DNA from: Squalus acanthias | Taxonomy: Eukaryota | Direction: 5' to 3' | Assembly: GCA_030390025.1 (NCBI GenBank) | Contig: CM059443.1 | Coordinates: forward strand, 48,608,001 to 48,672,000 | DNA: 64,000 nt | Made by a program: the position numbers and the translations under genes | The notes under the pieces: generated by a model | What the model saw: only the letters and a program-made list of their open reading frames with translations | Database searches by the model: none | What the model was told of the DNA's origin: nothing | In this document: piece by piece, positions 1 through 64,000 of the stretch | Numbering within the stretch: the first letter of the stretch is position 1 | How the letters are laid out: every line of letters starts with the position of its first letter

Positions 1-172
1 TATCTGATCAATCAGACAATGCAACTTAAAAGTTTGAGATAATTACACACTCACTGGGGTTTACACACTTTGAAAATTCACTCCATCAGACCTTAAATCA
101 ATAAATGCTGATTTAATAACGTTGCTTAATCCACGACCTGCATTCTATTTGTAACAAGGGCCAGAATTGCAG

Positions 173-300
173 ACTTACCTGACCGCTCAGCTGCTGAACA
201 GAGACTGACTGGGCTCCGAAGTTCACTCCAGCTCCAGGGTGTGGTTTTTAAATACCAGCTGACTGTGGCCACATCAACAGTCACTGATTTCCCCACCCCT
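173..300 (-). promoter_or_regulatory. Putative TATA-type promoter and short non-coding first exon of the next minus-strand gene (possibly ANXA2 by synteny)
   Basis: The minus strand reads GGGGTGGGG (GT box), then TATTTAAA (247-254), then about 70 nt without ATG, then CAG|GTAAGT (donor at 179/178). ANXA2 lies directly downstream of ICE2 on the same strand in human and has a non-coding exon 1, so the identity is inference only. Confidence 0.45.
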
Positions 301-1255
301 CGCCGAGCACAGCAACAAATCCACTCCATCATTTCCCATCGCAAGTATGATTCTTAAATCAGCGGAATGACTGAACCTGAAACTGAAGGTCGCCTCAATC
401 CTCCCTTCCTAAAGGTGGGAAAAAATACCCCCCAAAATACAAACTATTCTGCTATTGTGGATTTGAAGCTGGTATTTCAGAATTTGAAAGCGCTCTCTAA
501 TTAAGACTGGTTAAGAGGCACATTCCTCTTGCATTTTATACATTTGTTGCTGATTCCCCCCCCCCTATTTCCAAATGTGTGCCATTTTCTCCCAGAGACT
601 GACTGTAGGACCTAGGCTCGCAGTGTTCCTCAGTGAGTCCCCACGCCTAACAGCCCTGCCTGCAAACCACAGAATTCTGCTCATTGCTGTAACCTCAGGC
701 AGAGGGAGTAAGCTGCTGAGCGTTCCCACTGCCCCTCCACACAGCAGTCTGTGTGCAAACACAATCTCCGTCTTCAGATCCCAAAACCTTCAGAAGATCA
801 TTTGACCTACTTTCCTGTAACAACCAGGATAACAAGACTGATTGACTTCGTTTCTTTAGTCCGCACGTAACTGTGAAAGTCAGTCTGGATAAGTTTGAAG
901 CTAAAGACTTGTCTTAGCTGAAACTGGGAGCTTTACTGTGGGGCCCTGTTACAGGGAATAAGTTAGCATTGAAAGAAATACTGTACAGATAGTTAAATAC
1001 TGTACGGGGACAGCAATGTATCTCAGAATCCCCAGTAACGTGAAATGCACAACACCCCTATCCAATACTCCTTCAGATCCCCTTTCGTGATTAAGGTTTT
1101 TTAATTTCATTTTTTGCCAGTCCACACATTGTGAAAAGTTGTTACACCCGAGCGGGACAGATATCTCGTTCTCTGCATCATAAACTGCAAATCACAGGGC
1201 CACTGGGAAATCTTGGCCAGAGGGGGAACAGAGCCAGTGACTGGAGGAGAGGAGG

Positions 1256-4200
1256 ACACTGCCAGTGAACCGGGGGAGGGGAGACACTGCCAGTGAACCG
1301 GAGAGGGGCAAACACTGCCAGTGAACTGGGGAGGAGCAAACACTGCCAGTGAACTGGGGGCGGGGTAAACACTGCCAGTGAACCGGGGAGGGGCAAACAC
1401 TGCCAGTGAACTGGGGGAGGGGTAAACACTGCCAGTGAACTGGGGGAGGGGTAAACACTGCCAGTGAACCGGGGAGGGGCAAACACTGCCAGTGAACTGG
1501 GGGAGGGGTAAACACTGCCAGTGAACTGGGGGAGGGGTAAACACTGCCAGTGAACCGGGGAGGGGCAAACACTGCCAGTGAACCGGGGAGGGGCAAACAC
1601 TGCCAGTGAACCGGGGAGGGGCAAACACTGCCAGTGAACTGGGGAGGGGCAAACACTGCCAGTGAACCGGGGAGGGGCAAACACTGCCAGTGAACTGGGA
1701 GGGGCAAACACTGCCAGTGAACCGGGGAGGGGCAAACACTGCCAGTGAACCGGGGAGGGGCAAACACTGCCAGTGAACTGGGGGAGGGGCAAACACTGCC
1801 AGTGAACCGGGGAGGGGAAACACTGCCAGTGAACTGGGGGAGGGGGAAACACTGCCAGTGAACTGGGGGAGGGGGACACTGCCAGTGAACTGGGGGAGGG
1901 GGACACTGCCAGTGAACTGGGGGAGGGGAAACACTGCCAGTGAACTGGGGGAGGGGACACAGCCAGTGAACTGCGGGAGGGGAGACACTGCCAGTGAACC
2001 GGGGAGGGGCAAACACTGCCAGTGAACCGGGGGAGGGGGAAACACTGCCAGTGAACTGGGGGAGGGGAGACACTGCCAGTGAACCGGGGGAGGGGGAAAC
2101 ACTGCCAGTGAACTGGGGGAGGGGGAAACACTGCCAGTGAACTGGGGAGGGGAAACACTGCCAGTGAACTGGGGAGGGGACACTGCCAGTGAACTGGGGG
2201 AGGGGAGACACTGTCAGTGAACTGGGGGAGGGGAGACACTGCCAGTGAACTGGGGGAGGGGACACTGCCAGTGAACTGGGGGAGGGGAGACACTGCCAGT
2301 GAACTGGGGGAGGGGACACTGCCAGTGAACTGGGGGAGGGGACACTGCCAGTGAACTGGGGGAGGGGGACACTGCCAGTGAACTGGGGGAGGGGACACTG
2401 CCAGTGAACTGGGGGAGGGGAAACATTGCCAGTGAACTGGGGGAGGGGACACGGCCAGTGAACTGGGGGAGGGGAGACACTGCCAGTGAACTGGGGGAGG
2501 GGAGACACTGCCAGTGAACTGGGGGAGGGGGACACTGCCAGTGAACTGGGGGAGGGGGACACTGCCAGTGAACTGGGGGAGGGGAGACACTGCCAATGAA
2601 CTGGGGGAGGGGACACTGCCAGTGAACTGGGGGAGGGGACACTGCCAGTGAACTGGGGGAGGGGACACTGCCAGTGAACTGGGGGAGGGGAGACACTGCC
2701 AGTGAACTGGGGGAGGGGACACTGTCAGTGAACTGGGGGTGGGAAACACTGCCAGTGAACTGGGGGAGGGGACACTGCCAGTGAACTGGGGGAGGGAAAC
2801 ACTGCCAGTGAACTGGGGGAGGGAAACACTGCCAGTGAACTGGGGGAGGGGGACACTGCCAGTGAACTGGGGGAGGGGGACACTGCCAGTGAACTGGGGG
2901 AGGGGACACTGCCAGTGAACTGGGGAAAGGGGGGACACTGCCAGTGAACTGGGGAAAGGGGGACACTGCCAGTGAACTGGGGAAAGGGGGACACTGCCAG
3001 TGAACTGGGGGAGGGGGACACTGCCAGTGAACGGGTGAGGGGACACTGCCAGTGAACTGGGGGAGGGGGACACTGCCAGTGAACTGGGGGAGGGGGACAC
3101 TGCCAGTGAACTGGGGGAGGGGGACACTGCCAGTGAACTGGGGGAGGGGGACACTGCCAGTGAACGGGTGAGGGGACACTGCCAGTGAACTGGGGGAGGG
3201 GGACACTGCCAGTGAACTGGGGGAGGGGGACACTGCCAGTGAACTGGGGGAGGGGGACACTGCCAGTGAACTGGGGGAGGGGACACTGCCAGTGAACTGG
3301 GGGAGGGGACACTGTCAGTGAACTGGGGGAGGGGACACTGTCAGTGAACTGGGAGAGGGAAACACTGCCAGTGAACTGGGGGAGGGGAAACACTGTCAGT
3401 GAATGGGGGAGGGGACACTGTCAGTGAATGGGGGAGGGGACACTGCCAGTGAACTGGGGAAAGGGGGACACTGCCAGTGAACTGGGGGAGGGGAAACACT
3501 GCCAGTGAACTGGGGGAGGGGACACTGCCAGTGAACTGGGGGAGGGGACACTGCCAGTGAACTGGGGGAGGGGGACACTGCCAGTGAACTGGGGGAGCGG
3601 GGACACTGTCAGTGAACTGGGGGAGGGGGACATTGTCAGTGAACTGGGGGAGGGGGACACTGTCAGTGAACTGGGGGAGGGAACACTGCCAGTGAATGGG
3701 GGAGGGGAGACACTGCCAGTGAACTGGGGGAGGGGACACTGTCAGTGAACTGGGGGAGGGAGACACTGCCAGTGAACTGGGGAAGGGGAGACACTGCCAG
3801 TGAACTGGGGGAGGGGACACTGTCAGTGAACTGGGGGAGGGGACACTGTCAGTGAACTGGGAGAGGGAAACACTGCCAGTGAACTGGGGGAGGGGAAACA
3901 CTGTCAGTGAATGGGGGAGGGGACACTGTCAGTGAATGGGGGAGGGGACACTGCCAGTGAACTGGGGAAAGGGGGACACTGCCAGTGAACTGGGGGTGGG
4001 AAACACTGCCAGTGAACTGGGGGAGGGGACACTGCCAGTGAACTAGGGGAGGGGACACTGCCAGTGAACTGGGGAAAGGGGGACACTGCCAGTGAACTGG
4101 GCGAGGGGAGACACTGCCAGTGAACTGGGGAAAGGGGGACACTGCCAGTGAACTGGGGAAAGGGGGACACTGCCAGTGAACTGGGGAAAGGGGGACACTG

Positions 4201-6220
4201 CCAGTGAACTGGGGGAGGGGGACACTGCCAGTGAACGGGTGAGGGGACACTGCCAGTGAACTGGGGAAAGGGGGACACTGCCAGTGAACTGGGGAAAGGG
4301 GGACACTGCCAGTGAACTGGGGAAAGGGGGACACTGCCAGTGAACTGGGGGAGGGGACACTGTCAGTGAACTGGGGGAGGGGAAACACTGTCAGTGAATG
4401 GGGGAGGGGACACTGTCAGTGAATGGGGGAGGGGACACTGCCAGTGAACTGGGGAAAGGGGGACACTGCCAGTGAACTGGGGAAAGGGGGACACTGCCAG
4501 TGAACTGGGGGAGGGGACACTGCCAGTGAAATGGGGAAAGGGGGACACTGCCAGTGAACTGGGGGAGGGGACACTGCCAGTGAACTGGGGGAGGGGACAC
4601 TGCCAGTGAACTGGGGAAAGGGGGACACTGCCAGTGAACTGGGCGAGGGGAGACACTGCCAGTGAACTGGGGAAAGGGGGACACTGCCAGTGAACTGGGG
4701 AAAGGGGGACACTGCCAGTGAACTGGGGAAAGGGGGACACTGCCAGTGAACTGGGGGAGGGGGACACTGCCAGTGAACGGGTGAGGGGACACTGCCAGTG
4801 AACTGGGGAAAGGGGGACACTGCCAGTGAACTGGGGAAAGGGGGACACTGCCAGTGAACTGGGGAAAGGGGGACACTGCCAGTGAACTGGGGGAGGGGGG
4901 ACACTGCCAGTGAACTGGGGGAGGGGGACACTGCCAGTGAACTGGGGGAGGGGGACACTGCCAGTGAACTGGGGGAGGGGGGACACTGCCAGTGAACTGG
5001 GGGAGGGGGACACTGCCAGTGAACGGGTGAGGGGACACTGCCAGTGAACTGGGGGAGGGGGACACTGCCAGTGAACTGGGGGAGGGGGACACTGCCAGTG
5101 AACTGGGGGAGGGGGACACTGCCAGTGAACTGGGGGAGGGGACACTGCCAGTGAACTGGGGAAAGGGGGACACTGCCAGTGAACTGGGGAAAGGGGGACA
5201 CTGCCAGTGAACTGGGGAAAGGGGGACACTGCCAGTGAACTGGGGAGGGGAGACACTGCCAGTGAACTGGGGGAGGGGACACTGTCAGTGAACTGGGGGA
5301 GGGAGACACTGCCAGTGAACTGGGGGAGGGGAGACACTGCCAGTGAACTGGGGGAGGGGACACTGTCAGTGAACTGGGGGAGGGGACACTGTCAGTGAAC
5401 TGGGAGAGGGAAACACTGCCAGTGAACTGGGGGAGGGGAAACACTGTCAGTGAATGGGGGAGGGGACACTGTCAGTGAATGGGGGAGGGGACACTGCCAG
5501 TGAACTGGGGAAAGGGGGACACTGCCAGTGAACTGGGGGAGGGGAAACACTGCCAGTGAACTGGGGGAGGGGACACTGCCAGTGAACTGGGGGAGGGGAC
5601 ACTGCCAGTGAACTGGGGAAAGGGGGACACTGCCAGTGAACTGGGCGAGGGGAGACACTGCCAGTGAACTGGGGAAAGGGGGACACTGCCAGTGAACTGG
5701 GGAAAGGGGGACACTGCCAGTGAATTGGGGAAAGGGGGACACTGCCAGTGAACTGGGGGAGGGGGACACTGCCAGTGAACGGGTGAGGGGACACTGCCAG
5801 TGAACTGGGGAAAGGGGGACACTGCCAGTGAACTGGGGAAAGGGGGACACTGCCAGTGAACTGGGGAAAGGGGGACACTGCCAGTGAACTGGGGGAGGGG
5901 GGACACTGCCAGTGAACTGGGGGAGGGGGGACACTGCCAGTGAACTGGGGGAGGGGGACACTGCCAGTGAACTGGGGGAGGGGGACACTGCCAGTGAACT
6001 GGGGGAGGGGGGACACTGCCAGTGAACTGGGGGAGGGGGACACTGCCAGTGAACGGGTGAGGGGACACTGCCAGTGAACTGGGGGAGGGGGACACTGCCA
6101 GTGAACTGGGGGAGGGGGACACTGCCAGTGAACTGGGGGAGGGGACACTGCCAGTGAACTGGGGAAAGGGGGACACTGCCAGTGAACTGGGGAAAGGGGG
6201 ACACTGCCAGTGAACTGGGG
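1256..6220. repeat. G-rich minisatellite, 26-28 bp unit ACACTGCCAGTGAACTGGGGGAGGGG(G), left part
   Basis: Directly visible tandem array of about 5 kb. It produces the PPPVHWQC/PQFTGSV/SSLAVS pseudo-ORFs. Confidence 0.97.
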
Positions 6221-6461
6221 AACATAAGAACATAAGAACATAAGAAATAGGAGCAGGAGTAGGCCAATCGGCCCATCGAGCCTGCTCCGCCATTCAATAA
6301 GATCATGGCTGATCTGATCCTAACCGCCAATCTACTATCTATCACAGAAACATCTCCTGCATCTAACAGAATTGCACACACGAAATAGGAGCAGAATCAG
6401 GCTACACAGTCCCTGGGCCCGCTCCACTACCCACAGGGCCATGACCGATCCGAACCTAGAC

Positions 6462-9413
6462 TCATGTCCAAATTCCTGCCCGCTCCCCGTAACCCTTAAT
6501 GCCCTTTACTTCTAGGAAACTGTCTATTTCTGTTTTAAATTTAATTAATGTTGTAGCTTCTACAGCTTTTTGTGGCAGCATATTCCATGGACCTACCACC
6601 CTCTGAGTGAAGTAGTTCCTCCTCATCTCAGTTTTGAAAGAGCAGCCCCTTATTCTAAGACTATGTCCCCTAGTTCTCGTCTCACCCGTCATCGGGAACA
6701 TCCTCCCCGCATCCACCCGATCCAACCCCTTCACAATCTTATATGTTTCAATAAGATCGCCTCTCATTCTTCTGAACTCCAATGAGTAGAGTCCCAATCT
6801 ACCCAACCTCTCCTCATATGACCACCCCCTCATCTCCGGGATTAACCGAGTGAACCTTTTTTGCACTGCCTCGAGAGCAAGGATGTCTTTCCTTAAGTAA
6901 GGACACCAAAACTGTATGCAGTATTCCAGGTGCGGTCTCACCAATACCTTGTACAACTGAAGCAATACCTCCCTATTTTTATATTCTATCCCCCTAGCAA
7001 TGAAAGCCAACATTCCATTTGCCTTCTTAATCACTTGCTGCACCTGCATACTAACCTTTTGAGTTTCGTGCACCAGGACCCCCAGATCCCTTTGCACTTC
7101 AGTACTCTCCAGTTTCTTGCCATTAAGATAATAAATTGCTCTAGGATTTTTCCTGCCAAAGTGCATCACCTCACACTTTCCAGTGCTGTATTCCATCTGC
7201 CAAATCTCTGCCCACTTACTTAGCCTGTCTATGTCCCCTTGCAGGTTTTTTATGTCCTCCTCACTCACTACTTTCCCTCCCATCTTTGTATCATCTGCAA
7301 ATTTTGATATGTTACACTTGGTCCCTTCCTCCAAATCGTTAATATAGATTGTGAAGAGTTGGGGACCCAGCACTGACCCCTGTGGAACACCACTAGTCAC
7401 TGATTGCCAGTCCGAGAATGAACCATTTATCCCAACTCTTTGCTTTCTGTTAGATAGCCAATCCTCTATCCATGCCAGAATATTACCCCCAATCCCGTGA
7501 TTTTTTACCTTAAGCAATAATCTTTTGTGTGGCACCTTGTCAAATGCCTTTTGGAAGTCTAAATACACTACGTCCACTGGTTCCCCTTTATCCACTCTAT
7601 ATGTTACTTCCTCAAAGAACTCCAGCAAATTTGTCAAACATGACTTCCCCTTCGTAAAACCATGCTGACTTTGTCCTATTAAATTATGATTATCCAAATG
7701 TCTTGTTACTGTTTCCTTAATAATGGACTCCAAAATTTTACCTACCACAGATGTTAGGCTAACCGGTCTATAGTTACCAGCCTTCTGTCTACTGCCCTTT
7801 TTAAATAAGGGTGTTACATTAGCAGTTTTCCAGTCTGCCGGGACCTTAGCGGAATCCAGGGAGTTTTGAAAAATTATTACCAATGCATCTACAATCCCTA
7901 CCGCCACTTCCTTCAAGACTCTAGGATGTAAGCCATCAGGTCCAGGTGATTTATCCGCCTTGAGTCCCATTATTTTACCGAGTACCACTTCCTTAGTGAT
8001 TTTGATCGTGTTTAGCTCCTCTCCCCCTATAGCCCCCTGTTTGTCCAGTGTTGGGATATTCTTAGTGTCCTCTACTGTAAAGACTGATACAAAATATTCA
8101 TTCAGTGTTTTTGCCATCTCCATATTTCCCACCATTAATTTCCCGGTCTCATCCTCTAAGGGACCAACATTTACTTTAGCCACCCTTTTTCTTTTTATAT
8201 AACTATAAAAACTCTTACTATCTGTTTTTATATTTTTTGCTAATTTACTTTCATAATCTATCTTCCCTTTCTTAATCAATCTTTTTGTTATTTTTTGCTG
8301 CCTTTTAAAGTTTTCCCAATCCTCTGTCCTCCCACTAGATTTCGCTACCTTATATGCCCTTGTTTTTAGTCGAATACTATCCTTAATTTCTTTACTTAGC
8401 CACGGATGACTGTCCTTTCTTTTACACCCTTTTCTTTTCAGTGGAATATATTTTTTTTGGAAGTTGTAAAATAACTCCTTGAATGTACACCACTGATCAT
8501 GTGTCGTCTTACCCTTTAATCTATTTTCCCAATCCACTCTACTCAATTCCGCTCGCATACCTTCATAGTCTCCTTTATTCAAGCTTAGCACGCTTGTTTG
8601 AGATCCAACCTTCTCACCCTCTAATTGAATATGGAATTCAACCATGTTATGGTCACTCATTCCAAGGGGATCCTTTACTAGGACATTTTTAATTAATCCT
8701 GTCTCGTTACACAGGACCAGATCTAAGGTTGCTTGCCCCCTGGTCGGTTCAGTTACATACTGCTCAAGAAACCCATCCCTAATACACTCAATGAACTCAT
8801 CCTCAAGGCAGCCCTGCCCCATTTGATTTGTCCAATTAATATGATAGTTAAAATCCCCCATAATTATAGATGTTCCCTTATTACATGCCTCAACTATTTC
8901 CTGATTGATACTCCGTCCAATAGAGTTGCAACTGTTCGGAGGCCTATAGACTACGCCCACTAATGTTTTTTTCCCCTTATTATTCCATATCTCCACCCAA
9001 ACTGTTTCATTATCATGATTTTTTGACCCAATAACATTACTCTGTATTACAGTGATTCCTTCCTTTATTAACATAGCCACCCCACCTCCCCTTCCTTCCT
9101 GCCTGTCCTTCCTGATCGTTAAATAACCTGGTATGTTTAATTCCCAGGCATTGTCACCCTGCAGCCATGTTTCTGTAATGGCCACAATATCATAACCATA
9201 TGTAGTTATTTGTGCCATTAACTCGTCTATTTTGTTACGAATGCTACGTGCATTCAGATAGAGAACTTTCAAATATGCTTTGTGGCACTTAGTTCCTGCT
9301 TTTTCACTTTTTACCAGTTTACCTTTTACTCCACACACTCTGTCCCTTCCTGCCACGCTCTGATTTGTGATTCCCCTACTGCTACCTATGTCTATGACCC
9401 TCTCTGTTGTCAT
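6462..9413 (-). CDS. CR1 ORF2: APE endonuclease plus reverse transcriptase (983 aa)
   Basis: EN motifs YLNARS, ITETWL, VYRPP, MGDFN, LDL, SDH. RT motifs [44 protein letters not shown]1 C-terminus VRPHLEY...RRMRGDLI. Confidence 0.97.
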   Translation of the reverse strand: MTTERVIDIGSSRGITNQSVAGRDRVCGVKGKLVKSEKAGTKCHKAYLKVLYLNARSIRNKIDELMAQITTYGYDIVAITETWLQGDNAWELNIPGYLTIRKDRQEGRGGGVAMLIKEGITVIQSNVIGSKNHDNETVWVEIWNNKGKKTLVGVVYRPPNSCNSIGRSINQEIVEACNKGTSIIMGDFNYHINWTNQMGQGCLEDEFIECIRDGFLEQYVTEPTRGQATLDLVLCNETGLIKNVLVKDPLGMSDHNMVEFHIQLEGEKVGSQTSVLSLNKGDYEGMRAELSRVDWENRLKGKTTHDQWCTFKELFYNFQKKYIPLKRKGCKRKDSHPWLSKEIKDSIRLKTRAYKVAKSSGRTEDWENFKRQQKITKRLIKKGKIDYESKLAKNIKTDSKSFYSYIKRKRVAKVNVGPLEDETGKLMVGNMEMAKTLNEYFVSVFTVEDTKNIPTLDKQGAIGGEELNTIKITKEVVLGKIMGLKADKSPGPDGLHPRVLKEVAVGIVDALVIIFQNSLDSAKVPADWKTANVTPLFKKGSRQKAGNYRPVSLTSVVGKILESIIKETVTRHLDNHNLIGQSQHGFTKGKSCLTNLLEFFEEVTYRVDKGEPVDVVYLDFQKAFDKVPHKRLLLKVKNHGIGGNILAWIEDWLSNRKQRVGINGSFSDWQSVTSGVPQGSVLGPQLFTIYINDLEEGTKCNISKFADDTKMGGKVVSEEDIKNLQGDIDRLSKWAEIWQMEYSTGKCEVMHFGRKNPRAIYYLNGKKLESTEVQRDLGVLVHETQKVSMQVQQVIKKANGMLAFIARGIEYKNREVLLQLYKVLVRPHLEYCIQFWCPYLRKDILALEAVQKRFTRLIPEMRGWSYEERLGRLGLYSLEFRRMRGDLIETYKIVKGLDRVDAGRMFPMTGETRTRGHSLRIRGCSFKTEMRRNYFTQRVVGPWNMLPQKAVEATTLIKFKTEIDSFLEVKGIKGYGERAGIWT

Positions 9414-9451
9414 TTTTATTTTTTGCTCTCTTGAAACCTCCCCCCCACTAA

Positions 9452-10408
9452 TTAGTTTAAAGCCCTCTCCACAGCCCTAGTTATTCGATTCGCCAGGACA
9501 CTAGTCCCAGCACTGGCCAAGTGAAGTCCGTCCCAACGGAACAGCTCTCTCCTGCCCCAGTACTGGTGCCAGTGTCCCAAGAAGCAAAACCCATTTTTCC
9601 CACACCAGTCTTTGAGCCACGCATTCAACTCCCTGATTTTATTTACCCTAGCCAAATTTGCTCGTGGCTCAGGTAGTAATCCAGAGATTATTACCCTCGA
9701 GGTTCTGCTTTTTAATTTGGCCCCTAGCTGCTCAAACTCCCTCAGCAGAACCTCTTTCCTTGTCCTATCTATGTCATTGGTACCAACATGGACCACTACA
9801 ACTGGATCCTCCCCCTCCCACTCCAAGTTTCTCTCCAGCCCAGAGGAGATGTCCTTAACCCTGGCACCGGGCAGGCAACACAGCCTTCGGGACTCTCGCT
9901 CTTGGCTGCAAAGAACCCTATCTATCCCCTTAATGATACTATCCCCTACCACTACAACATTTCTTTTTACTCCCCCCACTTGAATGGCCCCCCTTACCAC
10001 GGTGCTGTGGCCAGGTTGCTCATCCTCCCTGCAGTCCCCGCTCCTATCCACACAGGGAGTAAGAGCCTCGAACCTGTTGGACAAGAGCAAGGGCTGCGGC
10101 TCCTCCAACACTACCTCCTGGATCCCTGTACCTGCCTCACTCGTAGTCACACCTTCCTGTCCCTGACCACGGGCTACTTCTGAATTAGTTACTCTAATTG
10201 GTGTGACTACCTCCTGAAACACGGAGTCCAGGTAACTCTCCCCCTCCCTGATGTGTCGCAGTGTTTGAAGCTCGGACTCCAGCTCATCAACACGGAGCCG
10301 GAGTTCCTCGAGCAGCCAACACTTACTGCAAATGTGTTCACCGTGAACATCAATGGTGTCCACCAGCTCCCACATATTGCAGCAGTAACACATCACCTGC
10401 TCTCCCAT
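9452..10408 (-). CDS. CR1 ORF1: zinc finger, coiled coil and SGNH esterase (318 aa)
   Basis: CxxC...CxxC (CYCC...CSKC), leucine-zipper LEELRLRVDELESELQTL, SNRFEAL, GDSI, LPGA, HVGTND, DGLHL. Confidence 0.95.
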   Translation of the reverse strand: MGEQVMCYCCNMWELVDTIDVHGEHICSKCWLLEELRLRVDELESELQTLRHIREGESYLDSVFQEVVTPIRVTNSEVARGQGQEGVTTSEAGTGIQEVVLEEPQPLLLSNRFEALTPCVDRSGDCREDEQPGHSTVVRGAIQVGGVKRNVVVVGDSIIKGIDRVLCSQERESRRLCCLPGARVKDISSGLERNLEWEGEDPVVVVHVGTNDIDRTRKEVLLREFEQLGAKLKSRTSRVIISGLLPEPRANLARVNKIRELNAWLKDWCGKNGFCFLGHWHQYWGRRELFRWDGLHLASAGTSVLANRITRAVERALN

Positions 10409-10514
10409 TCTATGTAATTAATTAAAAATGTATTATTTACTGTTCAGTTAATTTATGCCAGCAGTCTCTGCTACACCACAGATACCCGAGAAACAATAAA
10501 ATTGAAGTTTTGTA

Positions 10515-10547
<33 letters not shown>

Positions 10548-10700
10548 TACTCACCAACCAATCACTTACCTGCTTTCTGGTGATGTCACACTTCGATTAT
10601 TTTTTACCTCTCTCCTGCTCTCGGCTTGGTGAAAGCCTATCTGGTCGCTGCCGCCTTTTACCGCCGCCGCCTCGCCGCTGTTGCTCCACCCAGGTCCGCC

Positions 10701-11475
10701 TCACTCTCCGTCCTGTGACAGTTTGTTCTGAGTCTCCTCTCTCTGTCCTGTGGCAGTTTGTTCTGAGTCTCCTCACTCTCTGTCCTGTGGCAGTTTGTAA
10801 TGATTCTCCTCACTCTCTGTCCTGTGACAGTTTGTTCTGAGTCTCCTCACTCTCTGTCCTGTGACAGTTTGTTCTGAGTCTCCTCACTCTGTCCTGTGGC
10901 AGTTTGTTCTGAGTCTCCTCACTCTCTGTCCTGTGGCAGTTTGTTCTGAGTCTCCTCACTCTCTGTCCTGTGACAGTTTGTTCTGAGTCTCCTCACTCTC
11001 TGTCCTGTGACAGTTTGTTCTGAGTCTCCTCACTCTGTCCTGTGGCAGTTTGTTCTGAGTCTCCTCACTCTGTCCTGTGGCAGTTTGTTCTGAGTCTCCT
11101 CACTCTCTGTCCTGTGGCAGTTTGTTCTGAGTCTCCTCACTCTCTGTCCTGTGACAGTTTGTTCTGAGTCTCCTCACTCTCTGTCCTGTGACAGTTTGTT
11201 CTGAGTCTCCTCACTCTGTCCTGTGGCAGTTTGTTCTGAGTCTCCTCACTCTGTCCTGTGGCAGTTTGTTCTGAGTCTCCTCACTCTCTGTCCTGTGGCA
11301 GTTTGTTCTGAGTCTCCTCACTCTCTGTCCTGTGGCAGTTTGTTCTGAGTCTCCTCACTCTCTGTCCTGTGACAGTTTGTTCTGAGTCTCCTCACTCTGT
11401 CCTGTGGCAGTTTGTTCTGAGTCTCCTCACTCTGTCCTGTGGCAGTTTGTTCTGAGTCTCCTCACTCTCTGTCCT
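10701..11475. repeat. 35/37-bp tandem array CTCCTCACTCTCTGTCCTGTGGCAGTTTGTTCTGAGT (about 21 units) abutting the CR1 5' end
   Basis: Directly visible. The first unit grades into the CR1 5'UTR (CCTCACTCTCCGTCCTGTGACAG). Confidence 0.95.
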
Positions 11476-12185
11476 GGGGACACTGCCAGTGAACTGGGGG
11501 AGGGGGACACTGCCAGTGAACGGGTGAGGGGACACTGCCAGTGAACTGGGGGAGGGGGACACTGCCAGTGAACTGGGGGAGGGGGACACTGCCAGTGAAC
11601 TGGGGGAGGGGGACACTGCCAGTGAACTGGGGGAGGGGGACACTGCCAGTGAACTGGGGGAGGGGGACACTGCCAGTGAACTGGGGGAGGGGGACACTGC
11701 CAGTGAACTGGGGGAGGGGGACACTGCCAGTGAACGGGTGAGGGGACACTGCCAGTGAACTGGGGGAGGGGGACACTGCCAGTGAACTGGGGGAGGGGGA
11801 CACTGCCAGTGAACTGGGGGAGGGGGACACTGCCAGTGAACTGGGGGAGGGGACACTGCCAGTGAACTGGGGAAAGGGGGACACTGCCAGTGAACTGGGG
11901 AAAGGGGGACACTGCCAGTGAACTGGGGAAAGGGGGACACTGCCAGTGAACTGGGGGAGGGGGACACTGCCAGTGAACGGGTGAGGGGACACTGCCAGTG
12001 AACTGGGGGAGGGGGACACTGCCAGTGAACTGGGGGAGGGGGACACTGCCAGTGAACTGGGGGAGGGGGACACTGCCAGTGAACTGGGGGAGGGGGACAC
12101 TGCCAGTGAACTGGGGGAGGGGGACACTGCCAGTGAACGGGTGAGGGGGAACACTGTCAGTGAACTGGGGGAGGGGGACACTGCC
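11476..12185. repeat. G-rich minisatellite (same 26-28 bp unit as 1256-6220), right part
   Basis: Same unit and variants (AACGGGTGAGG, GGGGAAAGGGGG) as the end of the left block. Confidence 0.97.
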
Positions 12186-12890
12186 ATTTGCCTTCCTAAT
12201 TGCTAGCTGTACCTGCATGCCGACGTTCTGTGTTTCTTGTACGAGGACACCTAAATCTCTGTGAACTCCCCAACATTTAATAGCTTCTCACCATTTAAAA
12301 AATATTCTGTTTGTTTTCTATTCTTCCTACCAAAGTGAATAACCTCAGATTATACTCCATCTGCCACCTTATTTAACCTGTGTATATCCCTTTGCAGCCT
12401 CTTTGTGTCCTGTTCACAGCTCACTGTCCCACCTAGCTTTGCATCGTCAGCAAACTTGGATACATTACACTCGGTCCCTTCATCTAGGTCATTAATATAG
12501 ATTGTGAATAGCTGAGGCCCAAGCACTGATCCTTGCGGTACCCACTAGTTACAGCCTGCCAACCCGAAAATGACTCATTTATCCCTACTCTCTCTTTTAT
12601 GTCCGTTAACCAATCCTCTATCCATGCTAATATATTACCCCCAATCCCATGAGCCCTTATCTTGTGTAGCAGCTTATCGAATGCCTTTTTGAAATTCAAA
12701 TATACTACATCCACTGGTTGCCCCTTATCTACCCTGCAAGTTACATCCTCAAAAAACTCTAATAAATTTGTTAAAACACGAGTTTCCCTTTCATAAAACC
12801 ATGTTGACTCTGCCTAATCATATTATGATTTTCTAAGTGCCCTGTTACCACGTCCTTAATAATGGATTCCAGCATCTCTCCCTCCTTTCT
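12184..12890 (-). mobile_element. Decayed CR1 RT fragment
   Basis: DVVYLNFKKAFDKL...[15 protein letters not shown]...VTSG, with deletions and frameshifts. Confidence 0.9.
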
Positions 12891-12953
12891 TGAATAGCAA
12901 TGTGCAAACAATTTTATTACCAGAAATACCAACCCATCTCCACAATCTGCAGA

Positions 12954-13130
12954 ATGAATGAACCAATTGCTGGAAGGGCTCCCAGATTCTCGGATGTGTC
13001 CCTGGAGGTCCTTTTGGCAGACGTCAGGGTCAGTTCAGTACGATTGTTGGGTTCTGAGGGCAGGAGGCCCTGATAGAGAGTGGTGTGGGCTGTCTGGAGA
13101 GAGATGGCAGAGGCAGTGACCATCCTAACA
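12954..13130 (+). mobile_element. Degenerate PIF/Harbinger Myb/SANT-like ORF remnant
   Basis: Hand translation gives MNEPIAGRAPRFSDVSLEVLLADVR...RRP* followed by VWAVWREMAEAVT, resembling the PRFS-x3-LE-x-L...W-x-E-x-A pattern of Harbinger DNA-binding proteins. Confidence 0.55.
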
Positions 13131-13710
13131 TTGTCTTCTCTCCCGCCAAAGGCAAAGGTGGCCTCCAATCAGGGGCAATGGAATCCAAGTTGGGGAGGAG
13201 CAGCGTGGAGAACGCAGAGTGCATGGGAAGAGGTGTTGCCTGTCCTGGGTAGTGGGACCTGTGGATGAGGGCAAGCTGGAGGTGAGGGGGGAAATGCTCA
13301 TCATACCTGGTCTTGGTCACAGCTTTACTCGGCTTCTCGAAGCACGACAACACTCTCACACTCAGCAACTATCTCTTTACGGGGAACATGACTGTGTTCC
13401 CAGGGACACAAGCTCTTCTGTGCTTCACGTGGCAGGAGGTGCCTTACAGGAGGAGACTGATCACGAGGATGACCACCCTGGCCCCCAGGATGACCACTCT
13501 GGCCCTTGCACTGGGAAGCTGCTGCCAGAATCACAGCCTCATCTCACCAACAGGGTCGCGGCGTCTTCCTGGCACAGGCGTCCGCACAGAGGCACCCGCT
13601 CACGAGGAACTAGTCAGTCAGACGGGCTGCCGCTGGGTGCAGCACTCAGCTCGAGCGGAAATGAGGACCTGCGCATGGGAGAGTCATCCTCCATGGAGAG
13701 GGTGAAGTGG

Positions 13711-16700
13711 CTGACCCCCGATCACCGACACCACCATCCAATCACTGACCCCCAATCACCGAACCCGGCATCCAATCACTGACCCCCGATCACCGACCCC
13801 ACCATCCAATCACTGACCCCCGATCACCGACCCCACCATCCAATCACTGACCCCCGATCACCGACACCACCATCCAATCACTGACCCCCGATCACCGACA
13901 CAACCATCCAATCACTGACCCCCGATCACCGACACCACCATCCAATCACTGACCCCCGATCACCGACACCACCATCCAATCACTGACCCCCGATCACCGA
14001 CACCACCATCCAATCACTGACCCCCGATCACTGACCCCGGCATCCAATCACTGACCCCCGACCACCGACCCCACCATCCAATCACTGACCCCCAATCACT
14101 GACCTCAACATCCAATCACTGACCCCCAGTTACCGACCCCGACATCCAATCACTGACCCCCAATCACCAATCCCGCCATCCAATCACTGACCCCGATCAC
14201 CGACCCCACCATCCAATCACTGACCCCCAATCACCGACCTCGACATCCAATCACTGACCCCCGATCACTGACCCCGCCATCCAATCACTGACCCTGATCA
14301 TCCCGCCCCGACATCCAATCACTGACCCCCGATCACCGACCCCGCCATCCAATCACTGCCCCGATCACCTGCCCCGACATCCAATCACTGACCCCCAATC
14401 ACTGACCCCAACATCCAATCACTGACCCCGATCACCAGCCCCGACATCCAATCACTGACCCCGATCACCGACCTCGACATCCAATCACTGACCCCCGATC
14501 ACCGACCCCGCCATCCAATCACTGACCCCGATCACCTGCCCCGACATCCAATCACTGACCCCCAATCACTGACCCCAAAATCCAATCACTGACCCCGATC
14601 ACCGACCCCGACATCCAATCACTGACCCCGACATCCAATCACTGATCCCGATCACTGACCCCGATCACCGACCCCAACATCCAATCACTGACCCCGATCA
14701 CCGACCCCAACATCCAATCACTGACCCCCGACCCCGACATCCGATCACTGACCCCGATCACCGACCCCGAAATCCAATCACTGACCCCCGACCCCGACAT
14801 CCAATCACTGACCCCCGACCCCGACATCCAATCACTGACCCCCGACCCCGACATCCAATCACTGACCCCCAATCAACGACCTCGACATCCAATCACTGAC
14901 CCCCGACCACCGACCCCGACATCCAATCACTGACCCCCGACCACCGACCCCGACATCCAATCACTGACCCCCAATCACCGACCCCGGCATCCAATCACTG
15001 ACCCCCGATCAACGACCTCGACATCCAATCACTGACCCCCGACCACCGACCCCGACATCCAATCACTGACCCCGGCATCCAATCACTGACCCCCAATCAC
15101 CGACCCCGCCATCCAATCACTGACCCCCAATCACCGACCCCGACATCCAATCACCGACCCCGCCATCCAATCACTGACCCCCAATCACTGACCTCGCCAT
15201 CCAATCACTGACCCCGATCACCGACCCCGACATCCAATCACTGACCCCCGATCACCGACCCCGCCATCCAATCACCGACCCCGACATCCAATCACTGATG
15301 CCCAATCACCGACCCCGACATCCAATCACTGACCCCCGATCACCAACCCCGACATCCAATCACTGACCCCGACATCCAATCACTGACCCCGATCACCGAC
15401 CCCGGCATCTAATCACTGACCCCCAATCACTGACCTCGACATCCAATCACTGACCCCCAATCACCGACCCCGGCATCTAATCACTGACCCCCAATCACTG
15501 ACCTCGACATCCAATCACTGACCCCCAATCACCAACTCCGACATCCAATCACTGACCCCGACATCCAATCACTGACCCCGATCACCGACCCCGGCATCTA
15601 ATCACTGACCCCCAATCACCGACCCCGACATCCAATCACTGACCCCAATCACCGACCCCGGCATCTATTCACTGACCCCCAATCACCAACCCCGACATCC
15701 AATCACTGACCCCGATCACCGACCCCGGCATCTAATCACTGACCCCCAATCACTGACCTCGACATCCAATCACTGACCCCGATCACCGACCCCGGCATCT
15801 AATCACTGACCCCCAATCACCGACCCCGACATCCAATCACTGACCCCGATCACCGACCCCGGCATCTAATCACTGACCCCCAATCACTGACCTCGACATC
15901 CAATCACTGACCCCGATCACCGACCCCGGCATCTAATCACTGACCCCCAATCACTGACCTCGACATCCAATCACTGACCCCGATCACTGACCCCGACATC
16001 CAATCACTGACCCCGACATCCAATCACTGACCCCCAATCACTGACCCCGGCATCCAATCACTGACCGCCAATCACTGACCCCGGCATCCAATCACTGACC
16101 CCCAATCACTGACCCCGACATCCAATCACTGGCCCCCAATCACTGACCCCGACATCCAATCACTGACCTCGACATCCAATCACTGACCCCGATCACCGAC
16201 CCCACCATCCAATCACCGACCCCACCATCCAATCACTGACCCCGACATCCAATCACTGACCTCGACATCCAATCACTGACCCCAATCACCGACCCCACCA
16301 TCCAATCACCGACCCCACCATCCAATCACCGACCCCACCATCCAATCACCGACCCCACCATCCAATCACTGACCCCGACATCCAATCACTGACCCCCAGT
16401 CACTGACCCCGGCATCCAATCACTGACCCCCGATCACCAACCCCGACATCCAATCACTGGCCCCCAATCACCGACCCCGACATCCAATCACTGACCCCGA
16501 CATCCAATCACTGACCCCCTGTCACTGACCCCGACATCCAATCACTGACCCCCGATCACCGACCCCGACATCCAATCACTGACCCCCGATCACCGACCCC
16601 GACATCCAATCACTGACCCCGATCACCGACCCCAGCATCCAATCACTGACCCCCGATCACCGACCCCGACATCCAATCACTAACCCCCAATCACTGACCC

Positions 16701-16727
16701 CAACATCCAATCACTGACCCCGATCAC
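13711..16727. repeat. C-rich minisatellite, about 34-bp unit CCAATCACTGACCCCCGATCACCGACCCCGACAT built from 14- and 20-bp subunits
   Basis: CCAAT spacing of 34 bp at 13806, 13840, 13874 and 13908. Subunits are reshuffled further right. Confidence 0.96.
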
Positions 16728-16904
16728 ATCGGCCTCCTTTATCTGGATGCCCTGTCCCACACCCCCTCCCTCCACGCCCTTCATCAACTTCCGGAAGCAG
16801 TAAACCTTTCTTAATTTCATATGATGTGGATTGCAGCAATCTACAATGGTGCTGGAGAGTTGCTGTGTTGTAAAAATTCCACCAGATTTATCCAACGAAG
16901 TATT

Positions 16905-17046
16905 TGCATCTCTACAGCACCTTTCACGACCTCAGGATGTCCTAAAGCGCTTTACAGCCAATGAAGTATTTTTGAAGTGTAGTCACTGTTGTAATATAGG
17001 AGACGTGACAGCCAATTTGCGCACAGCAAGCTCCCACAAACAGCAA
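16905..17046 (-). mobile_element. Deu-domain SINE (SacSINE1-like) 3' part
   Basis: Recognised tail: AAAGCGCTTTACAGCCAATGAAGTA...GCAGCCAATTTGCGCACAGCAAGCTCCCACAAACAGCAA-like. Confidence 0.65.
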
Positions 17047-17259
17047 GATGCACAGCAGCAACTCGCCAAGGCTTTTTCGACACCACCTCCCAAACCCACG
17101 ACCTCTACCACCTAGAAGGACATGGTAACACCACCACCTCCAAGTTCCACACCATCCTGACTTAGAAATGTATCGCAAGACACCGGGGAAAGGCCCTGAT
17201 CACTATTCAACCATCCTGCTTCACGGCTTTGATTCACGAGGACTGGTGTGGTGGACCAT

Positions 17260-17570
17260 TGAAGTAATCGTCCCTGGATTTTTTTTGTTCCCATCTGAAG
17301 CACTTTGCATTTCTCTACATTCAAATATATTCAAAACCTCCTGTAGCTTATCCTGTTCAGCTTTGGAGTCTACCACTTCCATCAGCTTTGTAGTGTATGC
17401 AAATTTAGCCACTGTGCTTGTGACTTTGAGTTCCAGATCATTTATAAAGCTATTAAACAAAAGAGGTCCCAAAACAGATCCCTGTGGGGCCCCGCTGGTA
17501 ACTTTCACCCAGGGTGATGTCAGTCCCTGTACAACTACCCTCCGGGTTCTATCGGGCAACCAATTATGTC
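17260..17570 (-). mobile_element. Old CR1-type RT fragment
   Basis: RVVVQG...VTSGAPQGSVLGPLLFNSFINDL...KFAY. Confidence 0.8.
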
Positions 17571-17644
17571 CCCTTTTAAAATAGTTTCAGAACTGGATAA
17601 GGATATAAGCAGCAGAGGGGCTGAGATAGGGCCAGAGGGGCAGT

Positions 17645-18075
17645 TTCTTAAAATTCATTCATGGGATGTGGGCGTCGCTGGCAAGGCTAGCATTTATTGC
17701 CCATCCCTAATTGCCCTCGAGAAGGTGGTGGTGACCCGCTGCAGTCCGTGAGGTGAAGGTAATCCCACAATGCTTTTAGGGAGGGGGGTTCCAGGATTTT
17801 GACCCAGCGACGATGAAGGATCGGCGATACATTTCTAAGTCAGGATGGTGTGTGACTTGGAGGGGAACTTGGAAGTGGTGGTGTTACCATGTCCTTCTAG
17901 GTGGTAGAGGTCGTGGGTTTGGGAGGTGGTGTCGAAGAAGCCTTGGCGAGTTGCTGCTGTGCATCTTATAGATGGTCCACACTGCAGCCACGGTACGCCT
18001 GTGGTGGAGGGAATGAATGTTTAAGGTGGTGGATGGGATGCCAATCAAGCGGGCTGCTTTGTCCTGGACGGTGTC
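17645..18075 (-). mobile_element. CR1/L2-clade LINE family B, 3' fragment
   Basis: The end ATTCATTCATGGGATGTGGGCGTC...CATTTATTGCCCATCCCTAATTGCCC is shared with the copy at 56360. Confidence 0.8.
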
Positions 18076-18086
18076 GCACTTCTATA

Positions 18087-18326
18087 GGGTACGGTAGCAT
18101 AGTGGTAATGTTACTGGACTCGTAATCCAGAGGCCTACACTAATGATCCGGAGATATGAGTTCAAATCCCACCAAATCTGGAATAAAAGCAGCTAGTATT
18201 GACGACCATTGTCGTAAAAATCCATCTGGTTCACTAATGTCCTTTAGGGAAGGAAATCTGCCATCCTTATCCGGTCTGGCCTATATGTGACTCCAGACCA
18301 CAATGTGGTTGACTCTTAACTGCCCT
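18087..18326 (+). mobile_element. tRNA-derived SINE
   Basis: A-box-like GGTAGCATAGTGG and B-box GAGTTCAAATCCC, followed by a recognisable shark SINE body. Confidence 0.7.
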
Positions 18327-18914
18327 GTGTTGGGAGAGCTGACCCAAAGACTAGTCACAAAAATCACACTCACAAAATCATACCTTTCAGCCAACGTCCC
18401 ACCGGCAGGACAGACCCACCAGAGGTGGCGGCCCTGGGACTCCTCAACAGTGACTCCGGACCCCAAGAAGTTTCATGGCATCAGGTCAAATATGGGCAAA
18501 GAAACCAGCCGCCGCGGTGAGGAGCTGAGTTGGGGCGGGTGGAAGTTAGCAGTCCCAGTGATGGGAGGAATGTGGTCTTTGAAGGTCAGCTCCGGGTTGA
18601 GTAAATAACCCACTACCAGGAATAAATGGGGATTGCAAAGCACTCACCCGCCCAGATCACCCGCTCGTTTTAACTGAAATCTTTTCACACGACTATTGAA
18701 ACCCCGTCATTCATTTTATATAACCTGCCTACTGCACTGAAATGAGGAATGAGAGTTCACTTCCTGGGATGGTGTGTAAGCATTGGATGAAGGAACCTCT
18801 TACTAAGGCTGTGTATCTGATTTACTGGGAGGCCCCACTCTGCATTGACCTTCAGTTTCAACGAGTGCTCCAGCATCGGTAACGAGGGACACAAAAAACA
18901 CAACAGAATGGCCT

Positions 18915-18939
18915 TTTCCCCCAAGTTATGGCTTTTATT
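18915..18939 (-). terminator. Probable ICE2 polyadenylation signal
   Basis: AATAAA on the minus strand (18934-18939), followed by GU/U-rich TTCTGTTGTGTTTTTTGTGT, about 720 nt after the ICE2 stop. Confidence 0.6.
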
Positions 18940-19662
18940 AAAAATAGATGAACAAATGTATTAAATAGGAGCTGAGCAGCCCCTGCTTTGCAGTGTCGAT
19001 GTAATAACATGTAAATTCGGGATGTGCAGTAACTTGAAAGAAGCCTTGTTTCTGAAGCGAGTCCAGAGGCTGCACCCTGAATGACCAGCGACTGAGTCAT
19101 GCTCAGAACTCGGGCATTACAACCACATCTCAAAATGAATCATTTTTAAACTGAACAGCATTTCGCAAAAGGAGATACTTCTGGGATGACTTATATTGTG
19201 TCCCATTCAAGGAGGAAAAAGTCAAACCTTTCGAGGGCGACAAGCACTTTGAACTTTTAGTTTTGTGTGGAAGAGAAACAGCGCAATCCTCATTGAAGCG
19301 GTGTCCAAACTCTCTAATTGGCTTGGCGTATATAAAGTGCCAGCCCCTTCGAAGCAGCTGCCAGAACAGACACAAGGCTGTGTTTGGAAATCGGAGTTTG
19401 TTTCTCCCAAGGATAAGGAGAATCTGTGGCCAAAATGTGTGCTGCACGTTCACAGCAGGGCCTTGATGTGTCGGTGCTGCCACTGCTCAAAGATTGGCCC
19501 TCTGACAATGCCCTCCGATTACGGTCTTTCCAGCGGAAGGCCGAGCTAGGCTTGGCCTCTGCCACATGCCTTTGAAAACGGGAAGGGCCGTGGGCTGCCT
19601 TTCCCCACTGCGAGGGCAGGGTGATTAACAAACAGCCCTGGCACCGACTCGCGCCCCCGCAC

Positions 19663-19869
19663 TCACTGCCCCTGTGCACATTGTGCCTTCCGCAGTTTCT
19701 GCTTCTCTTTCCACCTCTTTAGTCGACTCGCTCGCTTTCCTTTATTCTTTTTCTTTGGTGCCACCCCTTTGGTTGCACTGTGCTGGGCTGGTGGGGGACG
19801 GCTCCTCGTTTCCATGGTAACCGCCCTTCCTCGGGCAGGAATGCCTCGGTTTGCTTTGGCCACGCCCAC
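19663..19869 (-). CDS. ICE2: ICE2 (little elongation complex subunit 2, NARG2) last coding exon
   Basis: Phase-0 acceptor TTTTACATTTCCAG|GTG. VGVAKANRGIPARGRAVTMETRSRPPPAQHSATKGVAPKKK aligns with the recalled human C-terminus (VSMETKSSCLPAQQVETEGVAPHKRK). 207 nt including TGA. Confidence 0.88.
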   Translation of the reverse strand: MGVAKANRGIPARGRAVTMETRSRPPPAQHSATKGVAPKKKNKGKRASRLKRWKEKQKLRKAQCAQGQ

Positions 19870-20379
19870 CTGGAAATGTAAAACCAGACGGAATTTGATG
19901 CGACTCATTATCACAACCCAGGGCGCAGTTCTTGCAGAATACTGCGTTGTTTTAAACAATCATAGACAGGCCTTCGCTCCCCTTTCAGTCAGTCTAACAC
20001 GGAGAGCGGTCAACTTTTATTCCAGGACATATTTAACTACTTCAGGCTCCTGGAGATCACAAAAATGTAACTGTGTGTGTGTCACGCATGAAAGTTCCAA
20101 TGCACAGCAACTGAAAGGCCCCACATGTGCCGTCTGCGTGTAGGCAGGCGTGCCATTTATGACATGGACGGTCAGGGCTACAGCGGGGGCGTCTAACAGT
20201 CACGTGTCACGAGTGACAGAATTGCTGAGACATGAAGGGGGGGGGTGCCAGAGCAAAGCACAATCTCACAACTCACTTTCCCGTTCTGTAATTGCAATTT
20301 TCCGGCAATCAATCAGCCGTTCTCCCGGTACAGAGAGCACGTGCAGCATCAGAGTTTACAATTCCCTCTCCTGATTATT

Positions 20380-20730
20380 AACAACTTGCCTTTATAAAGC
20401 GCCTTTAATGCAGTAAAGAGTCCCAGGGCGCTTCACAGGAGCGTAATCAGACAGATTTGACACCGAGCCACATAAGGAGATATTAGGGACAGATGACCTA
20501 AAGCTTGGTCAAAGAGGCGGAGAGGTTTAGGGAGGGAATTCTCCAGCTTAGGGCCCAGACAGCTGAAGACACGGCCACCAATGGTGGAGCGATGAAAATC
20601 GGGGATGCTCTAGAGGCCAGAATTGGAGGAGCGCAGAGATCTCGGAGGGTTGTAGGAGATTAGAGAGATAGGGAGGGGCGAGGCCATGGAGGGATTTGAA
20701 AACAAGGATGAGAATTTTGAAACTGAGGCT
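20380..20730 (-). mobile_element. L2-type LINE 3' fragment
   Basis: ACAACTTGC..TTTATA.AGCGCCTTT end, complementary to the plus-strand copy at 33590-33845. Confidence 0.65.
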
Positions 20731-22005
20731 CTGAGGACTCGGTTTTTAAACAGTTGACCCAAACTCCACCCGGGATATTTCTGCATCATCGATTTCACAC
20801 CTCCAACAGCACAACACAAGCCAGTACAGTCTCAGAATGCACAACTCTCTGCCACAGCTCGTGGCTGAAACAGAGCCCATACATTCTTTTAAAGGGGGAT
20901 TAGGGAGTTGCTTGAAACAGGAATATTAAAGGATGCGGGGGGGAGGGGGGGTGCAGCATTTACAATGGCAAACGTTAACACAAAAGCATGACCAGAGATG
21001 GTGCTGAAAGGAAGTGCACACGCTGCCCAGTTTCCAGCACATACCATTTGCAATAATGTATGGACGTTTGTTCCAATTATTAATGGGGTTTGGTGACTGC
21101 AAAATGATGTAGAGAGAGCTTTAAACGCACTATAGATACTTAGAACATCTGCTTTAATGGAACAACCGACTCCTGCAATACATTTGTACGCAAGGCATTG
21201 GGACTGGTGGGAGAGTGGATTCAGACTGGGTCGGTGGACAATCCTGGAGCAGGCGGGATGGATCGAATGGCCTGTTTCTGTACTGGAACAGTCTAGGATT
21301 CAATGCGTGCTGAGTGGGAAGGAGTAAGCACAGCTCCAAACACTAATAGTACAGGGCTCGCACTGCCACAGGGATTGATTAGGCAGTTTGCAGGCACCAA
21401 AACAACAAAGGGACTAATTAATCCCAAAGGCTTTGAAAGTAATGTGAAGTCACTGCCGACTAGTTAAGAGTTAAAATCTTTTTGGTTCTCTTCATAGTTT
21501 CCACTCTGACTCACAAAACCAATACATCTTCGGTATGAGTGAGTTTGACAATGCAACAATTGCATTCATGTTTTACTACAACACAAAGCTGTTATAGTAA
21601 CCGTCTTAAAACGGAAATCCGAAATCAAAGCAGAAAATAATGGAAATGCACAGAAGGCCAGAGAGATCTGAAAAGGACAAAGCAGGCTTACGAGCGGCCT
21701 ACCTCCAACCACACTCCACCTCCTGCCTCAGACCAACCTCAGCACCTCTCCTGCCCCCAGCAAAGGATTCTCCCTCACATCTCGTCCGTCACCAACACTT
21801 GCTTCTTTAATCACCAGCCCCGAGCCCTGCCGATAGCCCAATCCATACTTTGACCCTGACTGCTAGACATCTCCTGTCCTCTCGCTACGTCAGCCATCAG
21901 TAAACTATCGGCCACCCAGAATACGCCTGCCTCACTGAGGGTCACATCCTCATCATTCCATCGCCACAGAACCAAACTCCAAGATTCTGGTCATTGCCTT
22001 TGAAA

Positions 22006-24210
22006 CCCTCCACGGCCCCTCGCCCCTCCCTCCGCGGCCCCTCGCCCCTCCCTCCGCGGCCCCTCGCCCCTCCCTCCGCGGCCCCATGCCCCTCCCTCCG
22101 CGGCCCCTCGCCCCTCCCTCCGCGGCCCCTCGCCCCCCTCCCTCCGCGGCCCCTCGCCCCCTCCCTCCGCGGCCACTCGCCCCCTCCCTCCGCAACCCCT
22201 CGCCCCTCCTTCCACGGCCCCTCGCCCCCTCCCTCCACGGCCCCTCGCCCCCTCCCTCCACGGCCCCTCGCCCCTCCCTTCCACGGCCCCTCGCCCCCTC
22301 CCTCCACGGCCCCTCGCCCCCTCCCTCCACGGCCCCTCGCCCCTCCTCCACGGCCCCTCGCCCCCTCCCTCCACGGCCCCTCGCCCCCTCCCTCCACGGC
22401 CCCTCCCTCCACAACCGCTCGCCCCCTCCCTCCACAACCCCTCGCCCCCTCCCTCCACAGCCCGACCCTGTTCCTCCACAGACCGACCTGTCCCTCCACA
22501 GCCCCTCACCCCTCCCTCCACAGCCCCTCACCCCTCCCTCCACAGCCCCTCACCCCTCCCTCCACAGCCCCTCACCCTGTCCCTCCACAGCCCCTCACCC
22601 TGTCCCTCCACAGCCCCTAACCCTGTCCCTCCACAGCCCTTAACCCTGTCCCTCCACAGCCCCTCACCCTGTCCCTCCACAGCCCCTCACCCTGTCCCTC
22701 CACAGCCCCTAACCCCTCCCTCCACAGCCCCTAACCCTGTCCCTCCACAGCCCCTCACCCTGTCCCTCCACAGCCCCTCACCCCTCCCTCCACAGCCCCT
22801 CACCCCTCCCTCCACAGCCCCTAACCCTGTCCCTCCACAGCCCCTAACCCTGTCCCTCCACAGCCCCTCACCCTGTCACTCCACAGCCCCTCACCCTGTC
22901 CCTCCACAGCCCCTCACCCTGTCCCTCCACAGCCCCTCACCCTGTCCCTCCACAGCCCCTAACCCTGTCCCTCCACAGCCCCTAACCCTGTCCCTCCACA
23001 GCCCCTAACCCTGTCCCTCCACAGCCCCTAACCCTGTCCTCCACAGCCCCGAACCCTGTCCCTCCACAGCCCCTAACCCTGTCCCTCCACAGCCCCTAAC
23101 CCTGTCCCTCCACAGCCCCTAACCCTGTCCCTCCACAGCCCCTAACCCTGTCCCTCCACAGCCCCTCACCCTGTCCCTCCACAACCCCTCGCCCCTCCCT
23201 CCACAACCCCTCGCCCCTCCCTCCACAGCCCCTCGCCCCTCCCTCCACAGCCCCTCGCCCCTCCCTCCACAGCCCCTCACCCTGTCCCTCCACAGCCCCT
23301 CACCCTGTCCCTCCACAGCCCCTAACCCTGTCCCTCCACAGCCCCTAACCCTGTCCCTCCACAGCCCCTAACCCTGTCCCTCCACAGCCCCTAACCCTGT
23401 CCCTCCACAGCCCCTAACCCTGTCCCTCCACAGCCCCTAACCCTGTCCCTCCACAGCCCCTCGCCCCTCCCTCCACAGCCCCTCGCCCCTCCCTCCACAG
23501 CCCCTCACCCTGTCCCTCCACAGCCCCTCACCCTGTCCCTCCACAGCCCCTCACCCTGTCCCTCCACAGCCCCTAACCCTGTCCCTCCACAGCCCCTAAC
23601 CCTGTCCCTCCCCAGCCCCTAACCCTGTCCCTCCACAGCCCCTAACCCTGTCCCTCCACAGCCCCTAACCCTGTCCCTCCACAGCCCCTAACCCTGTCCC
23701 TCCACAGCCCCTAACCCTGTCCCTCCACAGCCCCTAACCCTGTCCCTCCACAGCCCCTAACCCTGTCCCTCCACAGCCCCTAACCCTGTCCCTCCACAGC
23801 CCCTAACCCTGTCCCTCCACAACCCCTCGCCCCTCCCTCCACAACCCCTCGCCCCTCCCTCCACAGCCCCTCGCCCCTCCCTCCACAGCCCCTCGCCCCT
23901 CCCTCCACAGCCCCTCGCCCCTCCCTCCACAGCCCCTCGCCCCTCCCTCCACAGCCCCTCGCCCCTCCCTCCACAGCCCCTCACCCCTCCCTCCACAGCC
24001 CCTCACCCCTCCCTCCACACCCCTCGACCCTGTCCCTCCGCAACCCTGACCCTGTCCCTCCGCAACCCTGACCCTGTCCCTCCACAACCCTGACCCTGTC
24101 CCTCCACAACCCTGACCCTGTCCCTCCACAACCCCTCCATCCAAAGTCCCTCGCCCCTCCCTCCACAACCCCTCACCCCTCCATCCAAAGTCCCTCGCCC
24201 CTCCCTCCAA
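22006..24210. repeat. C-rich minisatellite, 22/23-bp unit CCCTCCACAGCCCCTAACCCTGT and variants, in the last ICE2 intron
   Basis: Directly visible. Variants CCCTCG, CCCTCA, CCCTAA and CCCTGA occur in blocks. Confidence 0.96.
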
Positions 24211-24999
24211 AGCCTCCATGGGCTGTCGACCCTCCTTCCACGGCCTCGCCCCTCCGAACACCCATGATCTCCCCAGCCCCAAGTCCCTGCACGTCCATCA
24301 CTGACCTACTTCTGGTTGCCTGGTACCTCTGCTATTGGCAGCTTCACACAGACCCCCTGCACTCCCTCCCTCAGCAGCTCCACCCTAACACCGCACAAAA
24401 TGGCGGCGAGGAGTTGCCAGGGACGGATCAGGGAGACAATGCACAAATTCGGAGCTCGTCTGCACTGAGTGAACTGATGGTGGCAGGGGCAGTGAAGCAG
24501 ACATGACTCAGCCAGAGCCCTCACTGCTGATCAATGTCCAGTGACCTGCTGGAAGAGGGCATCTGTGAAGAGAGAATCAGGCTTGGCCGTGACGCCCTCC
24601 ATACTCGAATATCCGGCCAGCACTCTTCATCTAGGCTTCTTCTGTACCGTCCGGAAGTATATCAGTACAGGGTGTACAGTGGAGGGGGTGTATACGTTGG
24701 GGGGGGGGGGCGGCGCGCATCAGCGGGGGGGCATATCAGTACCTGTATCTCAGTCTCACTCCCAAGTCTAAAGCTATTAATCCTGTTTTGCTGCAGATGA
24801 GATTTCCTTAAATCAACATTAGATCATTTCTAAAGTCTCATTATCTCAACGTATTGGTATTTTGAAAGTCGATTATTCCAAACTTTCCCAGTTTCATGAT
24901 TTAGTGCCATTGCAAGGTTTTTTATGCTTAAATCAATAAATAATAAGTTGTAGCAGTGCTAAATTGCAGAAGCACAATTCTCAGTGTCTGTGCAGGGAG

Positions 25000-25488
25000 C
25001 AACGTTCCCTCTAAGCTGCGTGCGTGCTCAGCCACGCAGTAATCTGCACGGTCCCCTAAGCTGCGAGCGTGCTCAGCCTCGCAGTAATCTGCACGGTCCT
25101 CTAAGCTGCGAGCGTGCTCAGCCTCGCAGTAATCTGCACGGTCCCCTAAGCTGCGTGCGTGCTCAGCCACGCAGTAATCTGCACGGTCCTCTAAGCTGCG
25201 AGCGTGCTCAACCACGCAGTAATCTGCACGGTCCTCTAAGCTGCGAGCGTGCTCAGCCTCGCAGTAATCTGCACGGTCCCCTAAGCTGTGTGCGTGCTCA
25301 GCCGCGCAGTAATCTGCACGGTCCTCTAAGCTGCGAGCGTGCTCAGCCGCGCAGTAATCTGCACGGTCCCACACAGGCCGTTCACAAGCTTTTCCATTTG
25401 AAATACCGCACATGCGCAGAAATTTAAAGGAACTGCGCATTGAAATAAACAGGCCGCGCACAAAAAAGGCAATTTAGAGGGAACATTG
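25000..25488. mobile_element. Non-autonomous DNA transposon (hAT-like MITE) with an internal 8 x 45-bp tandem repeat
   Basis: TIRs CAACGTTCCCTCTAA (25000) and TTAGAGGGAACATTG (ends 25488), 14/15 match. Flanking 8-mers GCAGGGAG and TCGGGTAG match 5/8. Tandem array at 25008-25368. Confidence 0.8.
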
Positions 25489-25552
25489 TCGGGTAGTATC
25501 TATGTCCATCGCCCTGGAGAATGGGAATATATCACATTTCATTTCAGCCGGC

Positions 25553-28365
25553 TTAAGAACATAAGAAATAGGAGCAGGAGTAGGCCATTCGGCCCTTCGA
25601 GCCTGCTCCGCCATTCAATGAGATCATGGCTGATCTTCTGCCTCAACTCCATTCACCGGCCCTATCGCCATATCCCTTGATGCCTTTACTAGTCAGAAAT
25701 CTATCGACCTGTTTTGAATATACCCAATGACTGAGCCACCACAGCCCTCTGGGGTCGAGAATTCCAAAGATTCACCACCCTCTGTGTGAAGAAATTTCTT
25801 CTCCTCTCAGTCCTGAATGGCCTACCCTTTATCCTGAGGCTGTGGCCCCTGGTTCTAGACTCCCCAGCCAAGGGAAACATTCTCCCAGCATCCACCCTAT
25901 CAAGCCCTGTAATCATTTTGTATGCTTTAATGAGATCCCCTCTCATTCTTCTGAATTCAAGAGAATAGGGGCCTAGTTTACTCAATCTCTTCTCATAGGA
26001 CAGTCCCGCCATCCCAGGAATCAATCTTGTGAACCTTCGTTGCACTCCCTCTATGGCAAGTATATCCTTCCTTAGGTAAGGAGACCAAAATTGTACACAG
26101 TACTCCAGGTGTGGTCTCACCAAGACCCTATATAATTGGAGTAAGACTTCTTTACTCCTGTACTCAAATCCTCTTGTAATGAAGGCCAGCATACCATTTG
26201 CCTTCCTAATGGCTTGCTGCACCTGCACATTCACTTTCAGTGACTCATGTACAAGGACATCCAGGTCCCTTTGAGCATCTGCATTCCCCAATCTATCACC
26301 ATTTAGGAAATACTCTGCCTTTGTTTTTTCTACCAAAGTGGATAACTTCACATTTATCCACATTATATTCCATTGGCCATGTTCTCACCCACTCACTGAG
26401 CCTGTCGAGATCCCCTTGAAGCCTCTTCACATCCTCTTCACAACTGACACTGCCACCTAGCTTTGTATCATCAGCAAATTTGGAAATGTTACAGTTAGTC
26501 CCCTCATCCAAATCATTGATATAGATTGTGAATAGCTGGGGCCCAAGCACCGATCCTTGCGGTACCCCACTAGTCACAGCCTGCCATCCTGAAAAAGACC
26601 CGTTTATCCCTACTCTTTGTTTTCTGTCTGTTAACCAATTCTCAATCCATGCTAGTATATTACCCCCAATTCCATGTGCCCTAATTTTGTTCACCAACCT
26701 CTTGTGTGGGACCTTATCGAAGACCTTCTGAAAATCCAAATAGACCACATCTACCGGTTCCCCTTTGTCTACTCCACTAGTTACATCCTTAAAGAACTCC
26801 AATAGGTTTGTCAAACAGGATTTCCCTTTCATAAATCCATGTTGACTCTGCCCAATCTTACTATTAGTTTCTGTGCCCAGTTATTGCATCCTTTATAATA
26901 GATTCCAGCATTTTCCCAACTACTGATATGAGGCTAACAGGTCTGTAGTTCCCCGTTTTCTCTCTCCCTCCTTTCTTAAATAGCGGGGTTACATTTGCTA
27001 TCCTCCAATCTGCAGGAACCGTTCCAGAATCTATAGAATTTTGGAAGATGACAACCAATGCGCCCACTATCTCAATGGCCACCTCTTTCAAAACCTTAGG
27101 ATGTAGGTCATCCGGTCCTTGGGATTTATCGACTTTTAGTCCCTTTAATTTTGCTAGTACTATTTTTTTTACTAATAATAATCTCTAAGTTCCTCATTCT
27201 CGCCACACACTTGGTTTTCTCATATTTCTGGGAGGGTTTTTGTGTCTTCCTCCGTGAAGACAGAAACAAAGTATTTATTTAATTTCTCTGCCATTTTCTC
27301 ATTCCCCATTATAAATTCTCCCGTCTGACTGTAAAGGACCTACATTTACCTTCGCCAGTCTTTTCCTACATTTACCTTTGCCAGTCTTTTCCTTTTCAAA
27401 TACCTATAGAAGCTTTTACAATCCGTTTTTATATTTTGCTAGTTTGTGCTCATATTCCATTTTCCCTTTCTTTATCAATTTCTTGGTCCCCCTTTGCTGA
27501 TTTCTAAACAGATCCCAATCCTCAGGCTGACTGCTTTTTCTGGCAACTTTATAAGCTTCCTCCTTTGACTTAATACTAGCTTTAATTTCTTTTGTTAGAC
27601 ATGTTGGATCACTTTTCCCTTTGGGTTTTTATGCCCTAGAGGAATATAGGATTGTTGCAAATTATGCATTATTTCCTTGAATGTTAGCCATTGTATGTCC
27701 ACCTTCATACCTTTTAGTGTAGTCTCCCAATCTACCATGGCCAACTTGTCCCTCATACCCCTGTAGTTTCCTCTGTTTAGATTGAAGACCTTAGTTTCAG
27801 ATTGGACTACATCACTCTCAAACTTAATATAAAATTTAATCATATTATGGTCACTTGTCCCTAAAGGCCCCTTTACCACAAGATTATTGATTAGCCCTTT
27901 CTCATTACAGTACCAGATCCAGAATAGCCTGTTCCCTGGTTGGTTCCTCCATATACTGATCCAGAAAACAATCTCGCATGCATTCCAAGAATTCGTCCTC
28001 CACACCATTAGTGGTAATTTGATTTGCCCAGTCAATATGTAGATTAAAGTCCCCCATGATTACCGTATTGCCCTTGTTACATGCACTTCTAATCTCTTGA
28101 TTGATACTGTGCCCGACATTACCACTACTGTTTGGTGGCCTATACACAACTCCCACCAATGTTTTCTGCCCTTTGCTGCTTCTTAGCTCCACCCAAACTG
28201 AGTCCAGTTCTACATCACGATCTGCCGAGCCAAGATCTTTTATCTCTACCGTACCGATCTCATCCCTTATTAACAGCGCCAAGCCACCTCCTTTTCCTTT
28301 TTGTCCGTCTTTCCTAAATGTTGAGTACCCTGGAACATTCAGTTCCCAGTTTTGGTTCCCTTCTC
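25553..28365 (-). mobile_element. 5'-truncated, frameshifted CR1 LINE (EN plus RT)
   Basis: AAGAACATAAGAAATAGG tail. ORF2 pieces at 25701-26363, 26296-26832, 26864-27091, 27595-28035 and 27905-28399. Confidence 0.95.
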
Positions 28366-28654
28366 CCTCATATGCTTGGCAACGGGTTTGAAACCTCAAC
28401 TGCGCTGTAGTTTCCTCTTTGCTGATATTGTTCTCTGGCCCACAAACTAATTCCCAGACCCACCGGCAACACCAGGGTTAATTCATTTGGATGGATTTTC
28501 CACAACGTTCCTATTAGCCAGTAAATATGGATTAGGGTGACTGTGAACCGACAGGCGGAGTGGGGCTGGGACACTACACCTGTGGTGGGGAGAAATCTTT
28601 AGATCAAGCGGTCAGGAGAGGAGAGAGAGTGAGAGAGAGATGATGATAAAAGGA

Positions 28655-30600
28655 TTACATAGGATATACAGCACAGAAACAGGCCATTCGGCCCAACCAG
28701 TCCATGCTGGCGTTTATGCTCCACATGAGCCCCCTCCCGTCTTTCCTCATCTAACTCTATCAGTATAACCCTCTATTCCCTTCTCCCCCATATGCTTGTC
28801 TAGCCTCCCCTTAAATGCATCTGTACTATTCGCTTCAACCACTCCCTGTGGTAGCGAGTTCCACATTCTCACCACTCTCTGGGTAAAGAAGTTTCTTCTG
28901 AATTCCCTATTGGATTTCTTGGTGACTATCTTATATTGATGGCCTCTAGTTATGCTCTTCCCCACAAGTGGAAACATTCTCTCTGTATCCACTCTATCAA
29001 AACCTTTCATAATTTTAAAGACCTCTACTAGGTCACCCCTCAGCCTTATTTTTTCAAGAGAAAAGAGAGCCAGCCTATTCATCCTTTCCTGATATGTATA
29101 CCTTCGCATTTCTGGTATCATCCTTGTAAATCTGCACTGCACCCTCTCCAGTGCCTCTATATCCTTTTTATAATATGGCAACCAGAACTGTACACAGTAC
29201 TCTAAGTGTGGTCTAACCAAGGTTCGATACAGGTTTAGCATAACTTCCCTACTTTTCAATTCTATCCCTCTAGAAATAAACCCTAGTGCTTGGTTTGCTT
29301 TTTTTATGGCCTTGCTAACCTGTGGCGCAACTTTGTAATTTGTGTATTTATACTCCTCGATCCCTTTGTTCCTCTACCCCACCTACACTCGCAGCCTCCA
29401 AGTGATAAGTGACCTCCTTATTCTTCCTACCAAAATGTAATACCTCACGTTTATCTGTGTTGAACTTCATTTGCCAATTATTTGCCCATTCTGCAAGTTT
29501 ATTAATGTCCTCCTGTAATTTGTTGCAGTCCTCCTCAGTATTGACTATCCCGCCCAATTTGGTATCATCTGCAAATTTAGAAATTGTGTTTTTGATTCCA
29601 AAATCTAAATCGTTAATGTAAATTGTGAACAGCAGTGGTCCCAGCACTGATCCTTGTGGAACACCACTACCCACCTTCTGCCACTGTGAATAGCTACCCT
29701 TTACTCCCACTCTCTGCTTTCTGTTCTAAAGCCAGCCAACAATCCATTCTGCTACTTGTCCCCCGACTCCGCATTCTCTGACCTTATTAGAAACATAGAA
29801 ACATAGAATCTAGGAGCAGGAGTAGGCCATTCGGCCCGTCGAGCCTGCTCCACCATTCAATACGATCATGGCTGATCATCCAAATCCAGTACCCTGTCCC
29901 TGCTTTAATCCCCACAGTACACATATCCCACCCTACCCCCGTAACCCCACGTATTTAATTCCCCCTAACATATCCCATCCTATCCCCATAACCCCACATA
30001 TTTAATCCCCCCCTAACACTAAGGGTCAATTTATCATAGCCAAATCAACCTAACCCGCACATTTCATTAGTCTATTATGGGGTACCTTATCGAAGGCCTT
30101 TTGAAAATCTAGATAAATTACATCTACTGCATTACCATTGTCTACGCTCTCTGTTACCTCTTCAAAAAATTGAATAAGGTTAGCCAAGCAAGACTTTCCC
30201 TTTTGAAATCCATGCTGACTATTCATTATTATGTTTTTGGTTTCTAGATGTTCTTCTATTTTCTCCTTTAGTAGGGATTCCATTATTTTTCCTACCACCG
30301 ATGTTAAGCTGACTGGTCTATAGTTCCCTGGACATGTTCTATGCCCCTTCTTAAATATCGGTATTACGTTAGCTATCCGCCAGTCCTCTGGCACTATACC
30401 TTTTTCTAACAAATTATTAAATATGTGTAGTAATGCCTCTGCTATCTCTTCCCTAGATTCTTTTAAAATGCAGGGGTGCAATCCATCCGGACGAGGGGTT
30501 TTATCCTCTTTGAGTTTGATTAATTTATTGAATATATCCCCTTTTTTTTAATTTTAAATGCACTTATCTCATTATCCGATGTCATGTCCACCTGTTCTAT
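28655..30600 (-). mobile_element. Truncated CR1 LINE (RT and C-terminus) interrupted by a SINE
   Basis: ORF2 pieces at 28747-29259, 29348-29710 and 30050-30481. Confidence 0.92.
29788..30062 (-). mobile_element. HE1-type SINE with a CR1/HER1-like 3' tail nested in the CR1
   Basis: (AGAAACAT)n tail plus the GGAGCAGGAGTAGGCCATTCGGCCC CR1 end, joined to CTAACACTAAGGGTCAATTTATCATAGCCAA..CCTAACCCGCACAT. Flanks TTATTAG and TCATTAG are a possible TSD. Confidence 0.65.
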
Positions 30601-31029
30601 CTCCCAGGTAGAAGATAATGGAGACATTCAGTCAATGGGAAGGGAAATTAGGCGGTGTGGGCAACAGGCGGGGGCGGACAACGGGCAGGGCGGGTAACAG
30701 GTGGCTGATCCACTATGGCCAGTTCCCCCTTCCCACCGAAGTTGGTAAGTGCTCGCTTGCTGCTTAGGGGAGCTCAGGGGTGGCGACTATTAATTCTCAC
30801 TGAACGATTCAAGAGAAACAAATCTACGTCTGTCGATAACCGAGAGTGCAATTGGATAAAGAGAGCTGGCGCAGGGGAGTGGGAACCTAAATACGCAGCA
30901 CCAGGAGGCTCCAGCCATGAAAACTTGTTCAGCGTCACTTGAACTAGATGTGTGGGGAATGTTGGGGGGCGGATTTAGGGTCGGGAGGGTGGGGTCTGTA
31001 ATATGGAAAACAACCAACAGAGTAATGGA

Positions 31030-31270
31030 CAAAAAAAAGATAGCCATTAACAGATCAAACAAAGAATTTAGGAGGAATTTCTTTACACAGAGTGGAGAGA
31101 ATGTGGAACTCGCTGAAACATGGAGAGGTTGAAGCATTGACACATTAAGGGGAGTTTTGATGCATACATGAGGGAGAAGGGAATGGAGGGAGATCGGGGC
31201 AGGGTGGGAAGAGGAAATTAGAGTGGGAGGAGCCTCGTGTGGGGTATAAACACCGGCTGTGGATTTGGGT
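31030..31270 (+). mobile_element. Decayed CR1 3' fragment
   Basis: NRSNKEFRRNFFTQ..., followed by a CR1-like 3'UTR. Confidence 0.7.
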
Positions 31271-31931
31271 TAGTGGCTGTGTCCCGAGGGGAGTCAATGA
31301 ACTCTCCACACTGGGCAAAGAGAGACTCTCAAAACGGCTGATGGGTTTCTGCTCGACAGACTCCCAGCTAGCAAATAACGAGAATGTCGCTAGGATACCC
31401 CACCAGTGCCCACAGCATCTGTGACAGTTAAAGACATATACTTGTATTGAAGCTCTTACACTTGTGTGCAGGGTGCTGTATTCTGTTAACGTTTTACTGC
31501 TCTCTCCAGTTGCAGGCGACCCCTGCCACTGATAACATCCGACAGCATGACTCGAGGGACGGAGTCATGGTCTGCTGAGGATCGAAACACCACAGATGGG
31601 GGGATCTACAAGTTCCGACGCCATGTTCACGAGCCCTGTGTTGAACCCATGTACATTCCCATTTTTTTCTGCTCCGTTCCCACTTTAATTTTACACTTGT
31701 CCCTTTAAGCAAAGTGGGAGTCGGAGTGATATTGCCCCACCTGCAGTAACTGCCCCGAGGCATGACTAAACCACGCCGCCTGCTGACTTTCAAATTGCTG
31801 TATTAGCAACTCTCGGGCGAATGATGCTCAGCAATGCTGTATTCAGAGAGGTTCATCTGAAGGAATTCTGTTCCCACATTTGCAAGCTGGGAATACTGGA
31901 ATTCCGCCAACAAGCTGAAGAAGAAACCAAC

Positions 31932-32193
31932 CTTTTGGTCTTGAAGATTGTCCGAGGACCTGGGAGGGAAGGTACAGGGAGCTCTGCCGTGGTGGATGTG
32001 GTAAGGCAGCAAGGTATCGGGATCCAGGGGTACCCAGGGCACTGAGAGAGTAGAAGGGATCGGCGGAAGCGTGCTGTGCGCCGCGTGAAGGTTGTAGGCT
32101 GCTCTGGTGAACTTTCCTCCTGGCGAGTTGCGATAGATGGTTATGGAGGAGTCTCCTGTGGGATGACTCAACAGGTATCTGCCCTCTGGCAAA
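31932..32193 (-). CDS. ICE2: ICE2 penultimate coding exon (NARG2 C-terminal region)
   Basis: Acceptor TTTCTTTAAACCCTAG|T and donor AAG|GTTGGT. LPEGRYLLSHPTGDSSITIY...TRAAYNLH..H..LP..PSTLSVPWVPLDPDTLLPYHIHHGRAPCTFPP closely matches the recalled human ICE2 (LQEGSYLLSH...SLSVPWVPLDPSLLLPYHIHHGRIPCTFPP). 262 nt, phase 2 to 0. Confidence 0.95.
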
Positions 32194-32385
32194 CTAGGGT
32201 TTAAAGAAAGGAAGAAAAAAAACCCATCAGACATAATGTTAAAATCCAGCCCGTCTCTTGCTTCAGTGTGTGAAACCGTTCTCAGCCTGAGTAAATACCA
32301 TTACTAATCACAAGGGTCCAACGTACAACTGCACTGCTCACACTAGCCATGAGTGTGCTTACACTAAACACCACGTGAAGCTAGG

Positions 32386-32887
32386 ACGAGATGGACCTGG
32401 GATGGGGAACGAGGTGGACCAGGGATGGGGAACGAGGTGGACCTGGGATGGGGAACGAGGTGGACCAGGGATGGGGAACGAGGTGGACCAGGGATGGGGA
32501 ACGAGGTGGACCAGGGATGGGGAACGAGGTGGACCAGGGATGGGGAACGAGGTGGACCAGGGATGGGGAACGAGGTGGACCAGGGATGGGGAACGAGGTG
32601 GACCTGGGATGGGGAACGAGGTGGACCAGGGATGGGGAACGAGGTGGACCAGGGATGGGGAACGAGGTGGACCTGGGATGGGGAACGAGGTGGACCTGGG
32701 ATGGGGAACGAGGTGGACCTGGGATGGGGAACGAGGTGGACCAGGGATGGGGAACGAGGTGGACCAGGGATGGGGAACGAGGTGGACCAGGGATGGGGAA
32801 CGAGGTGGACCAGGGATGGGGAACGAGGTGGACCAGGGATGGGGAACGAGGTGGACCAGGGATGGGGAACGAGGTGGACCAGGGATG
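32386..32887. repeat. 23-bp minisatellite GGGATGGGGAACGAGGTGGACC(A/T), about 21 copies
   Basis: Directly visible and nearly homogeneous. Confidence 0.97.
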
Positions 32888-33329
32888 AGATGTTTAGCTG
32901 CGGATCTGGTCATAGTCTCAGTGGGCCGGATGTGTCACTAAAGATTTTTATGAAATTTAAATTTTGGCTACAATTTAAATTGTGCAGTTTCTGTACCACA
33001 ATCGATTGGCTGGAAGCATTTCCCTGGTTTGTTGGGTGTCACAGTAACTCTGCCCAGTTGCGGGTGGCGTAGGACCTCAGTGCAACGTGGCCCACTCCAA
33101 ACTACCGGCACGGAAAGATATTCTTTATTCGGCCCAGAGCCAGAGAATTCTTTTTGTTATTTGTTCACGAGGTATGTTCCGTCCTCTGACTTCCCACGGT
33201 GGAGTTGTAATTCTTACTAAGCTGTCCTTGGTGTAAGTGCCAAGTCTCCAGTGACCAGTACCTTGGACAGCTGGTCAGTCACCACGGCCCAGGCCTGACC
33301 GACTCGGGCCACGAGGTCTGTGGCTCAGC

Positions 33330-33450
33330 ATCAAATGAGTCGGAAGTCTGTGGGTTCAAGCCCCACTCCAGAGACTTGAGCAAAAAATCTAGGCCGACAC
33401 GCTAGTGCAGCACTGAGGGAGTGCTGCACTGTTGGAGGTGCCATCTTTTG
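33330..33450 (+). mobile_element. Deu-domain SINE 5' fragment
   Basis: GGGTTCAAGCCCCACTCCAGAGACTTGAGC...CTGAGGGAGTGCTGCACTGTTGGAGGTGCC. A reverse copy lies at 52155-52350. Confidence 0.75.
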
Positions 33451-33464
33451 CAATGACACAAGCT

Positions 33465-33578
33465 GCCATGTCACGCCAACACGGGCCGCCATGTCACGCC
33501 AACACGGGCCGCCATGTCACGCCAACACGGGCCGCCATGTCACGCCAACACGGGCCGCCATGTCACGCCAACACGGGC
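33465..33578. repeat. 23-bp tandem repeat GCCATGTCACGCCAACACGGGCC, 5 copies
   Basis: Directly visible. Confidence 0.95.
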
Positions 33579-33589
33579 TGTCTTTTGCG

Positions 33590-33845
33590 CACCCCTGATT
33601 TAATTGCTCCGCCACTGGCAACCATGTCTTCGGCTGCCGAGGCCCTAAGCTCTAGAATTCCCTCCCTAAACCCCTCTTTCCTCCTTTAAGACCCTCCTTA
33701 AAACCTACCTCTTTGACCAAGCTTTTGGTCACCTGTTCTAATATCTCTATGTGGCTCAGTGTTAATCTTTTTTGATAACGCTCCCGTGAAGCGCCTTGCG
33801 ACGTTTTACGACATTAAAGGCACTATAGAAATACAAGTTGTTGTT
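33590..33845 (+). mobile_element. L2-type LINE 3' end
   Basis: CTCCTTAAAACCTACCTCTTTGACCAAGCTTTTGGTCACC...GTGAAGCGCCTTG...AAATACAAGTTGTTGTT. Confidence 0.7.
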
Positions 33846-35205
33846 ATGTCACACTGTAACACAGGTTGGCGTGTACCAGAGGCTGGAGGATGGAATTACA
33901 GCGCAACGCATTTACATAGATGTGGACACAGGAATTTATAATGGAAAAGTTGACAAAAATGTGACAGAAACATGTCAAGAAGAGGTTTTGTCGACAGGAA
34001 GTTCACCCAGACGTATGTTTTTTCAATACATCATGGATACATATATAAGATGGGATTGTTCGCAGAAAGAGCCTCAAGTCTCACCCACTTCCGGTACAGC
34101 AAAGGATATTTCTAAAAGAACTAGGTGGTCTGCTATGGTTTAGTTTGCACCTAAAATAATTTGCACCTCCCTTCATTCAACTATTTCTCAGGTTCCTTCC
34201 TCGTCTCCAACTCTTTTCGTGTCTTGCTCTATTTTTCTGTTCATGTTTCTTTCACATACACCAACACGCCTGCGCACACACACCAACACACACAGATCAA
34301 CACGCACACACGCAAACCAGATAATGCTACAACTGGAAGCTGACTCGATTAGGAGGCACCACGACTTTTGCCATCTTGTGGCAGCTTTAAGCTTTCCAGA
34401 GCTGGACACGTCTCAGACCCGCTCCCCCACTGAGGGCCCCAGGCCATCTGTGACCAAGACTCCACCGACAGCTCTCACTCCTCTCAGCTCGATCTTGGGC
34501 CGAGTTCTGCTCTCGATACTGTTGGAGAATAACTTGTACCTCACTCAAGATTAGCAAAGCAGCGTTCTCGGGGGCGAGAGAGATTTAAAGGGGCCACAGC
34601 CAGATGAAAGAGCAGTCAGACGTTTGGGAAGGATAAGGTGACAACACAAGACATCGCTAAGTACTAGCTGTAAATGTATGGATATTCGCTCAGCACAGAC
34701 TCCCTCAAGTCCCAGTACAGCAGGTTTTCGGATACTCTTTGTCAGCAATTCAGACAGGCTCTTGTGGGAAATGAGGTTGATGAGGTGTGGTTGCTATGAC
34801 AGTGGCAGATACAGTAGATGGTTGAGCAGTTGCACTAAGTGTCTGCTGATCATAAAGTTGAAAGAAAGGTTTCTGAGCTAGAGAGTAAAGTGCAGGAACT
34901 TAATGGAGGCATATAAATACCAGGGGATTAAAGAGGGTGAAACAAGTGTGATGGAACTTTAATAAGCGACGAGTATTTTCAGGGTGAAAGGGATTGTTTC
35001 AGGAAAGGTATAATAGGGACTTGACTGGGGCAGAAAGGTAGAGTGATAACTGGATACTATGTGATCCTAATAAAAATCCCCTCCTGCCCAGCAGCCAGAC
35101 AATTGGTCAGCCTGATCGGTGGGCGGGGGTGGTGGGAGAAGGCTGGAGTTCGGAGCTGGGAAAGTGGGAGGGTGATGGGGGCTGGGGGGGGGGGGGGGGG
35201 GGGGG

Positions 35206-35405
35206 NNNNNNNNNNNNNNNNNNNNNNNNNNNNNNNNNNNNNNNNNNNNNNNNNNNNNNNNNNNNNNNNNNNNNNNNNNNNNNNNNNNNNNNNNNNNNNN
35301 NNNNNNNNNNNNNNNNNNNNNNNNNNNNNNNNNNNNNNNNNNNNNNNNNNNNNNNNNNNNNNNNNNNNNNNNNNNNNNNNNNNNNNNNNNNNNNNNNNNN
35401 NNNNN
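35206..35405. other. Assembly gap (200 N)
   Basis: Round-number N run, preceded by a poly-G tract and followed by mid-LINE sequence. Confidence 0.98.
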
Positions 35406-37596
35406 CCCGCCAATTTCCCTAACGCCATTTCCCTACAAATACTGATTTCTTTCAGTTCCTCCCTTTCATCAGACCCTATGTTACCCAACATTTCTGGGAG
35501 GTTATTTGTGTCCTCCTTTGTGAAGACAGAACCAAAATATGTATTTAATTTGCCTGACATTTCTTTGCTCCCCATTATCACTTCCCCTGATTTTGACTGC
35601 AAGGGACCTACGCTTGATTTCACTAATCTTTTTCTCTTCACATATCTATAAAAGCTTTTACAGTCAGTTTTTATGTTCCCTGAAAGCTTACTCTCGTATC
35701 CTATTTTCCCCTTCTTAATTAATCCCTTTGTCCTCCTTTGTTGAATCTTAAACTGCTCCCAATCCTCAGGTTTACTGCTTTTTCTGGCCAATTTATATGC
35801 CCTCTCCTTGGATCTTATCCTATCCCTAATTTCCCTTGTTAGCCACGGTTGAGTCACCCTTTTTGTTTTATTCTTATGCCAAACTGGGATGAACAAATTC
35901 TGTAGTTTATCCATGCGGTCTTTGAATGTTTGCCATTGCCTATCCACCGTCAACCCTTTGAGTGACATTCCCCAATCAATCCTACCCAACTCACACCTCA
36001 TACCATCATAGTTTCCTTTATTTAAATTCAGGACCCTAGTCTCTGAGTTAACTACTTCACTCTCCATCCTAATGAAGAATTCTATCATATTATGATCGCT
36101 CTGACCCAAGGGGCCTCGCACAACAAGATTGCTAATTAATCCTTTCTCATTGCATAATACCCAGTCTAAGATGGCCTGATCTCTGGTTGGTTCCTTGACA
36201 TATTGGTCCAGGAAACCATCCCGTAAACACTCCAGGAATTCCTCCTCCATAGTATTGTTACTAATTTGGTTAGCCCAATCTATATGTAGATTAAAGTCAC
36301 CCATGATGACTGCTGTGCCCTTATTGCACGCTTCTCTAATTTCCCTTTTAATGCCATCCCCAACCTCCGCATTACTGTTTGGAGTTCTATATATCACTCC
36401 CACTAATGTTTTCTGCCCCTTGTTATTTCTCAGTTCAACCCATACAGATTCCACATCATCAGAGCTAATATCCTTCCTTTCAATTGTGTTAATCCCCTCT
36501 TTAACCAGCAATGCTACCCCACCTCCCTTTCCTTTTTGCCTATCCTTGCTGAATATTGAGTACCCCTGGATGTTGAGTTCCCAGCCTTGGCCACCCTGGA
36601 GCCATGCTTCGGTAATTCCAATCAAATCATGTTCGTTTACCTCTATTTGCGCAGCTAATTCATCCACCTTGTTCCGAATGCTCCTTGCATTAAGACACAA
36701 AGCCTTCAGGCTTGTTCTTTTAACGCTCTTAGACCTATTAGAATTAGTATTTACTGTGGCCATGTTTGATTTAAACCGTTGTTTTCTCTGACTGCCACTT
36801 TTGTTTTTCTCCTTCCTATCTTTTGCTTTTATCCTTGTTTCCCTTTCCTCTGTCTCCCTGCACAGGTTCCCAACCCCCTGCCATTTTAGTTTAAACCCTC
36901 TCCCAGAGCACTAGCAAACACTCCCCCTAGGACATCGGTCCCGGCCCTGCCCAGGTGTAGACCGTCCGGTTTGTACTGGTCCCACCTCCCCCAGAACCGG
37001 TTCCAATGCCCCAGGAATTTGAATCCCTCCCCCTTGCACCATTCCTCTAGCCACGTATTCATTTGAAATATCCTTCTATTTCTACTCTGACTAGCACGTG
37101 GCACTGGTAGCAATCCTGAGGTTACTACCTTTGAGGTCCTATTTTTTAATTTACCTCCTAACTCCCTATATTCTGCATTTAGGACCTCATCCTGTTTTTT
37201 ACCTATATCGTTGGTACCTATATGCACCACGACAACTGGCTGTTCACCCTCCCCTTCCAAAATGCTCTGTAGCCGCTCTGAGACATCCTTGACCCTTGCA
37301 CCAGGGAGGCAACATACCATCCTGGAGTCTCGTTTGCGGCCGCAGAAACGCCTATCTATTCCCCTTACAATAGAATCCCCTATCACTATAGCTCTCCCAC
37401 TCTTTTTCCTCCCATCCTGTGCAGCAGAACCACCTGCGGTGCTAGGAAGTTGGCTGCTGCTGTCTTCCCCTGATAAGCCATCTCCCTCAACAATATCCAA
37501 AGCGGTATATCTGTTTGAGAGGGGGATGGCCACAGGGGGACCCCTGCACTACCTGCCTGCGCCTATTACTCTGCCTGGTGGTCACCCATTCCCTTC
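35406..37596 (-). mobile_element. CR1 LINE (ORF1 esterase plus ORF2 endonuclease half), running into the gap; inserted in an exon of receptor copy A
   Basis: ORF1 36886-37533 (SNRY, GDSI, HIGTND, DGLHL). ORF2 is open from 36763 to the gap (LNARS, VIYRTP, MGDFN, SDH). Confidence 0.95.
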
Positions 37597-37760
37597 CAAA
37601 CAGTACACATGCTCTGTAGAGTCAGACTTTGGGCCAGTGCTCTCCATTCCTTCACCAGGCCTTGGCTGGCTCGATGGCGTTGGAACTCTCATCACCGAGT
37701 ACGCAACATGCTCGTTGTCATCGCTCTGATCCCTTCTGGGAACCACAGAGTACAGGAAAC
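37582..37760 (-). CDS. IgSF receptor copy A, cytoplasmic tyrosine exon (truncated by CR1, new stop inside the LINE)
   Basis: Acceptor TCCTTCTGTCTAG|GT. FLYSVV...VAYSVM...HVYCL, then LINE-derived EGNG*. Nearly identical to copy B up to 37597. Confidence 0.8.
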
Positions 37761-37854
37761 CTAGACAGAAGGACGAGTAGACGATGTGTGCTTTTAGTTT
37801 CAACTCTCAAAGGGACAGGCTCGGAAGAGCTGGGCAGTAATTCTAGTCACTTAC

Positions 37855-37889
37855 ATTCAGCCACCTGTGTCAGCTGCACATCACCAGCC
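37855..37889 (-). CDS. IgSF receptor copy A, 35-nt cytoplasmic exon (AGDVQLTQVAE)
   Basis: TTTTCTTTACTAACTGTAG| ... |GTAAGT. Phase 2 to 1 fits its neighbours and it is conserved in copy B. Confidence 0.75.
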
Positions 37890-37986
37890 CTACAGTTAGT
37901 AAAGAAAAGCAACCTGTAAATGTTCCATTAAATGAGGAAAACTATACAGAAAGTCTGCCCGAAAACTGAACGAATCCCATCCCTAC

Positions 37987-38008
37987 CTGGGTCCTGGTGC
38001 AGAGGATC
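37987..38008 (-). CDS. IgSF receptor copy A, 22-nt cytoplasmic exon (SSAPGP)
   Basis: AAG|GATCC...CCCAG|GTAGG. Phase 1 to 2 is required to join the TM exon and the next exon; conserved in copy B. Confidence 0.65.
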
Positions 38009-38118
38009 CTTCACAACACATGCCATAAGATTGGAAAGATAAATTTAAAAATCTTTGTAAGGAGTCTGCACTTCCAATTTTCCAGATTTAGAGCAAACAT
38101 TTTAAAGCTCTTGCTTAC

Positions 38119-38256
38119 CTTTGGCAGCTTGTCGTTTCCTTCGGATTATGCAAAGTGCCCCAACAATGCAAAGTACCCCAACAATGCAAAGTACCCCAAC
38201 AATGCAAATGATCACAACCGCACACGCTATGACTACTTTCACAGGTGTGGCAGTGA
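38119..38256 (-). CDS. IgSF receptor copy A, transmembrane exon
   Basis: TATPVKVVIACAVVIICIVGVLCIVGVLCIVGALCII-RRKRQAAK, donor AAG|GTAAGC. Assumes an AG 6 nt downstream of the mutated ancestral acceptor. Confidence 0.8.
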
Positions 38257-38336
38257 CTGGACGTGCAGAGGAGAAGCAACATTAAGTTCAGTCTGTGCAA
38301 TCCCGTGTTATATGTACAGCTGATCACACTGGTTAC

Positions 38337-38369
38337 CTGGGCTGAGGAACAGACATTTCTGGTTAGAAT
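38337..38369 (-). CDS. IgSF receptor copy A, 33-nt stalk exon (NSNQKCLFLSP)
   Basis: CTATTCCAG| ... CCAG|GTAACC, symmetric phase 1, conserved in copy B. Confidence 0.65.
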
Positions 38370-38506
38370 CTGGAATAGTGCAATGGCGGAGGAAGTAAAT
38401 CAAAGCAACTTATAACGGCAACAAACTGTACGACTGATCTGGAATCTCTCAGTTTGAATTATTGATATTAAAAGATCCACATCATATTCTAGATTGTATC
38501 ACTTAC

Positions 38507-38989
38507 TTTGAGTATTTGTACGAGTTAAGTTGCTGGTCACTGAGGAGATTCCAGATGTTGAGGTGGGGGTGTCTGAAGTCTCTGCACTCGCCTCTGTCAC
38601 AGTAAGGGAGATGTTTGCTGCAATCTTCCAGACAGGTTTCCCTGAATCCTGACCGTGGACAGCACAGAGATACCTCCCAGTGTCCACCACATCTGCTGAG
38701 TGAATAGTAAGTTTGTGAGACTGGCGTCTAGCAGTAGGATTGTCTGAGCTTTGGGCAGAGATTCTTTGTGACGATTTTCTATCCACACAGCAGCGTGTGT
38801 TAGAATGTGCCTTATAATTCTCAATGTGAACAGAGTGCAGACACTTGTTGATGTTTCCAGATCTGATCCAAAACAGAGTGAAGGCGAGGTTTTTTATATT
38901 CTCAAACTGGCAGGGTAAAGTCACATTTTCTCCCTTTGACACTGTCAGCGACCAGGAGTTTTCTTCAGTAGAAAATATTTCATCCGAAT
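38507..38989 (-). CDS. IgSF receptor copy A, V-set Ig domain plus S/T-rich stalk exon
   Basis: GENVTLPC...LFWIR...RI...LTIHSADVVDTGRYLC...ISLTVT. Acceptor TTTATAG|AT, donor A|GTAAGT, 483 nt, phase 1-1. Confidence 0.93.
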
Positions 38990-39474
38990 CTATAAACAAC
39001 ATTGAAAAGAACCTTTGTTACTAATTATTTAGAAGTGCTGTTCCCACATGTTATCCAGCTGTTTGATGTAAGTGTGAGTCTGACTGTAACTAGCTGTATT
39101 ATCAGCAGTGGAGACAGCAGGCGTGGGCCAGGGCCAAATCCTTGTTTGGAATATTTGTCTGATTTTCCCACCGTTAGATTAAACATTCCCCAGCTAGAGG
39201 CAGATTGTGTAAGATCAGGAAACACTCGGGGACTGAGAGCAAGGAGTGATAAGACAGGACAAATAATGAAAGATCGAACACACAAAGGCAAAAGACAGGG
39301 GCAGACACTAAAGGACAGAGACAAGGGGGGGAGACTTCAAACTCGCTTCTCTGTATCTCGATACCTGGGAATTTTATCCCCCCCCCCCCGCCCAGATATT
39401 TCCCCAATACCTCCCCTGATATCTCCTCCGATACTTCCCCAATCCCTCCCCCGATATTGCCCCAGTACACGTAC

Positions 39475-39879
39475 CACTCTGGATTATCACAAAGAACAAG
39501 TCGTGGTTTTCACATCCCTCTCCTGACAGTGTGAGCCAGGACGGACACTTCGATGATCCTCTTTCTGTGGAATCCTGAGCCGAGCAGGTAAATACCGTCA
39601 AGTTAACCGTCTTCACATCGAATGTCAGAGACTGAGACTCCGTTTGTTCTTCATTTAATTTGCATTTTCTACACTCTGGCTTACTCTGCCTGTTTGTCCA
39701 ATTAAGACTGATGTTTTCACAAAATTGCATTTCCTTCTCTTTATTCTCACATGTATTGTCAATTTCTGCTCCGAGATCAGTGGAGCTGCACAAGGTTACA
39801 TCATCCCCAGCACCAGTGGGCACGTTGCATTGCAGAGTGGTGACATCTCCTGCTCCTCGGGAGAAGAGATAAGTGGATC
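39475..39879 (-). CDS. IgSF receptor copy A, N-terminal atypical Cys-rich Ig-like domain exon
   Basis: Acceptor CCCTTTCCCTGCAG|GA, donor G|GTACGT, 405 nt, phase 1-1. GDVTTLQC...SLTF...VFTCSA with 9 Cys. Confidence 0.82.
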
Positions 39880-40207
39880 CTGCAGGGAAAGGGCAGAATC
39901 GGATAGAGATAAATAACATTCCACACAGGAAAGATCATTAAACACTCAATGTGACACAAGCCTCTCACAGTAAATGAGCCTAGATAGACCCCCACCACCC
40001 CCTTTACACATTGTGATAGACTGCCCTCCCATTACACAGTCTGAATCCAGTCCACACCACCCCCTCTCCCTGCCTCCATCACACAGGCCTGGACAGAGAT
40101 CCCACCCCCACCATAACACATTCTGATCGAGACCTCACTCCCATCCCCATCACAGCCTGAATAGAGATCTTTCACTGAGCCTGATTACAGTCATACAGAG
40201 TACATAG

Positions 40208-41220
40208 GTTGAGGTTGTTGGAAGTCAATCATCTCAGCTCCAGGTCATCGCTCCATGAGTTCATCAGGGCAGTGTCCAAGGCCCAACCATCTTCAGCTGC
40301 TTCATCAATGACCTTCCCTCCATCATGAAGTGGCACGTGGGACTGTTCACTGATGATTGCACAGTGTTCAGCTCCATTTCCAATTCCTCAGATAATGAAG
40401 CAGTCCGTGCCTGCATGCAGCAAGACCTGGACAACATCCAGGCTTGGGCTGATAAGTGATAAGTAACAGTCACACCACATAATGACCATCTCCAACAAGA
40501 GAGAGCCTAACCACCTGCCCTTGACATTTGATGGCATTACCATCATCGACTCTCCCACCATTAACATCCCGGGGTCACCATTGACCAGAGACTTAGCTGC
40601 AACAACCACATAAATACTGTGGATACTAGGGCAGGTCAGAGGCTGGGTACTCTGCGGCAACTGGCTCACCTGACTCCCCAAAGCCTTTCCACCACCTATA
40701 AGGCACATGTCAGGAGAATGATGAAATACACTCCACTTACGTGGATGAGTGCAGCTCCAAAAACACTCAGGAAACTCAACACCATCCAGGACAAAGCAGT
40801 CCACTTGATCGGCTCCCTATCCGTCCCCTTAAACATTCACTCCCTCCACCACTGGCGCACCATGGCTGCAGTGTGTACCATCTACATGATAGTACCTCGC
40901 CAAGGCTTCTACGGCAGTATCTCCCAAACCCCCGACCTTCACCACCTATAAGGACAAGGGCAGCAGGTGCTTGGGAACACCATCACCTCTAAGTTTCCTT
41001 AAAAGTCGCACAACATTCTGACTTGGAAATATATTGCTGTTCCTTCATTGTCGCTGGGTCAAAATCCTAGAATTGCCTCCCTAACAGCATTGTGGAGCAC
41101 CTTCACCATTTGGAGTGCAGAAGAAAGGCCAAACCCAACTGACCTTCTCAATGGCAACTAGGGATTGGGCAATAAATGCCGGAATTGCCAGTGACACCCA
41201 CATCCCGAAGAAAGATAAAA
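40208..41220 (+). mobile_element. LINE family B 3' fragment in intron 1 of copy A
   Basis: Degenerate VPQGSV.GPTIFSCFINDL region and GGGCAATAAATGCCGG..CCCACATCCC tail. Confidence 0.85.
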
Positions 41221-41898
41221 TAAATATGAAGTAATCATCCACTTAATGAGGGAACTTAATTTAAGACGTGGCATTGAATACTGGTTCCTAACTTTCAGGG
41301 AGATTATAATAACTGATAATAGGTGTGAGGACATTAGTTAGTCCTGTAAAAGGAAAACTTCTGGGTAAATATTATCTTTTTAGTTGGGGTTTCTGTAGAA
41401 GGAGGGAATTAGCTGAAGTTGAATGGTGCAGACCAGAGAGATATTTATAATTAAAAGTATCACTTGATGGAGAGCAATTATATGTAACAAGAGCCGAATT
41501 ATTTATAAGGTAATGAAGTAGAGTTATACCAATCTCGTTAGCCGAATGGAAAAAGAGCTCGTTATTTAGGAAACCAGCAGTTAGGTAAAGTTATCGATAA
41601 GAACTCAGTTCAATTAGACTCTCCTTATATGGAGTTATTTTTCAATGCAGAAATGTGCAAATTGTCACATAGTCGGAGTGAGGGGTAAGTACAAAAAGTG
41701 GCAGAGTGTAATCAGTATTTGGATTCGAAGGGGTTTGATTGGCCTAAAACACTGAACATTAACGCGTTTGAGTCGCCAGCCATCAGCTCTTGTAAATTCT
41801 TGTGGCTCTTTGCCAGAATCAACTCACGGCCTCGCTCTCCCCACAGTGCTCCTGTCTCTTTCACAACTTCAAATGTTTATCCAATTCTCACTTAAATG

Positions 41899-42620
41899 AT
41901 AGAATCATAGAATCATAGAAAGTTACTGCACGGAAGCAGGCCATTTCGGCCCATCGTGTCTGCGCCGGCCAACAAAGAGCTATCCAGTCTAATCCCACTT
42001 CCCAGCTCTTGGTCCGTAGCCCTGCAGGTTACAGCATCCCAAGTGCACATCCAAGTACTTTTTAAATGTGGTTAGGGTTTCTGCCTCTACCACCCTTTCA
42101 GGCAGTGAGTTCCAGACCCCCACAACCGTCTGGGTTAAGAAATTCCCATCAAATCCCCTCTAAACCTTCCACCAATTACTTCAAATCTGTGCCCCCTGGT
42201 TTTTGACCCCTCTGCTAAGGGAAATAGGTCCTTTTTGTCCACTTTATCTCGGCCCCTCATCATTTTATACACCTCAATAAGGTCTCCCCTCAGCCTCCTC
42301 TGTTCCAAGGAAAACAAACCCAGCCTATCCAGTCTTTCCTCATAGCTACGATTCTCTACTCCCGGCAACATCCTTGCAAATCTCCTCTGTACCCTTTCTA
42401 GTGCAATTATATCTTTCCTGTAATATGGTGACCAGAACTGCACGCAGTACTCTAGCTGAGGCCTAACTAGTGTTTTATACAGTTGATAAGATCCAAAGCT
42501 CTCTGCCTCAACCATTCGCTGTGGTAAAGCATTCCCTGCTCCAACAACCCTCTGTGTAAAGACATTTCTCCTAACCTCTCTCCTCACTGTCTTAGTGCCA
42601 TTTTTAAACTGATGACCCGT
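41899..42620 (-). mobile_element. CR1 3' fragments with an (ATAGAATC)n tail
   Basis: YKTLVRPQLEYCVQFWSP...RRLRGDLIEVYK; tail at 41899-41920. Confidence 0.9.
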
Positions 42621-42746
42621 GATTAATCCGTGTTAAAATGCCGCAGCAAGTACTGTGATGCGAGCACATTAAACATATTCACAAGAACACCACTGTTTTA
42701 TATCCTTATCCTAAGCTGAAGATTAACTGAAAGTATTACTCCTTAC

Positions 42747-42801
42747 CTGTAACATGTTGGAACAGAAGGAAAAGACCCACAAACACAGCACCGAGCGCCA
42801 T
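42747..42801 (-). CDS. IgSF receptor copy A, signal-peptide exon (MALGAVFVGLFLLFQHVT-G)
   Basis: GAAATGG Kozak context, hydrophobic 18-mer and phase-1 donor CAG|GTAAGG, typical of IgSF leader exons. Confidence 0.85.
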
Positions 42802-42869
42802 TTCACATTCCTAGCTCGTTCTTTGCTCTTCAGAAGCTGGGTGGCTGTTTCACCATCACATTCTGATCT

Positions 42870-43022
42870 GTGAGATAAAGAGAGAAGTGTAACTTTTGAT
42901 GATGGTGGAAGAGAAAAGCAGCTTCCTGTTTGATCAACTCAGATGATATGTGTGCACTGACATTGTATTAATGGGCCTGGGGACAGAGTTTGGGCTGTTC
43001 GTTCAACCCTCCAACCACAGAA
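42870..43022 (-). promoter_or_regulatory. Putative TATA-less haematopoietic-type promoter of copy A
   Basis: GATA site AGATAA (about 42873), ETS site ACAGGAAG (about 42922-42929, minus) and RUNX site AACCACA (about 43013), all within 220 nt of the ATG. Motif matches only. Confidence 0.35.
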
Positions 43023-43299
43023 GTGTCTGGAGAGGTGAGAGGCTCTGAAATACAAAGTGTACACTATGAGTGTGCCACTGTGCACCACAGTGATAGTGGG
43101 TAACACACTCGGCAGACATGTTAACAGCCCCCTGTTACGATGTAGATAATAACCATCTGGAGCACAAGAGCTTTTAGTCAACAGTAACATTGGGTCACTC
43201 CCACTCTCGGAGAGGATTAACATGGGGGACAGTTTGGATGTTGGGTTACAAGATCACAACATCAATACAGATGAGAGCGTTAGCTCCTCCCCTATCATG

Positions 43300-46010
43300 C
43301 TATAGAATGGTTACAGCACAGAAGGAGGCCATTCGGCCTGTCGAGCCCGTGCCGGGTCTCTGCAAGAGCACTTCAGCTCGTCCCACTCCCCCGCCGTTTC
43401 CCCGTGGCCCTGCAATTGTTTTCCTTCAGGTACTTATCCAATTCCCTTTTGAAAGCCACGATTGAGTCTGCCTCCACCATCCTTTCAGGCAGTGCATTCC
43501 AGATCCTAACCACTGCCTGCGTAAAAAAGTTTTTCCTTATGTCGCATTTGGTTCTTCTGCCAATCACCTTAAATCTGTGTCCTCTGGTTCTCGACCCTTC
43601 CACCAATGGGAACAGTTTCTCTCTATCTACTCTGTCCAGACCCCTCATGATTTTGAACACCTCTATCAAATCTCCTCTCAACCTTCTCTGTTCTAAGGAG
43701 AACAATCCCAGCTTCTCCAGTCTATCCACGTAACTGAAGCCCCTCATCCTGGAACCATTCTCATGAATCTTTTCTGCACCCTCTCTAAGGCCGACACATC
43801 CTTCCTAAAGTGCGGTTCCCAGAATTGGACACAATACTCCAGTTGAGGCCGAACCAATGTTTTATACAGGTTCATCATAACTTCCTTGCTTTTGTACTCT
43901 ATACCTCTATTTATAAAGCCTGTAAGCTTTTTTAACCACTTTCTCAACCTGCCCTGCCATCTTCAACGATTTGTGCACATATACCCCCAGGTCTCTCTGT
44001 TCATGCACGCCCTTTAGGATTGTACCCTATACTTTATGTTGCCTCTCCTCGTTCTTCCTACCAAAATATATCACTTCGCACTTTTCTGCGTTAAATTTCA
44101 AATGCCACGTGTCCACCTATTTCACCAGCCTATCTATGTATTTTTGAAGTCGTAGCCCTATCCTCCTCACTGTTCGCTATACTTCCAAGTTTTGTGCAAA
44201 TTTGAAATTGTGCCGTGTACACCCATGTCCAAGTCATTAATATATATCAAGAAAAGCAGAGGTGCTAGTACTGACCCCTGGGGAACACCACTGTATATCT
44301 TCCTCTCATCCGAAAAACAACCGTTCACCACTACTCTCTGTTTCCTGTCACTTAGCCAATTTTGTATCCATGCTGCCACTGTCCCTTTTATTCCATGAGC
44401 TTCAACTTTGCTGGCAAGCCTACAATGTGGCACTTTATCAAACTCCTTTTGGACGTCTATGTTCACCACGTCAACCGCATTGCCCTCATCAACCCTTTCT
44501 GTTACCTCATCAAAAAACTCGATTAAGTTAGTTAAACATGATTTGCCTTTAAGAAATCCATGCTGCCTTTCCTTAATTACTCCACACTTGTCCAAGTGAC
44601 TGTTCATTTTGTCCCTGATTATCGTTTCTAAAAGCTTCCCCACTACTGAAGTTAAACTGACTGGCCTGTAGTTGCTGGGTTTATCCTTACACCCTTTTTT
44701 GAACAAGGGTGTAACATTTGTAATTCTCCAGTCCTCTGGCACCACTCCTGTATCGAAGGAGGATTGGAAGATTATGGCCAGTACCTCCGCAATTTCCACC
44801 TTAACTTCCCTCAGCATCCTAGGATGCATCCCATCCGGTCCTGGTGACTTATCTACTTTAAATACAGCCAACCTTTCTAGTACCTCTTCTTTATCAATTT
44901 TTATCCCATCCAGTATCTCCACTACCTCCTCTTTCACTATGACTTTGGCAGCATCTTCTTCCTTGGTGAAGACAGATGCAAAGTACTCGATCAGTACCTC
45001 AGCCCTTTTATGAGCCATGTCTCCAGTATCGCCATGACATCATATTCCCATGTGGCTATTTGCTCCTGCAGCTCCCCAACCTTATTCACCAGGCTTCGTG
45101 CATTTACACACATGCACTGCAAACCTCTCTTAGACCTTCTTATATTCTCTCTTAGTCTGACACCACCTAATACCTTACTATTTCTTATCTAGTGCTACCT
45201 GTCTCTCCCAACCCTTTGTGCACTTTGTTTCTCCCTTCGAATGGAACATCCTGGTTCCCATCACCCTGCAAAATTAGTTCAAACCCTCCCCAACAGCACT
45301 AGCAACCTCTCCGCCCCACCCCGCGAGGATATTGGTCTCGGCTCTTTTGAGGTGCAACCCGTCTGGCCTGTACAGGTCCCACCTCCCCCAGAACCAGTCC
45401 CAATGTCCCATGAATCTAAAGCCCTCCCTCCCACACCATTTCTCCAGCCACGCATTCATCTGCTCTATTCTCCTATTTCTATACTCAGTAGCTCATGGCA
45501 CCGGGAGTAAGCCGGAGATTACTACCTTTGAGGTCATGCTTTTTAATCTCTTTCCTAGCTCCCTAAAATCTGCCTGCAAGGCCTCATCCCTCTTTCTACC
45601 TATGTCGTTGATACCGATATGCACCACGACCTCTGGCTGCTCCCCCTCCCCCCTCAGAATGTTCTGCAGCCACTCAGTGACACCCTTGACCCTGGCACCA
45701 GGGAGGCAACATACCATCCTGGAACCACATCTGCAGGCGCAGAAACGCCAAGCCGTTCCGCCAACTATCGAATCCCCTACCACTATTGCCTCTGTACAGC
45801 TGAGCCACCCGTGGTGCTGTGGACTTGGCTCTGGCTGTACTCCCCAGAGGAACTACTGCCCTCACCAGTATACCAGTTAGAGAGTGAGATGCACTCAGGG
45901 GACTCCTGCACTACCTGCCTGGTCCTCCTTGTCTGTCTGACGGTCACCCATTCCCTCTCTGCCAGCACACTCCTACGCTGCGGCGTGACCACCTTCTGAA
46001 ACGTGCTATC
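43300..46010 (-). mobile_element. Internally deleted CR1 (RT and C-terminus 43300-45010 joined to ORF1 esterase 45270-46010)
   Basis: RT pieces at 43373-43747, 43744-43947 and 44167-45018. ORF1 pieces GDSIV..LPGA..HIGIND and DGLHL. Confidence 0.9.
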
Positions 46011-46289
46011 TTTCCAGGTCTGCGCTGTCCTCAGGCTCTGTTTAAGTACTGTCGCCGGTCCTGCCGCTTATTTCCAGGATCTAACTGGGTCTTGAATAAA
46101 TCGAAGGTCTCCCTCTCCACTTCCTTACCAGCAACAACAGTCCAAGTGGTGGTCAGTCTTTGTGTGAAGACATTCTTCACAATGTCTGTGTTCAAATTGA
46201 TTTTCACCAGTTTTAGCTCAAACACATTGTTCTGGTATCTTGACTTACTGTCAAGTAGAGTCTGGATTGCTGGATCCACAGGGTTCCAT

Positions 46290-47280
46290 ATTTTTTTTAA
46301 ATCATTTTGCAGTATGTGGGCATCAAGGGCAATTGCGGAATTTATTGCCCATCCCTAGTTGCCCTTGAGATGGTGATAGGCCCTCTCCTTGAACTGCTGC
46401 TGTCAGTGTCGTGAGGTTGCTCCCACAGTGTTGTTAGTTCAGGAGTTCCAAGATTTTGACCCAGCGACAATGAAGGAACTGCCGATTTATGTCCAAGTCA
46501 GGATGGTGTGTGACTTGGAGGGGAACTTGGAGGTGGTGGTGTGTCATGCACCTGCTGCCCTTGTCCTTCTTAAGTGGGGGAGGTTGCGGGTTTGGGAGGT
46601 GCTGTCGAAGAAGCCTTGGTGAGTTGCTGCAGTGCAACTTGTAGATGATGCACACTGTAGCCACGTTGTGCCGATGGTGGGGGGACTGAATGTTTAAGGT
46701 GGTGGATGGGATGCCAATTAAGCACGTTGCTTTGTCTTGGATGGTGTCGAGCTTTTTGAGTGTTGTTGCAGCTGCAATCATCCAGGCAAGTGGAGAGTAT
46801 TCCATCACACTCCTGACTTGTACCTTGTAGGTGGTGGAGAGACTTTGGGGAGTCAGGAAGTGAAACACTCGCCGCAGAATATGACCTGCTCTAGTAGCCA
46901 GGGATTATATGTGGCTGTTCCAGCTATGCTTCTGGTCAATTGTGACCCCCCAGGATGTTGATGGTGGGGGATTCAGGGATGTTAATGCCATTGAATGTCA
47001 AGAGGAGGTTGTTACGCTCTCTTTGTTGGAGATGGTCATTGTCTGGCACATAGGTGGTGCAAATGTTACTTGCCAGTTATCAGCCCAGGCCTGGATGTTG
47101 TCCAGATCTTGCTGCATGCGGACATTGACTGGTTCATTATCTGAGGAATTATGAAAGGAGTTGAACACTGAAAACATCAGCAAACATCCCCACTTCTGAC
47201 ATGATGATGGATGGAAGGTCAATGATGAAGCAGCTGAAGATCGTTGGGCCTAGGAGTACCTGAAGCGATGACCCCAGGGA
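46290..47280 (-). mobile_element. LINE family B 3' fragment (continues at about 50796-50835 beyond the nested CR1)
   Basis: LTPQSLSTTYKVQVRSVMEYSPLAW...; QQDLDNIQAWAD.WQVTFAP. Confidence 0.85.
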
Positions 47281-50200
47281 CATAGAAACATAGAAGATAG
47301 GAGCAGGAGTAGTCCATTTAGCCCCTCTAGCCTGCTCCGCCATTCAATGCGATCATGGCTGATCATCCAAATTCAGAACCCTGTCCCTGCTTTCTCCCCA
47401 TATCCCTTGATCCCTTTAGCCTTAAGAAATATATCCAACTCCTTCTTGAATCTATTTAATGAATTGGCCTCAAGTGCCTTCTGTGGCAGAGAATTCCAGA
47501 GTGTCACCACTCTCTGGGTGAAGAAATTCCTCCTCATTTCCGTCCTAAATGGCTTACCCCTTATCCTTAGACTGTGACCCCTGGTTCTGGACTCCCCGAC
47601 CATCGGGAACATCCTTCTTGCATCTAGTCTGTCCAGTCCTTTCAGAATTTTATAAGTTTCAATGAGATCCCCTCTCATTCTTCTAAACTCTAGCGAGTAT
47701 AAGCCCAATCGACCCAATCTCTCCTCATACGTCATTCCTGCCATCCTAGGTATCAGCTTGGTGAATCTTCGCTGAGCTCCTTCCATGGCAAGAAGATCCT
47801 TCCTCAGATAAGGCGACCAAAACTGCACACAATACTCAAGATGTGGTCTCACCAAGGCCCTGGACAACTGCAGCAAGACATCCTTGTTCCTGTACTCAAA
47901 CCCTCTCGCTCCGAAGGCCAACATACCATTTGCCTTCTTAACCTCCTGCTGCACCTGTATGCTTACCTTCAGCGACTGGTGCACAAGGACACCCAGGTCT
48001 CGTTGCACTTCCCCTTCTCCCAATCTATTGCCATTCAGATAATAATCTGCCTTCCTGTTTTTGACACCAAAGTGGATAGCCTCACATTTATCCACGTTAT
48101 ATTGCATCTGCCATGCTTCTGCCCAATCACCCAACCTGTCCAAATCATACTGGAGTTTCTCGGCATCCTCCTCACAGCACACACGCCCACCCAGCTTTGT
48201 GTCGTCTGCAAACTTGGAGATATTACATCTAGTTCCCTTGTCGAGATCATTAATATATATTGTGAATAGCTGGGGTCCAAGGACCGATCCCTGCGGTACC
48301 CCACTAGTCACTGCCTGCCACTCGGAAAAAGACCCGTTTATTCCAACTCTTTGCTTTCTGTCTGCCAACCAGTTCTCTATACAAGTCAATACCTTGCCCC
48401 CAATCCCATGTGCCTTAACTTTACACGCTAATCTCCTATGTGGGACCTTATCGAAAGCCTTTTGAAAGTCCAAATACACCACATCCACTGGTTCTCCCTT
48501 ATCTATTTTACCAGTTACATCCTCAAAAAATTCTAGCAGATTAGTCAAGCACAATTTACCTTTTGTAAATCCATGTTGACTTTGTCCGATCCAGTCATTG
48601 TTTTCTAAGTGCTCTGCTATTACATCCTTTATAATGGACTCTAGCATTTTCCCCACTACCGATGTCAGGCTTACCGGTCTGTAATTCCCCGTTTTCTCTC
48701 TACCAAATTTTTTGAATAGTCGGGTAACATTAGCTACCCTCCAATCCATGGGTATTGTTCCAGATTCCATCGAATGTTGGAAGATGATCAGCAATGCATC
48801 TACTATTTCTAGGGCCACTTCCTTAACTACCCTAGGATGTAGATTATCAGGCCCTGGGGATTTATCGGCCTTCAATCCCACCAATTTCCCTAACACCATT
48901 TTCCTACAAATACTGATTTCTTTCAGTTCCTCCCTTTCATCAGATGCTATGTTCCCCAACATCTCTGGAAGGTTATTTGTGTCCTCCTTTGTGAAGACAG
49001 AACCAAAATATGTATTTAATTGGTCTGACATTTCTTTGTTCCCCATTATAAGTTCCCCTGATTCTGACTGCAAGGGACCTACGCTTGACTTCACCAATCT
49101 TTTGCTCTTCACATATCTATAAAAGCTTTTACAGTCAGTTTTTATGTTCCCTACAAGCTTACTCTCATATTCTATTTTCCCCACCTTAATTAATCCCTTT
49201 GTCCTCCTTTGTTGAATCCTAAACTGCTCACAATCCTCAGGTTTACTGCTTTCTCTGGCCAATTTATATGTCCTCTCCTTGGATCTTATGCTATCCCTAA
49301 TTTTCCTTGTTAGCCACGGTTGAGTCACCTTTTTTGTTTTATTCTTATGCCAAACTGGGATGAACAAATTCTGTAGTTCATCCATGCGGTCTTTGAATGT
49401 TTGCCATTGCCTATCCACCGTCAACCCTTTGAGTGACATTCCCCAATCAATCCTACCCAACTCGCGCCTCATACCATCGTAGTTTCCTTTATTTAAATTC
49501 AGGACCCGAGTCTCTGAGGCAACTACTTCACTCTCCATCTTAATGAAGAATTCTATCATATTATGATCGCTCCGACCCAATGGGCCTCGTACAACAAGAT
49601 TGCTAATTAATCCTTTCTCATTACTTAATACCCAGTCTAAGATGGCCTGCTCTCTGGTTGGTTCCTCAACATATTGGTCCAGGAAACCATCCCGTAAACA
49701 CTCTAAATACCACTCCCACTAACGTTTTCTGCCCCTTGGTATTTCTCAGTTCTACCCATACAGATTCCACATCATCAGAGCTAATATCCTTCCTTACAAT
49801 GGTGTTAATCCCCTCTTTAACCAGCAATGCTACATCACCTCCCTTTCCTTTTTGCCTATCTTTCCTGAATATTGAATACCCCTGGATGTTGAGTTCCCAG
49901 CCTTGGCCACCCTGGAGCCATGTTTCCGTAATCCCAATCAAATCATATTCGTTTACCTCTATTTGCGCAGCTAATTCATCCACCTTATTCCGAATGCTCC
50001 TTGCATTAAGGCACAAAGCCTTCAGGCTTGTTTTTTTAACGCTCTTAGACCTATTAGAATTATTATTTACTGTGGCCATGTTTGATTTAAACCGTTGATT
50101 TCTCTGACTGCCACCTTTGTTTTTCTCCTTCCTATCTTTTGCTTTTATCCTTGTTTCCCTTTCCTCTGTCTCCCTGCTCAGGTTCCCAACCCCCTGCCAT

Positions 50201-50795
50201 TTTAGTTTAAACCCTCCCCCAGAGCACTAGCAAACACTCCCCCTAGGACATCGGTCCCAGCCCTGCCCAGGTGCAAACCATCCGGTTTGTACTGGTCCCA
50301 CCTCCCCCAGAACCGGTTCCAATGTCCCAGGAATTTGAATCCCTCCCCCTTGCACCATTCGTCTAGCCACGTATTCATCTGAAATATCCTTCTATTTCTA
50401 CTCTGACTAGCACGTGGCACTGGTAGCAATCTGGAGATTACTAACTTTGTGGTCCTATTTTTTAATTTACCTCCTAACTCCCTATATTCGGCTTTTAGGA
50501 CCTCATCCCATTTTTTACCTATATCGTTGGTACCTATATGCACCACGACAACTGGCTGTTCACCCTCCCCTTCCAAAATGTTCTGCAGCCGCTCTGAGAC
50601 ATCCTTGACCCTTGCACCAGGGAGGCAACACACCATCCTGGAGTCTCGTTTGCGGCCGCAGAAACGCCTATCTATTCCCCTTACAATAGAATCCCCTATC
50701 ACTATAGCTCTACCCCTCTTTTTCCTCCCATCCTGTGCAGCAGGGCCACCCCTGGTGCCAGGAAGTTGGCTGCTGCTGCCTTCCTCTGATAAGCT
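47281..50795 (-). mobile_element. Near full-length CR1 (partial ORF1, ORF2 with a deletion in the endonuclease), same subfamily as 35406-37596
   Basis: (CATAGAAA)n tail, 735-aa open RT region 47373-49580, EN N-terminus 49666-50079 and ORF1 esterase 50202-50702. Confidence 0.95.
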
Positions 50796-52154
50796 CTGAG
50801 GTCATTGGCCTCAAAAAACCACAACCACTCCTTTGATCAAACTTTTGGTCACCCCTTCTATTATCTCCTTCTTTAGCTCAGACTCCAATTTTTCCTAACA
50901 CCTCTCTATGGGGACATGTTGGGAACAGTTCAGTTTTTCCACCAGTTCCTCTTTGTCATCTTTTGTCTTGGGAAGTTTGAACCAGAGGAACAAATGAAAA
51001 AGAGGAAGTCCCCTGAATGTGATAAATATATATCTAACTCGAGGTTTATTAGTTGCAGTTCTTCCACCCAAAGAAAAGGTCCCACCAGCCTAGAAATATC
51101 TGAGAACTGTTACTGCAGATCACACAGTATAAATGCATCAAATTATTAACCAGCAGGAAAACTCAAAGACTGAATCCATTTGTATATCCGGCTGAATCTC
51201 ACACCCACTTCGACACCAATAAGCTGTAAATAGCCAAGCCTTTTACACTTGCATCATTGCCCATCATCAGTTCGAATTTCACAATCATCGCACACTTCCT
51301 GCCACTTTGTATGGAGGAGGTTTTAGTACTGAGTTCATTAGGATTCATTTCACTTCAGTACTTGTATGTGTGGTGTTCATATTGTAAATAACACCCATTG
51401 TTCCAGAGTTAGGTGCTGAAGTCAAGGGCTGGACAATGAGCCAAATGCCAGGGTTATGAGGGTAAATTCACTGACTCTATCCCCTCCCCGCACCCCGCCA
51501 GCAGTGAGCTCTGCTTGAAGGAGACACAATCTATCAGAGGGCCACAGTGCTAACCCCTGACCCCTGTTTGAGCATGGCTGCCCACAAGGAGTGTGGGATT
51601 GGTGAATCTAGCGTGAAAGTCCTTTTATCTTACTGAGCCATGCATTAAACATTTCCAACATTAAAATATAAACTTCTAATTTCAATGTAGTTACACTGTT
51701 TTATGCTTTGCAAAATACTGTTCAGAGATCGGCTGGGGGCAGACAATTTGTACCAAACTTTCCCTTACACAATCGTGAATTTCCACCTCAGCGTCCTCAT
51801 AAATTGGGTTCCGCGTCCCCCTCCGCCCCCTCTCCACAGCCCATTGCCCCCTCTCCACAGCCCATTCCCCCCACTCCCCCCACCCCACTCCCTCCTCCCA
51901 CTTCCTCCTGAGTCTGATTGCAGTGTCCTCACTGAGAGCAGTTCATTCATTCAATTGGTTTGGCATAAAATTCCTGCTGGACAGATAACACAGCTCGTCG
52001 TTTAGTTATAATTTTTAAAGTGTTTATTGAATGACTTTCAATCGCACAAGTTCCATTTTGTGTCTCACACAGCAGCGATGCGTTATTCTATCTAAACAGA
52101 GTCCAAGGGGGTGAAATTGCTCTTCGCCAGTAGCGTGAAATTCATTCCGAATCG

Positions 52155-52350
52155 ATATTGGCCAGGACACCGGGGAGAACTCCCCTGCTCTTCTTCGAAA
52201 TAGTGCCACGGGATCTTTTACATCACCTGAGAGAGCAGACGGGTCTCAGTTTAACGTCTCATCCGAAAGACGTCACCTCTGACAGTGCAGCACTCCCTCA
52301 GTACTGTACTGGAGTGTCAGCCTAGATGATGTGCTCAGGTCTCTGGAGTG
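52155..52350 (-). mobile_element. Deu-domain SINE (SacSINE1-like) core
   Basis: ATATTGGCCAGGACACCGGGGAGAACTCCCCTGCTCTTCTTCGAAATAGTGCCA.GGGATCTTTTAC...GTTTAACGTCTCATCCGAAAGACG. Confidence 0.85.
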
Positions 52351-53702
52351 CCATTCAAATTTCTGCATATGCATTCTCAGCTTGTCTGAGATTCCACAGC
52401 GCGAGCGTGAATCCGTAACATCATCTCTACATGCTCCCACGTTTAGCATGGCTCCCTGTATTCTGCTCCAACAACGACACCAGCGTGATTTTCTGTTTCC
52501 CACACCAGCCGTCGCTACAGCTTCCCCATCCCCCCACCCCCGCCCGACTCACACTGGGAATTGAGTGCTGTGCTGTGAGACCATGTGTGAGAACTGGGCT
52601 GGGCTGGACTGGGCCAAACACATTTCGCGTCGCTATGCTGCAAGCAGTGGAGAGAGGAGACTGTCATCCAGGCATTCTGGACTGCATTCAAAGCCAGATG
52701 CCAGAGAGAAAAAGTGAAAGGGTATCGTGCTAAAACTGGCGCCAGCTTAGCACGGACTGGCACTCTGACCCAGAGAGGTCACAAGGTCAGGTGGTGCGGG
52801 AAAAGTTGTCTCTGCACCAAACCCGTGCTGTACCAGACCTGGGCCTGCTCGACACTGACACTGGGGCCTAGAAATTGGCTCCGGGTGCAGCACACACCGC
52901 ACACACCCAATGGGGCCGGCGGCAGGAACACGGCACATTGGACCCCCGGCCTCATTAGTTTATCAGTAGCGAGCTGCAGGCTCCAGTCACGGCCTCAGAG
53001 GCAGCTCACAGGAGGAGGGAGCAAGATTGGCCGACTGGGACCTGAGCTGATTCCGGGATGGGGGAACGGGACAGAGGGATGAGGCAAATGGGAGGGGGAC
53101 ACGCGAGCGATGTCTGGTAGTGGCTGACGGTTTTAATGTGGGGCCGGGAGGAGCATGCCTGCTTCCTCCTGATTCACATTCAGGTAAGGATTTGTTTTAA
53201 AACTTACTCTTTTGGTGGCGGCCTCCAGCGGTCTCTTTAAGGACCCCTGGTTAGGCCTGGTGAGGCCGCGTGGAGACCTGGTCACCCTGAATTCAGCAGG
53301 CCCAAGGCCGGCAGCGTTCAGGAAAAGCCAGTCTCCGGCTTGGGTCCTAGAACAAGCGGTAGGCCCTTCATTAGCATATTCAAGGTGCCTAACGCCTGTT
53401 TCAGGCGATCGCCAGGGACGCCTCTACAGTGCCCGAACCAATAAGGCAACAGACGTGTTTCCGACGCTATTCGGGCATGGAGGGTTGGCCCCCTAAATTG
53501 GACCTCTTTTGCACCCATTATCCACCCAGAAAAACGGTGCAACGATGTCCAATTAACCCCCACCCCGGGTGTCTGCAGTGGGAAAGTGTTCAATACCCAG
53601 TGCTGACCATGATGAGTGTAAAATATATGTATTTTTTAAATCTTGTACCACTATGAGTTTAAACAAGTTATCCGTTGCCTTTCTCCTGTTACTCGATTAT
53701 GC

Positions 53703-53953
53703 TCAGGTTTCCTCCATTTTAGCATAAATAGGATTTTCTTCCATTTTTAACGGGCCAGGTCGTGGATCATCTTCCTCCAGCTGGGACTGTGTCACCGCGT
53801 CTACCGGGCAGCCTATCAAAGAATAAATCTGCTCATTGGACAAAGCAACGGGATCCTCCTTACTGTCCTCTTTGGGCTGTGATTGGCCGTCTGGTTTGAG
53901 TTCAGTAGCTGAAGAGGTTTCAACCTGCCGTCCATGGTCCGTGTGGTCTCTGC
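53703..53953 (-). CDS. IgSF receptor copy B, terminal cytoplasmic exon
   Basis: Phase-1 acceptor CTCTCTTAATATCTAG|GC. RDHTDHGRQ...NEQIYSLIGC...EENPIYAKMEET*. Absent from the ORF track. Confidence 0.8.
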
Positions 53954-54113
53954 CTAGATATTAAGAGAGGAGATCACGTTTGATGGGTTCACTTCCAGTG
54001 GGGGACAGATAATGAAAGTGGACTGTCTCGTTACTTGAGATAAAGGTCCAGGAGCTTTAGAACAGACACAGTGTTGACTGAGAGGATTATACTGAAAGAT
54101 TGCAACGACTTAC

Positions 54114-54148
54114 ATTTTACTCCCTGGATTTCAGTTTTGTCTCCATCA
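54114..54148 (-). CDS. IgSF receptor copy B, 35-nt exon (DGDKTEIQGVK)
   Basis: TTTTCTGTTTTCTTAG| ... |GTAAGT. Phase 2 to 1 exactly bridges the flanking exons. Confidence 0.78.
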
Positions 54149-54344
54149 CTAAGAAAACAGAAAATTAAACATGTGAATAATGAGTAACATAAGATTCAAA
54201 CAATATTAAACCATTGTAAGTGGAGACTAGGTGAGGTCACTTTCTCCCCAGAGCCTGGATTTCAGTCCAGCCCAGACTGAAATTCTCTCATTCATTTTCT
54301 CTCTCTCTGTCTCTCTCTCTCTCTGTCTCTCCGACTCTCGTTCT

Positions 54345-54603
54345 NNNNNNNNNNNNNNNNNNNNNNNNNNNNNNNNNNNNNNNNNNNNNNNNNNNNNNNN
54401 NNNNNNNNNNNNNNNNNNNNNNNNNNNNNNNNNNNNNNNNNNNNNNNNNNNNNNNNNNNNNNNNNNNNNNNNNNNNNNNNNNNNNNNNNNNNNNNNNNNN
54501 NNNNNNNNNNNNNNNNNNNNNNNNNNNNNNNNNNNNNNNNNNNNNNNNNNNNNNNNNNNNNNNNNNNNNNNNNNNNNNNNNNNNNNNNNNNNNNNNNNNN
54601 NNN
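54345..54603. other. Assembly gap within a (CT)n-rich tract
   Basis: N run flanked by CT microsatellite. Exon phases on the two sides are compatible, supporting this join. Confidence 0.97.
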
Positions 54604-54959
54604 CCTATCTCTTTCTCTCTTGCTTTGTCTCTCTCTCTCTTTCTATCTTTGCTATGTGAGCAGTCCTCTCTACAATGAGTTTTCACAGTCCCAATCCAAT
54701 TCCTTGCCTAAAACTGCCCATCATTCAGTAAAATATTTGGACGAAATTGATCATTATCGTCAAATACGCCAAAATATTGTCCTGACAAAGTGTAAAAGAA
54801 AATAACTTCACACGGGCACAGTGAAAGGAGCTATTCTGATGTTGGGATAAAGGAGCACTATCAGGTCAGAGGGCAGAGTGATTTACACGGCCTCCAGCCA
54901 TTCTATACCTGACTTAGAAATGTTCGGTTGTGAGATTGGCTGCACAACCTGGAAATGTT

Positions 54960-55330
54960 TTGTGCTGGGTGGTGGAATAGATTAGTACGGCCCTTTCATA
55001 TTTTAGGATCTGTTCTCAAATCAAGTCCAGAATATTGGGAATAAAAGTCTCTCTCTGTGCCTCTATTACTGTCTGTCTGTCCCTGTCTCTTTGTCTTTCT
55101 CTGTCTCTTTCTCTCGAAGGGTCCTTGATGAAATAAGTTTAGTCATCTCGTTCCAGTTTGTAGCTCGTGTGAGCCACAGTACAAAACTACCGCTAAATTA
55201 GCACTTTCACTCAAACAGGCCATGAGGTGTGAGAAGTGAAATGTCCGAGCTCCCTCCTGAGTTTGGAGTTGAGGAGCATTGTTGGGACAGTCCAGAGGGA
55301 GCTTTACGCTGCACCTAATCTGGAGTGCTC
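54960..55330 (+). mobile_element. Degenerate SINE-like element (possibly LF-SINE related)
   Basis: GTTCCAGTTTGTAG...CACAGTACAAAACTACC...AATTAGCAC...GTTGAGGAGCATTGTTGGGACAGT..GGGAGCTTTAC.CTGCA resembles recalled LF-SINE-type bodies. Confidence 0.4.
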
Positions 55331-55487
55331 CAAATGATACTGTGTGGCCACAGTGGAAAAGTAATCCATTTGCAGAGTGGGCTCCCCTCACCTTCATTAC
55401 ATTAACAATCTCCGAACCCTCCATCGCAAAACAAACCCGTGGTCAGTGTTGAACGTTGCCGGGGCCGACAGCTGTCACTCTGCTTAC

Positions 55488-55674
55488 CCTTTGACCATTG
55501 ACTCTTCGATCAAACAGTACACATGCTCTGTAGAGTCAGACTTTGGGCCAGTGCTCTCCATTCCTTCACCAGGCCTTGGCTGGCTCGATGGCGTTGGAAC
55601 TCTCGTCACCGAGTACGCAACATGCTCGTTGTCATCGCTCTGATCCCTTCTGGGAACCACAGAGTACGGGAAAC
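55488..55674 (-). CDS. IgSF receptor copy B, complete cytoplasmic tyrosine exon
   Basis: FPYSVV...VAYSVT...HVYCLIEESMVK, donor GG|GTAAGC, 187 nt, phase 1 to 2. Confidence 0.82.
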
Positions 55675-55768
55675 CTAGACAGAAGGACGAGTAGACGATG
55701 TGTGCTTTTAGTTTCAACTCTCAAAGGGACAGGCTTGGAAGAGCTGGGCAGTAATTCTAGTCACTTAC

Positions 55769-55922
55769 ATTCAGCCACCTGTGTCAGCTGCACATCACCG
55801 GCCCTACAGTTCGTAAAGAAAAGCAACCTGTAAATGTTCCATTAAATGAGGAAAACTATACAGAAAGTCTGCCCGAAAACTGAACGAATCCCATCCCTAC
55901 CTGGGTCCTGGTGCTGAGGATC
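55769..55922 (-). CDS. IgSF receptor copy B, two cytoplasmic mini-exons (55922-55901 and 55803-55769)
   Basis: Same splice sites and near-identical sequence to the copy A mini-exons. Confidence 0.7.
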
Positions 55923-56032
55923 CTTCACAACACATGCCATAAGATTGGAAAGATAAATTTAAAAATCTTTGTAAGGAGTCTGCACTTACAATTTTCTAGA
56001 TTTAGAGCAAACATTTTAAAGCTCTTGCTTAC

Positions 56033-56158
56033 CTTTGGCAGCTTGTCGTTTCCTTCGGATTATGCAAAGTGCCCCAACAATGCAAAGTACCCCAACAATG
56101 CAAATGATCACAACCGCAAACGCTATGGCTACTTTCACAGGTGTGGCAGTGTCTGGAC
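56033..56158 (-). CDS. IgSF receptor copy B, transmembrane exon
   Basis: Canonical CTCCTCTGCAG|GT acceptor. GPDTATPVKVAIAFAVVIICIVGVLCIVGALCII-RRKRQAAK. Confidence 0.85.
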
Positions 56159-56232
56159 CTGCAGAGGAGAAGCAACATTAAGTTCAGTCTGTGCAATCCC
56201 GTGTTATATGTACAGCTGATCACACTGGTTAC

Positions 56233-56265
56233 CTGGGCTGAGGAACAGACATTTCCGGTTAGAAT
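56233..56265 (-). CDS. IgSF receptor copy B, 33-nt stalk exon (NSNRKCLFLSP)
   Basis: Paralogous to 38337-38369 with intact AG and GT. Confidence 0.65.
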
Positions 56266-56359
56266 CTGGAATAGTGCTCTGGCGAAGAAAGGAAATCGAA
56301 CCAACTTTTAATGGGTACAAACTGGACAACTGATCTGGAATCTATCAACTTTAATTTTT

Positions 56360-59080
56360 TTAATTCATTCATGGGATGTGGGCGTCATTGACAAGGCCAA
56401 CATTTATTGCCCATCCCTAATTGCCCTTGAGAAGGTGGTGGTGAGCTGCCTTCTTGAACCGCTGCAGTCCATGTGGTGAAGGTACTCCCACAGTGCTGTT
56501 AGGGAAGGAGGCCCAGGATTTTGACCCAGCGACGATGAAGGAACGGCAATATACTTCTAAGTCAGGATGGTGTGTGACTTGGGGGGCAACTTGGAGATGA
56601 TGGTGTTCCCATGAGCCTGCTGCCCTGTCCTTCTAGGTGGTAGAGGTCACGGGTTTGGGAGGTGCTGCCGAAGAAGCTTTGGCGAGTTGCAGCAGTGCAT
56701 CTTGTAGCTGGTACACACTGCAGCCAAGGTACGCCAGTGGTGGAGGGAGTGAATGTTTAAGATGTGGATGGGGTGCCAATCGAGCGGGCTGCTTTGTCCT
56801 GGATGGTGTCGAGTGTCTTCAGTGTTGTTGGAACTGCACTCATCGAGGCAAGTGGAGAGTATTCCATCACACTCCTTACTTGTGCCTTGTAGATGGTGGA
56901 AAGGCTTTGGTGAGTAAGGAGGTGAGATACTCGCTGCAGAATACCCAGCCTCTGACCTACTCTTGTTGCCACAGTATTTATGTGGCTGTTCCAGTTACGG
57001 TTCTGGTCAATAGTGACCCCCAGGATGTTGATGGTGGGGGTTTCGGCAATGGTAATGCCGTTGAATGTTAAGGGGAGGTGGTTAGACTCTCTCTTATTGG
57101 AGATGGTCATTGCCTGGCACTTATGTGGCGCGAATGTTACTTGCCATTTATCAGCCCAAGCCTGAATGTTGTCCAGGTCTTGCTGCACACAGACATGGAC
57201 TGCTTCATTATCTGAGGAGTTGCGAATGGAACTGAACACTGTGCAGTCATCAGCAAGCATCCCCACTTCTGTCCTTATGATGGAGGGAAGGTCATTGATG
57301 AAGCAGCTGAAGATAGTTCGGACTAGGACACTGCCCTGAGGAACTTTTGCAGCAATGTCCTGGGGCTGAGATGATTGGCCTCCAACAACCAGAACCACCT
57401 TCCTTTGTGATAGGTATGACTCCAGCCAGTGGAGAGTTTACCCCCTGATTCCATTGCCTTCAATTTTACTGAGGTTCCTTGATGCCACAATCGGTCAAAT
57501 GCTACCTTGATGTCAAGGGCAGTCACTCTAACCTCCCCTCTGGAATTCAGCTTTTGTCCATGTTTGGACCAAGGTTGTAATGAGGTCTGGAGCCAAGTGG
57601 TCCGAGCAGAACCCAAACTGAGCATCAGTGAGCAGGTTATTGGTGAGTAATTGCCACTTAATAGTACTGTCGACAATACCTTCCATCACTTTGCTGATGA
57701 TTGAGAGTAGACTGATGGGGCGGGAATTCACCGTTTTGGATTTATACTACTTTTTGAAGACCGGACATACCTGGGCAATTTTCCACTTTGTCGGGTAGAT
57801 GCCAGTGTTGTAGCTGTACTGGAACAGCTTGGCTAGAGGCACGGCTAGTTCTGGAGCACAAGCCTTCAGCACGACAGCCGGGATGTTGTCGGGGCTCATA
57901 GCCTTTGCTGTATCCAGTGCGCTCAACCGTTTCTTGATATCACGTGGAGTGAATCAAATTGGCTGAAGACTGGCTTCTGTGATAGTGGGGACTGCAGGAG
58001 GAGGCCGAGATGAATCATCCACTCACCACTTCTGGCTGAAGATGGTTGCAAACACTTCAGCCTTGTCTTTTGCACTCACGTGCTGGGCTCTGACATCATT
58101 GAGGATGGGGATGTGCATGGAGCCTCCTCCCGTTAGTTGTTTAATGGTCCACCACCATTCACGATGTGGCAGGACTGCAGAGCTTTGATCTCATCCATTG
58201 GTTGTGGGATCGCTTTACTCTGTCTATAGCATGCTCCATCTGCTGTTTAGCATGCATGTATTGTAGCTTCACCAGGTTGGCACCTCATTTTTAGGTACGT
58301 CTGCTGCTGTTCCTGGAATGCTCTTCTACACTGCTCATTGAACCGGGGTTGGTCCCCTGGCTTGATGTTAATGGTAGAGTGAGGGATATGTCGGCCCATG
58401 AAGTTACAGATTGTGATGGAGTACAATTCTGCTGCTGCTGATGGTCCACAGTACCTCATGGATGTCCAGTTTTGAGCTGCTAGATCTGTTCTGAATCTAT
58501 CCCATTTAGTACGGTGGTAGTGCCACACAACACGATGGAAGGTGTCCTCAGGATGAAGACCGGTCCTTGTCTCCACAAGGACTGTGCGGTGGTTACTCTT
58601 ACCAATACTGTCATGGAGAGATGCATCTGCGACAGGTAGATTGGTGAGGACGAGGTCAAGTATGTTTCTCCCTCGTGTTGGTTCTTTCACCACCCGCCGC
58701 TGGCAGCTATGTCCTTCAGGACTCGACCAGCTCCGTCAGTAGCGGTGCTACCGAGCCACTCGGTGATGGACATTGAAGTCCCCCACCCAGAGTACATTCT
58801 GTGCCCTTGCTACCCTCAGTGCTTCTTCCAAGTGGTGTTCAACGTGGAGGAGTACTGATTCATCAGCTGAGGGAGGCCGGTAGGTGGAAATCAGCAAGAG
58901 GTTTCCTTGCCCATGTTTGACCTGATGCCATGAGACCTCTTGGGGTCAGGGAGTCAATGTTGAGGACTCCAAGGGCCACTCCCTTCCGACTATATACCAC
59001 TGTGCTGCCACCTCTGATGGGTCTGTCTTGCCTGAGGGACAGGACATACTTAGGGATGGTGATGGAGGAGCCTGGGACAT
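56360..59080 (-). mobile_element. LINE family B (EN plus RT, decayed) inserted in a copy B intron
   Basis: EPTRGRNILDLVLTN...; RPISLLSIISKVME; VPQGSVL...FINDL...ADD. Absent from the matching 137-nt intron of copy A. Confidence 0.92.
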
Positions 59081-59162
59081 TTCGTGAAAGAATTATTTAT
59101 ATTATTTATATTGAATTATTTATATTAAATGAGTCGCATTGTTTCTAGATTGTATCACTTAC

Positions 59163-59353
59163 TTTGAGTATTTGTACGAGTTAAGCTGCTGGTCACTGAG
59201 GAGATTCCAGATGTTGAGGTGGGGGTGTCTGAAGTCTCTGCACTCGCCTCTGTCACAGTCAGGGAGATGTTTGCTGCAATCTTCCAGACAGGTTTCCCTG
59301 AATCCTGACTGTGGACAGCACAGAGATACCTCCCAGTGTCCACCACATCCGCT
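59163..59353 (-). pseudogene. IgSF receptor copy B, 3' part of the V-set/stalk exon (5' part displaced by a LINE)
   Basis: ADVVDTGRYLCAVHSQDSGKPVWKIAANISLTVT...TNTQ|GTAAGT is nearly identical to copy A. Homology stops at about 59353, where LINE family B begins. Confidence 0.85.
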
Positions 59354-61405
59354 AATGAATCAGTACTTTGCCATGTTGAACACCAGTCTGGGCCTGCGAC
59401 AGGTGGTGAGAGAACCAACACGAGGGAAAAACTTACTTGACCTCGTCCTCACCAATCTACCTGTCGCAGATGCATCTGTCCATGACAGTATTGGTAGCAG
59501 TGATCACCACACAGTCATTGTGGAGACGAAGTCCCATCTTCACACTGAGGACACCCTCCATCGTATTGTGTGGCGCTAACACCGTGCTAAATGGGATAGA
59601 TTCAGAACAGATCTAGCAACTCAAAACTGGGCATCCATGAGGCGCTGTGGGGCAGCAGCAGAATTGTATTCGACCACAATCTGTAACCTCATGGCCCGGC
59701 ATATCCCTCACTGTACCATTACCACCAAGCCAGGGGACCAACCCTGGTTCAAACAGGAATGTAGAAGAGCATGCCAGGAGCAGCATCAGGCGTACCTAAA
59801 AATGAGGTGCCAACCTGGGGAAGCAGCAACACAGGACTACACACATGTTAAAAAACGGAAGCAGCATGCTATAGACAGGGCTAAGTGATCCCACAATCAA
59901 CGGATCAGATCAAAGCTCTGCAGTCCTGCCACATCCAGTCATGAATGGTGGTGGACAATTAAACAACTAACTGGAGGAGGAGGCTCCATGAATATCCCCA
60001 TCCTCAATGATGGTGGAGCCCAGCACGTGAGTGCAAAAGACAAGGCTGAAGCGTTTGCAGCCATCTTCAGCCAGAAGTGCCGAGTGGATGATCCACATCA
60101 GCCTACTCCTGAGGTCCCCACCATCACAGAAGTCAGTCTTCAGCCAATTCGATTCACTCCACGTGATATCAAGAAACGGTTGAGCGCAGTGGATACAGCA
60201 AAGGCTATGGGCCCTGACAACATCCCGGCTATCATGCTGAAGACTTGTCTTCCAGAACTAGCCGCGCCTCTAGCCAAGCTGGTCCAATACAGGTACAACA
60301 CTGGCATCTATCCGACAATGTGGTAAACTGCCCAGGTATGTCCTGTCCACAAAAAGCAGGAGAAATCCAATCTTGCCAATTACCGCCCCATCAGTCTACT
60401 CTCAATCATGAGCAAAGTGATGGAAGATGTCATCGACAGTGCTATCAAGCGGCACTTACTCACCTATAACCTGCTCACTGATGCCCAGTTTGGGTTCCAC
60501 CAAGACCACTCTGCTCCCGACCTCATTACAGCCTTGGTCCAAACATGGACAAAAGAGCTGAATTCCAGAGGTGAGGTGAGAATGCCTGCCCTTGACATCA
60601 AGGCAGCATTTGACCGAGTGTGGCATGAAGTCAATGGGAATCAGGGTGAAAACTCTCCACTGGCTGGAGTCATACCTAGCACAAAGGAAGATGGTTGTGG
60701 TGATTGAAGGTCAATCATCACAGTCCCAGGACATCGCTGCAGGAGTTCCTCAGGGCAGTGTCCTAGGCCCAACCATAAGAACGTAAGAAATAGGAGCAGT
60801 AGTAGGCCATTCGGCCCTTCGAGCCTGCTCCGCCATTCAATGAGATCATGGCTGATCTTCTGCCTCAACTCCATTCACTGGCCCTATCGCCATATCCCTT
60901 GATGCCCTTACTAGTCAGAAATCTATTGACTTCTGTTTTGAATATACCCAATGACTGAGCCTCCACAGCCCTCTAGGGTAGTGAATTCCAAAGATTCACC
61001 ACCCTCTGTGTGAAGAAATTTCTTCTCATCTCAGTCCTGAATGGCCTACCCTTTATCTTGTGGCTGTGGCCACTGGTTCTAGACTCCCCAAGGGAAACAT
61101 TCTCCCAGCATCCATCCTATCAAGCCCTGTAATAATTTTGTATGCTTCAATGAGATCCCCTCTCATTCTTCTGAATTCACGAGAAACAGGCCTAGTTTAC
61201 TCAATCTCTTCTCATATGACAGACTCGCCATCCCAGGAATCAATCTCGTGAACCTTCGTTGCGCTCCCTCTATGGCAAGTATATCCTTCCTTAGGTAAAG
61301 AGACCAAAATTGTACACAGTACTCCAGGTGTGGTCTCACCAAGACCCTATATAATTGGAGTAAGACTTCTTTACTGGAGTGGAGCTGTGGTCATTGTTTG
61401 GTGTG

Positions 61406-61644
61406 ATTGCCGTGATTATCTCTCTGCCGAGGTGTGATAAAGGGCAGTTAGAAAGATTAACTGTAATCATCTGGCAGTGTTCTCTGACTATATATGCTGT
61501 GCCGAAATACATCTCTTCACTTCACCTGACGAAGGGGCAGCAGCTCCGAAAGCTTGTGATTTCAAATAAAACTGTTGGACTATAACCTGGTGTTGTGCGA
61601 CTTCTCACATTTGTTCACCCCAGTCCAACACCGGCATCTCCACA
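61406..61644 (+). mobile_element. Penelope-like element terminal fragment with a 15-bp target-site duplication
   Basis: Direct repeat TCATTGTTTGGTGTG at 61391-61405 and 61645-61659. Internal CACCTGACGAAGGGGCAGCAGCTCCGAAAGCTTGTG..AATAAA.CTGTTGGACTATAACCTGGTG. Confidence 0.8.
61522..61559 (+). ncRNA. Minimal type-I hammerhead ribozyme motif (Penelope-associated)
   Basis: UCAC-CUGACGA-A-GGGGC(AGCA)GCUCC-GAAA-GC-UU-GUGA: both core boxes, stems I and II, and a palindromic AAGCUU in place of helix III. Confidence 0.72.
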
Positions 61645-62139
61645 TCATTGTTTGGTGTGGAATTGAGGGAAGCAGAACGTAATGAGAAGATGTTAAACAT
61701 TGCTCAACAGTAATTTCTATGCTGGTGGTACCTTTCTGCGGGACAACTGCAACTAATTAACCTCGAGTTAGATTTCTATTTATCACATTCAGAATTTCCT
61801 CTTTTTCAATTGTTTCTCTGACTCATGCTTCCTAAAAAAAGAGGAACGGTACAATAACTGAACTGTTCCCAACATCTTATCAGTAATCTAAACATCAATT
61901 TGTCTAAAATGCAGAATTATCTGAACCTGCTTTTCAAACTTGCGTGTGTATATATCCCTCCCCCATGACAGTCAGTGTAATGTTGAGGGACCACTCCGAG
62001 CTGCTACAAGCTGAATGAGGGATTGGGGGTGTTGCCTGTGACGGGCTTAAGGAAATACCACAGCAACTTAATATAGTGCCTTTAACGTTGTAAAACATCC
62101 CAAGCTGCTTCACAGAGGCATAAGCAAAATGGAATCCAA

Positions 62140-62460
62140 GCTAAGGAAGGATATATTGGCCTTGGAGGGAGTGCAGCGTAGATTTACTAGAACGATACCT
62201 GAACTCCAGGGGTTAAATTACGAGGAGCGATTACACCAACGAGGGTTGTAGTCCCTGGAATTTAGACGGTTAAGGGGTGATTTGATTGAAGTTTTCAAGA
62301 TATTAAGGGGAACTGATAGAGTAGATAAAGAGAAGCTATTGCCGCTGGTTGGGGAGTCTAGGACTAGGGGGCATAGTCTAAAAAATTAGAGCCAGACCTT
62401 TCAAGAGTGAAGTTAGGAAACACTTCTACACACAAAGGGTGGTAGAAGTTTGGAACACTC
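62140..62460 (+). mobile_element. CR1 3' ORF2 fragment in opposite orientation
   Basis: Translates as RKDILALEGVQRRFTR.IP...LEFRRLRGDLIEVFK...TRGHS. Confidence 0.85.
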
Positions 62461-64000
62461 TACCAAAGTGGGTAACTTCACATTTATCCACATTATATTC
62501 CATCTGCCATGTTCTCGCCCACTCACTGAGCCTGTCGAGATCCCCTTGAAGCCTCTTCACATCCTCTTCGCAACTGACACTGCCACCTAGCTTTGTGTCA
62601 TCAGCAAATTTGGAAATGTTTCATTTAGTCCCTTCATCCAAATCATTGATATAGATTGTGAATAGCTGGGGCTCAAGCACCGATCCTTGCGGTACCCCAC
62701 TAGTCACAGCCTGCCATCCTGAAAAAGACCCGTTTATCCCTACTCTTTGTTTTCTGTCCATTAACCAATTCTCAATCCATGCTAGTATATTACCCCCAAT
62801 TCCATGTGCCCTAATTTTGTTCACCAACCTCTTGTGTGGGACCTTATCGAAGGCCTTCTGAAAATCCAGATACACCACATCTACCGGTTCCCCTTTGTCT
62901 ACTCCACTAGTTACATCCTCAAAGAACTCCAATAGGTTTGTCAAACAGGATTTCCCTTCCATAAATCCATGTTGACTCTGCCCAATCTTACTATTAGTTT
63001 CTAAGTGTCCAGTTATTGCATCCTTTATAATAGATTCCAACATTTTCCCAACTACTGATGTGAGGCTAACAGGTCTGTAGTTCCCCGTTTTCTCTCTCCC
63101 TCCTTTCTTAAATAGCGGGGTTACATTTGCTATCCTCCAATCTGCAGGAACCATTCCAGAATCTATAGAATTTTGGAAGATGACAACCAATGCGTCCACT
63201 ATTCCAATGGCCACCTCTTTCAAAACCCTAGGATGTAGGTCATCCGGTCCTTGGGATTTATCGACTGCTAGTACTGTTTTTTTACTAATAATAATTTGTT
63301 TAAGTTTCACATTCTCGTCACACCCTTGGTTTTCTCATATTTCTGGGAGGTTTTTTGTGTCTTCCTCCGTGAAGACAGAAACAAAGTATTTATTTAATTT
63401 TTCTGCCATTTCCTCATTTTCCATTATAAATTCTCTCGTCTCTGACTGTAAAGGACCTTCGCCAGTCTTTTCCTTTTCACATACCTATAGAAGCTTTTAC
63501 AATCCATTTTTATATTTTTTGCTAGTTTGTGCTCATATTCCATTTTCCCTTTCTTCAGCTGCTTCATTAATGACCTTCCCTTCAACATAAGGTCAGAAAT
63601 AGGGATGTTCGCTGATGACTGCACAGCGTTCAGTGCCATTCACAACTCCTCAGATAATGAAGCAGTCCATGCCCGCATGCAACAAGACCTGGACGACATT
63701 CAGGCTTGGGCTGATAAGTGGCAGGTAACATTCGCGCCACAGAATTGCCAGGCAATGACTATCTCCAACAAGCGAGAGTCTAACCAATGCCCCTTGACAT
63801 TTAATGGCATTACCATCACCGAATCCCCCACCATCAACATCCTGGGGGTCACCATTGACCAGAAACTTAACTGGACCAACCACATAAATACTGTGGCAAC
63901 AAGAGCAGGTCAGAGGCTAGGTATTCTGCGGCGAGTGTCTCACCTCCTGACTCCCCAAAGCTTTTCTACCATCTACAAGGCACAAGTAAGGAGTGTGATG

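What the first reader, a model, noticed from the sequence alone, without database searches (positions are those of the whole stretch)
37582..59353. Tandem pair of an unassigned two-Ig-domain, multi-tyrosine immune-type receptor
Seen: combining the two copies gives a ten-exon, phase-consistent minus-strand gene. It has a leader, a Cys-rich Ig-like D1, a V-set D2 with S/T stalk, a Cys mini-exon, an uncharged TM, and a tail of about 185 aa with five tyrosine motifs (F-P/L-YSVV, VAYSV-T/M, HVYCLI, QIYSLI, NPIYAKM). Most tail exons are invisible in the ORF track. Established: V-domain receptors with neutral TMs and YxxV/I/L/M tails (CD300, SIRP, NITR, skate MDIR, TIGIT/BTLA-type) are usually inhibitory or adaptor-recruiting immune receptors in birth-and-death clusters. 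Inference: this is a diversifying cartilaginous-fish immune receptor family that I cannot place in a named group. It is the best candidate for an undescribed system in this window.
Basis: partly seen in the sequence, partly recalled or inferred. Interest (0 to 1): 0.85.

Follow-up and report, generated by a model that had tools for sequence, protein, structure and literature searches.

The report
Two damaged copies, unnamed Ig receptor
The window holds two transposon-damaged tandem copies of a real, transcribed shark cell-surface receptor gene from an unnamed two-Ig-domain family that reaches from sharks to echidna and has never been studied.

Summary
Every exon matches predicted proteins of other sharks (leader 94%, D1 63%, D2 79%, T1 93%, T2 100%, T3 78% identity). 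Spliced contigs from four public runs show seven of the nine predicted junctions.

No single locus in the window carries the whole gene. In copy A (42801-37597) a 5'-truncated LINE cuts the first tail exon. Copy B (59365-53703) has the full tail, but a LINE cuts its V exon, and no leader or D1 lies in the window.

The family is not specific to cartilaginous fish. Relatives with the same architecture and a conserved 'EC-x-PY-A/S-V' tail motif occur in sturgeon, teleosts, amphibians, reptiles and echidna. Nearly all carry only placeholder names ('uncharacterized', 'hypothetical').

Pfam, PDB sequence and fold searches gave only generic V-set matches. The tail has no canonical ITIM, ITSM or ITAM. 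It has five conserved tyrosines, including NPIY-x-x-M.

In other sharks, long-tail forms pair with short-tail forms that carry an Asp in the membrane span, and the two have near-identical ectodomains, which is the paired-receptor pattern. Kinship with teleost DICPs could not be tested here. Immune expression is not shown.

The parts
42747..42801 (-). Copy A leader exon (MALGAVFVGLFLLFQHVT, ends in phase 1)
   Evidence: ATG in good context and a CAG|GTAAGG donor. 94% identical to shark leaders. Spliced to D1 in 3 of 4 runs.
39475..39879 (-). Copy A D1 exon: Ig-like domain with 9 Cys, phase 1-1
   Evidence: No Pfam match. 63% identical to Heptranchias and Pristiophorus D1. Model mean pLDDT 68.5, with only weak V-type Ig fold hits at E>=0.03. 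hhalign of shark D1 against bony-vertebrate D1 gives probability 95.8%.
38507..38989 (-). Copy A D2 exon: V-set domain plus S/T-rich stalk
   Evidence: Pfam V-set 9.3e-9. Model pLDDT 86.2. Generic V-domain fold hits. D1|D2 joint in 4 of 4 runs.
38318..38341 (-). Candidate 24-nt mini exon ((T)QVTSVIS), phase 1-1
   Evidence: AG/GT borders. A counterpart is present in the Pristiophorus and Heterodontus models. Seen in 0 of 4 runs.
38119..38256 (-). Copy A transmembrane exon, uncharged, with three IVGVLC repeats, followed by RRKRQAAK
   Evidence: It has an 18-nt in-frame extra repeat relative to copy B. TM|m1 joint seen in run X2.
37987..38008 (-). Copy A tail mini exon m1 (SSAPGP-)
   Evidence: Colinear with Pristiophorus P0109. 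Joints seen in X2.
37855..37889 (-). Copy A tail mini exon m2 (AGDVQLTQVAE; supplies the first base of the Cys codon)
   Evidence: Colinear with P0109 and P0002. Joints seen in X2.
37597..37760 (-). Copy A tail exon T1, cut after HVYCL. The frame reads on into the LINE to a stop at 37582.
   Evidence: Homology to copy B ends at 37597. Translation. LINE contigs and the gene contig both part from the window at 37597 (tables 7 and 8).
35406..37596 (-). 5'-truncated LINE that cuts copy A's T1 exon. N gap 35206-35405 follows.
   Evidence: ORF1 and ORF2 reading frames. 94-95% identical to the LINE at 48877-50794. No T2 or T3 of copy A anywhere in the window.
59163..59365 (-). Copy B: the 3' 203 nt of the D2 exon only
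   Evidence: 94.2% identical to copy A 38454-38709. tblastn of D2 residues 98-160.
59366..64000 (+). LINE and nested retroelements that replace the 5' part of copy B's D2 exon and run to the window end
   Evidence: Endonuclease/RT-like ORFs. Repeat matches. No D1 or leader homology.
56348..59110 (.). Retroelement insertion in copy B's D2-TM intron
   Evidence: Absent from copy A. RT-like ORFs.
56033..56158 (-). Copy B transmembrane exon with two IVGVLC repeats. It keeps the upstream acceptor AG that copy A has lost.
   Evidence: RNA contigs use an acceptor at this position (table 5c).
55901..55922 (-). Copy B m1
   Evidence: One synonymous difference from copy A.
55769..55803 (-). Copy B m2
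   Evidence: One synonymous difference from copy A.
55488..55674 (-). Copy B T1, complete (FPYSVV, VAYSVT, HVYCLI), phase 1 to 2
   Evidence: 93% identical to Pristiophorus.
54345..54603 (.). Assembly gap inside the T1-T2 intron of copy B
   Evidence: It was not filled or looked up.
54114..54148 (-). Copy B T2 (DGDKTEIQGVK)
   Evidence: 11 of 11 residues match three shark proteins.
53703..53953 (-). Copy B last exon T3 (QIYSLI, NPIYAKM, stop TGA)
   Evidence: 78% identical to Pristiophorus.

Best explanation
The window contains two tandem, LINE-damaged copies of the long-tailed member of an unnamed, ancient type I membrane receptor family.

The encoded plan is:
- a signal peptide;
- D1, a divergent Ig-like domain with extra cysteines;
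- D2, a V-set domain, probably tied to D1 by an interdomain disulfide;
- a mucin-like S/T stalk;
- an uncharged membrane span;
- a tail of about 185 residues.

The tail carries five tyrosines that are conserved among sharks: x-P-Y-S-V-V, V-A-Y-S/A-V-T, H-V-Y-C-L-I, x-x-Y-S-L-I and N-P-I-Y-x-x-M.

Inferred mechanism. Ligand binding by the fast-evolving D1/D2 ectodomain leads to phosphorylation of these tyrosines. They then dock SH2 and PTB proteins. NPxY would suit a Dok- or Shc-type PTB domain and YxxM a p85-type SH2 domain. The Y-S/A-x-hydrophobic sites would suit Csk- or SHP-type SH2 domains. These specificities are recalled, not tested. The result would be a regulatory, probably dampening, signal. 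In other sharks this is opposed by short-tail paralogues that have nearly the same ectodomain, an Asp in the membrane span and a membrane-proximal Cys.

In this window copy B is a pseudogene fragment, because its V exon is split by a LINE. Copy A is either a pseudogene or a tail-truncated variant that keeps only the first two motifs intact.
For: Shown:
- Exon anatomy and phases.
- Colinearity with RefSeq and UniRef shark proteins over the whole length.
- Spliced contigs with zero depth in the introns.
- D2 is V-set. D1 is homologous across jawed vertebrates.
- The D1-end Cys and the second Cys of the D2 'CC' are both present in 31 of 38 sequences, both absent in 7, and never present singly.
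- Tyrosine motifs in 11 shark long-tail proteins: Y2, Y3 and NPIY in 11 of 11, Y4 in 10 of 11, Y1 in 9 of 11.
- Short-tail forms with Asp in the membrane span occur in Heptranchias, Heterodontus, Pristiophorus and S. torazame.
- Ectodomains of long- and short-tail forms cluster by species with 100/99 support. P0001 and P0002 are 99% identical over the ectodomain.
- Copy A against copy B: 11 substitutions in 574 coding nt against 27 in 525 non-coding nt, Fisher p=0.0044.
- LINE breakpoints.
Against: - No canonical ITIM, ITSM or ITAM in the window's tail exons.
- No tissue or cell-type information. The run names are coded and 'RNA' is the tool's guess.
- The contigs differ from copy A by about 1-4.5% per piece. 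The one contig that reaches 37597 continues into an intact tail. So transcription of these two copies themselves is not shown.
- Differences between the contigs and copy A are 25 non-synonymous to 9 synonymous. That fits diversifying selection, but equally fits neutral decay of a pseudogene.
- The tetrapod clusters I looked up each list one LOC per species. Copy number was not measured. If they are single-copy, that fits a conserved housekeeping-type role as well as an immune one.
- The D1 model is only moderately confident.
- The covariation of the two cysteines may rest on a single loss in teleosts.
Confidence: 0.7

Rival explanations
1. The family is the cartilaginous-fish and tetrapod branch of the DICP family (diverse immunoglobulin domain-containing proteins). 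That family is so far described in teleosts, holosteans and coelacanth, so the gene would be a member of a named family.
For: Passages of bioRxiv 10.1101/2021.06.11.448072 describe DICPs as follows:
- D1-D2 or D1a-D2a-D1b-D2b ectodomains;
- four conserved cysteines per domain;
- inhibitory, charged-TM, secreted and ambiguous forms, and D1-only forms.

The present family matches several of these:
- D1-D2 and D1-D2-D1-D2 forms (P0001);
- four conserved Cys in D2;
- long-tail, charged-TM and apparently secreted forms;
- a D1-only isoform (P0115);
- many diverged teleost clusters.
Against: - None of the 30 clusters whose source names I looked up carries a DICP name, and neither Atlas search returned a DICP-named cluster.
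- From memory only, DICP D1 is described as the V-type domain and D2 as Ig-like. Here the clear V-set domain is D2.
- The charged residue named for bowfin DICPs is Arg. Here it is Asp.
- No DICP sequence could be obtained, so homology is untested.
Confidence: 0.25
2. It is a conserved non-immune cell-surface signalling or adhesion receptor. The shark expansion is incidental, and 'immune-type' is a mislabel.
For: - The tetrapod clusters I looked up each list one LOC per species, with a conserved tail (EC-x-PYAV, E-x-x-YS, C-terminal T-x-YA).
- No ITIM, ITSM or ITAM.
- No expression data.
- The best non-antigen-receptor fold neighbour of D2 is sodium-channel subunit beta-4.
Against: - Shark paralogues show the paired long-tail and charged-TM pattern, with ectodomains homogenised within species.
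- D1 evolves fast (63% identity) while T1 is at 93%.
- Teleosts hold many diverged clusters.
- These are hallmarks of leukocyte receptor families, though none is proof.
Confidence: 0.2
3. Copy A is not dead. The LINE gives it a new stop and 3' end, and it makes a roughly 440-aa receptor with a shortened tail that keeps Y1 and Y2 and lacks Y4 and NPIY. It would act as a decoy or altered-signal variant.
For: - All eight copy A exons are open with intact splice sites from the ATG to the stop at 37582.
- Coding parts diverge less than introns between the copies.
- One X2 contig is 99.1% identical to copy A's D2 (2 differences in 226).
Against: - No contig in 4 of 4 runs crosses the T1-LINE junction. 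The X2 contig leaves the window exactly there and continues into an intact tail.
- Copy A has lost the upstream TM acceptor that the transcripts use.
- It has a 6-residue expansion in the membrane span.
- Contigs drop rare variants, so absence is weak evidence.
Confidence: 0.3

Closest known systems
DICP (diverse immunoglobulin domain-containing proteins) of ray-finned fish and coelacanth
   Same: Two kinds of Ig ectodomain in D1-D2 or doubled D1-D2-D1-D2 order, extra conserved cysteines, and long-tail, charged-TM, secreted and D1-only forms, all in a multigene family.
   Different: Sequence kinship is untested. The charged residue here is Asp, not Arg. The tail lacks a canonical ITIM. The family extends to sharks and tetrapods, where DICPs are not reported in the passages I read.
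Paired receptor families (KIR, LILR, SIRP, CD300/MAIR type)
   Same: Long-tail, neutral-TM and short-tail, charged-TM paralogues with near-identical ectodomains that cluster by species.
   Different: No sequence relation beyond the Ig fold. The membrane-proximal domain is the V-set one. The charged residue is acidic. The tyrosine motifs are not ITIMs. Both copies in the window are of the long-tail type.
NILT / CD300 / TREM / NKp44 / pIgR-type V domains
   Same: V-type Ig domains with a second disulfide. D1's weak fold hits include NKp44, TREM2 and pIgR D2.
   Different: Those families have a Cx3-9C pair (passages of bioRxiv 10.1101/2022.04.21.489081). In D2 here the extra cysteines are 15-16 residues apart (K-C-L-H-S...R-C-C). 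No sequence hit was specific to these families.
CD200R1
   Same: An Ig receptor whose tail signals without an ITIM through an NPxY site. This is recalled knowledge. One Atlas feature hit was a CD200R1-like cluster.
   Different: CD200R is V then C2, with the V domain distal. The Atlas hit is generic V-set. NPIY is seen only in the shark members.
VISTA and sodium-channel beta subunits (nearest solved V domains)
   Same: Full-length V-domain alignment to the family profile (VISTA about 6e-5, SCN1B 1e-5). SCN4B is the best non-antigen-receptor fold hit (TM 0.79 by target, 19% identity).
   Different: Those proteins have a single V domain, no D1, and different extra cysteines and tails. The similarity is at the level of the V-set fold only.

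Membership tests
Ig superfamily V-set domain | B- and F-strand cysteines, C-strand Trp, D-x-G-x-Y-x-C motif, Pfam V-set above its cut-off | tested here: met
   D2 scores 35.9 bits against a cut-off of 26. 20 of 20 family members match V-set. W40, C49, C66, D102, Y106 and C108 are invariant and C26 nearly so. The model has pLDDT 86 and V-domain fold hits.
ITIM/ITSM inhibitory receptors | (S/I/V/L)xYxx(I/V/L) or TxYxx(V/I) in the tail | tested here: not met
   A regex over T1 (both copies), T2 and T3 found 0 ITIM, 0 ITSM and 0 ITAM. It found only YxxV/I 'itim-like' sites, one NPxY and YxxM. Orectolobiform relatives do have VAYSVV or VAYAVV.
NILT / CD300 / TREM / pIgR type | An extra Cys pair spaced Cx3C to Cx9C inside the V domain | tested here: not met
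   The definition comes from passages. The extra Cys of D2 are at positions 49 and 65/66, 15-16 residues apart.
NITR | An N-terminal V domain (often with a J-like end) followed by an I domain with six conserved cysteines | tested here: not met
   The Pfam V-set match is on the membrane-proximal domain, and D1 has no Pfam match. The I-domain definition comes from passages. The J motif was not examined.
DICP | Sequence homology of D1 and D2 to zebrafish, gar or bowfin DICP D1 and D2 | not testable with these tools
   No DICP sequence was reachable.
DICP | D1-D2 or D1a-D2a-D1b-D2b architecture with inhibitory, charged-TM and secreted forms | tested here: met
   P0001 is D1-D2-D1-D2. Forms are listed. 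This feature is shared with other families and so is not diagnostic.
Paired activating/inhibitory receptors | A short-tail paralogue with a charged TM residue and a near-identical ectodomain | tested here: met
   Met in Heptranchias, Pristiophorus and S. torazame; Heterodontus also has an Asp-TM short-tail form, and the Mustelus short-tail form lacks the Asp. Inside this window both copies are of the long-tail type. Earlier notes place Asp-TM copies beyond the window end; I did not check them.
Siglec / CD22 | An N-terminal V-set domain of the Siglec type, Pfam Ig_CD22 above its cut-off | tested here: not met
   Ig_CD22 scores 21 bits against a cut-off of 27 for D2. 4 of 20 members match weakly. 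The V domain is not N-terminal.

The most novel reading that the evidence does not exclude
This is a so-far unnamed receptor family about as old as jawed vertebrates. It has a disulfide-locked Ig-like D1 plus V-set D2 ectodomain, and a tyrosine code that is neither ITIM, ITSM nor ITAM (EC-x-PY-A/S-V conserved from sharks to echidna; NPIY-x-x-M in sharks). No therian relative appeared in the one search made. Sharks would have turned it into a paired system whose activating arm uses an acidic membrane residue and therefore an unusual partner.
Probability: 0.3. Interest if true: 0.7.

Novelty: new member of a known kind. Interest (0 to 1): 0.5.

Why it matters
If the family is truly undescribed, it adds an old, widely kept but unstudied branch to the vertebrate Ig-type surface receptors, with a tail signalling code unlike the textbook ITIM/ITAM pairs. 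In sharks it shows the paired-receptor pattern with within-species homogenisation of ectodomains. That would give a new handle on how such systems arose before bony fish. If it proves to be DICP, it would move the origin of DICPs back to the ancestor of jawed vertebrates and give them tetrapod relatives. For this window alone the result is modest: two transposon-broken copies in a repeat-rich cluster.

Tried and rejected
- **D1 exon alone in the search for homologous proteins** gave no hit. That search is limited by length; whole proteins found through D2 then matched D1.
- **A profile search with A1** returned only sharks, because the candidate cap was filled by shark words.
- **Pfam on D1 and T1** gave nothing.
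- **PDB profile search and Foldseek** gave only generic Ig or V hits.
- **The two ESM Atlas searches** gave generic V-set clusters: CD200R1-like, PD-1, TIGIT, CD96, JAML, VSIG4 and CD7-like. I treat these as leads only.
- **A weak D2-like tblastn hit** at 31787-32035 on the plus strand (E 0.031) contains a stop and no Ig motifs. I rejected it as chance.
- **A search for copy A's T2 and T3, or copy B's D1 and leader**, elsewhere in the window found none.
- **The idea that the two LINEs (35406-37596 and 48877-50794) belong to the duplicated unit** was rejected. Their 5' truncation points differ, and LINE contigs read on past 37597.
- **Six paper searches** found no description of this family. 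I saw listings only, except for passages of bioRxiv 10.1101/2021.06.11.448072, bioRxiv 10.1101/2022.04.21.489081, PMC5340972 and PMC6795676. Subscription papers such as Haire 2012, and all supplementary tables, were not visible. Those tables hold the DICP and NILT sequences and identifiers and could bear on the DICP question.

Full report
**What is in the sequence**

A self-comparison shows two minus-strand copies.
- Copy A 37597-38451 matches copy B 55511-56347 at 94.7% over 855 columns.
- Copy A 38454-38709 matches copy B 59111-59365 at 94.2%.
- In copy B these two blocks are separated by a 2.8-kb retroelement (56348-59110).

I read both strands and placed ten exons with AG/GT borders and matching phases:
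- leader 42801-42747;
- D1 39879-39475;
- D2 plus stalk 38989-38507;
- a 24-nt exon 38341-38318;
- TM 38256-38119;
- m1 38008-37987;
- m2 37889-37855;
- T1 37760 onward in copy A, 55674-55488 in copy B;
- T2 54148-54114;
- T3 53953-53703.

- F-L/P-YSVV, VAYSV-M/T and HVYCLI in T1;
- QIYSLI and NPIYAKM in T3;
- an uncharged membrane span.

I never joined exons into one query.

**Neither copy is whole**

Copy A has all exons open from the ATG. Its similarity to copy B stops at 37597, just after HVYCL. There a 5'-truncated LINE begins (ORF1 and ORF2 frames), and the frame reads ...EGNG-stop at 37582.

An N gap (35206-35405) interrupts that LINE. The sequence below the gap is unrelated. No T2 or T3 of copy A exists anywhere in the window. 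Whether they lie in the unassembled part is unknown.

Copy B has TM, m1, m2, T1, T2 and T3. Of D2 it has only the last 203 nt. Above 59365 a plus-strand LINE and nested repeats run to the window end, and there is no D1 or leader.

The window therefore holds one leader, one D1, one whole and one partial D2, two TM, two m1, two m2, one whole and one cut T1, one T2 and one T3.

**The N gap named by the scan's program**

Gap 54345-54603 lies between T1 and T2 of copy B. I did not fill it or look it up, and I cannot show DNA continuity across it.

Two results argue that no coding exon is hidden there.
- In Pristiophorus P0109, Heptranchias P0002 and others, the residues of T1 and T2 are adjacent.
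- The 577-nt contig of run X2 leaves the window at 37597 with a loose end. Read on the minus strand, its first 30 letters equal the end of copy B's T1 followed by the start of T2 (table 7, compared by eye).

A mis-join of two different gene copies at the gap remains possible.

**It is a real gene family**

The D2 exon matches Pfam V-set (9.3e-9, 35.9 bits against a cut-off of 26). D1 and T1 match nothing in Pfam.

A full HMMER scan with the D2 exon found 85 proteins at E<=1e-3, 26 at <=1e-10 and 4 at <=1e-30.

The best are whole proteins with exactly the predicted plan. Examples are Heptranchias perlo XP_067829442 (533 aa), Rhincodon LOC125487102 (511 aa) and Mustelus LOC144480428.

A search with the natural protein P0002 added Pristiophorus, Carcharodon, Cetorhinus, two Scyliorhinus species, Heterodontus, Hemiscyllium and two Chiloscyllium species.

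Exon by exon, the window is identical to its best shark match as follows:

| Exon | Identity |
|---|---|
| leader | 94% |
| D1 | 63% |
| D2 | 79% |
| T1 | 93% |
| T2 | 100% |
| T3 | 78% |

No protein in the set is near-identical, so the window's species is not among them. In the domain trees the window groups with Pristiophorus, Heptranchias and Heterodontus.

**Transcription**

The one run search found eight holders from two studies. The organisms are coded A and B, and the kind is 'RNA?' by the tool's guess. I laid four of the eight runs on 37450-42850.

Exons are covered, while the intron bins 39079-39440, 39984-40164 and 41251-41612 have zero depth in 4 of 4 runs. This behaves like RNA.

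Joints with minus-strand GT..AG ends:

| Junction | Runs showing it |
|---|---|
| leader to D1 (42747 to 39879) | 3 of 4 |
| D1 to D2 (39475 to 38989) | 4 of 4 |
| TM to m1, m1 to m2, m2 to T1 | 1 of 4 (one X2 contig) |
| D2 to TM directly | 1 of 4 (X2); an X3 joint is ambiguous |
| 24-nt exon | 0 of 4 |

The D2-TM contig uses an acceptor 6 nt upstream of copy A's. Copy B keeps that AG and copy A has lost it.

Results against a simple reading:
- The contigs differ from copy A by about 1-4.5% per piece (for example 9 of 404, 14 of 404, 10 of 417, 12 of 459 and 2 of 226).
- The contig that reaches 37597 goes on into an intact tail and carries copy B's letter at 37691.
- No contig crosses the T1-LINE junction.

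So a close allele, paralogue or sister species is transcribed. Expression of these two copies themselves is not shown. Of 34 listed differences, 25 change the amino acid and 9 do not.

**Selection between the copies**

Over the shared part there are 11 substitutions in 574 coding nt (6 non-synonymous, 4 synonymous, 1 in a split codon) plus one in-frame 18-nt repeat gain in copy A's membrane span. The non-coding part has 27 substitutions in 525 nt. Fisher p is 0.0044. Constraint, or gene conversion, acted after the duplication.

**The family is much older than sharks**

Names were looked up for 30 clusters. They include:
- sturgeon;
- teleosts (Bagarius, Pygocentrus, Denticeps, Aldrovandia, Oncorhynchus, Hypomesus);
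- newt, axolotl and six frogs;
- turtles, crocodilians and lizards;
- the echidna (LOC119931841).

Nearly all carry only placeholder names such as 'uncharacterized', 'hypothetical' or 'Ig-like domain-containing'. One Komodo dragon record is auto-named PD-L1. Two shark records are auto-named 'serine-rich adhesin' and 'pfl2'.

A 20-protein alignment has these invariant positions:
- the D1 B- and F-strand cysteines;
- in D2, C, W, two extra C, R, D-x-G-x-Y-x-C and W.

The tail keeps 'EC-x-PY-A/S-V', 'E-x-x-YS' and a C-terminal 'T-x-YA'. In sharks the E and the first base of the C codon lie in exon m2, and the rest lies in T1.

D1 of sharks and D1 of bony vertebrates align with hhalign probability 95.8% (E 6.7e-9, 100 columns). 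No therian protein appeared among the 85 hits. This is one search and is not proof of loss.

**Folds**

D2 models with mean pLDDT 86.2. It matches only generic V domains: TCR and antibody V, and sodium-channel beta-4 at 19% identity.

D1 models with mean pLDDT 68.5, as a beta sandwich with a poorly defined cysteine-rich insert. Its Foldseek hits are all weak (E>=0.03). They are mostly V-type Ig domains such as TCR V-alpha, NKp44, CAR D1, TREM2 and pIgR D2. The two VIA libraries were not installed.

The Cys just before E-N-H-D-L-F-F at the end of D1 and the second Cys of the D2 'CC' are both present in 31 of 38 proteins. Both are absent in 7, all of them teleosts where a source name was looked up. 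Neither is ever present alone. This suggests an interdomain disulfide, although the pattern may reflect one loss event.

**Comparison with named families**

- The profile against PDB sequences gave only generic Ig hits (Robo, titin, Fc-epsilon-RI alpha, SCN1B, TCR V-alpha, VISTA at about 6e-5).
- Pfam on 20 of 20 members gave only generic Ig models, and these lay on D2 in the member whose positions were shown.
- NILT/CD300/TREM/pIgR-type domains are defined by a Cx3-9C pair (passages). Here the extra cysteines are 15-16 residues apart, so this feature is not met.
- NITRs have a distal V domain (passages), which is not met.
- The tail has no ITIM, ITSM or ITAM by regex.
- DICPs share the D1-D2 or doubled architecture and the range of forms (passages). 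I could get no DICP sequence. This is the main open rival.

**Paired forms**

Four sharks have short-tail proteins with a conserved membrane span that contains Asp, preceded by S-C-S and Arg: Heptranchias P0001, Heterodontus P0117, Pristiophorus P0118 and S. torazame P0122.

In D1 and D2 trees, long- and short-tail forms of one species are each other's nearest relatives (100/99 support for Heptranchias, Pristiophorus, S. torazame and Mustelus). P0001 is 99% identical to P0002 over the ectodomain.

The tail types, in contrast, are shared across species. Among 11 long-tail proteins, Y2, Y3 and NPIY are kept in 11 of 11, Y4 in 10 of 11 and Y1 in 9 of 11.

This is the paired-receptor pattern with ectodomain homogenisation. 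Earlier first-reader notes, which I did not check, report Asp-TM and chimeric copies 8-26 kb beyond the window end.

**Verdict**

The window itself holds only two LINE-broken long-tail copies.

The family is not shark-specific, and its inhibitory or immune role is inferred from architecture and paralogue pattern, not shown.

I rate it a new member of a known kind (Ig-type paired surface receptors), with moderate interest. The DICP comparison is the first thing to run.

Noticed in passing
window 38191-38208 (copy A TM exon) against 56105 (copy B): Copy A has three tandem 18-nt units encoding IVGVLC where copy B has two. This lengthens the membrane span from about 25 to about 31 hydrophobic residues.
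   Followed up: partly
window 38257-38263 against 56153-56160: Copy B keeps an acceptor AG 6 nt upstream of copy A's TM acceptor, where copy A reads gcac instead of gcag. The RNA contigs use the upstream site, which gives ...Q-S-P-Y-T-A-T-P...
   Followed up: partly
D1 end (window about 39517-39515) and D2 'CC' (window about 38795-38790); alignment A2: There is perfect co-occurrence of the D1-end Cys and the second Cys of D2's CC across 38 family members: both in 31, neither in 7, one alone in 0. This predicts an interdomain disulfide.
   Followed up: partly
window 35206-35405: A second N gap sits inside the LINE that cuts copy A. The sequence below it is unrelated to the LINE, so the join is uncertain and copy A's distal tail exons could be unassembled.
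   Followed up: partly
window 1220-6220, 11476-12186, 10699-11476, 13711-16727, 22006-24137, 32386-32887: There are large satellite arrays. A 27/54-nt G-rich unit spans about 5 kb and recurs at 11.5 kb. Others have 37-nt, 34-nt, 23-nt C-rich and 23-nt units. They explain the strong GC-skew swings.
   Followed up: no
proteins P0115, P0116 and P0111 (Pristiophorus isoforms): The predicted isoforms skip D2 (giving D1-only receptors) or skip the TM exon (giving soluble forms that still carry the tail frame). This hints at alternative splicing in the family.
   Followed up: no
window 40213-41232, 41794-42517 (introns of copy A): The retroelement pieces in copy A's introns are covered at very high depth in all four runs. 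These repeat families are therefore abundantly transcribed or abundant in the libraries.
   Followed up: no
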